DNA of 64,000 nucleotides. Origin: Anolis carolinensis. Its lineage: Eukaryota. Every line of letters begins with the position of its first letter. The first letter of the stretch is position 1. Positions 1 through 64,000 of this stretch are shown here, piece by piece. The stretch is from contig NC_085843.1 in the NCBI RefSeq assembly GCF_035594765.1, forward strand, positions 193,665,971 through 193,729,970, given 5' to 3'. Both the position numbers and the translations under genes were made by a program. Below the pieces are notes generated by a model. It ran no database searches, was not told where the DNA came from, and worked only from the letters and a program-made list of their open reading frames with translations.

Positions 1-741
1 TGTGGTAATTGGTCACAATCATAAGTAGTGGTCATTAATGCAAAACCGTTATGGGTAAGTTTTGGTAGCTTTTACAGTCATGATGGCTACTTTCATCTTA
101 ACTCCCCTGAAACCTACTTTACTGGGCATCATCAGCTGCAAAGAGAGACGGAGATCTGTTCTACTAACTATCAAAGCACCATTCAATGGCATTTTAATCA
201 TGTTTGGGGTTTGGTTGGGTCAGGAAACACTAGTTAAGTCTATTTGGCTAAGTAGCAGATACAGCAACATTCAGAACTATAGGAGAAATTCTGTAGGAGC
301 CTAGTTTATGTAGAAAAGGAGTGGGCATCTTCCACCCCTTTTCTATAATGTGAAGTTGAGGATTTTTATGCATGCAGATGAGGCTGTGAAAACGAAACAT
401 GTGAAAGTAGATAAGGACAATTTTAACCATTTTTCTCACTGCTATAAGAACAGTGGCAGACTATTTCCATTTTGAAATCGTAAAATAAAATGTGTATAGG
501 CTTTTTATGGAGAAAAAGAGGGTTTTATTAAAAAATTACAAGATTCCTCAACAGGAAACTACATTTTTATGCAGATGTCACTTTAAATGCAACTCCATAT
601 GAATTTTTCATATAAAATAAGTTCTAAATTATAAAGATACATGTGTGTCATGAATTCTCCTCATTAAGGTTTCCTAATACTTGAGAAAAGTGATTTATGA
701 CCAATTTTGAATGTTTTCTAATGCTCTTTCTATCTCTAGTG

Positions 742-876
742 CAGTGGTTCTCAACCTGTGGCTCCCTAGGTATTTTGGCCTACAACTCCCAGAAATCCCA
801 GCCAGTTCACCAGCTGTTAGGATTTCTGGGAGTTGAAGGCCAAAACATCCGGGGACCCGCAGGTTGAGAACCACTG
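742..876. mobile_element. hAT (Charlie-like) MITE
   Basis: TIR CAGTGGTTCTCAACCTG...CAGGTTGAGAACCACTG with palindromic interior; 8-bp TSD ctctagtg/cactagtg (7/8). Confidence 0.8.
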
Positions 877-1012
877 CACTAGTGGGTACTGCTACCATGA
901 GTTTGGTCAAGTAGAATAACCAGCAACCTGGATTGCACAACTGATGTACAATAGTTACAAAGTACAAGATGATGTCCTCAAAAAATATGGTAAAGCAAGA
1001 ATTTTAACTTAC

Positions 1013-1042
1013 CTTTTAGTTCAGGTGGTGTCACTCCAGAAT
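1013..1042 (-). CDS. SRCR gene micro-exon, 30 nt, (D)SGVTPPELK
   Basis: ccacag acceptor and GTAAGT donor, phase 1-1; paralogs at 21277-21306 and 36220-36249 in the same position after a type I SRCR exon. Confidence 0.8.
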
Positions 1043-1530
1043 CTGTGGATGGAGACAGAAAGAGGCTCAAATACTTCATAAAATTGCTAAACTACCTGTG
1101 AGAGTAGGAGGTGGGAGGATCCATTTGCAAAGAAAGAGGTGATGGCTTATGTAGAGAAAGTTAAAATTTCTACTCTCAGATTGTGAAATAGACTTTTGCC
1201 TGATACTCCAGATTCTCCCAATGCATAATAATGGGTTAATGGTCTAACCTAGTAGATGGCAGATTCCTATGTCAAAATTCCCCTTTTAGCCCTGAACTCA
1301 ATGAAAAAAAAACCCCAGCACATTCCCCCCAAAATCTTTGTGGTTGATGAAATTAGCTCACTTTCCTTTATGATTATTTTCAGCCCTTCACATTCATGGA
1401 GTTTAGGGGTATAGGAAGGTGGAAACATTGAATATTCTAAGTCCCCCTATCAAGCATGACACAGACCCATTAACAGTGCCAGCAATTCACTTTTCCCACC
1501 CATCCTGATACAAGATCACATCAGCAAGAG

Positions 1531-1778
1531 TGGGTGAGCTCCTGCTATTAGCCCCAGCTTCTGTCAACATAGCAGTTCGAAAACATGCACATGTGAGTAG
1601 ATCAATAGGTACCGCTCCGGCGGGAAGGTAATGGTGCTCCATGCAGTCATGCCGGGCACATGACCTTGGAGGTGTCTACAGACAATGCCAGTTTTTCGGC
1701 TTAGAAATTGAGATGAGCATTAACCCCCAGTGTCAACACAACTAGACTCAATGTTGGGGAAAACCTTTACCTTTACCT
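1531..1778 (+). mobile_element. Sauria-type SINE, 5'-truncated
   Basis: Body matches the full copy at 55631-55955 (opposite strand); 3' tail ggggaaaacctttacctttacct. Confidence 0.8.
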
Positions 1779-2067
1779 ATACCATTTTAGATTTCATATA
1801 AATTGGATGAAATCAGCCACAGGAAATATCACATGGATCATGGCTGGAAAGCTTTGTACAATCCTGATGTTAATAGACTTATCTTTCATTAATCCTAGCC
1901 ACCTTCATGATGGGATAGACAGCTCATGAGCATCTTGGAGGTCACAAGTTCCCACCCAAAATATAAATTAATTTTCTAAATAAAAGGATCCCCATAGAGG
2001 CTGTGGGAGAGGGGGTATCAAGCAGAGGGATGTCCAATGAAGGTTTGCTAAAGAGAACAACAGCTAC

Positions 2068-2379
2068 CTGAGCAGATTACACCAGCATGCATGTAGTTTC
2101 CACATGTAGCAGGCCGATACTCATGAGAGCAATCTAGCAAATAATCTTCTTCACCAGAGCAATGTACTTTGGTCAACAAAGGGCCACCCGTTCCTTCCCC
2201 ATAAAAGCCATTGGTCAAAGCAGACAAAGCATGGCCACATCCAAGCTGCCGGCAGAAGACTTCAGCATCCTTTATGTCCCATTCTTCACTACAAACCACA
2301 GTCCGCCAACTTGCAAAGTAAGTGACTTCCACACGACCAGCACACCGATTCGGGCCACCCTCCAGCTGGAAAGACAAGA
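2068..2379 (-). CDS. Group B SRCR domain exon (type I, unit 1) of a DMBT1/CD163/SCART-like gene
   Basis: 312 nt, ccccaag acceptor and GTAGCT donor, phase 1-1; LSFQLEGGPNRCAGRVEVTYFASWRTVVC...HAGVICS with 8 Cys. Confidence 0.93.
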
Positions 2380-2744
2380 CTTGGGGATGGGAGAGGGGAT
2401 GTTAAAACATTTTTAAAAGTACTGCATATAACTTTATCACCATTACAAATGCACAATTTACAAACAATTGTCAGTTACAGTGCCTTATGTTAGAGTTAGC
2501 ACACCATAACTGCTCTGTAGTCTCATTTGCAATTAGGGCAGCAATGATTCAGCCACAGATGATTTTGAAATCTATCTTTAAAAAGCAGTCAGAAATCCAG
2601 AGAGAAAGAGTGTGGTGTTTCTGAGCAGGACATTGAAGAATCATGTGAGCAGCCCCCCTGCCCCAACCTGCAAGCCATGCTATGGGCAGCAGAAGCAGGG
2701 ACACTATCACAAGTCTTCATCACACCATTGTCCATAAGTAGACA

Positions 2745-3997
2745 CCCATCGTTGTGGGTGTATACAACAGACGTCTGAGCCAGAATAAAGAACCCGACGA
2801 AGAGATATAGCAGTCATGGGCGATTTCAACTATCTAGATATCTGCTGGAAAACAAACTCGGCCAAGAGTAAAAAGTCCAATAAATTCCTCGCTTGCCTTG
2901 CAGACAATTTTATGGTCCAGAAGGTAGAAGAGGCAGCAAGGGGATCGGCTACTCTTGAACTCATCTTAACAAACATGGAGGACTTGATCAATGCAGTTGA
3001 AGTGGTCAGATCCATAGGGGCAAGCAAGAAGTGACAAGTGGAGTGCCGCAGGGTTCTGTCCTGGGCCTGGTTCTGTTCAACATCTTTATTAACGACTTAG
3101 ACGAAGGGTTAGAAGGCATGATCATCAAACTTCAGACGACACCAAATTAGGAGGGATAGCTAATACTCCAGAAGACAGGAGCAGAATCCAAAATGATCTT
3201 AACAGATTAGAGAGATAGGCCAAAACTAACAAAATGAAGTTCAACAGGGACAAATGCAAGATACTCCACTTAGTAGAAAACATGAAATCCAGAGATACAG
3301 AATGGGGGATGTCTGACTCAACAGCAGTACGTGTGAAAAAGATCTTGGAGTCCTCGTGGACAACAAGTTAAACATGAGCCTACAATGTAATGCGGCAGCT
3401 AAAAAAGACAATGGGATTTTGACCTGCATCAATAGGAGTATAGTATCTAGAACCAGGGAAGTCATGCTACTCCTCTATTCTGCCTTGGTCAGACCACACC
3501 TGGAATACTGTGTCCAATTCTGGGCACCGCAATTGGAGATGTTGACAAGCTGGAATGTGTCCAGAGGAGGGCAACTAAAAAGATCAAGGGTCTGGAGAAC
3601 AAGCCCTATGAGGAGTGGCTTAAAGAGCTGGGCATGTTTAGCCTGCAGAAGAGAAGGCTGAGAGGAGACATGATAGCCATGTGAGAGGAAGTCATAGGGA
3701 GGAGGGAACAAGTTTGTTTTCTGCTGCCCTGGAGACTAGGATGAGGAACAATGGTTTCAAACTACAGGAAAGGAGACTCCACCTGAACATTAGGAAGAAT
3801 TTCCTCACTGTGAGAGCTGTTCAGCTGTAGAACTCTTTGCCCCGGACTGTGGTGGAGGCTCCTTCTTTGGAGGCTTTTAAGCAGGGGCTGGATGCTATCT
3901 GTCAGGGGTGCTTTGAATGCGATTTCCTACTTCTTGGCAGGGGGTTGGACTGGATGGCCCATGAGGTCTCTTCTAACTCTATGAGTCTATGATTCTA
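2745..3997 (+). mobile_element. CR1 LINE, internally deleted and frameshifted
   Basis: APE endonuclease motif MGDFNYLDICW joined directly to RT motif [12 protein letters not shown] near 3027; ends in ctatgagtctatgattcta CR1 tail. Confidence 0.9.
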
Positions 3998-4494
3998 AGC
4001 TGGAAGGGTCTGGTCATTTCATCCTGCAGTGCCTCTCTTGAGAGCAGCTCAGAGCACCACTACTCTGGATGGCTGACTGGGTTTTAAGATGATTTCAGAA
4101 GGCGGATGAGGAGTAAAAACATAACTACAACATCATGGCTATGTGTGTGATGCAGAATCTAAGCCATAGTGGCCAAGATTCCCTTGAAACCTGAAAGAAC
4201 ATTAAGTTGAACTTTCATCATAAAATAAGATTTAAAAGCTCAGCTATGTGCTGAATCTGTATTAGTGGTCCTGACAAACTCCATTGCACAAGGAGGTACT
4301 TGATATCTTCTTACACAAGAGGATAAAGCATACATAGGATTGTGTGGCCCTGAATATTGCAAACCTAGTCATGTGAATTCCGTGCAAGTGTATTTTGCCC
4401 TGTACATGTGAAGATGAAAAGCTCGAAGCTTTGATCTCTGCTTGAACTCAAATTTGCAAATTTTCAAAAATTGTTGTAATAAGATTGCCTAGAA

Positions 4495-4934
4495 CAGTAT
4501 TTCCCAACCTGGACGTCGGGACTCCTGGAGGGTTTGCAAGTGTGGTGTTGCCATATTTCTGATGGACTTAGGAACTATCTGTTAGTTATGGGAGTTTTGT
4601 GTGCCAAGTTTGCTTCAATTCCATTGTTGGTGGAGTTCAAAATGCTTTTTGATTGTAGGTTAACTATAAATCCCAGCAACTACAACTCCCAAAAGGCAAA
4701 ATTAATCCCCCCAACCCCACCAGTATTCAAATTTGAGCATATTGGATATTTGTGCCAAATTTGGTCCTATGAATGAAAATACATCCTGCATATCAGATAC
4801 TTACATTACTATTCATAACAGTAGCGAAATTGCAGTTGTGAAGTTGCAATGAAAATAATTTTGTGGTTGGGGGTCACCACAACATAAGGAACTGTATTAA
4901 GGGGTCGCGGCATGAGGAAGGTTGAGAACCACTG
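4495..4934. mobile_element. hAT non-autonomous DNA transposon
   Basis: CAGTATTTCCCAACCT...AGGTTGAGAACCACTG termini; perfect 8-bp TSD gcctagaa (4487-4494, 4935-4942). Confidence 0.85.
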
Positions 4935-5017
4935 GCCTAGAAGTATTTGTGCTAAATTAAACTCAGGTCAATTTATTATTGAAAAAGAAAACGCCTTAAA
5001 ACATGTGAAATACTCAC

Positions 5018-5035
5018 AATCCCCTACAGTTCCAG
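5018..5035 (-). CDS. SRCR gene micro-exon, 18 nt, (T)GTVGD
   Basis: ttttcttccag acceptor, GTGAGT donor, phase 1-1; conserved at 25569-25586 and 40815-40832. Confidence 0.8.
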
Positions 5036-5807
5036 CTGGAAGAAAATGCAAAAAGGTGATGGTTAACATCTGTAATCCATGTTTACATAAACATTGTTAG
5101 AAAAGTATCAACAGCCAAGTTATATAAAACTAAAGTGACTGTCCAATAGTGATAGAAAGCAGCTGGGGAGCCACAAGAACCAATGCAAATACAGAAATTG
5201 GTAGGATGCTCAGAGTTTTGAAGCTGGCTTTGTAGACTAGCTTTTTGCATAATAAAATTGAGTGAAATAGATTTGGACAGAAGTGTAAAGTGGTTGCAGA
5301 GCTGTCCTGAAATGATCCTGACTACAATCCCTATACAATCCGAACCATAACAGCTTTTTTTAAAAAAAAAAATCAACAAAACCTGACATATCATTTGCAA
5401 TAGCAATTTCCTCTCTCATAGAAGAACTGGATACAATTTCTCTTTCCTGTGAATACCGAGATGAGCAGGGAAAAATATTTTCCTTTTCTATTAGGAAACT
5501 TAGACTGATTTTTCTTCTTTGAATAACAGTATTAAAAGCTTTCAGGGCATATATTCTTCTAGAGTAGGAGTGGAGCCTGACACTTCCTCTGCCGGACCTG
5601 GAGGGATTCACCTTTCTCCATGTCCTCCGCATCCCAAATAAACCCACTTTTGGTTTCTCTGAATGCCAATGGTCATCATGAATCCAAGAGGGCATGAGGA
5701 AGCAAAAGGGATGGAAGAGGTAAAGATATGGCAGGCTGCCCTGGGGCTCCTGGGGTGCTGCACAAAGCCCTTTACCCCACATTAGAGAATAGAACAGGAA
5801 GACTTAC

Positions 5808-5825
5808 TTGGTTTATCGATTTCCT
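5808..5825 (-). CDS. SRCR gene micro-exon, 18 nt, (E)EIDKP
   Basis: tttctttcttaacag acceptor, GTAAGT donor; paralogs at 26390-26407 and 42480-42497. Confidence 0.8.
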
Positions 5826-6803
5826 CTGTTAAGAAAGAAATAACAAAACAGAAGGTAAGAATATGCTAGCTGTGATAGACTTTATGAAATTGGGGGAGTT
5901 GGAGGATATGTGCCTTAGTTTCAGAGCAAAAATTTGACTCTTTATGTTCTTTTAATTGTCTGATTTATAAAAAACCCCATCAAACTGGAGTCAAGGTGTG
6001 AATGCTAATTGATAATCCCAAGTAGAGTAGACCCATTGAATCAGTTGTTGAGTGCTAAATGAATAGTTTTATAAATTCCATTGATTCAATGGGTCTATTG
6101 TAGGCTGGTCTATAGGAGGATTCAGATCAAAGGAAGGAATAAAAGTTAATTTGCTGCTGGATCTAGTTTTAGTTTGTCTTTCTCTTCGAATACACCATTA
6201 CATATAATATTGGTAGTCCCCGAGTTACAAGCACCTCACTTACAAATTAGCCCATTGGCCATATCAAAACACTTGACAAACACATTTCACACATACACAT
6301 ACAGTGCACAATCCAAGTTAAAATAAACAAGCTGTTAACAAGAGATCAAGATCCCGATCATATATCTGCATCACCTCTACGGTTTACCCCAATCAACTCC
6401 AAGTATGCAGTTCTTAGCTGAGCTGCTTCATATAGGAAAAGGACCATTTTGTATGTTATTTTAGCATTCTTGCTGGCCAATAAGAATGCAGTTTTAATAT
6501 AAAAATGATGATGATCAGGATGATGATGATGATAATAATAACTTTATTAAGTAAATGGGTTCCTGGTTATGTACAAAAGTAATAGATACCCACAAATGTA
6601 GTGATTGCTTTAGCAATGTTCAGTCAACAAGTATAACGTAAGAACTCATATAGAATAAAATACAATATGTTCAGAATTCACAATTGTAATAAACATAATC
6701 CATACATCAAAAATGACTGTAGCTCAACAATATATGTTCTGTATATAATTGTTCACTTATTCAATCAGTTCATTGTGCTGAAGAGCAAGTAGGTCACAGT
6801 AGA

Positions 6804-6838
6804 TCACGACCGGTTTCGACTAGGTCTTCTTCAAGTGA
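6804..6838 (-). ncRNA. Minimal type I hammerhead ribozyme motif (PLE-associated)
   Basis: Reverse complement reads UCAC-UUGAAGA-A-GAC-CUA-GUC-GAAAC-CG-GUC-GUGA. Confidence 0.6.
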
Positions 6839-7343
6839 ATTAATCTGGGAAAATTATAATGAATTAACCAAAAACATATAAACATATAACATATCCATGT
6901 AAATGTCATTATAAATTTGACATAGAGACTTACAATAGTACATTCATATGTATACCCTTTATGCTCCTCTTTCTAGTTGTGTTTTTATGTCTTCTTCTCT
7001 TTTTTTCTAGAGTGGGTCTAAATAAAAGGAACAAACAGTGGCTATAACATAATTTAAGATTTTTAAGTTTCAATTAAGATAACCAAGAGCCAGCAGAGTA
7101 TCAACACTGTGAGTATATAAATAAGATACTATCTTAATTGAAACTTAAAAATCTTAAATTATGTTATAGCCACTGTTTGTTCCTTTTATTTAGACCTACT
7201 CTAGAAAAAAAGAGAAGACATAAAAACACAACTAGAAAGAGGAGCATAAAGGGTATACATATGAATGTACTATTGTAAGTCTCTATGTCAAATTTATAAT
7301 GACATTTACATGGATATGTTATATGTTTATATGTTTTTGGTTA

Positions 7344-8655
7344 GAATCATAGAATCATAGAATAGTAGAGTTGGAAGAGACCACATGGGCCATCCAGTCC
7401 AACCCCCTGCTAAGAAGCAGGAAATCGCATTCAAAGCACCCCCGACAGATGGCCATCCAGCCTCTGCTTAAAAGCCTCCAAAGAAGGAGCCTCCACCACG
7501 GCCCCGGGGAGAGAGTTCCACTGTCGAACAGCTCTCACAGTGAGGAAGTTCTTCCTGATGTTCAAGTGGAATCTCCTTTCCTGTAGTTTGAAGCCATTGT
7601 TCCGTGTCCTAGTCTGCAGGGCAGCAGAAAACAAGCTTGCTCCCTCCTCCCTTTGACTTCCCTTCACGTATTTGTACATGGCTATCATGTCTCCTCTCAG
7701 CCTTCTCTTCTGCAGGCTAAACATGCCCAGCTCTTTAAGCCGCTCCTCATAGGGCTTGTTCTCCAGACCCTTAATCATTTTAGTCGCCCTCCTCTGGACG
7801 CTTTCCAGCTTGTCAACATCTCCCTTCAACTGTGGTGCCCAAAATTGGACACAGTATTCCAGGTGTGGTCTGACCAAGGCAGAATAGAGGGGGAGCATAA
7901 CTTCCCTGGATCTAGACGCTATTCCCCTATTGATGCAGGCCAGAATCCCATTGGCTTTTTTTAGCAGCCGCATCACATTGTTGGCTCATGTTTAACTTGT
8001 TGTCCACGAGGACTCCAAGGTCTTTTTCGCACACACTGCTGTCAAGCCAGGCGTCCCCCATTCTGTATCTTTGATTTCCATTTTTTCTGCCGAAGTGAAG
8101 TATCTTGCATTTGTCCCTGTTGAACTTCATTTTGTTAGTTTCGGCCCATCTCTCTAGTCTGTCAAGATCGTTTTGAATTCTGCTCCTGTCTTCTGGAGTG
8201 TTAGCTATCCCTCCCAGTTTTGTGTCGTCTGCAAACTTGATGATCGTGCCTTCTAACCCTTCGTCTAAGTCGTTAATAAAGATGTTGAACAGAACCGGGC
8301 CCAGGACGGAGCCCTGCGGCACTCCACTTGTCACTTCTTTCCATGATGAAGACGACGCATTGGTGAGCACCCTTTGGGTTCGTTCGCTTAGCCAATTACA
8401 GATCGACCTAACCGTAGTTTTGTCTAGCCCACATTTTACTAGTTTGTTTGCCAGAAGGTCGTGGGGGACTTTGTCGAAGGCCTTACTGAAATCCAGGTAC
8501 GCTACATCCACAGCATTCCCTGTATCGACCCAACTCGTAACTCTATCGAAAAAAGAGATCAGATTAGTCTGGCATGACTTGTTTTTGGTAAATCCGTGTT
8601 GACTATTAGCAATGACCGCATTTGTTTCTAAGTGTTCGCAGACCACTTCCTTAAT
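7344..8655 (-). mobile_element. Young 5'-truncated CR1 LINE (RT domain plus 3' UTR)
   Basis: ORFs 7927-8646 ([23 protein letters not shown]) and 7431-7976, split by a 1-nt shift in a T7 run near 7956-7962; (ATTCTATG)n tail; tta on both sides. Confidence 0.95.
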
Positions 8656-8684
8656 TTAATTCATTATAATTTTCCCAGATTAAT

Positions 8685-8719
8685 TCACTTGAAGAAGACC
8701 TAGTCGAAACCGGTCGTGA
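8685..8719 (+). ncRNA. Minimal type I hammerhead ribozyme motif (PLE-associated), inverted copy
   Basis: tcacttgaagaagacctagtcgaaaccggtcgtga: stem I TCAC/GTGA, stem II GAC/GTC, palindromic ACCGGT at stem III, GUC cleavage triplet. Confidence 0.6.
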
Positions 8720-8809
8720 TCTACTGTGATCTACTTGCTCTTCAGCACAATGAACTGATTGAATAAGTGAACAATTATTTATATACAGAACATATATTGT
8801 TGAGCTACA

Positions 8810-8870
8810 ATAATAACTTTATTCTCATATCCCGCCACCATCTCCCCGAAGCGACTTGGGGCGGCTTAAA
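8810..8870 (-). mobile_element. L2-type LINE/SINE 3' end (target of the Penelope-like insertion)
   Basis: Reverse complement gccgccccaagtcgcttcggggagatggtggcgggatat...aataaagttattatt; the same terminus recurs near 12340-12393 and 27010-27060. Confidence 0.6.
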
Positions 8871-9020
8871 CAAGGCACAAGGTGCCTAAAAAACAGAACA
8901 TAAAGTAAACACAATATAAAATACAACTAAATAAAACATTTCAGCATGTAAATAACAACATAAAACTCAGATTAAAACTCAGATTAAAACAGCATGCATC
9001 CATCAATATATATATATACA

Positions 9021-9261
9021 CTAGCTTTGCCCGGCCACGCGTTGCTGTGGTTTATGGGAATCCTTTGTTGGCCAGGTGGAATAGCAGTGAATAGCCTTGC
9101 AGTCTCAAAGCCTGGCCATTTTCTGGAGTAGCTGGAGCTTTTGTTGTATGAACGTAGAGGCATGGATGAGGGGTTGTGCTGCCAAGTTTAGTGTTTCTGG
9201 GATGTGTAGTTTTGCTGTTTTGTCCTAGGTCAACATTTCACTACCCTTTTATATATATAGA
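9021..9261 (-). mobile_element. Short non-autonomous Helitron
   Basis: 5' TCTATATATATAAAAG; 3' GC-rich hairpin ccacagcaacgcgtggccgggc followed by CTAG and T; no TSD. Confidence 0.8.
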
Positions 9262-11509
9262 CTAGCTGTGCCCGGCCACGCGTTGCTGTGGCTTTTTTTT
9301 AGTGATGTTGGTCAATCTACATTGGGTTTTATTTTTGTTGTGACCGTCAACAAAAATTATACAGTATTATTTATTCATTTATTACATTAAAGACATATGA
9401 TAGGATATTACGCTATAACATATACGACTATTTCACAATATTAGTAGTAATATATATATTGTTTTGTTTTGTTATTAGTATTATATTGTAGTGTATTATA
9501 ATATTATTAGCAGTATTATATGTATATACAATGTATTGTATTATATATGTATTGTATTATTATATATATTAATATATTGCAAATTGGCCCCAGAGTACGG
9601 AATGGCCTTGTAGGTTCAAAGTGTGGGTGGTTTCCTGTGTGAAGGGGGGAATCCTTTGGTGGGAGGTGTTAGATGGCCCTGATTGTTTCCTGGATGGAAT
9701 AGCTGTGTTTTTAGAGTGTTGATCTTTATTTACTGTCCTGAGATGATATTGTTGTGTATTATTGTACCACAGTAATTATTTCATATTACAGTAGAATCTC
9801 ACCCAACATTCGTTTATGCAATGTTCTGGATTATGCAATGGAGTCTGCCTTTTAATAGTCAATGTTTTTGGAGTGAGTGTTTTTAATGTATTGTGATATT
9901 TTGGTGGTAAATTTGCAGATACAGTAATTACTACATAGCATTACTGCGCATGGAACTACTTTTTGTGTCAAATTTGTTGTATAACATGATGTTTTGGTGT
10001 TTAATTTGTATAATGATGACCTAATTCGATGTGTAATTGGTTTTCCTGAATCCCTTCTTATTATCCAACATATTTATTTATGCAACGTTCTGCCGGCTTG
10101 TTTATGTTGGATAAGTGAGATTCTAGTGTATATTTATAATGTGATATTATTTGTTTAGAAGTGGATTATATGAGGCGCCTTCTGTTATAACAATAATAAT
10201 TATTATAGTCTTGAATGATTATCATTGTGATAAAAATAATAACTACTTATTATTAGTTGTTATTATATTGTTGAATGATTATCAATGTTATAATAATAAT
10301 TATTAATTTGTGAATGATTATTACTATAATAATAATAATAATTTTCTATTATTACGATTTGTTAATACATTGTTGAATGATTGTCAGTGTTATAATAATA
10401 AGAACTGACTATTATTATGAATTATTATGTTCTCGAATGATTATCAGTATTATACTAATAATAAATTAGTATTATTATTGGTGATTATTACATTCTTAAC
10501 TGATGATCAGTTATTATATTAATAATTATTACAGGGAAGGGAAAGGTGAGGGCGATAGGGTTTGAGAGGGGAAAAAGGGGGGCTTCTGAGGCATTGGAGG
10601 GGTTGTAATTTGTGGGTGAGAACAACAACAACAACAACAACAACAGAAAAGGGGGAAGCTCAGCCTGGGCCAACTTGGGCCTTCCCTTGACTTGTTTTGG
10701 GCGCCAACTTCCACCCTTCCTGGCCTGAGGCTCTTTCCTTTTCCCCGTCAGCCGTTTAACCGGGTGAGGGGGAAAAGGAAGGGCCCTGAGGCCGGGAAGG
10801 GCGGGGGTTGGCGCCCCAAACAACTCGAGGGGAGGTCCAGGCCTGCTCGAGGGCCGTGCCCTCCTCTTCCCCCCTCACCTTGAAGAGCTTGAAGACCTCC
10901 GAGAAGAACCGAGAAGGGAGGAGGAGGAGAGAGGGTGAGGCGGGGGGGGGGCTCCACGGGGCCTTCCTCGCATTGGGGGGAGGGGAGAGGGGCGGGAGGA
11001 GGGGGCCTGAACGGCAACCGGGGCCCTCCATGGGCCCTGAGGGGGGAGGACATTGAGGGGGAGAGGGCAGAGAGCGACGTGAGGCCCGCACGCCTCCCAG
11101 CGCGGCCTCCTCCATCCCGCGCCCAGCAAGGAATCGGCCTCCCTGCCTTCCTTCCTTCAGCTCTGAGGCGAGGTGTGTGTGTGCGCGCGCGGGAAGGGAT
11201 GGGGGGGTGCGCGCAGGCGCACATCGCCTGTTGCAGTTTTTGGCCGTTTGTGGCCCTGTGATTGTGTTTGTCATATAAATCTTACTGGAGCCGCGCGAGC
11301 GCCATAAAGGTTTGAAGCATGGTGTTTTTGCGCATGCGTACTTAGTTTTGGCATTTTTTGGTGTTGTGATAGTGTTTTATGTGTAAATTTGTTGTATCTT
11401 ACTGGAGGCGGGGATGATGGATTGCGTTGCCAATTTTCGAGTTTGGGGGGGCTGTAGATTTGTTGTTTTGTCCATCGCCGTGATGCCATCACTCTTTTAT
11501 ATATATAGA
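9262..11509 (-). mobile_element. Non-autonomous Helitron (about 2.25 kb) with captured cargo
   Basis: A|TCTATATATATAAAAGAG 5' end at 11509; hairpin plus CTAG|T 3' end at 9262; contains a mariner MITE, an AT-rich simple repeat and a GC-rich block. Confidence 0.85.
9789..10128. mobile_element. Degenerate Tc1/mariner MITE nested in Helitron
   Basis: CAGTAGAATCTCAC...GTGAGATTCTAGTG flanked by TA; aligns with copies at 15745, 23307, 30591, 47471 and 52805. Confidence 0.8.
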
Positions 11510-12214
11510 TATACATACAGTACATATACACATATATAATCTGCTTATACTAGCCTAGGAGCTCAACTGAAATCCTAGCTTTCCTCTATCCTCAATGGCT
11601 ATCAGCAAGTTGTAATTGTAATTGTTCTTTGCATCCTGAATAATATTTGGAGTCAATGTGACTGGTATTTTAGGAAAAATGCAAAATTGTACTTGTTTCA
11701 AGCCATTCCCAAAAATTGGAATAGATTTCTGGAGTCAGACATATAAACTCAGCTTTGATAATATTTAACAAATTCTTCACTCAAGGATTATGCTTCAAAA
11801 CAGCTTCACAGACCAAATGAACAAAATGTCCTTCAATGACAGGTGAAGTAGTGTTATCTTCCCCCTCAAGAGTTGACCCATTGCAACCACAAAGAGGTCA
11901 GACCATTGGAGGGATTCTCATAGGAACACTGCTCTTCTTCCTTGGGACTGACAGACAAATTGTAGAAACTTTCCATGTGAATCTCTTTCCCTACATATTT
12001 GTAGCTATTCAAATAAGTACCAAAATTGCATGGGAATGAGCTACTGGGTCAAGGCACAAGTCAACAACCATAATGTTAAGAGCTGATCCATGTGTAACTG
12101 AAAATATGTTGACCAGCTATATGACTTTTAGCTTTAATGGCTTCTTCTGTTTCCCTTTCTAGCCTTCTGCAATACAATGATGGATATTAGTTGTAATCAT
12201 CCATGTATTTGAAT

Positions 12215-12390
12215 CATTGTTTAATATTTTAATTATGTCTATTTTAAATCATGACTTGTTTAATTTGTTTTAAATGCATTCTTTGATGTCTCAACTGTTG
12301 CTTTTATGATATTATATGATTGTATTGGGCTTGCATCCGTGTGAGCCGCTCCGGGTCCCCGTTGGAGAGATGGAGGTGGCATACAAAAAT

Positions 12391-12448
<58 letters not shown>
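12215..12448 (+). mobile_element. L2-type LINE 3' end with (ATC)n tail
   Basis: gtgagccgctccgggtccccgttggagagatggaggtggcatacaaaaataaa followed by (ATC)n at 12394-12448. Confidence 0.65.
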
Positions 12449-12449
<1 letters not shown>

Positions 12450-13039
12450 GAAGCTCTTACCAAAGTGATATAGATGGTTGATCAAACTGCTTAAAGCAGT
12501 AGCTGGATCAGCTATGTCCTTGTGCCAAATTGGCAGGAAAATGTTATCACACATCTCAAGGAAAGAGGTGTGATGAATGGTTGTGTGATGAAGAGAAAGA
12601 AGAACTATATATCTCATCAAACTGATTCATGCCTGTTCTTATGAGCAGCACTTTCAAAAGTTACTTTTTGGGCTGCATCTTCTCATATACCAGGTCCCAT
12701 TCCATGTAATCTGAGGAATTGTGGGAATTGTTATCCAGAAAGTCAATCAAAAACAAATGAAAACAAATAATAAATCCCTTATTCATGGGCAGTGAATCCA
12801 CTCTGACTTTTAGTCAGACATTTAAAGGAGTTATTTAGGGTTCTAAAGATATTCACAGGGCCATTTCATCATTTTAAAAAGCTCAGTTGAAGTTTATACC
12901 AAGGGCTAGAAGAGATACACTGCCCAATGAGATGGTAGCCATGAGCCAACAGTGAAGTCTCCACTTTGTCAGTAATAACTTGGTTCTGTCCACAGATGAA
13001 AAGCATTTCAAGATAAGTACTTCAAGAATCGTTGCATAC

Positions 13040-13351
13040 CTTGGCAGAGAATAGTGGCATCCTGTTGATGAGTACAGCTATGGACCCCCCATCCACGGTT
13101 CTTGCAGTCCCACAGGAAGGCTTCATCCCCCTCACACTGGACACCATCTAGGAGGATTCGGCCTGAGCCCTGGCCAAATCGAGGCCAAGGAACAATTTGG
13201 ACAGCATTTCCGCAGCCAAGCTGCCTACAGACAACTTGGGCGTTCTTCATGTCCCAGTTGTTGCCACAAACAGTCCCCCAGGCACCTTCATAATAAATTT
13301 CAACACGTCCCTCGCAGTAGTTGTAGGTGCCTTCTAGCCTCAGGGACAGTT
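13040..13351 (-). CDS. Group B SRCR domain exon (type II, unit 1)
   Basis: 312 nt, ttcgcag acceptor and GTATGC donor, phase 1-1; ELSLRLEGTYNYCEGRVEIYYEGAWGTVCGNNW...HQQDATILCQ with 8 Cys. Confidence 0.94.
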
Positions 13352-13623
13352 CTGCGAAAGACCAAAAGTGAATGGATTAATAAGGTCAGTGAATTATTTA
13401 ATCTTAAGAATTGACTTCTATGTTCCCTTAGGTCACAGAAGATGAAGTCCAAACTTTCATTGACACTTACTTCGGGAAGACAAATATTAAGTCAGGGAAG
13501 GCCAAAACCCAAACACCGGCCAGCCCCAACCTGCACAAATAATGGGGAACCATGGGGAAATAACAGTTTAACAATATAAAAAAAACCTCCATAAATCAGG
13601 AAAAGTGGATTGGGTGTAATTCT

Positions 13624-14381
13624 TGTGACGGTGCGAGTGGCGCCATCTATATGTTGTACTGTAAGTTGCAAGATTTGAATTGTATCATACCTGATATTGT
13701 CTTTACCCTGTAAATGTAGTTGGATTGATTGGTTATTTATAGCTGTCAATCAATGTTGTTTGCACCAGTTATATTGCTTCCTCAGCTCAATTTTTTGACT
13801 CCACCTCTTCCTGGAGTAGGGCAGTGTTTCCTTTTTTCATTCCACTATCAAGCTTTCTACTAGATGGACGTAAGAGAGAGACTTGGCTCTAAAAGCCCTT
13901 GATTAAGTTACCTCTCAGCACCAATTCTGAGGTTCTTACCCTTGAGACTTATGCTCCATGTTCAGACCAACCTGGACAACGTTGAGAAGTCTCAAGTGCC
14001 TTCAAATCAGTTCTTTGGCACCAGAGGAAGGCTCTGTGTCTTCAAACATAGGTCATTTGGACTGGGGTTGAGGATTGCTTCGGCATTCACAGCCATTGAG
14101 AAAGAGGGACCTGGAAAAGCTTCTCAGCTGCAAAGCTCCTTGGACCCAAGACAACCAAAGACTGTAACGTATATTTTCCTTTACCCCTTTGAAACTTCCA
14201 GCTTATTGCCTTAAAGGGATAACCTTTTGTGAACAATAAAACCAGTTTTGAGTTATCTACAGTGTTTTGGTCCTTGAGAGTTCCAGTTTCCCTAAAGGAG
14301 GGCAAGAAGCAATCCCCTGGGGAAAGATGTCATGTCCATGCCTCTTTCACTAGGAGTTATAGCCCCAGGTGCGGCGGCACA
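13624..14381 (+). mobile_element. Solo LTR
   Basis: TGTG...CACA termini; perfect 5-bp TSD attct (13619-13623, 14382-14386); AATAAA near 14235. Confidence 0.8.
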
Positions 14382-15502
14382 ATTCTGACTAGATAAGATG
14401 GCTGGAGCGGGAAGGACAAAGGAGACTCTTTCAAGTGCTGTTCAGCTGGTTAAAACTGACACCTCCCTAAGTTTTGCACATTGGTGTAATATGTTTAATT
14501 TAGAACTAATTTAGCCTCTTCAGTGAACTCAGAAATGTTCATTTTAGAAATGTCCCGTTGCGAGCTTCCCAACTTGCATGACCATCCTGACTTGGAGATT
14601 GTGGAAGTAATGATTCATAGAAGGAATTCGTCCAAGCTCTTCCCTTTCTCTGTTCTTCCCTGATCCTCTGCACAATCTTTTTGTGCATATGCCAGTTGGG
14701 TTTCCTGTTATGATTAATCACTTTTGGCTTTGGGTATCTTTTATCCTCCTCCTTTTCTAAGAATCTTCATTAAAAAGCTGTGTTTGACCCAGGAAGAATT
14801 GTTTCATGCAGAGTCACAACCACGAAGTGTTCCTATGTTTCCTGGACAGGTCTCAATAAAGGCTAAGAAAGCACAGTAAAAAACAAACAAACCAAATTCT
14901 CATTATTTTCTCCACTAAAGAGGGATGCCTTTCTTGACCAAAAGGCGGGAAATATATCAAGTTTCACTGGTTTCCTTATCAGGCAAATATATTAAAGGTA
15001 GCACAGGAGAAGGGATACATAGTCATGTGTTTTTTATCTTATGCTTCTCCTTGCACAAGCAAGTAAGTGAAAAAAACAACTCTGGAGGATATTTAAATTT
15101 TTTTGAAAATTCAAAATTGTGTATGTCATGGCAGAATTATGCCATATGCTCTCCTAAAACTGGTTTATCGTGCTTTTGTGCATCTTCATAACTTTTCCGA
15201 CTGATGCCAACCCTAAGATAAAACATTCATAGGGTATTTTCAGCAAGCTTTTTTGTTGTGTTTGCCTTTGCCTTCCTATGAGGCCAGGAAAATGTGACTT
15301 GTTCAAGGTCACCCTGTCGGATTCCATGATTGAGCAAGGATTCAAATATTTTTTTCAAGAGTCATAGTCCAACACCCAAACGGCTACATCAAACTGGCTC
15401 AGGTTGGCCCATTGAATTTAATGCACGTTACTTTTATTCAGATCAATAGAGAAGCATACAGTTTAGTTCCCAGCATGTGCCCAGAATGTTAATAAGACTT
15501 AC

Positions 15503-15535
15503 CTGGATTTGTAGGTGTAACCGTGGTTGATGATG
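15503..15535 (-). CDS. Ser/Thr-rich micro-exon, 33 nt, SSTTVTPTNP
   Basis: accag acceptor, GTAAGT donor, phase 1-1; one of eight paralogous linker exons. Confidence 0.75.
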
Positions 15536-15744
15536 CTGGTTCCATTGTGGAATGACAATTAAAAAGAAACAGGGATATTATTAATTTCAGAATTATCTAA
15601 TCACATTTAATCCAAATGTCCCCTAACTCAGAATGAATACTGAGTAACATTAAACAGAAAAATGCATATAATAATTTTCAAAATCATACAAGCCAAATTT
15701 CTCTGTTGCCATTTTGAGAGGTGTTACAGAGGCAAGAAGAGGTA

Positions 15745-16067
15745 CAGTAGAGTCTCACTTATCCAACATTCGCTTAGCCAACGTTCTGGATTATCCAACG
15801 CATTTTTGTAGTTAATGATTTCAATATATCATGATATTTTGATGCTAAATTCGTAAATACAGTAATTACTACGTAGCGTTACTGCATATTGAATTACCTT
15901 TTCTGTCAAATTTGTTGTATAACATGATGTTTTGGTGCTTAATTTGTAAAATCATAACCTAATTTGATGTTTAATAGGCTTCTCCTTAATCTCTCTTTAT
16001 TATCCAACATATTCGCTTATCCAATGTTCTGCTGGCCCGTTTATGTTGGATAAGTGAGACTCTACTG
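15745..16067. mobile_element. Tc1/mariner MITE
   Basis: TIR CAGTAGAGTCTCACTTATCCAAC; TA TSD. Confidence 0.9.
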
Positions 16068-17139
16068 TACTTGGCTTTGTGTATATATATGAATATATAT
16101 TTGTGTATATCTGTAGGTATATATGACATTTGGGAAAATCTGGTACTGAAAAACTAGTCTTGATTTGAAAGTGGAAGATTTTAAATATTCTCCTAAATTT
16201 TCAAACATAATTTAAAATATAATTCCACAAGAGGGAGCCAAGTCTCTGTCTTTATTAGAATTTTGATCTCTTCCTCAAGAAGTAGGTCCCAAGTTTGGTA
16301 AGTACATAATGTCTGTTGGTCTGATTCCCACTCTCTAATTTGCCTTAACAACTAGCAGCCACACAAAGGAGATCCATTCAGCTACCGAACCAGACTCAGA
16401 AAGACGACATTTCGAGTCGCCTCCCACCAGCAAGTGATGTTGCAGGCAATAATTATTGTAGGGGCTCTGCTTATGATGGTTACAGCTTCCCTCGCTGACA
16501 TGAGGCAGCTAGAACCACCTTCTTCTCTTTGATCAAAAGTGGAAACTGCACTATGAGACACCCGCCACTGTGTTTTGTGCCTTCAAGTACTTTCTAACTT
16601 GTGACAACCCTAAGGCAAACTTATCATATGACTTTCTTGATTTGCCCAAGGTCACCTGGTGAGTTTCACTGGCTTAGTGGGGATTCATGCACTTTGTTTT
16701 CCAGAGAGTAGTGCACTGTTCAAACCACTGCACCATGCTGGCTCTTTGCTGGTCTGTGGTGTCCCTAAGAGATTTGTCCATCCCTGTCCGTCCCCCCTCG
16801 CCTCAGTCCCCATTTAACATATATATTAAACCACTGAGAGATTCTAGAGTTTTGGAATTCAGTGCCATCTGTATATGGATGATGCCAAACTTTATTACAC
16901 CTTTCCACAGCAAGCCACGTAAGCTGTTTTGCTTCTGAACTGGTGCCTGTCATCCGTAATCTACTGAATGAGGGTAAACACATTGAAATTCAATCCAGAC
17001 AAGTTGTCCTGGTTGGTTGAAAGCCAAATAAGGGAAAAGGGATTCATCCTGTACTGGATGGGGTGGCAGTCCCTTTGAAGATGCAGGATTAAAGATTTGG
17101 TGTACCTGCTGAAATCTAAATGAAACAACCAGCTCATTG

Positions 17140-18870
17140 AAAAAGTATGGATGACCAAAAAGATCCCAATAGACTTCAAGAATGCCACCATCATCACCCT
17201 TTTCAAAAAGGGGAAAAGAACAGACTGTGGAAACCATTGAAGCATCTTCCTTTTAACCTCTGCTGGGAAAATCCTTGCAAGAATCCTTGCAAAGCACCTT
17301 CTACCTATTTCAGAAGATAGCCTCTTCGAATTCTAGAACAGCCTCCACTCCTCCAGAGGAACTGTGGATATGATCTTCTCTGCATGACAGCTCCAAGAAA
17401 AATGTAGGGAACAAAACCAATATCATCTGTACATGGCACTCATCGACCTTGCAAAGGCATTTGACACAGTGAATCGCAATGCTCTCTGGATCATATTCCT
17501 AAAAATTGGATGCCCTGATAAATTTGTGAACATCTTGCAGCTCCTCCATGATGACATGTTGGGAATAGTATTGGACAGCCCATCCAAGTGACCCATTTAA
17601 AATGGAATCAGGTGTCAAACAGGGATGCATTATTGTCCCATTTATTTACTTAAAACGTTTTTATTGTGCATTTTCATACATTTTTCACACACAAAAAGAA
17701 AACCCCCAACCTTATTTTCCATCTTTGTAGCCTTGAATCTGCACCTTGTTAATGGAAAGCCTCCCACCGGTGTAGAAATCATGTACCGGACAAATGGCAA
17801 GCTATTTAATCTCAGCAGGCTGAAAGCCAAAACCAAGGTCACAACAACATCTGTTATAGAACTCCAATATGCTGATGATATTTTAGTCTGTGCTCATTCA
17901 GAAGAAAACCTAGAAGCCACTTTAAACCCTTTTGCAGAAGCATATGAAAAGCTTGGCCTCTCACTGAACACTGAGAAAACCAAAGTGCACTGCCAGCAGG
18001 CACCAACAACCAATCCCTCTGCTATGCCAGAAATAAAGCTTAAGGGCACAATGTTAGAAAATGTTGACAATTTCTGCTACTTTGGCAGCTACTTCTCCGA
18101 AAAGAGCCAACACCGACACCAAAATTCAACAGTCTGAGCTCTGCAGAAGTTTTTTTCGAATGAAGCAGAGAGAGTTTGGATATCGGAACATTCATAGGGA
18201 TACCAAGATGCTTGTTTATAAAGCTATTGTCCTCCCAACTTTGTTATATGCCTGCAAAATGTGGACTGTCTAATGTCACTCTCAACTTCTGGAACGATTC
18301 CACTAGTGTTGCCTCTGAAATATCCTACCAATTTCTTGAGAACATAGGTGGACAAATGTCAGCATTCTGGAAGAAGCAAAGACCAACAGCATTGAAGATA
18401 TGATCCTCCACTATCAACTTCACTGCAGTGGCCACATTGTCCAAGTGCCTGATTGCCATCGCCCAAAGCAGTTACTTTACTTTCAGCTCAAGAATGAAAG
18501 GTGGAACGTTGGTAGACAGCAAAAGAGATTTAAAGATGGCCTTAAAGCTAACCTTAAAAACTGTGGATTAGACACCAAGAACTGGAAAGCCCTGGCCCTC
18601 AAGCATTCCGACTGGAGGTCAGTTGTTACCAACAGTGCTGTGGAATTCAAAAAGGCAAAAATGGAGGGTGAAATAGAGAAACATGACAAGAGGAAGGCAC
18701 TTCAAGCCAACCCTTGTCAGGACCGTCTTCCATCTGGAAATCAATGTCTTCACTTTGAAAGAACATGCAGATCCAACATAGTTCTCTACAGTCATTTACA
18801 GATCCACTGCCAAGACTCTATCTATACTTGGAAGGCAATTATACTTGGCCATGAGTGATCCCCTATGATG
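17140..18870 (+). mobile_element. RTE-clade LINE, 5'-truncated and degenerate
   Basis: Disrupted RT with DLAKAFDTV-like, GVKQG and LQYADD motifs; C-terminal GRQQKRFKDGLK and Zn-finger-like end; tgatgac tail. Confidence 0.88.
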
Positions 18871-19019
18871 ACTTAAAGCCTGCTTGCACAACAACAATAA
18901 CAACAATTTTATTTCTTGCCTGCCTCTCCTTGTGGCTCAGAGCAGATTACAATATAAATGTTGTCAATTATTGCACGTATTAGGCAAAACTATTAAAAGT
19001 GTTATAGGAGAAGACTTAC

Positions 19020-19037
19020 CTGGTGTTGTAGATGTCA
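19020..19037 (-). CDS. Candidate Ser/Thr micro-exon, 18 nt (TSTTP), using an internal AG; ancestral acceptor mutated
   Basis: GTAAGT donor intact; the paralogous accAG acceptor reads accAA at 19053-19054; in-frame cacAG at 19038-19039. Confidence 0.45.
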
Positions 19038-19988
19038 CTGTGGTTGATGATGTTGGTGCCATAGTGGATGATAAATAAAACAAAACAGGGAGATTATTAT
19101 TAAGTTCAGCTACATGATTATATCGCAACTCGATTACAGTAATATGTTGTATGTGAGGGGTTGCCTTTGGAGTGTCCAAAATTTTCAACTGCTTTAAGGC
19201 ACTGTATGAGTTATGTCCAGATGATGTGAAGAGCTGTATTCTCCATCACAAACCAGCATGTGTTTTGAGATCTGCTGGGGAAGCTTTTCTTTCTGTCTCA
19301 CCTGCTTCACCGATACATTATGTGGGAGTATGGGACCCTCAGGTATTCCAGATATGTTAGACCAATATCTTCCTTACTTGTTTTTTTTTAGAGATGATTA
19401 AAGAGTTTTCTATTCCAACAGGCCATTGATATGTGACTATTTAAGACCTGCTTACAAAGTGCCAATTACTGCACTTTCCAGACAAATATATTAAAAGTGA
19501 TACAGGAGAAGTGATACGTAGTCATGTCTTTTTATCTTATTCTTCTCTCTGCTCACGGAAGAAAGTGAAAAAACTCTGAAGGAAATCTAAAATTTGTATG
19601 TTATGATAGAATTATGCCTCAATCTTATACTCTCCTACAAATGGGTTATTGTGCTGTTGCATACCTTCAAAACTTTTCCAACTTATACTGACCCCAAGGT
19701 AAAATAATCATAGGGTTTTTTTTCAGCAAGAGTTTTGCTGAGAGAGTTTTCTTTGCCATCCTATGAGGCCAAGAGATTGTGACTTGTTTAAAGTCACCCA
19801 GTAGGATTCTATGATAGAGCAAGGATTCAAACATTTTTCTCAAGAGTCATAGTCCAACACTCAAATGGCTACACCAAACTGGCTCAGGTTAGCCCCACTG
19901 AATGTAATGGAGCTTACTGGTATCCAGACCAAGAGAGAAGCAGGCAGTTTAGTTCCCAGCAAATGCACAGAATGTTAATAAGACTTAC

Positions 19989-20021
19989 CCAGTGTTGTAG
20001 GTGTCACCGTGGTTGATGATG
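19989..20021 (-). CDS. Ser/Thr-rich micro-exon, 33 nt, SSTTVTPTTL
   Basis: accag acceptor, GTAAGT donor, phase 1-1. Confidence 0.75.
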
Positions 20022-20772
20022 CTGGTGTCATAGTGGAATGATAATTTAAAAAAACAGGGAAGTTATTATTAAGTTCAGAATTATCCAATTGCATTTAATA
20101 CAGAGAATGAATACTGAATAACCCTCCAGAGCCCCAGAGTGAATGGGAGACCCTCCAAATATAGCAAGTTGATTGAATTTACGATGCTACATAGTAAACA
20201 AAATAAAACACATCTGATCGCATCCAATGACCGGAATGTCTCAATGTTATACCATGTTTAGAAAGTACGGTAGCTTTCTAAAACTTCCTGACAGCATGAC
20301 TCCTTCCCAGAACTGGAATTCTGGAAGTTGTAACCAGTGAAATAGCTTTTTCACTTCTGTATTCATTGCACCCATTGAATGTGATGCTTCTCGAGTAAAT
20401 ACCTCAAGATTGTCCCCAGCAATTAAACCTCTTCTACTTTCCTCCTTCTTTCAGGATCTCTGGAGTCTTTAACTTTAAAAATACTGTTGTGTTGCAGAAA
20501 CAGAGACAGAAAGATCTTAGGCACACTACATGAGCCAGCCTCACAAAGTATTCCTGTAATGAACATGAAGAGCAGCATAGGGCTATGGTAGCAGACATTC
20601 CTTGAGAAGTCTTTTTTATTTTCTGGATGGAATATATGTTGTTTTAATTGAGTTTGACCCTGGGGACATGTGCCTTTATGTTTGCTTTTATCAAATTTTA
20701 TTTGCAAAATATATAAGTAAACAATCTCTATGTTTTTTTTATAAATTCTAATAGTCCTTTTTTCCTCTACTG

Positions 20773-21095
20773 CAGTGGTTCCCAACCTGTGGGTTCCTGC
20801 CCACTGTTGGGCCGCGAGATCTAAAATAAAATCCACGAGACATGCAGGAAAAATCAGCTCTAGATTATTAAATATGGTTTTCTGTGCGTGAGCAAATGGT
20901 GACTACTGGATGGCATATGTTTTGTATCAGAACTGATGTGGTCTAGCCAATGCAATTTTCTGAATCAGCACGCCAAATAACCAAACCAAATCTAAAGTTG
21001 ACTAAAAACTGATTCGTAACCCTTTTGGTACTAATGTTGGAGAATGGTCCCTGGTCAAAGTGGTCCCTGGTCAAAAAAAAGGTTAGGAACCACAG
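20773..21095. mobile_element. hAT (Charlie-like) non-autonomous element
   Basis: CAGTGGTTCCCAACCT...AGGTTAGGAACCACAG termini; degenerate TSD. Confidence 0.7.
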
Positions 21096-21276
21096 TTTTA
21101 GTGGGTACTGTAACCATGCATTTCATCATGTGAAATAGTCAGCATCCTGGATTTCACAAGAGATGTGAAATAGTACATCACACAAGAAAAGAGCATTTAC
21201 AACAGACAACAGCAACAATACAATCATCCCATTCTGAAGTTCCCCCAAATTGTGATAAAGCATTTTTTTTGCTTAC

Positions 21277-21306
21277 GTGCATGTGTAGGTATTGTCATTC
21301 CAGAAT
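21277..21306 (-). CDS. SRCR gene micro-exon, 30 nt, (D)SGMTIPTHA
   Basis: ccacag acceptor, GTAAGC donor, phase 1-1. Confidence 0.8.
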
Positions 21307-22040
21307 CTGTGGATGAAAATAGAAAGATGCTCAAAGGCTTCATATAATTTCTCAGCTATCTGCGATAGAAGCACATGGGAGGAATTCCTTGCACATAGAT
21401 ATGAAGCTATGTTGTGCAAATGGTTCAAAAGCAGAGTCAATGGTTTATGTTTAGAAAGTGGAATTTCCATACCCAAAGTCTGCAGGTTAAAGGATCAGAC
21501 AGCAGGTAGCAGAACAGGCCTTTGCCTGATGCTCCACATAATTCTTCCCATACATAATAATGGATTAATTGTCTAAACTGGTAGAAGACAGGCCAATGAT
21601 CCAAAATTACCCTTTATGGAGCTCAGTCCTGCACTAAAATAAATGGAAGCATATCTGTTAAGAAACTTCCCATGAGTCATTTCTGTTGTAACAGGCAGAA
21701 ACACCATCCCAGTCAGAATTCCCCCTCATACTGGAGATCAGTCTTATGGGAGATGGATGAAAAGGCCAGAAATATGCTTCTTGAGAAATACAGACCCCTG
21801 CTGAACATAGTAAGTGTTAACTTAACTTCGGTAAGTGCAGACTGGGGGACATTCATAGTCCCTACAGAGCCTCTAAACACATTTGTAACTGATATAGGAT
21901 TCTGGATATTGCTTGTACATTTTAAAGGCCTTAAATCTGACCATTCTACAAATTGTTCTGCCTGCTAGTTATTTATAAAGAAATTAGAACTTGTTTAGTG
22001 ACATAATTATCTATATTGTATGTATGTATGTATGTATGTA

Positions 22041-22082
<42 letters not shown>
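22041..22082. repeat. (ATT)n microsatellite preceded by (TATG)n
   Basis: Direct reading. Confidence 0.95.
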
Positions 22083-22394
22083 TACTAATATCATGTATCA
22101 TATGTAGCTATATACCATTTTAGGTTTCATATAAGATGGAAGAAATCAGCCACAGAAACATTACTGCTATGTGGAATCCTGATGTTTCTGGACTGCAGTT
22201 TCCACAAATCCTAGCTGACCTCATCTGTGGTGAGGGATGATGGGGTCAACATCTGGAGTGTCGTAAGTTCCCATCCCAAACATAAATGCCTTTGAGACAA
22301 GGGAGGGATTATGCATGTACATGGGAGAGTGGAAGGGAATTCCCATAAAAATTCCAGTTAGGATATTCATAATGGCAAAGAGCACAATGGCTAA

Positions 22395-22894
22395 GGACCG
22401 GGCTGTGGTGCAGCTGGTTAGTAGCCAAGCTGCAATAAATCACCGCTGACCGAGAGGTCATGAGTTCGAAGCCAGCCCGGGTCGGAGTAAGCTCCCGACC
22501 ATTAATAGTCTAGCTTGCTGTTGACCTATGCAGCCCGAAAGACAGTTGCATCTATTGAGTAGGAAATTTATGTGCCGCTTTATGCGGGGAGGCTAATTTA
22601 ACTAATTTACAACACAATAAAAGCCTTCCAGCAGTGTGCAGAAGAATGAGGAAGTACTCCATCAAGGACTCGGTGTCACAAGTGGATGGTGAAGCTCCCC
22701 CTGTGGCCGGAATTGAGCATACTCTCATGACACCAGAAGCTGGAATGTTAAATTGCCTCTGTGTCTGTCTATATATGTCATATGTCTAATGGCATTGAAT
22801 GCTTGCCGTGTATTTGTGCATTGTGATCTGCCCTGAGTCCCCTTCGGGGTGAGAAGGGTGGAATATAAATACTGTAAATAAATAAACAAACAAA
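22395..22894 (+). mobile_element. tRNA-derived SINE with L2-like 3' end
   Basis: A-box tggtgcagctgg, B-box gttcgaagcc (22464-22473), 3' ccctgagtccccttcggggtgagaagggtggaatata and (AAAT/AAAC)n tail. Confidence 0.85.
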
Positions 22895-22897
22895 TAC

Positions 22898-23209
22898 CTG
22901 AGCATATAACACCAGCATGCTTGTAGTTTCCACATGTAGCAGGTCGATACTCATAAGAACAAGAAAACAAATAATCTTCTTCACCAGAGCAATCTACTTT
23001 TGTCATCAAAGGGCCACCTCTTCCTTCTCCAAAAAAGCCATTGGTCAAAGCAGCCACAGCATGGCCACAGCCAAAATACTGGCAGATAACTTCAGCGTCC
23101 TTTATGTCCCATCCTTCACTGCAAATCACAGTCCGCCAGCTTGCAAAGTAAGTAATTTCAATGCGACCAGCACACCCATTGGGACCATTCTCCAGCTGTA
23201 AAGACAGGA
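22898..23209 (-). CDS. Group B SRCR domain exon (type I, unit 2)
   Basis: 312 nt, phase 1-1, AG/GT ends; LSLQLENGPNGCAGRIEITYFASWRTVICSEGW...HAGVICS with 8 Cys. Confidence 0.92.
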
Positions 23210-23306
23210 CTTTGGGGGGGGGGGGGGGCGGGGTTAAAAGATTTTAAAAATAGCATTGCAAATATCTATATTGCCATTTAGATACTTTTAAAAAACTTTG
23301 CAAATA

Positions 23307-23629
23307 CAGTAGAGTCTCACTTATCCAACGTAAACAGGCCGGCAGAACGTTGGATAAGCGAATATGTTGGATAATAAGGAGAGATTAAGGAAAAGCCTAT
23401 TAAACATCAAATTAGGTTATGATTTTACATATTAAGCACCAAAACATCATGTTATACAACAAATTTGACAGAAAAAGTAGTTCAATACACAGTAATGGTA
23501 TGTTGTAATTACTGTATTTATGAATTTAGCACCAAAATATCATGATGTATTGAAAACATTGACCACAAAAATGTGTTGGATAATCCAGAATGTTGGATAA
23601 GCGAGTGTTGGATAAGTGAGACTCTACTG
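23307..23629. mobile_element. Tc1/mariner MITE
   Basis: TIR CAGTAGAGTCTCACTTATCCAAC; TA TSD. Confidence 0.9.
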
Positions 23630-23688
23630 TAGTTTGCAAATAATGGATGGCATTCGATTAGTCAGTTACAGTGTCTTAAGTTAGACTA

Positions 23689-23889
23689 GGACATTATCAC
23701 ACTAAAGCATGGATCCACTTTTAATCCAGTTTCTGCCTCCTGCAGAATTCTGGGGCTTGTAGTTTAGGGAGGGGCCTTTAAACTGCTCGGTCAGACAGTC
23801 CTGGTCCTCATTAAATTACAAACCCCAGAATTCTTCAGGAGGCAGAAACTGGATTTAGAGTGGATCCATGTTCTAGCGTGACAAGGGTG
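23689..23889. mobile_element. Palindromic MITE (Harbinger-like)
   Basis: Long imperfect hairpin catggatccacttttaatccagtttctgcctcctg...caggaggcagaaactggatttagagtggatccatg; absent from paralogous intron near 2495. Confidence 0.6.
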
Positions 23890-23951
23890 TTAGGGCATTG
23901 TAACTGCAATTGTCATACTAGTGTTTTTATTTTGAACGGTTAAATCATGCA

Positions 23952-24477
23952 GGGCGGTTCCACACAGCCCTTTAACCCGGATGCAATCGTGTTTTAAAAA
24001 CATGATTGCGTCCGGGTTAAAGTCCACACAAGCCCCAGAAAGTGCGTGCTTTTCCAGGGCGGGTATCCAGTTGCCCTGTCGAGCTTTCCAGTAGGGCATA
24101 AGGACAGAAAACAAAACCCCCCACAAAAGCCCTAAAAAATTAAAATAACTTACCGACCATCATTAGGCCTTGCAGCACACTTCCTGGAATGTACCAATTA
24201 CAAGTAAGGAAGCTGCGGAAGACAGGAGTGATTCCTCAGCATCCTCGGCATAGTTGGTACATTCCAGGAAGTGTGCTCCGAAGCCTAATGCCGGCCAGTA
24301 AATTATTTTATTTTTAAAGGCTTTTGGGGGAGGGGTTGGGGGAGATGATGCCCTCATGGTTTTTCAAACTGAATCAGCCTGGAAAACCCACTATCAAATT
24401 CATTCACCAGAAAGCAAGGTTTTCCTGCTTTGTAGCAAATGCAGTTGCTTTTATGTGAAGTGTCATTTGGACGCCCC
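23952..24477. mobile_element. Harbinger-like non-autonomous DNA element
   Basis: GGGCGGTTCCA...TGGACGCCC termini with internal inverted repeats. Confidence 0.5.
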
Positions 24478-25568
24478 ATTTAAAGAAGTGGGAGCTCACA
24501 TTTCTAAGGGGCTGTCTGGATGGGCCCCCAGTACCTATGAGGATGAAAAGATCTTCATATTGTCATAGCTTGAGCTTGATTTGATCTCATTGCAACAGTT
24601 AGATAAATGTGCAGATTTTTAAAATCTGAGGTCTGAAACACAACTTTGTAATGTGAACAGTTTAAGTAGTTTAAATAAGATATCAAGAAAATGCTTATAC
24701 CATAGTGTTAATTCAGAACCACTGAATTAGTGAGATTCGTATAATGGTTGACTTACTATTCATCAGTCAATTTAATAGATCTATTCTGGTTGGGACAATT
24801 GGATTTAGGTCCTCTGTTGTCCATTTCCATCTTTATAGTGCACAATTATATGGAGATTATTTTGAATGCTTCTCTCTGGAACTCTAGCCACTGCAGTTTT
24901 CCAGGCTGGTTTCTAGGCAGAGCTAAAAATAAACATCTTTGACTCTTGCTATTAGTAGAATTTAGTGTGCAGTAACTACTTGATTATGATCCTGGCCAGA
25001 GTTTTGAAAAGTTATTTTGAACCAGTGCTCATGCTAGCTGGAGATATTGGGAATCCCAATAAAAAAAAAACTTTTCCCATGTTCTTCTACTTAGAAAATG
25101 AAGAGATTGTAATCTCTGCTTTGCAGGCAACTTGACTAAAACATTTAGTTTGAAGATTTCTTAGAAATGTTATTGCTCGTCTGTTCTGTACTTGATAGCA
25201 TAGAGCAGCAATAGGAAACTCAATTCTGCTGACATTGGCAGACTCTAGCCCTCACCATCATTGGATACCTTGGCTCAGAAAGATAAGTACTCCAGACCAA
25301 CACTGGGGCCATGGCTTTCTATGTTCTGCCACAGTATGAAATTATTAACATGAATAACGTTATATACAAACACCAGGAAGAGTTTGCAGAGCTCTCACTA
25401 CTACTCATGAGTAGTACAACTTATCCAACCAATACAATTCATTACATTGAAAGAATATAATATAAAACACTTTACTTAGATCATTATAGATGTTTACTTC
25501 ATGTTGAATTAAACTAAGGTCAATCTTGTAGTTAAAAGCAGTTGCCTTAAAACATGTGAAAGACTCAC

Positions 25569-25586
25569 CATCCCCTACAGTTCCAG
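25569..25586 (-). CDS. Micro-exon, 18 nt, (T)GTVGD
   Basis: ttttcttctag acceptor, GTGAGT donor. Confidence 0.8.
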
Positions 25587-26389
25587 CTAGAAGAAAATGT
25601 AAAAAGGTGATGGTTAATATCTATAATCCATGTTTATACAAAAGAATTCTTTATTTCATCAACCTTAAAAGCTTTCAAGACACAGATTCTTCTAGAGCAG
25701 AAGTAAGCAACATCCATTTGGTGAAAGAGCTTGGCATGTCCTTTGCTACATCTGGAGGGGGATATTCACCACTCTCCATGTCTCCAAAACTAAGACCTGC
25801 AGCCAGTTTGCACGAACCATAGAGAAAATCACAATGTCATTACATTTTCTTACTTATAGTCCTAGCACAACAGAGTTGCATGGGAGGACTTAAGGGATTC
25901 ATAAAGATCTGGCTGGCTGGCTGGCTGACTGGCTGTGTGACTTGTGTGAAAGTAGCCATGGCTGCAACAGAAAGTTCTTTTGCAGCCGAAAAAAATGGCA
26001 GCAGAACCCATGCCGTTACGGGTATCCGGACCAGCTGGACCAGCCGAATACCTTTTTTGAAAACAAATCAATGCACAACTCTATCCTCTCTACGAGTATT
26101 TTAGATCCTCCAATGCAACTGTATGGTAACTTCAGGGGATGTATATCATAGGCTATCCCTCTCTCTCTCTTTGCTTCCCAGAGTATATAAAGTCTAAGTA
26201 AGCTCCTACACTTTCTCGTATCTTCTTTCATATCCATCTAGAGTTGTCTTACACAATGTCCCTTTCTGTGTCTGAAGCTTTTTGTTGTATTTCAGCAGAT
26301 GAGAAAGCCTTCAGCTTTTTGTACATTGGAAAATAGATAAATGTATACAAGAAGAGAGGACGAATTCATAAATAAAAATATATACTTAC

Positions 26390-26407
26390 TTGGTTTATAG
26401 ATTTCAT
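26390..26407 (-). CDS. Micro-exon, 18 nt, (D)EIYKP
   Basis: ttcttaacag acceptor, GTAAGT donor. Confidence 0.8.
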
Positions 26408-26954
26408 CTGTTAAGAAAGAAACAACAATAGCAAAAGGTAAGAATATGGCAACTATAATGGACTATTATTCTATATCTTTTTGTTTTTCTGATACACTCT
26501 ATTTTTTGAGAGACATATGGCCAATTGATATCAAACTATAGTTAACATGACAAAGCTTGTTCATTAGGAAGAATATACAAGCTAAAATTTTGAGGTCACT
26601 TGCTTTTGCCTGAGCCTACTGTGGGTGTAGTAAAATTCCATTCCACCTGACAGAATTCACTGAGTGTAAATTACTATTGCATTTTGAACTCACTTTGCAG
26701 CAATGGATGCAACTAAGGTTGAAAGCCAAGGAAGCGAGACAAACTGGGCCTTTTTAAAGAGCTGAAAAAGTGAGATGGCAGAGGATGAGTCAAGACAGTC
26801 ATTACAAAATTAGCCAACTTTACTAAGTTGTAATTGTTCTGTGTGTCTTGAACACCTCGAGTCAATGCAACTAGCATTTTAGGAAGAGTACTGTGGGGAA
26901 ATGTTTTGGAAAACCCTTGAATATTGAAGAGAGAGGTTGGAGTGTCACAATTGT

Positions 26955-26955
<1 letters not shown>

Positions 26956-27011
<56 letters not shown>

Positions 27012-27065
27012 TTTATTTATACCTCGCCACCATCTCCCCACGGGGACTCAGGGTGGCTTACAACG
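26956..27065 (-). mobile_element. L2-type 3' end with (AAT)n tail
   Basis: (AAT)n at 26956-27011 followed by cctcgccaccatctccccacggggactcagggtggctta. Confidence 0.6.
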
Positions 27066-28560
27066 AGAATATGACAACAACATAGCATACAATACACACG
27101 ATCCACTAAAACAATGAGATTTAAAAACAATGCAATATAAGATAAAAACAACATAATAGTTACTTTAAAAACCATTCTCCAAAAAAACCTTTAGGGTTAA
27201 ATCTTCTATAAGAATTATTTTGCTGAATTTGTTCCACAGTCAGAACTAATGAGAAAGGTATGGCTTTGTTGTGTGTGGGGATACAATTTTCAATTAGTAG
27301 GTTTGGCCCCTGTCCACTCACTTGGCTACTTGGCTGCTATGCACTCACTTGGCTTATCTATCATATTTTGAGTTAATTAATTGTATGGTGCAAAACGTTT
27401 ACTTTTTACACACCTAGGTGATAGGACACTTGAGTAAAACAAAGTTGTTAATTAATTGAGATGGCTATACAAACTCTGGCAATTCAGCGTAAAGCTAACC
27501 TCACTACAGGCTGATACTGGGAAAGTGCTGCAAATTGATCACTTCAAAGGATTCCCAACAACTGGCTTAGGAAAGGACATTTGTTAGGTATGTACTTCTC
27601 TCTTTGATGCTTTTGCCTTCTAATTAATAAAATCTTGTATTCTTAACCAATCGCGTGCTCATTACCTTTGAATCCAAAAGGAACCTTTGGTAAATGTAAA
27701 ATTGTACTTGTGTCAAGCAATTCCCAATACATCTCAAGTCAGACGCACAACTTTGATAATTCTCCACTCAAGACTTATGCTGCAAAACAACTTCCTTGGC
27801 AACATGAAGGAAATCTTATTCCATGATAGGTGACATATATTCATTTTCCTTCCTCACAATAGTTTGATCCATTGTAATCACCGAATATGTCAGATCATGG
27901 GAGGAGTTCTCACAGGAACTCTGCTCTTCTTCCTTGGGAATTGGCAGACTTACTGTAGAAACTTTCCATAAGAATCTCAAATAAGTACCAAAATGGCATG
28001 GGAATGAACTACTGGGTCAAGGCATGGGTCAACTACCATAATGCTAAGAGCTGGCCCATGTGTAAGCAAAAACATGTCAATCAGTTATATGATCTTTTTG
28101 GCTTTTTCTGTTTTTCCTTTCTGGCCTTCCTGTAATTACATGATTCACCCTGAACAAAAAACAAACTATGTCAGTATATGCAAAGATTGCAGAATAATAC
28201 AAGAATGGATACAAGCTCTTGCCAAGGTGATCCAGATGTTTGGACAAACCTAAGTTAGTAGCTGGATTACCTTTGTCCTTCTGTCAAATCACAGGAAAAT
28301 TTTACTACACATCTCAAGGGAGGAGGTATGATGATTTGGTTGTGTAATGAAGAGAAAGAAGAACTAAATATATTCTCAAATTGAGTCATGCAGCTCCTGA
28401 TATCCTAGTGTCCACTCCATATTGTCAGTGGTCATGTTATTTGAGAGATTATGGGAATGATTGTCCAGAACGCAGCTTTGTCAGGGCTTTGCAGAAAGTT
28501 ACTCAATCACAGATAAGGTAACCTCTTTATCAATGGACAATGAATCCCCTCTGACTTTTA

Positions 28561-28710
28561 GGGCCCTTCCACACAGCCATATAACCCAGAACACCAAGGC
28601 AGAAAATCCCACAATATATGCTTTGAACTAGGTTATCTGAGTCCACGCTGCCACATATTCCAGTTCAAAGCAGAAAATGTGGAAATTTATTCAGCTGTGT
28701 GGAAGGGGCC
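28561..28710. mobile_element. PIF/Harbinger MITE
   Basis: GGGCCCTTCCACACAGC...GCTGTGTGGAAGGGGCC TIRs; TTA TSD; empty site at paralog near 12810. Confidence 0.85.
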
Positions 28711-28924
28711 TTAGTCAGACATTTAAAGGAGCTATTCAGGATCGTAAACTTGTTCATAGGTATAGTTCATAAACTTTTAAAGCTCCATTAAAGTTTATAC
28801 CAAGAGTTAGAAGAGATTCACTGCCCAATGAGATAGAAGTCATGGTAAGTCGTCTCCACCTGGTCAGTGATCACCTGGCTGGCTCCATCCACAGATGAGA
28901 AGCATTTCAAGAATCTGTTCATAC

Positions 28925-29236
28925 CTTGGCAGAGAATAGTGGCATCCTGTTGATGAGTGCAACTATGGACTCCCCATCCACGGTTCTTGCAGTCCCACAG
29001 GAAGGCTTCATCTCCCTGACACTGAACACCATCTAGAAGGATTCGGCCTGACCCCTGACCAAACCGAGGCCAAGGAACGACTTGGAGAGCATCTCCGCAG
29101 CCAAGCTGCCTACAGACAACCTGGGCGTTCTTGATGTCCCAGTTGTTGCCACAAACTGTCCCCCAGGCGCCTTCATAATAAACTTCAACACGTCCCTCGC
29201 AGTAGTTGTAAGTGCCTTCTAGCCTCAGGGACAGTC
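28925..29236 (-). CDS. Group B SRCR domain exon (type II, unit 2)
   Basis: 312 nt, tttgcag acceptor and GTATGA donor; GLSLRLEGTYNYCEGRVEVYYEGAWGTVC...DATILCQ. Confidence 0.94.
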
Positions 29237-29440
29237 CTGCAAAAGAGCAAAGTAAATGGATCAATGTGGCATTATGTTGGGTAAAATCAAAAGTGGGTCT
29301 CAGAAGTTGCTAAGTCTTTAAAGAACAAACTTTCCTTGTAAGTTACTTCAAGCAGTTGACTAAGGTAGGTTTCACTTGATTCAATGGGATTTACTTTTAT
29401 CTAGTTATCAATATATGCCCAGTATGATAGTAAAACCTAC

Positions 29441-29473
29441 CTGGTGTTGTAGGTGCCACTGTGGTTGATGATG
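29441..29473 (-). CDS. Ser/Thr-rich micro-exon, 33 nt, SSTTVAPTTP
   Basis: accag acceptor, GTAGGT donor, phase 1-1. Confidence 0.75.
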
Positions 29474-29586
29474 CTGGTGCCATAGTGGAATGATAATTAA
29501 AAGCAAAACAAAGTTAATATTGAGTTCAGGATTATCCAAACACATTTAATACAAAGATCTTCTAACTCAGAATGGATCATGAATTA

Positions 29587-29958
29587 CTGTATATACACGA
29601 GTATAAGCCTAGTTTTTCACGGCTGAAAAAAGCTCCCCTTGGCTTATACTTGAGTGAGGGTCCTGACCGGCTTCTATTCAGGTCAGCTTATACTTGAGTA
29701 TATAGGTGTTCAGAGTTGGACAGTCTTATTAAAGTATTATTATCTTAAATTACAGTTTTATATGAATATTCAAAAACATTTAACCTACTGATGCCTCGAA
29801 TAATGCAATTTTATTAATATCTATTTTTATTTTTGAATTTTAGCTGCTGCATTTCCCACCCTCGTCTTATACTTGAGTCAATAAGTTTTCCGGGTTTTTG
29901 TGGTAAAATTAGGTGCCTCGGCTTATATTCGGGTTGGCTTATACTCGAGTATATATGG
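29587..29958. mobile_element. Tc1/mariner-type MITE
   Basis: CTGTATATACACGAGTATAAGCC...GGCTTATACTCGAGTATATATGG; TA flanks. Confidence 0.8.
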
Positions 29959-30043
29959 TACATTAAACACAAAGGTATACTTTAAAAAATGTTAAATGAC
30001 ATATTTCTCTGATGTCATTTTGAGAGGGGTTCCAGAGGCAAAA

Positions 30044-30172
30044 NNNNNNNNNNNNNNNNNNNNNNNNNNNNNNNNNNNNNNNNNNNNNNNNNNNNNNNNN
30101 NNNNNNNNNNNNNNNNNNNNNNNNNNNNNNNNNNNNNNNNNNNNNNNNNNNNNNNNNNNNNNNNNNNNNNNN
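30044..30172. other. Assembly gap (129 N)
   Basis: Run of n. Confidence 1.
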
Positions 30173-30590
30173 AGTCTGGGGCTCATCACACAGTTGTCAT
30201 CCACTAGTGTATAAGGTTGGGGATTTGCTCATAAATTAACACAATTTATAATATCATCCAATACATCTGTGTTCAAAGGTTATGTCCCATAAACACCCAA
30301 AGGCTAACTTCAATGCAAGATGATACGGGATTGTAGGGTTAGTTTTGCACCATTGTTTGGATAACACACAAAGGAGTATCCATGGGCAAATTGATTTAAA
30401 TTGGTATTTCTTCTTACAGATTTAAATAATTGGTTTAATTATTTTGCTTTGTTTTTAATCAGTTCAAATGCAAAATATGATATTCAGTTTCATCTTTTGT
30501 CTCAAATTCCAAAGTAGAAAAATATATCTGTATTAGAAACGGAAGCAATTGGAATCTGCTCTTCAATTTGTAAATATAATTTTTAAAATA

Positions 30591-30912
30591 CAGTAGAGTC
30601 TCACTTATCCAACATTCACTTATCCAACTTTCTGGATTATCCAACACATTTTTGTAGTCAATGTTTTCAATACATTGTGATATTTTGGTGCTAAATTCGT
30701 AAATACAGTAATTACTACATAGCATTACTGCATATTGAACTACTTTTTCTGTCAGATTTGTTGTATAACATGATGTCTTGGTGCTAAATTTGTAAAATCA
30801 TAATCTAATTTGATTTTAATAGGCTTTTCCTTAATCCCTCCTTATTATCCAACATATTTGCTTATCCAACGTTCTGCCGGCCCGTTTATGTTGGATAAGT
30901 GAGACTCTACTG
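30591..30912. mobile_element. Tc1/mariner MITE
   Basis: TIR CAGTAGAGTCTCACTTATCCAAC; TA TSD. Confidence 0.9.
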
Positions 30913-31808
30913 TAGTTCCTCAAGAGGGAGCTAAATCTCTAACTATTAGATTTGTGAATACTTCATCAAGAGATCAGTCCCAAGTTGAGGGAATTAGTAA
31001 GGTATGTGTAACTATTACTGTCTTCTAGTCCCCACACTTCAACCTGCCTTAATGGGCAGCTGCCACCCTGAGGCTGGATCTACACTGAATTATTTCCCAG
31101 GATCTGATCCCAGATTGTCTGCTTTGGACAAGAATATGTGAGTCTAAAATGCCAGATAATCTGAGATAGGCAGATATCTGGGATCAGATCCTGGGATATA
31201 GGATAATGTAGATCCAGGTCGAAAGATGGAGATGCATTCAGCTGGTGATCTGGGCCCAGGAGGATGAGGTTTCCACGCTTCTGGCTGGCAAGTGGGGCTA
31301 CAAGGAAGAATTGCAACAGGGATCCTACTTCTGGTGGTTGCCGCTACTCTTGCTGGTGGAAGACAGCTGGAAACACTCTCCTCCTACTCCTTCAGCAGCA
31401 GCTCTTACTGTAATACACAATGCCAGCCATTTTGTTTTGTGATTTCAATTAATTTCCAACTTATATCAACCCTTAGGTGAACTTATCACATGGCTTTCTT
31501 GATTTTCCCAAGATCGCCCAGTGCTTTTCATTGGCTGAGTGGGGATTCGAACCTTATTTTCAAGAGAGGTAGTTCAATGCTCAAATTAACACCATGCTGG
31601 CTCTCTGTTGGCTCGTGGGGTCCCTCAAGGATTGTTTCTGTCCCCTCCACCATTTATCATATACATGAAACCACTGGGAGACATCCAAAGTTTTGAAGCT
31701 CAGTGCAATTTCTATGGCACTCAACTTCATGGAGATCCTCCTGGTCAGACATGAGGCAGATCAGGGAACAGGAATTCAGCACTTGCCCAGAATGTTAGTA
31801 TGACTTAC

Positions 31809-31826
31809 CTGGTGTTGTTGAAGATA
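31809..31826 (-). CDS. Ser/Thr micro-exon, 18 nt, SSTTP
   Basis: accag acceptor, GTAAGT donor, phase 1-1. Confidence 0.7.
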
Positions 31827-31904
31827 CTGGTGCCATAGAGAATGACAAATAAAAACAAAACAGGGAGTTTAAGTTCAGGATTGGCCAAGCACATTTAAAA
31901 CATC

Positions 31905-32030
31905 TCTGGATTGCTGTGAGTTTTCCAGGCTGTACAGCCATGTTCCAGAAGCATTGCGGAACATGGCCATACTGCTCAGAAACTCATAGCAGCCCAGTGA
32001 TTCCGGCCATGAAAGCCTTTGATAACACAA
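31905..32030. mobile_element. Penelope-like inverted-repeat remnant
   Basis: gctgtgagttttccaggctgtacagccatgttcc / ggaacatggccatactgctcagaaactcatagcagc inverted pair; same family as 39800-39992. Confidence 0.6.
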
Positions 32031-32511
32031 AGATCATCTCACTCAGTGTAAATAATAAACAATATTAAACACAAACACTCACACATTTTTTAAAAATCTT
32101 AAATATCAGTGTTTAAACTAATAACAAGGTAAGTGCTGTATGATCTTGATACTACCCCTTTCTAGTAAATTCCAAACTGAATTAATGCCTCTATCAGAGA
32201 CATTCCATTAAAAACCAATTCCATAGAAGAAACCATTCCATAGAAAACCAATCTGGTCCTTTCTCAAATATGCATATTTACAACCTTGAAAACAAACCGA
32301 TTTGGTCAAAAGTAATATTGATGTACTTACATCATCTAGTCTGACTCCCACAATCTATATTAAGAATGCTGAATGGTGGAAATCTGTTTTGCTCACCATG
32401 GTGGAAACGTAGGATGGCATTTCTAGTTTCCTTTTGAATTATAGGTCAATGGGGTGGGGGTGGGGGGCTGGAGAGGTCATTTTGTTGCACCATGATTGCC
32501 AGGGAAACCTA

Positions 32512-32930
32512 CCCTGTTTCCCCTAAAATAAGACATCCCCAGAAAATAAGACCTAGTAGAGGTTTTGCTAAATTGCTAAATATAAGGCCTCCCCCGAAAG
32601 TAAGATCTAGCAAAGTTTTTGTTTGGAAGCATGCACGCCAAACAGAACAACAGAGCATGCAGGATTGGTAAATGTATGTACTGTAAAGTGTTGTACATGG
32701 AAATATTGGTAGTAACAAGAAATTCTTGATAGGATTCACAGTTTGTCTGGTTATGCTGGTTTATGATGACAACTACTGTACAGTATATAATATATGTTCA
32801 TTTTTTTGTTCAACAATAAATGTGAATTCTTCTTCATGGAAAAATAAGACATCACCTGAAAATAAGACCTAGAGCATCTTTGGGAGCAAAAAATAATATA
32901 AGACACTGTCTTATTTTTGGGGAAACATGG
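32512..32930. mobile_element. Mariner/pogo-type MITE
   Basis: CCCTGTTTCCCCTAAAATAAGAC...GTCTTATTTTTGGGGAAACATGG; TA flanks. Confidence 0.8.
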
Positions 32931-33646
32931 TAGCTACTTGCTGGGAAGGTTGGGGGTCTTTTACAATGTTGGTGCTATGTTGGAACATTATACTAATTCT
33001 CTGAAGAACAAGGTTTGAATCCCCATTCAGCCAGCAGTAGTACGACAACCATGAATATGGAGCATGGCTGAATATGAGAAGATCTGGACACATGAGGATG
33101 TAGTTTCTAGCCTTTTCTCATGTCACATAAGGCTGAAAAGAGGAATTGCAAGAGCAGTCTTGCTTTGGATGGTTACAGCTTCCCTTGCTGGGGGAGGAAA
33201 GTAGAAACCTTCTCCTCCTGCTCCATGATTACAGCTCAATCTGCAATACACAATGCCAGCCATTTTGTTTTGTGCCTTCAAGTCATTTCCAACTTATGGC
33301 AACCCTCAAGTGAACTTATCATATGGTTATCTACATTTGCTCAAGGTCACCCAGTGGTTTTCATTGGCTGAGTGAGGATTCGAACCTTATTTTCAAGAGA
33401 GGTAGTTCAATGCTCAAATCACTATATCATGCTGGTGCTCTGTTGGTTTGTGGGGTCCCTCAAGGATCAGGCCTGTCCCCTCCACCATTTAGCATGTACA
33501 TGAAACCACTGGGAGACATCCAAAGTTTTGAGGTTCAACGCCATTGTTATGACACCCAACTTCATTGAGGTCCTCCAAAAGACAGGTCAAAAGACAGATC
33601 AGGGAACAGAGATTCAGCATTTGCCCAGAATGTCAGTACAACTTAC

Positions 33647-33647
33647 C

Positions 33648-33696
<49 letters not shown>

Positions 33697-33709
33697 GATG
33701 ATGATGATG
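33647..33709 (-). CDS. Micro-exon, 63 nt, made of a trinucleotide microsatellite: Ser4-Thr16
   Basis: accag|CA(TCA)4(ACA)16 G|GTAAGT; flanks homologous to the other Ser/Thr micro-exons. Confidence 0.75.
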
Positions 33710-34103
33710 CTGGTGCCATAGTAGAATGATAAATAAAAAAGCAGGGAGGTTATTAAGTTCCGAATCTGCCATACTCATTTTAAACAAAGATTATCTCACT
33801 CAGGGTGGATAATAACAATAAACACAAACATACATTTGGGTTTTAAAAAATCTTAAATATACATTTTAAAACTAATAGCAAGATAAATGTTGCACAATCA
33901 TGACTGCAGTACAGGTCTGTCCCCCACCGCATCCCCAACTATTTAAGATATCCATGAAACTGCTGGGAGACATCCAAAGTTTAACAGTTCAGTGCCATCA
34001 GTATGCGGATGACACCCTACTTCATGGAGGTCTTCTTGGTCAGACAAAAGGCAGACCACGGAGCAGAGATTCACCATATGCCCAGAATGTTAACAAGACT
34101 TAC

Positions 34104-34121
34104 TTGGTGTTGTTGATAATA
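34104..34121 (-). CDS. Ser/Thr micro-exon, 18 nt, LSTTP
   Basis: accag acceptor, GTAAGT donor, phase 1-1. Confidence 0.7.
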
Positions 34122-34899
34122 CTGGTGTCATTGTGGTATGATAAATAAACACAAAACAGGGAATTTATTATTAAGTTCAGAATCAGAGAAATACATTTTA
34201 AACAAAGATCACCTCACTCAGGGTGAACAATAAAACAAACACACATATGATTTTTTTAAAAAAAATCTTAAATATTAATTTTTAACAAACAATATAAATG
34301 TTGTACAATTTTGATATTAACCCTTTCTAGTAAACTCCAAACTGCATTAATGTCCACTAAAGCAGGCACTTTCATACAGAACCAATTTGGTCCTTTCTCA
34401 AATATGCATATTTACAACCTTCCAAACATACCAATTTGAGCAAAAAAAATGGAGCATGGCTGAATATGAGAATATCTAGACTCAAGAGGATGAGGTTTCC
34501 AGCCTCTTCTCATGGAAAGTGAGATTGCAAGGAACAATCGCCTGCTTTTGGTTATACTAACCTCCCTTGCTGGCGGAGGTTACAACAAAAAAATTATAAT
34601 AAGAGAATGCACAAAAAAGTATAGACTTACTACAAAAGAGACAAAATTTCAATTCCTGAGTATACTAAAGAAGAATTAGGGAAGTACAGGATTTATGGAC
34701 ATTTTCTTTCCCCCTGCTCCTGGATCAGTCATTCCTGTGCCGTATTGTGTTGTTGTTGTTGTGTGTGTTCATGTAATTTTGACACAAGACAACCCTAAAG
34801 CAAATCAATCATGGGATATTCTTGACTTGCCCAAGGTCACTTGCTGGGCCTCACTAGCTGAGTAGGGATTTGAACCTTGTTCTCCAGGCATTGCACCAT

Positions 34900-35800
34900 G
34901 TGGTCTCTCTGGTATCTGTGGGTTCTCAGGGGTCAGTTCTGCTGCCTATTCATGAACCTGCTGAGAATCATCCAGGGTTTTTGGGTGTGGTGTATGCAGT
35001 ATGCAGATGACACCCAATTTTTATTACTTCTTTCTATGATAAGCCAAGGAAGATGTCCTGATCCTAAAGCAGCGTTTGTCATCAGTAATTGACTGGATGA
35101 GGGTAAACAAATTGAAGCTCAATCTAAATAAGATTGAGGTCCTCCTGGTCCCTTGAATGGCAGATCAGGAAACAGGGATTAAGTTTGTGTTGGAAGGAAG
35201 TATATTCCTTTTGAATATGCAGGTTTGTAGCAGATTAGCAGTGAAAGTATGTGTGCCATGTGTGGTTGTTCCACGAAAAGTCAGATCTAGCAATAGTGAC
35301 ACATGCCTACATCCTAGCTGGATTTCTTTAACATGCTCTATGTGGGGCTACCTTTAAAGTGTGTTTGAAAATGCAACTGGCCCAAAGAGCTGCAGCCAGA
35401 TTTCTAACTGGGACTGGCTACAGGGAACACAAAGCTCCCTTGTTGCAACAACTCTGCTAGTCAATCCATTTCCAAAATGAGCTTTAAAACCCTGTACATG
35501 TCAGGACCAGGTTGTCTGAAGGGCTGTATACTCCCTTATGAATCAACCTGTGCTTTGAAATCTGCTATGTATATCATGTGGCTGACCCCCAGGCTCTAAA
35601 CTTTTTCCACAGAGAAAGTAGATTTTTTTTCTTTTGTGGACCATTGGTATTTGATATGAGATATAAGGAGTATTTATACAATGCACTGGATATTGCCAAA
35701 TATTATACTTGTGTGATTATATTTTAACTTGATTTTATGGATTATTTCATTGTGTTCTAACTTTTGCATCTTGTCGAATTTTAACAAACCTTTTTAAATT
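34900..35800 (+). mobile_element. Degenerate L2 LINE fragment
   Basis: QYADDTQ remnant (ORF 34877-35092); WMRVNKLKLN-like segment; T-rich 3' region. Confidence 0.65.
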
Positions 35801-36219
35801 GTTTTAAGTCCTTTGAATATCAATTTAGCAAAAAGCCAACTTCTTGTGAAGAGCAGTCTAGTAGGGACTATGATAGCAGACATTCTGTTGGATAGCCTTC
35901 TTGTTTTGTTTTTAATTGAATATATGTTTGAATTTTTATGGAGTTTTACCCCAGAGAAGCATGACTTTCAGTTTGTTTGGTCACATATTATTTGCAAAAT
36001 ATGAGTACATCATCCTTATTTTTTAAATATTTTCTAATATTCTTTCTCCTTCTAATGGCTACTGCCACCATAAGTTCAATCATACAAAATAGTCAGCAAC
36101 TTGGCTTGCAGGATTGATATACAATGGAAAGAGTGTATTGAACAGACAACTACAACAGAACAAAGACCCCCCTTCTGATGCCGCCCCTCAATTGTGGTGA
36201 AGCATAAATTTTAGCTTAC

Positions 36220-36249
36220 ATTGCTGCTTAGGTGTTGTCATCCCAGATT
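36220..36249 (-). CDS. Micro-exon, 30 nt, (E)SGMTTPKQQ
   Basis: tcacag acceptor, GTAAGC donor, phase 1-1. Confidence 0.8.
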
Positions 36250-36449
36250 CTGTGAATAGAAACATAAAGAGGCTCAAATACTTCCTAAATTGCTCAAATA
36301 CTTGTGACAGTGCAAAAAGAAATCAAGCTATGCTGTGCAGATGGTTCAGTGGCAAAAGCAATGTGTAGGCATGTGTCATTCTTCAATGCCTCCAGTTTAA
36401 AGAATCAGACAGCAGGTAGTGAAATAGACCTTTGCCTGATGCTCCACAA

Positions 36450-36840
36450 CAGAGGTTCTCAAAGTGTGCTCCAGGGAGCCCTTGAGGCTATGCGAAGCAT
36501 ACTGAGAGGCTCTGTGGTTTCCTCCTCCCTCCCCTTCCTCCCACACCCTCAAAAGCCTTTTTTCCCTGCCTTCCTTGTTGCCCAGATCCTTTCCCTCTGG
36601 TCTTCCTTGCTTCTAAAACCCTATTTCCCTCCCATCGCCCAGGAGCTGTTTTGATTGTGCTTTTCCTGCATGGCAGAAGGAGGTTTGACTGGATGGGCCC
36701 TGGGGTCTTCCATTGGTTAAACAGTTTGCCCATGCCTTATATATATACATTATATATAATATATAAACATTTCTTGGGGCTCCACAAGAAATGTTTGCTT
36801 CAAAAAGGGCTCTGTGGCTCAAAACGTTTGAGAACCCCTG
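36450..36840. mobile_element. hAT non-autonomous element
   Basis: CAGAGGTTCTCAAA...TTTGAGAACCCCTG; TSD ctccacaa/ctccacag. Confidence 0.8.
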
Positions 36841-37267
36841 CTCCACAGAATTCTTCCCTTGCATAATAATGGATTAATGGTCTAACCTGATAGAAGGCAA
36901 ACTAATAGTCTAAAATGACCCTTTCATGCAGCTCAGTCTTGCACTAAAATAAATGAAAGCCTATCTGTTGAATTTCTGTGGTGAGGCAAATTAAGGCAGT
37001 TATTAATTTATTATTATATTTAATCCTCTTGCTAATGTCAACGTACGTTGACTGTGATTCAATGTGTGCATTCACTGAAACATAGAACACTTCCAAGGAA
37101 GTGCTTTAATCCAAATGAAATTAAACCTTGCCCATTAAGAGCTATTAACTTCAAAACATGTAGCACCCAGAACTATTTGTGAGAAAATCAGGAAGGGTTT
37201 GGTTTTGTTCACAGTTAAGGTTCACATTGTTTTCAAAAATAGCATATGAAGTGGGAAAAAAGCCCTA

Positions 37268-37406
37268 CCGTATTTCTTCAATTCTAAGATGCACTTTTTT
37301 CTTATATAAAATGGGGTGCATATTAGAATTGCAGGCGTATTTTTGCTGGTGTTGATATTAGTGTGCATCTTACAATTGGTGGCATCTTACTATTGAAGAA
37401 ATACAG
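37268..37406. mobile_element. Short mariner-type MITE
   Basis: CCGTATTTCTTCAATTCTAAGATGC...GCATCTTACTATTGAAGAAATACAG. Confidence 0.65.
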
Positions 37407-37806
37407 TGATTCGTTTTTTAAATGGATAGAAAAGTGTATGATATTTATGAATTATGTAGCATCATAATTACATTGCTGCATCATGGACACTGGCATGGCA
37501 CTCCCACACACCCAATCCCTATTTATTAGGCAGTTACTGTTGCAATAGTTGGAGGTCTATCTCTGGTGCAATAGGCACAAACCATCTCTGGTGCAATAGG
37601 CACAAACAGTATCTCGGTCACAATTCCCCTTAACAGGGAAGATCAGTTTTTTGCAGGTGGGAAAGAATGATAGAAAGCGATTTCCTTAGAAATATGGGAA
37701 CAGATGCCTGCTGATCATGACAGCTTTTTCCAGGTAAATGCAAATTGGGAGACCTTCACAGTGCCTGTGTAGCCTAAATGCATTTATAACTGATACAGAA
37801 GTCCAC

Positions 37807-38730
37807 ATACTTAACAAATTTAGAGGTTCCTAATCATTGGAGGGCCTTCACCCTGGCTTGCCCTTCCATCAGTTGTACTTGAGGACCGATACCGGAAGAG
37901 CCCCTACCCAGAGAGACTCTGTCCCTGTGACTCAGGTCAAATAGAAACAACGGCGCATATGCTCCTCCAGTGCCTGTTCTACAGGGACATTTGATCCAGA
38001 CTCATCCTGCCTTTGCTATATAATTACCAAGGCCGTACAGGACAATTTTACACCAACTTGCTGCTCTCAGATACCAACCCAGTTATAAACTACAATACCG
38101 CCAAGTTTTGTGCAGCAGCACTTACAATCTGGCAACTGATCATTGGATCCAACAGCTAACAATCCAACTATTAGCTAACCGAAATGTATATCAGTTATTT
38201 TCACCCCAGTCCCCCAAACTTGTGTCCTGAATGCTCATACTTGTCCACATCAATCAATCTCCCTCCCCAGGGCCATAGCCAGAAAGAAAATTTGGGAGGG
38301 GTTTTGAAAATTGGGGGGGGGGGGGTTTGGGGTTGAACCCCTGACCCACCCACCCCCCGGGTTCAGACCTGTCAATATCTGCTTCAGATAGTGCCTGGAG
38401 GGACTCGTAATTTTTTGCGTCTCATAGACTTAGCATGGGGATTTGGTTAAAATTCATGAGTAAACCAGGTTTTTTTTTCAACCTGAAATTTTGGGGGGGG
38501 GGGGTTGAACCCCTACCCCCCCCCCCAGCTACAGGCCTGTCCCTCCCTCTTTCCTCCCTCTCAATTCCTTTTTTGTCCAATCACTTCTTTAAAGAGATTT
38601 GTATTTTACCCTTCAACATACCTTTATTTTTTTTAGCCTTTTAGATTTTATGTACATGCTTCTATGAGACCGTACCCCACTTATGCTGGTCTATGACCAT
38701 AATAAAGATTTTGATTTGATTTGATTTGAT
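37807..38730 (+). mobile_element. Non-LTR retrotransposon 3' fragment (RTE-X-like) with (GATTT)n tail
   Basis: Aligns with 52186-52590; RLCPCD...H.LLQC CCHC remnant; aataaa followed by gatttgatttgattt. Confidence 0.7.
38268..38539. mobile_element. hAT MITE nested in the LINE fragment
   Basis: CAGGGCCATAGC...GCTACAGGCCTG; perfect 8-bp TSD tccctccc. Confidence 0.85.
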
Positions 38731-39013
38731 GTGAAGTTCACATAATGTTTGTACATTTCTCAAACCATTCCAATGGCATTCATTTATAAAGAAATTGTAA
38801 CTTGTTTAGTGACTGTGATTTTATATCATATTCAAACAATTGGATCACCATCTGGAGGAACATGTGTTACCATCCCAGATATAAATGCATTATTCTAAAC
38901 AACACAATCTCAATTGAGGCAGAGGAGGGATCAATGCATGCATGTGAGGGATGGAAATTTTTTCTATAAAATGCCAATGAGGACATTTATAACAACAGGA
39001 GAGCAATGGTTAC

Positions 39014-39325
39014 CTGAGCATATAACGCCAGCGTGCTTGTAGTTTCCACAGGTAGCAGGCCGATATTCGTAAGAACAAGAAAACAAATCATAGTGCTCAT
39101 TAGAGCAATCTACTTTGGTCATCAGAGGCCCACCTCTTCCTTCTCCAAAAAGGCCATTCGTCAAGGCAACCAGAGCATAGCCACAACCAAGCTGTTGGCA
39201 GACAGTTTCAGCATCCTTTATGTCCCATCCTTCACTGCAAATCACAGTCCGCCAGTTTGCAAAGTAAGTGACTTCAACACGACCAGCGCATGAATTGGGA
39301 CCATTCTCCAGCTGTAAAGATATGA
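39014..39325 (-). CDS. Group B SRCR domain exon (type I, unit 3)
   Basis: 312 nt, ctccaag acceptor and GTAACC donor; ISLQLENGPNSCAGRVEVTYFANWRTVIC...HAGVICS. Confidence 0.93.
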
Positions 39326-39807
39326 CTTGGAGAGGGGGGAGGGGATGTTAAAAACATTTTAAAATAGTCTTGCAAATATCTATATTGTGATTACCAACAC
39401 TTAAAAAACAATTTAGGGTATGAGGACAGAAGTACGCCAAAATGGCAACCACCTGTTATTGGGAAACTTCAGAGAAACCATTACACAAGGAGGTATTGAT
39501 ACTTCTTTGCAAAAGGGGATGAGATGTTTGTTTATCCCCTGGTAGTACAAACCTAAATCACCAAGAAGATTCCTCTCCAGTGTCTATAAGTATGAACAGA
39601 TCTTTATTCTGTCATACATGAGACTCGGTGCTTTGATGACTGCCTGAACTGAAATTTTAAAATTTTCAAAAATTACTCAGAATAATTTGGTCTCATTTCA
39701 AGAGTTAGTTAAATGTGCATGATTTAAACATTTGAGTTAAAAACACAACTTTGTAATGTGCATCAGAGAAAATGCCTTGAGTTGAGTAGTTGAAGCAATT
39801 TAAATAT

Positions 39808-39992
39808 TGTGTTATTGAATGCTTTCATGGCAGGAATCACAGGGTTGTTGTGTGTTTTCCAGGTTGTATGGCCATGTTCCAGAAGTATTCTCTCCTGACG
39901 TTTCGCCCATGTCTATGGCAGGCATCCTCAGAGGTTGTGAGGTATATACTTCTGGAACATGGCCATACAGCCCGGAAAACACACAACAACCC
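39808..39992 (-). mobile_element. Penelope-like pseudo-LTR fragment with inverted arm and minimal hammerhead motif (39894-39934)
   Basis: Inverted pair 39842-39888 / 39947-39992; minus strand CCU-CUGAGGA-UGCC...GGGC-GAAAC-GUC-AGG. Confidence 0.75.
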
Positions 39993-40814
39993 AATTTAAA
40001 TATTGAAGCTAAGATTATATTATAGTGTTGAATTCAGTTATCAGTCTCAAACAGAGCAGACCCACTGAATTAATAAAATCATATAATGTTTGGCTTACCA
40101 TTTATCGGTCCGTTTAATGGATTTACTCTAGTCAAGTCAATTGGATTTAGGTTATCTAGTATACATTCAAATCTTTACGGTATACAATTTTTTGGAAATT
40201 GTTTTGAATGCTTTTTTTCCAGATTTTTTGTGACTGTAAATTGCTACTGTATTCTAACTGAAGCTGAAAATAAACAGATTGGGTTCTCCCAAACTATCAC
40301 TACAATTTACTGTTCAGTAACAGCTTGATTTTAATTTTTCCCAAAGTTTGGAAAACATATCTTTTGGACAAGTGTCTCCGTGTTGGCTGGAGGTACTGGG
40401 AGTCCTAGTCCAATAATGTATCTTTCAAGGTCGTCTCCATGGAAAGACAAATAAATCTTTGGGTTGTGCGTATACAAGCAACATGACAAAAACATTTGGG
40501 TTGCAGATTGGTTTAAAATATTATAGCTCATCCACCCCTCAATAGAGAGATATAATTTCCCAGTCCTTGAATGGAGTGAAATTATTAAAATTAAGTACCA
40601 TAATTTTTCTTAAAAAGGAGAACGACAGATAAGACTGCAGGGGTCTAACAACTAGCCATTAGAGACACATTTAAACCACACTAGCATGTTTATTACATTG
40701 AAAGAGTTTCATGCAAAATTCTTTACTCATATGGCCTTAGAAGCTTACTTTGTGTTAAACTAAGGGCAATGTTGTATTTAAAAGCAATTACTTTAATATA
40801 TGTGAAATACTCAC

Positions 40815-40832
40815 AATCTCCTACAGTTCCAG
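40815..40832 (-). CDS. Micro-exon, 18 nt, (A)GTVGD
   Basis: ttttcttccag acceptor, GTGAGT donor. Confidence 0.8.
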
Positions 40833-42479
40833 CTGGAAGAAAATGTAAAAAAAAATGATGGTTAACATCTGTAATACTTGTTTATGAAATAATTCCTTCC
40901 CTCAACAAAATTAAGTTCAGCAGCATTGATAAAAAATAGTAACAGCCAAGTACCATAAAAGTAAAGTGATTATTTAATATTGATAGAAATCAGCTGGAGA
41001 GTGACAAAAGAAAGAACCGGTGCAACTGTAGGAATTGATTGGATGTTCATATTTTAGAAGCTTTTTGTATAACAAATTAATTGCAATGAATATGGACGTA
41101 AGTGTAAAATCATTGCATTATTATCATGATATGATCCTGATTTTACCATTTAGATTACCCAGACTATAATCATTCTTTTAAAAAACAAAACTGTCATGTC
41201 ATCTGCAATTTCAATTTCCTCTCACACAGAAAAATTGGGTAGAATTTCTCTTCCTTGTGAATGCTGCATTCAACAGAATACGGAATGTTTTTCCTTTTGT
41301 ATGAGGATGACATGGCGAGATTTTTCTTCTTCCAGTCAAATTATTAAAAGCCTGCAGGGCAAAGATTTTCAAGAGCTGGAGTGGGAAATATACTTTGTTA
41401 ATGGGGTCTGATTCTGATATTTGCATTAAATAAGTTCTACAGTTATTATTCTTATTGGTACTGTTCCATTATCCAGGTGAAGGCCACAAGGGAGTGTTAG
41501 AGAGAGAAGGATAGTTCATTTTACAGGGGACAAGTTGAAAGAGGAAAACCCATTCCCCCAGTTTAGCTGGTTATTTCGCCTCCCCACTTCCCATTTCATA
41601 AACTAAGGTTGTTTCCATGATGGGGACATGGGTGGGGGGAATAACAGGAAAACAGGAGGAAATGGTTTTACTACTTCAACCCACCTTCCACCCCTGTAAA
41701 ATGGACTATCCTGCTCTCTCTAGCACCCCTTGTGGCCTCCTCCCAGATAATGGAACAGTATCTTATAGGTGATATAATAATAATGATGATGATGTTGATT
41801 ATGATGATGTTTATTATTATGTTTATTTATACCCAACTTTATCTTTCCTGAAGGAGACTCTAAGTGGCTTGCAATTAAAAGTGTGACCACATAATTTAAA
41901 ATATACAAATATGCAAACATTAAAACAGAATTAATCATAACAGCATGAACAATTACATGTAACCACCATTACATTTTCTCACTTATGGTCCTAACATATC
42001 ATAGAGTTGCATTGGAGAACCTATAAAATCATAGACAGGTACCTAGGAATTTGCTAGGTCTTCCAATACAACTCTATGGTAACTTTCAGAGGAAGTATAC
42101 CATAAAATTCTCCTCTTTTTTGTTTCTCAGAATATGGTAACTCTATGATATTCATTCATCTCATGCAGTTAGTACATGCCATATTGAGCCACAATAAGTT
42201 CAGTAATTTGTCAAGTCACAGAATTCTCATGCATGCCATCCAGTGAACATGAACTTGCCATGTTGGGAGAAAGGTAAGGAATAGATAAGCCATCAAGCTT
42301 CTACACAGTATTGTGGCATCGCCTTATCTACCAAGGGATGTCTTACACACTGTCCATTTCTGTGCCTGGAGCTGTTTTTGTATTTCACAGGATGAGGAAG
42401 CTCTCAGTTGATTTGTGGGGAAAAAATAAAAATATTCAAGAAAAGAGAGAAGATTCATACATATAAAAGATAAATTTAC

Positions 42480-42497
42480 CTGGTTTATAGATTTCAT
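42480..42497 (-). CDS. Micro-exon, 18 nt, (D)EIYKP
   Basis: ttcttaacag acceptor, GTAAAT donor. Confidence 0.8.
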
Positions 42498-44097
42498 CTG
42501 TTAAGAAAGAAATGGCAACAATAAAAGATAAGAATATGGCAACTATATGTAGACTGCTAGTCTGTATCTTTTGATTGTCTGATACACTTTAATTTTTGAT
42601 TTCACATAAGAAAAATAAGAAACATATAACCAACTGACATTAGACTATGGTTAAGTTAGCAAATATTGTTAATTAGGAAGAACATACAAATGGTGAGAAA
42701 CTGTAGTCACTTGCTTTTGCCTGAGTTTTTTGTGAACGTAGCAAGATTCCAAACCCTTGTCCATCCCACCACACTGTTAATTGGGTAAAAATTACTATGC
42801 ATTTTGAACTTAGTTTGCATCTCCTAATGTAACAAAGGATGAGGATAGATAGCAGATAAGGAGAGATAAACTGAGCCTTTTTAAAGCAGCTGAAAAAGTG
42901 GTTAGCTTTTACCAAGTTGTAATTTGTCTATGTATACTGAACACTAGTGTCTGACACCATAGGAAAATGCAAAAATGTTAGTTAAACAATTCCCATTACC
43001 CAGACTAAACTTTTGGAGCCAGACATACAAATTCAGCTTTGATAATATTGAAATTCTTCACTCAAAACTTATTCTGCAAAACAATTTCCCTGACAACATG
43101 AAGGAAATGTTATTCCATGCCAGATAAAGTTATTTCCACTCTTCATAATAGTTTGATCCACTGTAACCACAAAAGAGGTCAAAACATCGGAGTTCTCATA
43201 GGAACTCTGCTCTTCTCCCCTACGGACTGACAGGCACTGTAGAAACTTTCCATGTGAATCTCCTTCCCTTCGTGTTTGGAAATCCTTCCCTACTTGTTTG
43301 TATTTATTTAAATAAGTACTGAAATGGCATGGGAATGAGTGCCATAGTGCTAAGAGCTGGCCCATAGGTAACCGAAAACATGTGAAACAACTATATGATC
43401 TTGAGCTGTAACGACTTTCTCTTTTTCTTGCTTTCTGGCTTTCATGTGGTTCCATAATTCATACTGAATTAAAAGCAAACCTAATCAGTATATGCAAAGA
43501 TTGCAGATGAATACAGGAATGAATCCAAGTAGTTACCTTCCATGTGTCTTGAATCATTGACCACGTGGTAAAATTATAAAGGCTATGGAAGGTAGTAGCT
43601 CAATCATTTATGTCCTTCTGCCAAGTTGTTAAGAAGAATTTCACCATACATATCATGTGTGGAGGTACGATTAAGTAGTTGCAAGATTATGTGTAATAAA
43701 AACAAAGAACAAATGAATACCTTATCTGGTTTGTTCATGTCTACTGTTGTAAAACAGAGCCTTACCTTTTGGACTGTAATTCCCAGAATACTAGTTCTCA
43801 AGCTATTAATTAGTACTATGCAACACAATGTTTGTTCCTGGGTTATAAATGTCATTTCCTAATTGATTCTATCATTAAAAACAAGGAAAAGGTTTAATAA
43901 ACTTCCTGCAGCACATTTTGCTATAGTTTTAAAATAAATATCTCATGGATTTTCAACCAACTCAACATAGTTTGTGGCAGCCACAAAAATAAAGTTTTTG
44001 GAGTATAACAACTGCTTTCAAAGGAAATACCACACAGTTAAACAGGAATAACACTTTCAAACCAGGGACAGATTTTTTTTTCAAATTTTGTTACATA

Positions 44098-44715
44098 CAG
44101 TAGAACCCCGGTAGTCCAAGTTAAATGGGCAGATCTCAGCTCGGTCAACCCGGATCACTCGGATTATGAGGTTTCCTCTCCTTTTGGCAGCCGCTTAGAC
44201 CCAGGGAAGCACGAAGTGTGCTGCTTCCCTGGGTTCAAGCGCCCACCGAATGGAGAGGAAACTTCTCCCTTCGGCGGGCGTTTGGCCCAGCCATTGAGAG
44301 GGTGAAGGGGGAGGGCCGCAAAAGCCCTTCCCGTTCACCTGCCCGCCTGTGCTTCGGCTCCTTCGTCACACCGGGGGCCGGCAGCACCGGCGCCCGGCGT
44401 GGCGAAGGAGCCAGCTGTGCGTGTTGCTAGGTAGATAGCAAGCTACCTAGCAACACGCACGGGCATGCTCTCCCCTTGGGAGGTGCCCCCTGCGTGTTGC
44501 TAGGTAGCTTGCTATCTACCTAGCAACACGCAGGGGGCACCTCCAAAGGGGCAAGCGCCCTGTACGTGTTGCTAGGTAGCTTGCTATCTACCTAGCAACA
44601 CGCACATCTAGCCAGCCAGCGAGCAGGTGAACGGGGAGGGCCTTTGCGGCCCTCCCTGTTCACCCGCTTGCACGGAGGCTCAGACGAGCGGGGCTCGGAC
44701 GAGGGGATTTTACTG
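44098..44715. mobile_element. GC-rich Tc1/mariner-type non-autonomous element
   Basis: TA|CAGTAGAACCCC...GGGGATTTTACTG|TA; three internal 40-nt hairpins. Confidence 0.8.
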
Positions 44716-45056
44716 TAGTTGTATCTGTGGTTGTGGCAACTTTGTCAGGCTTTTGCAGAAAGTTGCTCAATGGCAGCTGGTGAATACCTTATTATTGGGC
44801 AGTGAATCCTCTTTTAATTTTATTTCAAACATTTAAACAAGCTATCCAGGGTACTAGAATGATTTGCAGGAGGAGTTTATCATCTTAAAAAGCTCAATCG
44901 AAGATTATACCAAAGGCTAGAAGAGATGCATAGCCCAATGAGACAGAAGTCATGGGTCACCAGTGAAGTCTCCACTTGGTTAGTGATCATCTGGCTCTGT
45001 CCACAGATGAGAAGCATTTCAAGATAAAGACAGTGCTTCAAAGAATCATTGCATAC

Positions 45057-45077
45057 CTTGGCAGAGAATAGTGGCAT
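45057..45077 (-). pseudogene. Duplicated last 21 nt of a type II SRCR exon with its donor site
   Basis: cttggcagagaatagtggcat identical to exon ends at 13040, 28925 and 45250, followed on the minus strand by GTATGC and intron homologous to 12860-13039. Confidence 0.8.
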
Positions 45078-45249
45078 AGGTGTAGTTCATAAACTTTAAA
45101 GCTCCATTAAAGTTTATACCAAGAGTTAGAAGAGATTCACTGCCCAATGAGATAGAAGACATGGGTCACCACTGAAGTCTCCACCTGGTCAGTGATCACC
45201 TGGCTGGCTCCATCCACAGATGAGAAGCATTTCAAGAATCTGTTCATAC

Positions 45250-45561
45250 CTTGGCAGAGAATAGTGGCATCCTGTTGATGAGTGCAGCTATGGACCCCCC
45301 ATCCACGGTTCTTGCAGTCCCACAGGAAGGCTTCATCCCCCTCACACTGGACACCATCTAGGAGGATTCGGCCTGAGCCCTGGCCAAATCGAGGCCAAGG
45401 AACAATTTGGACAGCATTTCCGCAGCCAAGCTGCCTACAGACAACCTGGGAGTTCTTGATGTCCCAGTTGTTGCCACAAACGGTCCCCCAGGCGCCTTCA
45501 TAATAAACTTCAACACGTCCCTCACAGTAGTTGTAGGTGTCTTCTAGCCTCAGGGACAGTC
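45250..45561 (-). CDS. Group B SRCR domain exon (type II, unit 3)
   Basis: 312 nt, tttgcag acceptor and GTATGA donor; GLSLRLEDTYNYCEGRVEVYYEGAWGTVCGNNWDIKNSQVVC...DATILCQ; not reported on this strand by the ORF track. Confidence 0.93.
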
Positions 45562-46159
45562 CTGCAAAAGAGCAAAAGTAAATAGATCAGTGTGGTTTTC
45601 ACTTGACTACACTCAAGAATGGGTTTCAACCTCATTATTTCATAGAATGTGTGAAATCCTTGAAGACCAAACTTTCCTTGGCAATTATTTAAGGCAAAGC
45701 AACATTTAAATTAGAGAAATGTTAGAGCCCAGGTCCATGTTTTGTCTCAGCTCTTGTGAGTTAAGAAGTCATTGATAATTTGAATGCTGGTAGAAGCCTC
45801 TTCCTTTCTTGTGTGAGAACTATGAATAAATTGCAATAAAAGGTAGCTCCAGCTAATTTCATTGAAATGCAATTATCTGATTTTTGCCTTTCTTCTCCTC
45901 ATTGTATTTTAACTTCTTTACCTCATGAAAAAGCCAGAGAAACTTTGAAAGCTGGCATAATGTATTTTCTGCAATTTGGTTTGTCAATAAAGATACTACT
46001 TATTTGTAGATTTTGGAATTTTAAAAAATTTAATGCAATGTTTAATGCATAAAACACACACATAAAAAAACAACAAAACAATTGTTTACCCCTCTCACAT
46101 CTCTGGAAATGACACACCTGAAAAGTGTGTGTGTGTGTGTGTGGGGGGGGGGGGGGTCA

Positions 46160-46590
46160 AGAATAATAACTTCCAATGTTCCAATAAATCTTTTTAATAT
46201 TAATCTTTCTTCTATAAATGACCTTCTATAAAATACTATTTGACCCTACTATTCTTCAAATCTCACTATTTGTTTTTCCAAAAAATAATCTCACATGCAC
46301 AAAAAAACCAATTAACAATTCCAATCTTTGTTGGGTCAACGAAATAATTTTTATCTAATCAAAATACTTACGGTAACTTGTCCTTCTCAGCAAGGGCATT
46401 AACTTTCATTAACCAATCCTCCTGTGGCAAAGTAGGAGTATCTTTCCATTTTTATACATACAACAATCTGTAATAACCTATTGCAATAGTCTTCCACTTT
46501 CCTTCTCAATATGATCTTTCATTGGAGTCAGCAAGAAAGAATCATACTTCAATCTCACATAGTATTTCCTTCCAGATTTCTATTTCTGTG
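46160..46590 (-). mobile_element. Degenerate L1-like 3' fragment
   Basis: Minus-strand remnant resembling the L1 ORF2 C-terminus (WKDTPTLPQEDWL) plus T-rich 3' UTR. Confidence 0.45.
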
Positions 46591-46605
46591 CAAGATAGGC
46601 ACAAG

Positions 46606-46867
46606 CAGGGCCGTAGCCAGAAAAAAATTTCGGGAGGGGTTTTGAAAATTTAACCCCTAGCACACACCCCTCCCCGCTACAAACCTGTCAATATCTGCTT
46701 GAGATAGTGCCTGGAGGGACTCTTAATGTTTTGTGTCTCATAGACTTAGCATGGGGATTTGGTTAACCAGTTAAAATTCATGAGTAAACCAGGTTTTTTT
46801 TATAACCTGAACAATTTCGGGGGGGGGGGGGTTGAACCCCTAAAACCGCCCCCTCGCTACAGGCCTG
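46606..46867. mobile_element. hAT MITE (same family as 38268-38539)
   Basis: CAGGGCCGTAGC...GCTACAGGCCTG; perfect TSD ggcacaag. Confidence 0.85.
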
Positions 46868-47248
46868 GGCACAAGCCTTCAAGTATTTGTACATCTTTCT
46901 GCAGTCAATGGTTGCTTTATCTGTTTAAAATGTTGCATGCCTTCAAACAATGTCCAGTTTATGGTGACCCTAAGACAAACCCAACACGGGATTTTTCTCG
47001 TAAGATTTCTACAGAGAGGGTTTGCATTTGCCTTCTTCTAAGGCTGAGAGAGTATATCTTGACCAAGATCATCCAACGAGTTTCCATGCCCATGTCAGGA
47101 TCTCAATCCTGGAGTGGTAGTCCAGTGCTCAAGCATCATGTTGGCTCAGGTAGACCCTACTGAATTCAGTCTTACTTTAATTCTACATAAATATAGAACT
47201 GCAATGTTACATTTCCCCCATGTGAACTAGAGTGTTACTAAGACAAAC

Positions 47249-47302
47249 CTGGTGTTGTAGGTGTCACTGTGGTTGATGATGATGTGGTTGATGACGATGG
47301 TG
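47249..47302 (-). CDS. Ser/Thr-rich micro-exon, 54 nt, PSSSTTSSSTTVTPTTP
   Basis: ttgtag acceptor, weaker GTTTGT donor, phase 1-1; internal 15-nt duplication relative to the 33-nt paralogs. Confidence 0.65.
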
Positions 47303-47470
47303 CTACAATAATAATTTAAAAAACAAACAAACAGGGAGCTTATTATTAAGTTCAAGATTATCCAAGCACATGTAATACTAAAACAATAACATTAACACAA
47401 ACACAATTTTAAAATCTGAATAACCATTTTTCTTAAGTAACAACAAAATAAATATGGCATAATCTATATA

Positions 47471-47756
47471 CAGTAGAGTCTCACTTATCCAAGCTAAATG
47501 GGCCGGCAGAAGCTTGGATAAGCGAATATCTTGGATAATAAGGAGGGATTAAGGAAAAGCCTAATAAACATCAAATTAGGTTGCTCAATACGTAGTTCAA
47601 AAAGTAGTTCAATACGCAGTAATGTTATGTTGTAATTACTGTATTTATGAATTTAGCACCAAAATATCATAATATATTGAAAACATTGACTACAAAAATG
47701 GCTTGGATTATCCAGAAGCTTGGATAACCGAGGCTTGGATAAGTGAGACTCTACTG
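47471..47756. mobile_element. Tc1/mariner MITE
   Basis: TIR CAGTAGAGTCTCACTTATCCAAG; TA TSD. Confidence 0.9.
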
Positions 47757-47868
47757 TACTAGCCTTTTCATTATTCTCCAAATAAAATTAATTCCTCTGT
47801 CAGATAACATTAAAGGAGGCTTTTCCATGTAGAATCACTCTGATTCTTTCTCAAATATTCATGTTTAC

Positions 47869-48834
47869 TAGGGCTCTGCAATCAACGAAAAAAAATGTTT
47901 CAATACGCGTTATGACATTGGAGAGTGTTTCCAAAACTATGGATCTAATTTTTTTATAACGATAATGAAGTAACAAATTTTTCATTACTTTTTTTTGCTA
48001 AGTAATTGAGCAAGTGGGGAAACCTCAGAGGCTCATTTCTCCCTCACTTTTAGAGCTACCATGATAACACTTACTATAATTATACCACACATTTTCCACT
48101 CTTAGTCCACCAAATTTCAGAACAATACACTCATTCACTAATTTTGAAAGAATTTTTGCATTTTTTTACAAACAACATTTAAAAAAACTACGAGAGCTAT
48201 CAACTTGAATTTTATATGCAATGCACAAGATAACCAGGGCATCAACACCCCCCCCCCCAAAGTTTCAGAAAGATTCACACATCTACTGATTTTTGGGGAT
48301 TTTTAAAAGTTGAGACAAAAACATTTATCTCCAAAAGGCTACCACAGCAATCCCCTTGAATGTCTGTCTAAGAGTGTGTCTATATGACACATGGTTAAAT
48401 GTAGAACTTCAATTTAGCACAGATTTATGCTATTGCTTACTTACTTTAGTCCTCTTTGTAGATTCAATAATTTTATTATTATTAGACTGACTCTGGGAAA
48501 TGTAGTTTAGGGCAGGGCCTTTTGAATTCTCTGCCACAGGGGGGCTCGCCTTCCCAAACTACATTTTCCGGAATACTGTGTTCTCAGTCTCCCGCCCAAC
48601 CCAGCTAGCTGCCCTTCCTTTTGGTGACTGGCAAGCAGCCCTCACAGGCCCAATACCCCCTTAGATTTGGGCCTTTCAGGAAGGCCCAGATCTAATGGGG
48701 TATCAAATGAATTTGGAACAAACCAAGGAAATCCTGTTTTTTCCAAATTTGTTTTTTTTTTTAGGCCTTTTTTTGGACACCTCTCATAAAACTGAGACAG
48801 GTCCCGGGATATGGGCCTATTTGGATGAGTCCTA
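47869..48834. mobile_element. Degenerate hAT-like element (TAGGG termini), related to 52672-54219
   Basis: Internal similarity to 53160-53500 and 53810-53890; right end uncertain. Confidence 0.5.
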
Positions 48835-50244
48835 AATAATGTCTTCTGGCCTTACCCCTCAAATCTACTCAACATCTAGCAGCCGCATAGAGATATGGGG
48901 ATTCATCCACCTTCTAATGTGGGCTCAAGAGGATGAAGTTTCCAGCTCCAGGATACCAGCAAGTGAGGCACCAAGGAAGAATTGCAACAGGGGTCCTGTT
49001 CTGATGGTTGCAGCTTCCTTTGCTGATAGAAGACAGTTGAAAATGTCGTCTCTTTGATCAACAACTATAAAACAGTATCAGTTTCCAGCCATTTCATCTC
49101 TTCACCAATTGAGATAGTAAGTCATGGATTGTCACCAACACCTTGATAAGGTCCTTTGGATTGATTCGCCAGCCTCTGTGGCAAATCAGTAGGGCAAAAA
49201 CCTGGAGCCCCACACCCTGCCTCACCAGCAGCAATGCATCTCCATCACACACGGGGAAGCATCGCTATGTGGCATCCCTCTGCACTGGCCCCATGATTTC
49301 TTATGGAAAATGGGAGACCTCCCGTGTTCTGGGCCAAGTTTCCGAGAACACTTGAGCCTCAGTTTATGGATAGAGCTGAAGCAGAAGTCAACCTGCAATG
49401 TGTGAGGCTCCATCAATAAGCTGTGCTGCCAATATCCTAGGATACTTGCAACCCATCTTGTGATGAGGTCGTAAGTCATGGATTGTCAAATGCTCGATTG
49501 GACAAATACAGAAAACATTATTGCTGCTGTTCTCGAAGACCTAAATTTGGTTGTCTGTTTATCTATTGTACTTGCCTGACCCAATTAAGGCAAGGAGTGT
49601 ATTTGAGTACACATCTAGTAGCAGTTAGTGGCTCCTATGATATCGGGAGGGTGAACTTACTCAAAATTAGTTATGCAAGGTGCCAGTGTGATTTGGGGTC
49701 AGAGCTCAACACCTTAGATAGCTCTTTTGACATTCAGACTAAAATACAGAACAGAATCATTGCCCTACCAACAAGGAAAACACCAAAGAGCCATATGGAA
49801 CATTTTTGTATCTAGGAGCCAGGATTTCACAGCCACTCCCACACTGCTATCTGAAAAATACTACCATTTGGTGGAGTCATTCTTCTCACTACCAGATGGT
49901 TTTATAGAGTATAGGAGGGTAGGTGAGCAGTTTTTACAAGTTTACTATGTAAACATCATGGCCATATAATAGGTATCAGAATTAGGCTTTTGTGCTCTGG
50001 CTGCTTCCTTGAGATCATTAACCTAGTGAACATTCTTCCTGAACTGCTAAGCTACTGTCCTATCCACATTTTCAAGAGGGTTTGATCCACTAAAGTTTGC
50101 TAGTATTTAGAGTACATGCCTTCACAGTTTGCATATTTTTCTTGAAATCTGAATTAAAATCTGGAATGGATTCACTGTTCCACCTACTTGGAAATTACCA
50201 GCTTCAACTATTCACTTCAGACTACCAGTGGGGATTGACTGGAC

Positions 50245-52600
50245 TTGGAGAAAGCATAATTGCTGAGGAGCAAGCTGGATTCAGAGAAGGTCAATCCACC
50301 ATAGACCAATGTCTGGCACTACAACATATTGTTGAAAAATACTCCTCCAAAATACATCTTCACTCTATGTCACCTTCATAGACATTAAAGCAGCTTTTGA
50401 CTCTATCTCCTGAGTTAAACTATGGGAAAAACTGGAGAGCTCTACAATCAACTGACTACTTCTTCACCTAATCTGCCTACTCCACGAAGGGACCTCACTG
50501 AAAATAAGATGTAACCCTGAGGGTCACCTCAACGAAGTAGTTGGAACAGAAAAAAAGTGTCAAGCAAGGCTGCATCCTGGCCCCTCTACAATTTAACTGC
50601 TACATCAACTCCATGGTAGACCTTCTTCACAACATGGATTCCCCCCCCCCCCCAAACTGACAGGAAAACGTATTTCCACCTTACTTTATGCAGATGATGT
50701 AGCTGTACTCTCAAGAACACCCATTGGCCTTAAAAGAGCACTGAGACCATGAACACAATACTGCAAGGCAGATCAGCTCCAACTTAATTATAAGAATACC
50801 AAAATCATTGCATTTGCCAAAAGACCCAAGTGTCACGACTGAAGCACAGATGGATAAAAATTGATCAGGTCTCATGTTTCAAATATCTGGGAGTAGTCCT
50901 TCAATCCAACAGTAGCAGAAGAGCCCATGGATACATGTGGCTGAGTCTGAAAAAAGGAGCTCATTTGCCATTCTAAAATACCTCAATCAAGAGGGGGCAA
51001 CTTCATACCTGCAGCATTCAAATTATTTGAAGCCAAACCAGTTGCACAACTCCTGTATGGAGCCCAGCTAGTTTCCCCAATTACTATAATTGGGGAAACT
51101 TCAGGGGTTCCTATCTCCCTCATGTTTAAAGCTATTGGAGTGAAACTTACTAAAAAGGTAGGATACATTTACCACTCTTAGCCTACCAAATTTCAGAATG
51201 TTTCACTTATCCACATAATTTTTGGGGAATTTTTATTTTTTTATAAATAACATTTTAAAAAATACAAAACTATCTCCTTGAATTTTCTATACAATGACAG
51301 GAGATAACAGGGGATCATTCCCCCACAACTTTCAGAAATATTCACACATATATTCAAATTATTTGAAGCCAAACCAGTGGCACAACTCCTATATGGAGCC
51401 CAGCTAGGCCCCTTCTCCAATTTTGCCCCCATAGAGCTTGCACAAGCAATATTTTGAGATCAGTCCTGCAAGTACCAAAATGTGTCTCAAATGTTATTCT
51501 GCAACTGGAGACAGCCTTCATGAAAATGGAGGCCAGAGTGTGGATTGTCTTACTTAACTACTGGCTCAGAATATCCCATGATTCTCCTGGTCTTGCCCCA
51601 CTGACCATGAAGAATGACTTCCAATCCACATGGAAACAAGCGGTAGCAACGAAAATCTCATCACTGGGCTTCTGACCAGGGTTGCTACTCAGGACGGAGC
51701 ACGATCAAGCCAAAGCACTAATCAAACAAAGTATCTCAGACACAGAGCACTAATTGGATCAAGCCTATTGGAAGGACCCTCAGGGCTCTTCCACACAGCC
51801 ATATAACCCAGAATATCAAAGCAGAATAACCCACAATATCTGCTTTGAACTGGGTTATCTGAGTCCACACTGCCCTATATCCCAGTTCAATGTTTGGTGC
51901 TAAATTTGCAAATAAAGTAATTCCTACATAACATTACCAGGTATTGAACTGCTTTTTCTGTTGATTTGTTGTAAAACATGATGTTTTGGTGCTTAATTTG
52001 TAAAATCATAATGTAATTTGATGTTTAATAGGCTTTTCCTTAATCCCTCTTTATTATCCAATATTTTCACTTATCCAACGCTTTTATTTTTCAGTGATTG
52101 GTTTGGGGGGGGGGCACGCCAATATTCTGTTTGCTTACACTTGAAAATTACCTAGGGCTGGCCCTGATTTCACCTCCCCTATGGCATACTTAACAAATTT
52201 AGAGGTTCCCAATCATTGGAGGACCTTCACCCTGGCTCAATGTCATGCCCTTCCATCAGCTGTACACGAGGGCCCCTACCCAGAGAGACTCTGCCCCTGT
52301 GACTTGGGTCAAATAGAAACAACTGATCATTTGCTCCTCTAGTGCTTGTTCTACAGGGACATTCAATCCAGACTCATCCTGCCTTTGCTATATAATTACC
52401 CAGGCCATTCAGGACAATTCTACACCACCTTGCTGCTCTCAGATACCAACCCAGTTATAACCTATAATGCTGCCACATTTTGTGCCGAAGCACTCAAAAT
52501 CTGCCGGGTGATTACTGGTTCCAAAAGTTAACAATCTAACTATCAGCTAACTGAAATGTAAATCACTTTTACCCACCTTAGTCCCCTAGACTTGATGGAT
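50245..52600 (+). mobile_element. Degenerate non-LTR retrotransposon (RTE-X-like) with nested insertions
   Basis: EEQAGFREGQSTIDQ, IDIKAAFDSI, KQGCILAP, LLYADD and FKYLG motifs with stops; CCHC C-terminus. Confidence 0.8.
51781..52166. mobile_element. Composite DNA element (CAGGGC...GCCCTG ends) carrying Harbinger- and mariner-MITE pieces
   Basis: Segments match 28561-28660 and the mariner MITE interior. Confidence 0.55.
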
Positions 52601-52671
52601 CAATGATCCACTTGCTGGTTACAACAGAGAAGCAGGGGCTTGCCAATACATTTCCTTTTAATAATAACTAC

Positions 52672-54219
52672 TAGGGATGTGCAATACATAAAATATGGCT
52701 CAAAAGTCATTACAAAACTGGAGCACTTTGTTTTTAAAGTGTTTCGAAAGTATACTTACTGGAAAGTTCATTACTATAATGAGAGTAAAGAAACTTTGTT
52801 ACTACAGTAGAGTCACTTATCCAAGACTCGTTTATCCAAGGTTCTGGATTATCCAAAGCATTTTTGTAGTCAGTGTTTTCAATATATCATGATATTTTGG
52901 TGCTAAATTCGTAAATACAGTAATTACAACATAACATTACTGCGTATTGAACTACTTTTTCTGTCAAATTTGTTGTATAACATGATGTTTTGGCGCTTAA
53001 TTTGTAAAATCATAATCTAATTTGATGTTTAATAGGCTTTTCCTTAATCCCTCATTATCCAAGATATTCACTTATCCAAGCTTCTGCCGGCCCTTTTAGC
53101 TTGGATAAGTGAGACTCTACTGTATTTCATTATTGTAATTGCACATGCACATAATTACTATAATTGGGGAAACTTCAGAGGATCCTATCTCCCTCATGTT
53201 TAAAGCTATCGGGGTGAAACTTACTACAAAGGTAGGGTACATTTACCACTCTTAACCTACTAAATTTCAGAATGTTTCACTTATCCATGTAATTTTGGGG
53301 GAATATTCAAAGTTTTTATAAACAACATTTAAAGAAAACTACAAGAGCTATCTCTTTGAATTTTCTATACAATGACAGGAGATAACAGGGGATCATTCCC
53401 CCCAACTTTCAGAAATATTTATACATATACTGATTTTAGGGATTTTAAAAAAGTTTTGACAAAAACATTTTTAAAAGCCACAACAGCTATCTCATTGAAT
53501 CCTAGAGTTGGCTCCCAAGAGCCATTCTAATACAACCCCCTTCTTCCAGGCAGAAGGGCACCATCAAAACTCTACTGACAGATGGCCATCCAGCCTCTAA
53601 ACTAATTAATATGCTTCCCCTATAGTATGGGGGCCATACATTTAGGGGTTTCTTCCCAACCCAGCACAGAGATTTACTTACTCAAAGAATTCGTCAGTCC
53701 TCCTCTTTGCAGATTTAACTATTCATTGTAACTTTCGCAGGCTGTTATTAGGGAGGTATAAATCTCTCTCTCCACTACCCTTTTTGGTGCTTTTGATCCT
53801 GATGCATTCTTGGAAATGTAGTTTAGGGCATAGCCCTTTGAATTCTCTGGCATAGGACTCCTCCTTTCCCAAATTACATTTCCCAGAGTTTTATGCTGCT
53901 CCCAGAAAACATTGCTCCCTCTGTTCCCTTCTCCTAATGGCGAGAGAGAGGCCATTAATTTGCAGAGGAAAGGTAAGGCAGGCACTAAGGCAGCCTTTTT
54001 TGGCTTTGCTTTTTGAGCTTTGATTCCTTGCACTGAATATGAAACTGACTTTAGGAGCCTTCTGAGATTTACAAAACTAAAACGAAAAAGTATGGGGTAA
54101 GTTTCAATTTCTTAATTTTTTGCGCAGACCGCTCATGCACATTGGATATCGCATCATAAGTACGAATCATACGAAACTGATCCAACTTATGACACTTTCC
54201 AATTCTTTCCACATGCCTA
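52672..54219. mobile_element. hAT non-autonomous element (TAGGG termini) containing a mariner MITE
   Basis: TAGGGATGTG...CACATGCCTA; TSD ataactac/ataactag. Confidence 0.75.
52805..53122. mobile_element. Tc1/mariner MITE
   Basis: Same TIR family; TA TSD. Confidence 0.88.
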
Positions 54220-55630
54220 ATAACTAGAATTGAAAGCAGGAACAGGGAGTACATGCATTCGTTGTTGTTATTGTTGTGCGCCTTCAAGTTGTTTCTGACA
54301 TTTATCAGGGTTTTTGGGGGGCTGAGAATATGTTTCCATGGCTGAGCAAGGGATTAAATTCTGGTCTTCAGATTTACAATCTAACAATCAAACAGCAATT
54401 CTAAGTGATGGCTTCTTCTATGAGGAAAAGATTTTTTAGTAGACTTCATTCTGAGAGAGATAAAAGGACAGGTTGTGCAATAACCTGCTTTTCAGCTTTG
54501 TTATTTCTTTACAAATTCCATCTGCATTCCCAATTTATTTCTTTTTCATTGCAATATTTTTGTCACTTTCTTTCATATGGAAATGTTTATAAGTTTCTGT
54601 TAACAGAAATGTACACATTGTACATATTTTGGCAATGGTATATATAAAACCTGTTGATGTTTCATGCATGCAAAACGTACGACAAGCCTTGAAGTGTGCA
54701 GATTTCTGAGGCTCATTACAATTCTTGGGAGATGACAAATTACTGGGGGTGGTTGTCATTTCAGTGACATAAAATAATCTATTTGTATCTTCACCTGCTT
54801 TCCACCTGGAGGGTTTTTCAATATGCACGAACCCATATATGTGAGAATGTTGTCCAGAACACACCTAAATCTCAACACAGTGAGATTTACCTCTGAGCCA
54901 AATCAAGATAGGACTTCATGATAGGAGTTGGAGTAGAGGCTGAGTAAACAGAGTAAATGGTTTGGGCCCAGCCTATCTAGAAAACTGCATCTCCTTGTAC
55001 AAACCTGTCCAGGCTCTTCGATTTGTCGAAGAGGCCCTACTCTTGGTCCCACTCCCATCTCAAGCATGGCTGATGGGAACAACTTTGGAATGTCCTCCCC
55101 AAGGACATCGAAATGCCCCCCCCTTACTCGCTTTAAAAAAGCAATTAAAACATTCCTATGCTCTCAATCATATAATGAGGATGAGGAATAGAGCTTGTAA
55201 TGTTGACAAATGGAACAGAAAAGAAACAGATTTAATGCTTCAAGATTGTCCGCAGCAGTTAAACTACTCTATTTCCCTTTCTCCCTCATTGAAGTCTTTA
55301 ATCTTGAAAATGCTTTCACTTTGCAAAGAAAGAGATAGAAAAATCTTCGGCACACTACCTGAGTTGAACACATGAAGTATTCCCATAAGGATCAAGAAGA
55401 GCAGTGTAGGGGCCATGTTAGCAGTCATTCTCTCAGGTAGTCTTTTTTTGGGGTTTGGATGGAATGTATGTTTCAGGTTTTATAGAGTTTTGCTTTGGAG
55501 AGGTGTGGCTTTCTCTTTGCTTTGCCACCTGTTATTTACAAAATATCATCATCTCTGAACTGGAAATTGGGCTTGATCTGTGTTAGTACAGGGAAAACAG
55601 CTACTGTCTTGTTTTTAGGTCATTAGATTA

Positions 55631-55955
55631 AGGTAAAGGTAAAGGTTTCCCCTGACGTTAAGTCCAGTCGTGACCGACTCTGGGGGTTGGTGCTCATCTC
55701 CATTTCTAAGCCGAAGAGCCGGCATTGTCCATAGACATCTCCAGGTAATGTGGCCGGCATGACTGCATGGAGCGCCGTTACCTTCCCGTCGGAGCAGTAC
55801 CTATGGATCTACTCACATTTGCATGTTTTCGAACTGCTAGGTTGGCAGGATCTAGGGCTAACAGCGGGCGCTCATTCCGCTCCCGGGATTTGAACCTGGG
55901 ACCTTTTGGTCTGCAAGTTCAGCAGCTCAGCGCTTTAAAACACTGTGCCACCAGG
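55631..55955 (-). mobile_element. Sauria-type SINE, near full length
   Basis: tRNA-like head with B-box ggttcaaatccc on the minus strand; (ACCTTT)n tail; TSD ttagatta. Confidence 0.9.
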
Positions 55956-58210
55956 TTAGATTAGGAAAGATTAATCTTGCAAATAGGTCAGTGAGTCCAA
56001 AAAAATGTATAGATAGATTTGTTTATTGATTAGTCCACTGACCATATAAACAGTAAAAGACAAAAGGCAAGGATACATTAATAAATAAAAATCAATATCC
56101 CAATGCTCCTGTAATATTTAACTAAAATAAGTTAAAAGACAAGAAAACCTGATGAAATAATAGGTTTAGCAAAATGGGAGAAGATTACAAGATGAATGCA
56201 GGGGGTGTAGAGTGACAAGTATAAAAGAGCTGTGTATTGTAGCCACTCCTCCGTTCATTGCACCTAAAAAAAGTTGTTGTGGAAATTGAAAGGGTGTGGA
56301 TAAGAGCAATGAAAACAAGCAAGAGTTTGAGAAAGTAGCCTGCAGTGAAAGAGAAATTTCCTTTACCCCTAAGATACTTTGTATCCATGCTATTTTGGCA
56401 TCTGAAACAGAACATTCCAGAAATAATACGTTACGTAATTATTCCTGTGATGCTATTTCAAAGCATGTAAACCTGGCAACTTCAGGTTCCACTTCTTAAT
56501 CGAAGAGCAGCCGTAGGCATTGGCAGAGTGAAGAAGATGCCTCAGGTGGCAGATTTGGGTTGCTATGAAAGAATAGCAATATATCCTCTCTTTTGGGGGG
56601 TTGTTTATTGTATTTTGACTGCTAGGTGTGGAGAGAGACTCTTCAGGGATTTTCCTGTTCCATGTGCCAGGATTAACTTGGTATATTTTGAATATTTTAT
56701 AAATCCCACAAATACGGAAGAGATTATTAGCAATAGTCAGGATTCGTGGAATACAAATATTTCAATAAGTAAATACTGTGTACATTACCTGGAGACACCC
56801 TCTGTTGTTCTGCCTCAAGTAGCAAAATATCTTGGGAATAATCTTCTAAAAAGGATGTGTTATTTTAAGCATGGGCACAAACACTGCTGAAGAACAAATC
56901 AGCTGAAAGAGGAGATCTAGTGGAAACATCCCCTCCCTTGCAGAGCCTTTTTTGCGTAAATCCATGTCTGAGTTTTCGGGAAATGGAGGTACTGACCTTA
57001 TCCCTTTGTGGCTGTCAATCAAAATCTAGTTCCTTTCCTTTGCGATGGTCACATCTTGCTTCCAAAGCACTGCACTGTGCTTTGCCTACATTTGTTTCAT
57101 AAACATTTTTGCTGATTTCCAGATCCTGAATTTATACAGAAAATGTCCTTTCATTGCAGCATGACTTTATTTAAAAATGCAGGCTGGGGTCAACCATGCT
57201 TCATTGTATGAGGAAGTAACTTCGGCCAGGGTGTTTTCCCATTTTTATCTTCTTCCTCTTAGTTGCCTTGCATGTTGTGAAACTGTCTATAAGTAAATAT
57301 AAGTCACACAGATTTCTTCATACTGTTGCTGGTAAGGAAAGTTCATTATCACAAGAAGAAACTTTGCTTGGCTAAATGTGCAGGGGAGATTATAAGGACA
57401 TATCTTCTTTTCTTTGTAATATCTTGGAATAAAAAAGCCCTTTATCTGGACTGGTTTGGTCTTACCTTTCAATTTTGTACCTTGACAGACCTACATATAT
57501 TGCTTACTTGAATGGTCACTACAGAATGCATTTCTCCCCATTCTAAAGGCATGTCAAGCAAATCCTTCTGGAAATCTATGTCCTCAATGTGAAAGACCAT
57601 GTTGATCCAGAATCGGTCTTCACAGTCATTTACAGATCATCTACTAAGTTTATATTTCTGGAAGACAATCATACTTGATCACAAGCGATTGCCCATGGCA
57701 TGACATTAAGGACCTTCCATAGCATGGCATAAGGACCTTATCCCACCCACCACTTCCCTCAGCCTCTTTTAAAAACATTTATAATCTATTGAGGATATGA
57801 TTTATGACGGAGCTCTTCCCATGATCAAGGACTTCCTGTCAACTTTGTCAGGAGTCGTTAGGGAAACGTCAGAAACAGTCATAAAAAAGGGAGGAGGCAC
57901 GAAGACAGTCAGATATCATTTTCTGGTCCAGGAACTGGGATATAACATGAGAAAATACCCCAAAAACTCATGGCATAGGAGCTGTCAAATTTGCCCAGTT
58001 TCAATAGTTTCAGTGACCGGGAGTAAGGGGCATTCCTGTGGGCAATCCCCTACCAAGTGTTGACATTTCTCTCCCAAAATCCTGCTTCATGAGCCTGGCA
58101 TGGCCATTTTAAATTAATGTAACCATTCAAAATACCAACATTTCAAAATACCTTTGTTTCTTCTGTCTGTACTGCTAGCTTTTTAAATCTAGGATTTCTG
58201 CAATGGAGAG

Positions 58211-59703
58211 TAGAGGTGTGCAATTCAGCCAAAAAGCATGCCGTTTTGGGGTCCATTGTCAGCTGACACCTCATTTTGTTTACCGGGAAGTTACTTGAAT
58301 AGGGATGGGTTTTGCCGTTTTCATTCGGCAGAGATTCGGCCCATTGGCAACAATAGGAAACTTTAAAAGCTCAATCCTCAGCCATTTTAAGGCCTATCTG
58401 CATGAAACCTACCTCAGTTTTAGACCCCATTTACAACTGCAAGCCTGCCAAGTTTCAAGACAAATAAACTAATCTATTGATTTTTTAGAATTTAACCATA
58501 ACATTTTTAAAAATAAGACAAACTGCATGTCGTACCTCAGGTTAGCTTCACCTTGCTAAATACACCAGGCTGTACACAGGTTGAAGTCTTTTGTAGTTTA
58601 TTAGGAAATAAGAAATAAATAGTTTTTAAAAACAAAAGTAAAGTTCCAAAAGATTGTTGCAAAACAAGGTTTAAAAGAATAATCCAAGAAAACATAAAGC
58701 ATAAAACAAGGTTCCATTAATGCATGACAAAGTCCCATGAACATGAGCACACAAGGCTGTAAGATAATCCAGGAAAGCGAGGGCTTGCTTCTTGACTTGA
58801 GCGAGAAGTTGCTTTGGCAAAGGTTTCTCTCTCAGCACACTCTTTTAATACCCTTTGCATAGCATGAAAGCATTTCTTTGGCCTCTGACCTCCCTCTTGT
58901 TTGTTGTTTTAACACTCCTGCGAATCCTGAATTCCAAACGGCCAACTCGATCTAAATATTCCGTTTCGTCAAGGCCAGCCAGCTCATTAACGTTAGTGTC
59001 TGTCTGCATGCTATCAGACTGAGAGCTGTCCTCCCTTCCTGAGTCAATTTGCACCTGGCTAGCTTCAGTATCACCAACACCATTCCCTGCCGTGGGAAAG
59101 CCTCCCTGTTCCTCATCTTCCACAGCAGGAACACTCTGAACCTGAACCCCATAATTCCCATCAGAGTCATCTTGAACCTGAATCCCATCATCTTGAACCT
59201 GAATCCCATAATCCCCATCAGAGTCACTCTGAGGCTCCAGCTGAGTCACAACACCGCAAAAGAAGGTTCTGGGAATTGTAGTCGCCGGTTGTGTCCATTC
59301 TCAGCCAATCAAAGTACACCACCAGGCTTTATACTGGCTGAGAAACAAAGAGAGAGAGAAATTTCAAATCCCATCATACTCTGAGAGGAACTTTTCAGTG
59401 CCCACCCTATGCAAGTGTTGCTGGGAAACCGAGTTCCCAGGCCCCTTTCTGAAGAGAAGGGAACTTTCCAAGAAGAAATGGATGGAGACTGCTTCTGCCG
59501 GGGAGAGAGAAAAGTTATCCCTTCCTCAGGTATATTGTAGATTTAACTCATGCCTCTCCAAAATTGATAAAATCTGGCTCCCTTAATCAGTTTTGCTGGG
59601 GTTTGTGGCTCCCTCCTCTCTGTTCTGTTTTCAGATATTATATAAAACGGACCACTGAATATTACAAATCATTTTCATTCAAACTGTTTCTGGCCCAAAC
59701 CTA
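58211..59703. mobile_element. hAT-like element (TAG...CTA termini) with nested solo LTR
   Basis: TSD atggagag/attgagag; interior related to the 52672 family. Confidence 0.6.
58528..59253 (-). mobile_element. Solo LTR (Gypsy-like) with internal ORF 58845-59249
   Basis: TGTTG...CGACA on the minus strand; AATAAA near the 3' end; 5-bp TSD ctgca/ccgca. Confidence 0.8.
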
Positions 59704-60429
59704 ATTGAGAGTCCTGAGATCAGAGAAAAGCCAGTATCCTCAGAGTTCTCTCTCTTTAATTGTTCCTTCACACTAATTTTTCCTATATCTTTCCCCATGT
59801 AAATGCATTTCAGGAATGCATAACTGGTCATGTCTTGCTGAGTTTTTGAAGCTTCACAAATAAGTTCCCCATATTGCAGTGCTTCTGTATGAGGAATTGA
59901 GGGGTGTAATTGAAAAATAGAAAGAAAGAGGGAGCAATGAGCTTTGGTAAACTCTTCTGCCTAAAGAGAAGCATTGCTATGCAAGAGAAACCCAAGCAAA
60001 GCCTGCTCTCCCACCTCCCAAGTGACACAATTGTAATGGGTGAATTCCATCGGGTTGCTGCAAACACGGCACAAGGAACACTTCAAAGGAGCCTCCTGCT
60101 GGATTATTCTGGAAGAAAAGGTAAGAAGGAACCACATGTGATAAGAAATGACAAACAGAACTATGTGTTTTGTAATGCTAGGACTAAACACTACAATACT
60201 ATGATTCCCCCCCACCTCATGTGATAAGGTCCTAAGTAAGAAGCACAGTCTGATGAAAGTCTGTTTGACCGGTTCAGTTGGCAAAATGAATTTGCGCCAT
60301 GAATAAAATAAAAACGAGGAGAAAAGGGCCACAAAACAATAATGAAATAGCTGGTAAGGTCTGTGTGTAGTGTGTGGACTGAAATGTGTTTTCTGCTCCT
60401 CTAGAGACTAGGACATAGAACATTGAATT

Positions 60430-60663
60430 CAGACTGCAGGATAAGAGATCCCACCTAAACATAAGGGAAAAAAATCTTTATGGAATGGGCTGTTTGACAG
60501 TTGAATACATTTCCTTGGACCATGCTGGAGTTTTCTCTGAAGGGTTTGAAGCAGAAACTGGATGGCCATCTGTCAGGAATGCTTTGATTATATACTTCAT
60601 GCATGGCAGGGATGAACTGGATGGCCCTTGTGGTCTCTTCCAAATCTATGATTTTATAATTCT
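60430..60663 (+). mobile_element. Old CR1 3' fragment
   Basis: Aligns with 3760-3997; ends in ctatgattttataattcta. Confidence 0.75.
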
Positions 60664-60829
60664 ACTGGCCCTGGTTTCAGAAAGCCGTTTCAATCATGAA
60701 TTTTGAACTCGTGTCTTGTATTTTAGACTTTGTTCTGAGTATTTTAATATGTATTTATAGAAATACTTTTAATATGTATATTTTACAGAGTGTTTAAGAT
60801 GCTTATGGGTCTTCAGCTATGTTGCAATC

Positions 60830-61689
60830 TGTGATGACTCATGGGCCATGTAGTCCCGTTCCTGGTACTATTGAGGCAGATAAAGAGGAAAACTTGGGTT
60901 TCCCACCGTTTCAGCCAGAATTGGAGCCCTTGCACCTGCAAGATGTTTGCCCACAAGAAGTCAGCCAAACAAGCCTTGAGCAGAAATCTCCCCCATTTTC
61001 TCACCGGGATTATTATAATCAAGATAGAGGCGCTCGGGAGGCGACTCGCCGGAGCGCCAGGATAGCTGCCAGACAATTAGCTGATTAAGTCTGCTTCCCT
61101 TGGGAAACTTTAAGGAGTCATGCATCTGGACACAGTATAGGTTTCGTTTCTTGTTCCCCAGAGAAAGTGTTCCTTGGCGGGAAAACAAGATCCTATATAG
61201 GTGTTTGCCCGCAAAGGAATCCTTGCGGAGTCAATTTGTCAGCTTCGGGAGTAGATTGTGTGTGGACTACGCTACTCCAGTTCCCTCGGACCTTGTTCCA
61301 GTTTCAAGCCTGCCTTGTCCTCGGATCTTGCCACGGACCTCGTTCTTGCTTCTTGCCTCTTGTTGCCACGTATCAAGCCTTGTTTGCCAAGCATCTAGTT
61401 TGCTTCCAGCCTTTGTTGTCAAGCTCCATTGGACTAAAGGACCCTGTCATTTCCCCACGCTTTGCTTGGCAAGGTGTGTGTTTCGGTTATTGGATTATAA
61501 CTTTGGACTTTAATATCTCATATTGGACATTGTTTTCCTGGACTATATTTGACCTTTCCTGAAAGGTCTACTACTGAACTATATTCTTCACTTGTTTTTA
61601 CTGACTTTATATATTCCTTTAATAAAGATATTAGATAGATTCTGGCCTCTGCGCATGGTTATTGGTGCTCTGCAGCCTGGGTCCTGACA
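60830..61689 (+). mobile_element. Solo LTR (Gypsy-like) with internal ORF ending at 61088
   Basis: TGTGA...TGACA; perfect 5-bp TSD caatc; TATATA near 61194; AATAAA at 61621. Confidence 0.88.
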
Positions 61690-61728
61690 CAATCCACCTT
61701 GAGCTATGAGGAGAGGCAGGTAAAAACT

Positions 61729-61732
<4 letters not shown>

Positions 61733-61781
<49 letters not shown>
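61733..61781. repeat. (AAT)n microsatellite
   Basis: Direct reading. Confidence 0.95.
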
Positions 61782-61783
<2 letters not shown>

Positions 61784-61784
61784 T

Positions 61785-62355
61785 GAAATAAGGCTGAACA
61801 CTGTGAAAGCCATCCACTGCATGGCTATCAGCCTCCTCCCAGTAGACTCAAATCAAAGAAAAGCTTCATGAGGACCAACACTCCTCTTGACGTTCCCCCA
61901 GGAACAGCAAAAGCATCCCTCTGTGCAGCTAAGCCAGGAAATCCCAACTGGATGGTTTCCCACGAGGGTCTGCCTCCAGGGGCAAACCAAGAATGGACAA
62001 CTTGGAAGTCCCTGAACAGACTCAGAAGTGGAGTGGGCAGATCAAAAGACAACCTGGCAAAATGGCACTACCTAAAAGAATCCTCCACCTTGTGCGACTG
62101 TGGAGCAGAGCAGACAACTCTGCATCTGTATGATTGTCCACAGTGTCCTGCCTCATGTACAGAGGAAGAACGGCTTGAGGCTACCCACAATGTGGTCACT
62201 GTTGCCCGTTTTTGGTCAAAAGATATTTAGCTGCTTGTGCTCCTTCTATTTTTATTAGTTTTATACTAATTTATGCAATGTTTTTGATATGAAATAAATT
62301 AATAATAATAATAATTAAAATAATGATGATGATAATAATAATAATAATAATAATT
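61785..62355 (+). mobile_element. Non-LTR retrotransposon 3' fragment (Ingi/Vingi-like)
   Basis: ORF 61868-62230 WKSLNRLRSGVGR...CDCG...HLYDCPQCP; (TAA)n tail; family assignment from memory. Confidence 0.65.
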
Positions 62356-62699
62356 GTGCGGTTTTCTGGCATTGTATATTTCTTCTGCTTATGTGACTGT
62401 TCATTTGTATTTTGATTCTGTAGCCCACTTGTTGATGGATATCCAGAACCAGCAGAATCCATCACGGTCCTTTTTATCCTGGGTGACGACCGAGGCAGAT
62501 AGACTTCATTTTGGTTTGTTTCTCCATAATGCTAATGGGTTAGGTGCTCTTAGTTCTACTCCTAAATTGAGACCTCTCTGGCTTGGTTGGACCTGCCGGT
62601 AGTTACACTACCACCAGCATAGCTCTCAGTATCCTTGGAGTAGTTAAGCCCCCCCACCACAGCAAGGTGGCATCCATCGAGACTACAAGCAGAGGGACA

Positions 62700-63297
62700 A
62701 CTATGTGGCCCAAATGATTCATTGGAACTTATGCCACAAGTACCACCTCCTAGCAGTAAAGAACTGGTGGGATCACAAACCTGCAAAGGTAATGGAAAAT
62801 GAACATGCAAAAATACTGTGGGACTTCCGAATCCAGACTGACAATGTTTTGGAACACAACACACCAGACCTCATGGTTGTGGAAAAGAAAAAAGTTTGGG
62901 TTATTGATGTCGCCATACCAGGTGATTATCGAATTGATGAAAAACAACAGGAAAAACTCAGCCATTATCAGGACCTCAAGATCGAACTGCAAAGGCTCTG
63001 GCATAAACCAGTACAGGTGGTCATGGTGGTAATCGGCACCCTGGGAGCCATGCCAAAAGATCTCAGCCGGCATTTGGAAACAATAAACATTGACAAAATT
63101 ATGATCTGTCAACTGCAAAAGGCCACCTTACTGGGATCTGCACGCATCATCCAAAAATACATCACATAGTCCTAAGCACTTGGGAAGTGATCAACTTATG
63201 ATATTGTATTACGAAATCCAGCATATATATCTTGTTTGGTGTGTCTTACTATCTATTTGTCAACAACAACAACAATAACAACAGCAATAATAATAAT
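62700..63297 (+). mobile_element. R4/Dong-like non-LTR retrotransposon 3' fragment with restriction-like endonuclease
   Basis: ORF 62705-63169 ILWDFRIQTD...NTPDL...IDVAIP...QEK...YQDL (PD-D-K type RLE); ends in (CAA/TAA)n. Confidence 0.85.
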
Positions 63298-63498
63298 TTT
63301 CATTTGAGTTTTTTTCACAGCTTTTGGTAATATTTGGGCTCTTTATGCAAAATACATTAGTAGAGAAGTCAAGCTTCACTTGAATCAGTAGGTCAATCTG
63401 ATAGTGTTGTCATTGCCTCCTGCCCCAGTTGTTCATTATTTCTGGCAGAAGGAGCTGAGTCTGAAGTAAAGGAAAGAAAATTGGAAATGATAGCTATA

Positions 63499-64000
63499 TC
63501 TATATATATAAAAGAGGGATAGCATCAGGGTAGCGGACAAAACAACAAAACTACAGGCCTCCAACCTTGAAATTTGACAACACAACCCATCATTCACAGC
63601 TCTAGGTTGATACAACAAAAAGAAAAGAAAAATAAAGTCCTAATTACAAGGAGAGGAATAATAGTTTTTATCCAATTGCTGCCAGTTAGAAGGCTAAGCT
63701 CCGCCCACTTGGTCTCGGGGGACAGGCACAGTTAGGCCTCACTTAGGCCTCTTCCACAGATTATCAGATTTTAACTGGATTATATGGCAGTGTAGACTCA
63801 AGGTCCTTCCACACAGCTATATCACCCATTTAGAGTCTTATATTATCTGCTTTGAACTGTATTATCTTGACTCCACACTGCCATATAATCCACTTCAGTG
63901 TGCATACTAAACACAAAGACTACCATACAACAGACATTCAATACCACCACTACCTCAACAATTTCTCACCAACACCACCAGACAACGCCACAGCAACGCG
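63499..64000 (+). mobile_element. Non-autonomous Helitron, 3' end just beyond the window
   Basis: A|TCTATATATATAAAAGAG 5' end matching 11509; window ends within the hairpin cgccacagcaacgcg. Confidence 0.85.

What the first reader, a model, noticed from the sequence alone, without database searches (positions are those of the whole stretch)
1013..47302. Modular scavenger receptor whose linkers are built from symmetric micro-exons
Seen: six 312-nt SRCR exons alternate type II and type I in three tandem units, separated by 17 micro-exons of 18, 30, 33, 54 or 63 nt. All are phase 1-1 with AG/GT ends, and the joined frame has no stop: [S/T exons]-SRCR II-(D/E)EI(Y/D)KP-GTVGD-SRCR I-(D/E)SGxT-[S/T exons]. 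The II-to-I spacer is fixed at two 18-nt exons, while the I-to-II spacer has 3 or 4 Ser/Thr exons. Known: DMBT1-type genes have small interspersed-domain exons. Inference: a fixed SRCR pair on an O-glycosylated stalk whose length could be tuned by skipping any subset of exons in frame. Automated annotation probably misses these exons.
Basis: partly seen in the sequence, partly recalled or inferred. Interest (0 to 1): 0.72.

Follow-up and report, generated by a model that had tools for sequence, protein, structure and literature searches.

The report
Lizard gene fused from three copies
This lizard gene is three tandem copies of a smaller two-domain gene spliced into one message, with a tiny exon multiplied to form the spacers; it likely encodes a secreted, DMBT1-like defence protein.

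Summary
The anatomy is real: six 312-nt SRCR exons and 17 phase 1-1 micro-exons on the minus strand. The gene is larger than reported: signal-peptide exon at 55428-55359, a seventh SRCR just outside the window, and no transmembrane, CUB or ZP segment. It is therefore predicted secreted, not a stalked receptor. It lies between HTRA1 and a DMBT1-type gene.

Assembled contigs from six runs splice the micro-exons in. The 114-nt second spacer is complete in 3 of 4 runs, and no listed joint skips a single micro-exon. Tuning by skipping is unsupported, and RefSeq already holds 8 of the 17 exons.

The gene likely arose by tandem duplication of a small squamate two-SRCR gene, then fusion by splicing past the dead first exons. 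Spacer length differs between anole species. Six of seven domains lack the acidic calcium site DMBT1 uses for ligands, throughout squamates. New variant of a known kind; moderate interest.

The parts
55478..55484 (-). TATA-like TATAAAA 49 nt upstream of the ATG
   Evidence: sequence; function untested
55359..55428 (-). Exon 1 coding part: signal peptide, phase-1 donor
   Evidence: matches N-terminus of P0027; only hydrophobic segment of the model
47249..47302 (-). Exon 2, 54 nt Ser/Thr; likely source of all Ser/Thr cassettes; weak donor
   Evidence: joint in run X6; in P0027
45250..45561 (-). SRCR type II, unit 1
42480..42497 (-). 18-nt micro-exon DEIYKP
   Evidence: in P0027
40815..40832 (-). 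18-nt micro-exon GTVGD
   Evidence: joint 40815-39325 in X1, X7; in P0027
39014..39325 (-). SRCR type I, unit 1 (acceptor is the upstream AAG)
36220..36249 (-). 30-nt micro-exon; donor also read through into the intron (short two-SRCR form)
   Evidence: joint 39014-36249 and read-through contigs in X1, X7; P0027, P0039
35848..36002 (-). Decayed copy of promoter and first ~40 nt of exon 1, in front of unit 2
   Evidence: 73% over 155 nt, E 9e-18
34104..34121 (-). 18-nt Ser/Thr cassette; last base A here, G in X1, X7, X12
   Evidence: in P0027
33647..33709 (-). 63-nt Ser/Thr cassette expanded by an (ACA)n microsatellite
   Evidence: masked as repeat, so no joint seen
31809..31826 (-). 18-nt Ser/Thr cassette
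   Evidence: inclusion inferred only
29441..29473 (-). 33-nt Ser/Thr cassette
   Evidence: joint 29441-29236 in X7
28925..29236 (-). SRCR type II, unit 2
26390..26407 (-). 18-nt micro-exon DEIYKP
   Evidence: contig lengths compatible
25569..25586 (-). 18-nt micro-exon GTVGD
   Evidence: contig lengths compatible
22898..23209 (-). SRCR type I, unit 2
21277..21306 (-). 30-nt micro-exon
   Evidence: joint 21277-20021 in 4 of 4 runs
20398..20712 (-). Decayed copy of promoter and exon 1 in front of unit 3 (1-nt deletion after first ATG, eroded TATA, weakened donor)
   Evidence: 72% over 321 nt, E 3e-37
19989..20021 (-). 33-nt Ser/Thr cassette
   Evidence: joint in 4 of 4 runs
19020..19037 (-). 18-nt remnant of a 33-nt cassette whose AG became AA; internal CAG used, frame kept
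   Evidence: only the four-exon subset gives the 114 nt seen in X5, X6, X9
15503..15535 (-). 33-nt Ser/Thr cassette
   Evidence: by length and end letters
13040..13351 (-). SRCR type II, unit 3
5808..5825 (-). 18-nt micro-exon EEIDKP
   Evidence: in P0024; no reads laid
5018..5035 (-). 18-nt micro-exon GTVGD
   Evidence: in P0024; no reads laid
2068..2379 (-). SRCR type I, unit 3
1013..1042 (-). 30-nt micro-exon; next exon is the seventh SRCR (type III) 1751 nt further on, outside the window (L007:9261-8950)
   Evidence: P0024

Best explanation
This is one spliced lizard gene of the DMBT1 cluster, likely formed by tandem duplication of a small two-SRCR gene with its promoter, and predicted to encode a secreted protein of about 910 residues: signal peptide, three SRCR II-I pairs on Ser/Thr spacers, and a last SRCR. 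Shown: dead copies of exon 1 lie in front of units 2 and 3; the splice from the 30-nt exon passes over the unit-3 copy to a paralogue of exon 2; all eight Ser/Thr exons are paralogues. Inferred: because exon 1 ended in phase 1 and every later exon is phase 1-1, the copies could fuse in frame, and old exon 2 was multiplied into a mucin-like spacer. Spacer length is set mainly in the DNA (cassette gain, loss, splice-site shifts of 6 or 15 nt, a microsatellite), with micro-exons mostly included. Read-through at the first 30-nt exon likely also yields the ancestral short form. Function (inferred, about 0.45): a soluble agglutinin or pattern-recognition protein that gains avidity from three copies of a II-I module, binding by a surface other than the usual acidic calcium site.
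For: Exon model and open frame. Exon-1 relics at 36002-35848 and 20712-20398, both between the 30-nt exon and the first Ser/Thr cassette; tile scores 187 and 99 against a background of 22 +/- 3, maximum 36, over 1052 tiles. Eight cassettes align with their flanks; nhmmer finds exactly these 8 in 264 kb. One-unit orthologues in Pogona (II-I-III), gecko and snakes (II-I), and multi-unit models in A. sagrei. Joints with GT..AG ends in 6 runs from 5 studies; one contig spans I(2) to II(3) with 114 nt in 3 of 4 runs. Spacers are 54 and 38 aa here, 39 and 30 aa in A. sagrei. Neighbours are HTRA1 and an SRCR-CUB-ZP gene with the same kind of micro-exon candidates. Tree groups II, I and III with DMBT1-like and SSC4D domains, apart from CD163, WC1 and SSC5D (SH-aLRT 86). 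Site-2 acidic triad intact in 0 of 15 type II, 0 of 16 type I, 4 of 4 type III and 78 of 134 other domains (site from PMC7043408). In human DMBT1, DNA copy number rather than splicing sets length (PMC9038570, passages).
Against: No contig spans the whole gene, and spacer 1 was not bridged: in X1 and X7 the contig from I(1) runs through the 36220 donor into the intron, and the 33709 exon was masked. Current RefSeq models end after unit 1 (P0027, P0039). Only 15 of 80 and 15 of 24 joints were displayed. The runs are only guessed to be RNA, and no DNA run was laid as control. The 3' end after SRCR III is unresolved (models disagree). Tissue and ligand are unknown. The tree is a quick one on 101 columns. 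The relics were not checked in A. sagrei DNA. The calcium-site mapping rests on motif spacing, not on a structure.
Confidence: 0.72

Rival explanations
1. One reading: spacer length is regulated by in-frame skipping of subsets of micro-exons.
For: All internal exons are 3n and phase 1-1. Several splice sites are weak or polymorphic (47249 donor; 34104 last base). One contig in X6 joins exon 2 to a unit-2-like SRCR II across 18 kb, which could be whole-unit skipping.
Against: Spacer 2 is complete in one contig in 3 of 4 runs. No displayed joint skips a single micro-exon (30 of 104 shown). Symmetry follows from origin, and the neighbouring DMBT1-type gene shows it too. The X6 contig fits a two-unit allele equally well.
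Confidence: 0.13
2. The units still act partly as separate two-SRCR genes: unit 1 mostly ends by read-through, and units 2 and 3 start from their own relic promoters; the full-length fusion is minor.
For: Relics keep an ATG and a GT; the unit-3 relic has a later in-frame ATG giving a 16-residue hydrophobic leader in phase 1. Read-through contigs after 36220 in X1 and X7, contigs over both relics, and RefSeq's split models.
Against: The unit-2 relic is cut after ~40 coding nt and the unit-3 relic has a frameshift after its first ATG. The 21277-20021 splice passes over the unit-3 relic in 4 of 4 runs. A. sagrei models run through both spacers.
Confidence: 0.12
3. A membrane scavenger receptor of the CD163/WC1 kind whose transmembrane exon was missed.
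For: Alternating divergent SRCR types recall CD163/WC1 cassettes; bird CD163/WC1-like proteins fill the hit list (at 37-46% identity).
Against: HTRA1 ends about 3.3 kb after SRCR III on the other strand; no hydrophobic acceptor-led frame was seen there. Orthologues end within a few residues. Best solved-structure domain match is DMBT1 (121 and 91 bits) over CD163 (109 and 74).
Confidence: 0.03

Closest known systems
DMBT1 / SALSA / gp340 (human and orthologues)
   Same: Secreted group B SRCR array with Ser/Thr-rich interspersed spacers; one exon per SRCR; next to HTRA1 and a DMBT1-type gene here; length variation by DNA repeat number (PMC3100851, PMC5435793, PMC9038570, passages). That human SIDs are encoded by small exons is recalled, not found in the passages read.
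   Different: No CUB or ZP; two alternating divergent SRCR types (38% identical) rather than near-identical repeats; acidic cation site absent from 6 of 7 domains; repeat unit includes a dead promoter/signal exon; spacers derive from exon 2.
Squamate 'DMBT1-like' two- or three-SRCR proteins (e.g. XP_072851545 Pogona, XP_034292276 Pantherophis, XP_048362843 Sphaerodactylus)
   Same: Direct orthologues: II 75-80%, I 62-74% identical, same 12-residue linker, same loss of the acidic site.
   Different: One II-I unit only; snake and gecko models lack domain III; no Ser/Thr spacers between units.
SSC4D / SSC5D and other soluble group B SRCR proteins
   Same: Soluble, SRCR-only, with Ser/Thr/Pro-rich linkers.
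   Different: This genome's SSC4D-grouping domains lie on another contig (C9); none groups with types II or I.
CD163 / WC1
   Same: Arrays built from cassettes of unlike SRCR domains.
   Different: Membrane-anchored (recalled); fall outside the group holding II, I and III.

Membership tests
Group B SRCR superfamily | About 100-110 aa SRCR domain, 8 cysteines, one exon per domain | tested here: met
   PF00530 over cut-off in 7 of 7 exons; 8 Cys in six, 9 in type III; 312-nt single exons
DMBT1 proper | Signal peptide and tandem SRCR domains separated by Ser/Thr-rich spacers | tested here: met
DMBT1 proper | C-terminal CUB domains and ZP domain | tested here: not met
   no CUB or ZP match on the minus-strand gene; both present in the plus-strand neighbour
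DMBT1 proper | Acidic cation-binding site 2 (D1019, D1020, E1086 of SRCR8) in the repeated domains | tested here: not met
   G/N/Q in type II, S/E/K or M in type I; intact only in type III (mapped by motif)
DMBT1 proper | VEVLxxxxW bacteria-binding motif | tested here: inconclusive
   VEVYYEGAW in II and III-like form, VEVTYFASW in I: tryptophan and spacing kept, leucine replaced
DMBT1 gene cluster (paralogue) | Position beside HTRA1 and DMBT1-type genes; domains nearest to DMBT1-like domains | tested here: met
   tree support moderate (86)
DMBT1 proper | Mucosal expression, O-glycosylation, microbe agglutination | not testable with these tools
   runs carry no tissue labels; no assay
CD163 / WC1 | Transmembrane segment and cytoplasmic tail | tested here: not met
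   orthologue ends
CD163 / WC1 | Domains group with CD163/WC1 domain types | tested here: not met
   (quick tree, few columns)

The most novel reading that the evidence does not exclude
A squamate-specific, calcium-independent SRCR II-I module with an unknown ligand, multiplied in anoles by fusing whole gene copies. Valence (2, 5 or 7 domains) is still switched by read-through, whole-unit skipping or copy-number alleles, and possibly by surviving internal promoters. It would be a dated, readable case of a post-signal-peptide micro-exon being recruited as a modular spacer.
Probability: 0.3. Interest if true: 0.62.

Novelty: new variant of a known kind. Interest (0 to 1): 0.42.

Why it matters
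The locus keeps the record of how a multidomain protein was built: fossil first exons mark the duplication units, and every change to the spacer exons (acceptor shifts of 6 and 15 nt, 15-nt losses, a microsatellite gain) kept the frame. It also defines an apparently unstudied squamate SRCR subfamily that has lost the ligand site proposed to be general for the fold (PMC7043408) while staying conserved, which makes a different binding mode testable. In practice it shows a gene that current annotation splits. The micro-exon linker design itself is ordinary for the DMBT1 cluster.

Tried and rejected
No RNA holder listed on record: one search gave only runs guessed to be RNA. No DNA run was laid as control, and the table of joined forms in other runs was not given.

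A generic splice-site scan (recalled, approximate weights) did not separate true micro-exons from the opposite strand.

AlphaFold2 on P0027 alone and with a 24-row alignment failed (mean pLDDT 38.4 and 37.6), so no fold search was run and rigidity of the II-I pair is untested.

The representative search returned only multi-SRCR proteins; 0 of 149 new rows had the type I signature, which is uninformative because ranking sums domains. The Atlas gave generic SRCR/CD5L clusters. The careful 169-row tree did not finish; quick trees were used. A genome search with exon 1 found only itself and missed even the two relics, so it cannot exclude distant copies.

Rejected readings: the downstream CAG as type I acceptor (out of frame; the joint shows the upstream AAG); the 33-nt form of the 19052 cassette (no AG); the 'GPH' end of P0024 as established (its exon overlaps HTRA1 on the other strand).

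Earlier-finding look-ups returned nothing.
Full report
Observation. The gene is on the minus strand. Six 312-nt SRCR exons alternate type II and type I, each AG..GT, phase 1-1, with 8 cysteines, and each passes Pfam PF00530. A plain splice-site scan is no better than the opposite strand, so the case rests on triplication with flanks, spliced contigs and orthologues. One cassette (19052) has lost its AG and survives as an 18-nt exon through an internal CAG; the 47249 donor is weak.

The whole gene. Exon 1 (ATG 55428, donor 55359, TATA-like element at 55484-55478) encodes a signal peptide. A seventh SRCR, here called type III, lies 1751 nt beyond the last micro-exon, outside the window. The 25-exon model gives about 913 residues with one hydrophobic segment, the signal peptide; its last few residues are uncertain. 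HTRA1 (named from recalled domain content) ends about 3.3 kb further on, on the other strand. On the other side an SRCR-CUB-ZP gene runs away from it, with three more ZP-bearing loci beyond. No CUB or ZP match falls in this gene. Named proteins from a contig of the same length identify the species as most likely Anolis carolinensis.

Transcripts. One search listed 18 holders of the query among 24 rows, none on record as RNA. I laid six runs from five studies; all are contigs, and no DNA control was laid. Joints with GT..AG ends place six micro-exons directly: 21277-20021 in 4 of 4 runs, 40815-39325 and 39014-36249 in 2 of 4, 29441-29236 in 1 of 4, and the 47249 donor in 1 of 4. In X5, X6 and X9 one contig runs from I(2) to II(3) with 114 letters between; of the candidate exons only the full set 30+33+18+33 gives 114. 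That adds 19037 and 15535, for 8 of 17. RefSeq proteins P0027 and P0024 contain 8 of 17, and the union is 13 of 17. Exons 33709, 31826, 26407 and 25586 rest on paralogy, contig length and A. sagrei models. None of the joints shown (15 of 80, 15 of 24) joins SRCR to SRCR directly or skips one micro-exon.

Results against a single full-length message. In X1 and X7 the contig from I(1) reads through the 36220 donor into the intron, matching the end of RefSeq isoform P0039, and spacer 1 was not bridged. In X6 one contig joins exon 2 to a unit-2-like SRCR II across 18 kb; this is whole-unit skipping, a two-unit allele or a converted allele, and I cannot tell which.

Origin. Decayed copies of the promoter and exon 1 lie at 36002-35848 (73% over 155 nt) and 20712-20398 (72% over 321 nt), each between the 30-nt exon and the first Ser/Thr cassette. 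They score 99 and 187 against a background maximum of 36 over 1052 tiles. The first is truncated; the second has a 1-nt deletion after its first ATG, an eroded TATA and a weaker donor, though a later ATG remains in frame. All eight Ser/Thr exons, including exon 2, align with their flanks. Orthologues have one unit: II-I-III in Pogona, II-I in gecko and snake models; the two A. sagrei models together show three units. I infer that the stretch from promoter to 30-nt exon was duplicated twice in the anole line, that the inner first exons decayed, and that splicing joined each 30-nt exon to the next copy's exon 2, in frame because all are phase 1. Exon 2 then multiplied locally. Lengths of 54, 33, 18 and 63 nt arise by acceptor shifts of 6 or 15 nt, 15-nt gains or losses and an (ACA)n expansion, all multiples of three. 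Spacers are 54 and 38 aa here and 39 and 30 aa in A. sagrei models. Type II copies have lower dS (0.07-0.22) than type I (0.30-0.50), suggesting gene conversion.

The module. The II-to-I linker keeps its length in 20 of 20 proteins parsed, and dN/dS between units is 0.12-0.37. Among 1955 domains from the 295 proteins then held, squamate orthologues are 75-98% (II) and 62-98% (I) identical, and the next best are 59-60% and 49%; the searches were word-limited, so absence from turtles, birds or tuatara is weakly shown. A quick tree places II, I and III with DMBT1-like and SSC4D domains, apart from CD163, WC1 and SSC5D (support 86), and type I is sister to the first SRCR of the neighbouring gene (96-98). 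The acidic site that SALSA needs for its ligands (PMC7043408, passages) is intact in 0 of 15 type II, 0 of 16 type I, 4 of 4 type III and 78 of 134 other domains (rows include near-duplicate models, and the mapping is by motif spacing). Both folds failed, so a rigid pair is untested.

Mechanism. Shown: exon structure, splicing of most micro-exons, exon-1 relics, cassette paralogy, missing acidic residues. Inferred: secretion, O-glycosylated extended spacers (by analogy, PMC3100851 passages), avidity from three modules (as for DMBT1 alleles, PMC5435793 passages), a defence role, and length set mainly by DNA (as in human DMBT1, where 4 of 5 long reads matched the gene's repeat number, PMC9038570 passages).

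Comparison and novelty. It works like the SRCR/SID part of DMBT1 but is not DMBT1 proper: CUB, ZP and the cation site are missing. The neighbouring DMBT1-type gene has phase-1 micro-exon candidates of 21-42 nt between its SRCR exons (prediction only), so the linker design is standard for the cluster. Paper searches found no study of this gene: 0 papers; 2 listed, unrelated by title and abstract; 2, unrelated; 20 of 6142 listed, none with DMBT1; 15 of 111 listed, none with 'microexon'. The library lacks most subscription journals. PMC6896824 and PMC4851238 were read as passages and added only isoform and copy-number background; no supplements were opened.

Verdict. Observation confirmed; interpretation partly supported; new variant of a known kind; interest 0.42.

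Noticed in passing
L007:9261-8950 (minus strand, just outside the window): Seventh SRCR exon (type III) with an odd ninth cysteine and the only intact acidic site 2; the gene's 3' end after it is unresolved.
   Followed up: partly
window 34104: Last base of the micro-exon (donor -1) is A in this genome and G in runs X1, X7 and X12, which would strengthen the donor.
   Followed up: no
window 36220-33700 and 21277-19000: Contigs cover the introns after the 30-nt exons, including both exon-1 relics; read-through ends, retained introns or internal starts are all possible.
   Followed up: partly
L010 (about window 84984-85400 if extended, plus strand): First SRCR of the neighbouring DMBT1-type gene is a divergent sister of type I; skink models P0033 and P0060 carry a type I domain, this domain and CUB domains in one protein.
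   Followed up: partly
L013-L015 (about 119000-143000 if extended, plus strand): Neighbouring gene has three near-identical ~10-kb SRCR-CUB-SRCR repeats with 21- and 24-nt phase-1 micro-exon candidates.
   Followed up: partly
G000:C3:193829896, 193869153, 193942836, 194037498: Four ZP-domain loci in the cluster, so the DMBT1 region is expanded in this lizard.
   Followed up: no
G000:C2:4.87-5.07 Mb: Large cluster of several dozen SRCR exons on another contig, not identified.
   Followed up: no
window 2900-4000 and 7350-8650: CR1-type LINE fragments in introns; a 240-nt inverted pair at about 6720-6960 and 7080-7330 flanks the second (seen by eye).
   Followed up: no
snake orthologues P0031, P0044, P0058: Their short tail after the 30-nt exon begins DF or FG like the start of SRCR III, possibly a truncated remnant of that exon.
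   Followed up: no
window 30044-30172: The only N stretch lies inside an intron of spacer 1; a hidden micro-exon there cannot be excluded.
   Followed up: no

Follow-up and report, generated by a model that had tools for sequence, protein, structure and literature searches.

We analysed a 64-kb stretch of Anolis carolinensis DNA (the window) containing three rolling-circle transposons (Helitrons), here called A, B and C, two of which lie in tandem on the minus strand and one of which lies on the plus strand at the end of the window. A miniature inverted-repeat element (MITE) of the Tc1/mariner type is nested inside Helitron B, and free copies of the same MITE elsewhere in the window provide controls. 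The features used in this study are as follows (coordinates are those of the window).

9021-9261, minus strand: Helitron A, 241 bp, joined head-to-tail to Helitron B; plus-strand GC skew +0.23.
9262-11509, minus strand: Helitron B, non-autonomous, 2.25 kb, with its 5' end TCTATATATATAAAAGAG at 11509 and its 3' end ...CAACGCGTGGCCGGGCACAGCTAG at 9262.
9295-9788: backbone stretch of Helitron B.
9789-10128, plus strand: Tc1/mariner-type MITE of 340 bp nested in Helitron B, flanked by a TA duplication.
10129-10535, minus strand: AT-rich tandem array inside Helitron B, seen as self-matches (C 6%, G 12% on the plus strand).
10536-11240, minus strand: GC-rich exon-like cargo block of Helitron B (plus-strand G 39%, C 26%).
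10676-10839, no strand assigned: 164-bp palindrome inside the GC-rich cargo.
63499-64000, plus strand: Helitron C, cut by the end of the window within its 3' terminus; plus-strand GC skew -0.24.
63752-63901, plus strand: MITE-like cargo with terminal inverted repeats (TIRs) in Helitron C; the earlier note called it a Harbinger MITE.
15745-16067, plus strand: free copy of the mariner-type MITE (control), TA duplication.
30591-30912, plus strand: free copy of the mariner-type MITE (control), TA duplication.
52805-53122, plus strand: free copy of the mariner-type MITE (control), of a CCAAG-motif subfamily shared with the copy at 47471.
23307-23629, minus strand: free copy of the mariner-type MITE (control), TA duplication.
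47471-47698, minus strand: free, internally deleted copy of the mariner-type MITE (control).
51779-52080, plus strand: free copy of the second MITE-like repeat (51779-51893) followed by a partial mariner-MITE copy (51893-52080), both used as references.
28562-28688, plus strand: free copy of the second MITE-like repeat (reference for the Helitron C cargo).

Helitron and MITE anatomy

The Helitron termini were found by pattern search. The three elements share the 5' terminus TCTATATATATAAAAG and the 3' terminus ...CAACGCGTGGCCGGGCAnAGCTAG; on the minus strand at 9262-11509 the 3' end reads ...GCGTGGCCGGGCAnAGCTAG, and elements A and B both end in AGCTAG. Thus, the TC and CTRR ends expected of a Helitron are present. 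On the top strand (5'-TC...CTAG-3'), an A precedes the TC of element B (base 11510) and a T follows the CTAG of element A (base 9020), as expected for insertion between A and T without target duplication, and no TIRs are present. A stem of 6-7 bp, (G)CCAC.GC/GCGTGG(C), lies 13 nt before the 3' end, but it is not energetically distinctive (z -1.5 and +0.2), so that its presence does not tell us whether the hairpin typical of Helitrons is formed here. No Rep/helicase ORF was found: there is no long ORF apart from one low-complexity ORF in the cargo, and none of eight ORFs of the Helitron cargo was found in the protein collection searched. The elements are non-autonomous, as most anole Helitron families are (PMC3014272).

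The three elements share only about 120 nt at the 5' end and 30-60 nt at the 3' end, with 20-28% divergence, and so are different subfamilies. A three-way comparison of the 5' 123 nt gave no usable polarity; there were 38 private changes of all kinds, and G is already scarce there. At 9258-9265 Helitrons B and A are joined precisely, the 3' CTAG of B abutting the 5' TC of A, although they belong to different subfamilies. This looks like insertion of one element exactly at the A|T boundary of the other rather than read-through of one element.

A BLAST search of the nested MITE against the window found four full free copies (15745, 30591, 52805 and, reversed, 23307), one internally deleted copy (47471, reversed) and one partial copy (51893). 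All five full copies, the nested one included, are flanked by TA on both sides and end in CAGTAGAGTCTCAC.../...GTGAGACTCTACTG, so that mariner-type MITE is a fair label. The copies at 52805-53122 and 47471-47698 share CCAAC>CCAAG in every copy of the repeated TTATCCAAC motif (five or six places), a concerted change of what is probably the transposase-binding repeat that marks a distinct MITE subfamily. An N run at 30044-30172, an assembly gap, was left alone.

Strand-specific base loss inside the Helitrons

The earlier note had listed seven plus-strand C>G changes in the nested MITE relative to its free copies, with no G>C, and its observation holds. In our alignment of the nested copy with five full or near-full free copies and the partial copy, C>G is present at 9818, 9835, 9907, 9965, 10015, 10082 and 10126, as listed, and at one more site, 9875; there is no G>C. 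Against the consensus of the free copies (304 comparable columns), the nested copy lost C at 21 of 57 sites (13 to T, 8 to G, 0 to A), G at 2 of 42 (2 to A), A at 8 of 85 (6 to G, 2 to T) and T at 7 of 120 (4 to G, 3 to C). C loss against G loss gives Fisher p = 1.9e-4, and the copy gained 18 G but only 3 C. The five free copies lost C at 5-17% and G at 5-16% of sites with no skew (p 0.34-1). Nested against pooled free copies gives p = 1.4e-5 for C loss and no significant difference for G loss. So the nested copy is not simply older; the excess is confined to plus-strand C, which corresponds to G on the top strand of the Helitron.

Six of the eight C>G changes follow a T (the earlier note had counted five of seven). 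C>G is enriched at TpC, with 6 of 18 sites against 2 of 34 other non-CpG C (p = 0.015), but three of the six sit at the same position of the repeated TTATCCAA motif; C>T shows no such preference (2/18 against 9/34), and for any loss p = 0.55, so that whether there is a TpC preference for both changes is left undecided by these counts. Three of the four intact direct-orientation copies of the TTATCCAA motif became TTATGCAA, while the inverted copy in the right TIR (TTGGATAA on the plus strand) is intact. At 9838-9880 the nested MITE carries a local duplication of roughly 22 bp of the TTTTGTAGTCAATGT stretch that aligns ambiguously, and the second copy has three further changes, all to G. Seven of the eight C>G sites (all but 9875) lie in cleanly aligned blocks.

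Several separate comparisons in the window point the same way, although the counts are small (one MITE, one short second cargo and one palindrome). First, in the oppositely oriented Helitron C the sign flips. Its TIR-bearing MITE-like cargo has two free copies, and in the well-aligned blocks (77 columns where the two free copies agree) it lost 5 of 13 G (2 to C, 2 to A, 1 to T) and 2 of 23 C on the plus strand, which is the top strand here. The two G>C changes are at 63871 and 63893, confirming those given in the earlier note relative to the free copies at about 28562-28688 and 51779-51893. Alone this gives p = 0.07; combined with the mariner-type MITE and oriented to the top strand, G loss is 26/70, about a third, against C loss of 4/65 (p = 1e-5).

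Second, the palindrome in Helitron B allows polarisation without an outgroup, since plus-strand C>T or A>G leaves G·T mismatches between the arms and the reverse changes leave A·C. Its 16 arm mismatches are G·T 8, G·G 3, C·C 2, C·T 2 and A·C 1. G·T against A·C gives binomial p = 0.039, whereas G·G against C·C (3 against 2) is neutral.

Third, plus-strand GC skew is +0.19 to +0.33 in Helitron A and in each of the five segments of Helitron B and -0.24 in Helitron C, while in the 1-kb flanks it is between -0.14 and 0. Free MITE copies in the same orientation have -0.09 to -0.16, against +0.19 for the nested copy. Finally, the maximum-scoring G-over-C segment of the entire 64 kb is 9041-11470, within 20-40 bp of the outer ends of Helitrons A and B taken together (9021-11509), and none of 200 block permutations reached its score. 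The local C-rich maximum near the end of the window, 63538-63997, matches Helitron C. Seven of the eight most skewed 400-bp windows lie in Helitron B. The second most skewed stretch of the window (46201-46600, C over G, skew -0.37) is AT-rich and has no Helitron termini; its cause is unknown and it was not pursued. Within the minus-strand elements, the last 30 nt of the top strand (short stem and CTAG; 9262-9291 and 9021-9050) stay G-rich (9 G of 30) while the rest of the element is G-poor, which suggests that selection on the functional terminus counteracts the G loss.

Possible origins of the base loss

What the analysis establishes is that sequence inside the Helitrons of this window has lost G on the element's own top strand, mostly to A and C (equivalently, the bottom strand lost C to T and G), and that free copies of the same repeats and the DNA immediately outside the elements have not. 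How and when this happened is inference on our part. The earlier note had proposed that single-stranded rolling-circle intermediates receive asymmetric damage, either cytosine deamination with abasic-site/REV1 bypass or guanine oxidation, possibly as a host defence against Helitrons. This interpretation is supported in part, within the limits of one window: the asymmetry is tied to the orientation of the Helitron, is bounded by its ends and is absent from free copies of the same MITE, but the cause is not settled, the proposed causes are partly right at best, and the host-defence idea was not put to a test here. The pattern looks like a scar left by the way these elements copy themselves.

We favour, with moderate confidence, damage to bottom-strand cytosine that is copied when the donor is resynthesised, with the changes accumulating in the Helitron lineage while it replicated and not at this locus after insertion. 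If the displaced top strand were the damaged single strand, cytosine deamination would remove top-strand C, the opposite of what is seen, and deamination therefore fits only if the bottom (template) strand is the one hit. Helraiser experiments show that only the top strand is transposed, that the donor is rebuilt by DNA synthesis and reused, and that integrations come more often from resynthesised than from original donors (PMC5876387). In the peel-and-paste model the top strand is nicked and peeled off, and the donor is rebuilt by copying the bottom strand, over and over. In this view the bottom strand of an active donor is a long-lived template and every exported top strand is a fresh copy of it. 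A bottom-strand C deaminated to U, or turned into an abasic site, while unpaired would be copied into the new top strand as A (giving G>A) or as C (REV1-type insertion, giving G>C), and the next firing would export that mutated top strand. Uracil or abasic sites in single-stranded DNA are fixed as C>T or C>G (PMC11230362), and the bottom-strand spectrum has C>T 13, C>G 8 and C>A 0 in the nested MITE, against 2 G>A and 0 G>C, as expected of a strand-coordinated deamination signature. The smaller excesses of T>G (4 against 0) and A>G (6 against 3) fit the same insertion of C opposite abasic sites.

There are at least three difficulties with this model. C>G and C>T differ in context (C>G mostly at TpC, C>T mostly elsewhere), which a single lesion does not predict. 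In the published fork model the peeled-off top strand should be at least as exposed as the bottom strand, yet top-strand C is spared. Also, neither other copies of these Helitrons nor a genome-wide sample of the MITE was examined, so that the timing of the changes (master lineage or after insertion) is not shown. Whether the deamination would be spontaneous or enzymatic is open; green anole APOBEC1 is a DNA mutator, and G>A editing has been reported in L1 elements of this species (PMC3880073), making an enzymatic cause possible, though it was not assayed. A more speculative reading, which we consider unlikely but not excluded, is that the footprint is made by a host single-strand cytosine deaminase (lizard APOBEC1 or a relative) attacking the unpaired bottom strand of firing Helitron donors. 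That would be the first case of AID/APOBEC-type restriction of a DNA transposon, and the number of lost bases would count how often a Helitron lineage has replicated.

A second, less likely possibility is that the process is Helitron-linked but the damaged base is guanine on the displaced top strand while it is single-stranded (oxidation beyond 8-oxoG, or alkylation), miscopying during second-strand synthesis then giving G>C and G>A. The top strand is the one peeled off and transferred (PMC5876387) and is the obvious single-stranded species, and 26 of 70 top-strand G were lost. However, G>T, the main outcome of 8-oxoG, is nearly absent (0 of 21 G losses in the MITE and 1 of 5 in the Helitron C cargo), which contradicts guanine oxidation of the 8-oxoG type and weakens the guanine-oxidation option of the earlier note. 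It would take two different guanine lesions to give both G>A and G>C, the extra A>C and T>C on the top strand (bottom-strand T>G 4, A>G 6) would not be explained, and top-strand C, which deaminates fast when single-stranded, is spared.

It is also possible, though unlikely as a full account, that there is no special mutation process: the nested MITE would descend from a subfamily that already carried these bases, and the Helitron backbone would simply be A+C-rich by descent. Subfamilies with concerted motif changes exist (the copies at 52805 and 47471), and three of the eight C>G changes share one position of the TTATCCAA motif. In addition, 9796 G>A and 10121 C>T form a compensatory pair that keeps the two TIRs complementary and are therefore probably inherited. 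A subfamily origin for some of the changes is not excluded; the earlier note had named copies with these bases outside Helitrons as the finding that would overturn its reading, and the comparison covered only the five or six free copies of this window and not the genome. Against a pure subfamily reading, the inverted motif copy is unchanged, as a strand-specific process predicts and a concerted motif change does not; 10126 C>G in the right repeat has no partner change in the left repeat; and a subfamily difference has no reason to lose 21 C and only 2 G. Moreover, an unrelated cargo in the oppositely oriented element mirrors the pattern, the palindrome mismatches are skewed, and the skew covers unrelated cargo blocks and stops at the element ends.

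A local process acting after insertion, such as transcription- or replication-associated strand asymmetry or a single clustered (kataegis-like) event, is similarly doubtful. Strand-coordinated clusters of C>T and C>G are known from single-stranded DNA at breaks and forks (PMC3628087), but here the skew starts and stops within 20-40 bp of the Helitron ends, the flanks are unskewed, and three separate elements show it, one of them 52 kb away with the opposite sign that matches its opposite orientation. Chance, misalignment or assembly error is very unlikely given p values of 1e-4 to 1e-5 in the primary comparison with internal controls and independent replicates, although the finding was picked by eye from a 64-kb window, with some selection bias, one duplicated stretch aligns ambiguously, and no reads-based copy-number or variant test was made.

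Related systems, implications and possibly captured sequence

Published surveys of anole DNA transposons describe these Helitron families, their youth and their occasional capture of other repeats but say nothing about strand-specific substitution (PMC3014272), and a review of TE base composition does not mention it for Helitrons (PMC9099904). Full-text literature searches for Helitrons with strand asymmetry, APOBEC or hypermutation found nothing relevant, and the footprint appears undescribed. AID/APOBEC editing of retroelements (G>A clusters on the plus strand), including that reported for green anole L1 (PMC3880073), is likewise a strand-specific, element-oriented loss of one base, caused, as is proposed here, by damage to a single-stranded replication intermediate, and its G>A component looks like the top-strand G>A seen here; the host also has a DNA-mutator APOBEC1. 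Here, however, the element is a DNA rolling-circle transposon, about 40% of the losses are transversions (G>C), which are rare in retroelement editing, and no deaminase motif is established. APOBEC-type clustered mutation (kataegis; COSMIC SBS2 plus SBS13) with UNG- and REV1-dependent C>G shares same-strand C>T plus C>G with almost no C>A and C>G enriched after T, although three of the six sites after T lie in one motif. The present case differs in being germline and evolutionary rather than somatic, bounded by a mobile element, without TpC enrichment of C>T and with additional T>G and A>G changes.

Genomes that replicate through long-lived single strands (vertebrate mitochondrial DNA, ssDNA viruses, rolling-circle replicons) also show a compositional skew that follows the strand left unpaired during replication; this comparison was not tested here. 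Those skews are dominated by transitions (C>T, A>G) on the exposed strand, whereas here the spared strand is the one expected to be displaced and transversions to G are prominent. Repeat-induced point mutation (RIP) of fungal transposons is hypermutation confined to repeated or mobile DNA, but it gives C>T on both strands in duplicated DNA; here the change is one-stranded and includes C>G, and free multi-copy MITEs are untouched.

How Helitrons replicate in animals is known mainly from one reconstructed bat element studied in cultured cells. If the footprint is confirmed, a heritable one-strand scar would be a natural record of which strand serves as the long-lived template in vivo, it would explain the odd A+C-rich top strands of these elements, and it would give a way to tell DNA that has travelled inside a Helitron from DNA that has not, and perhaps to count replication rounds. 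It would also extend strand-coordinated, single-strand-type hypermutation from retroelements and tumours to a germline DNA transposon. As a practical warning, Helitron cargo (captured exons and promoters) diverges from its source much faster and more directionally than a neutral clock assumes.

A 172-aa ORF at 10759-11274 (minus strand), running from the 5' region of Helitron B into the GC-rich cargo, matches residues 1-155 of the annotated Anolis carolinensis SH3BGRL2 isoform X2 (40% identity, E 2e-6, the only hit). The match ends where the cargo has an AAG|GTGAGG splice donor, near 10880, and the protein continues into the conserved SH3BGRL domain. A copy of this Helitron family therefore probably supplies an alternative first exon or promoter to that gene, or the cargo was captured from it; the SH3BGRL2 locus itself was not examined. 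The same cargo contains an (AAC)n microsatellite (10621-10646) that matches a long (GTT)n/(AAC)n run at 33647-33703, a similarity of simple sequence only.
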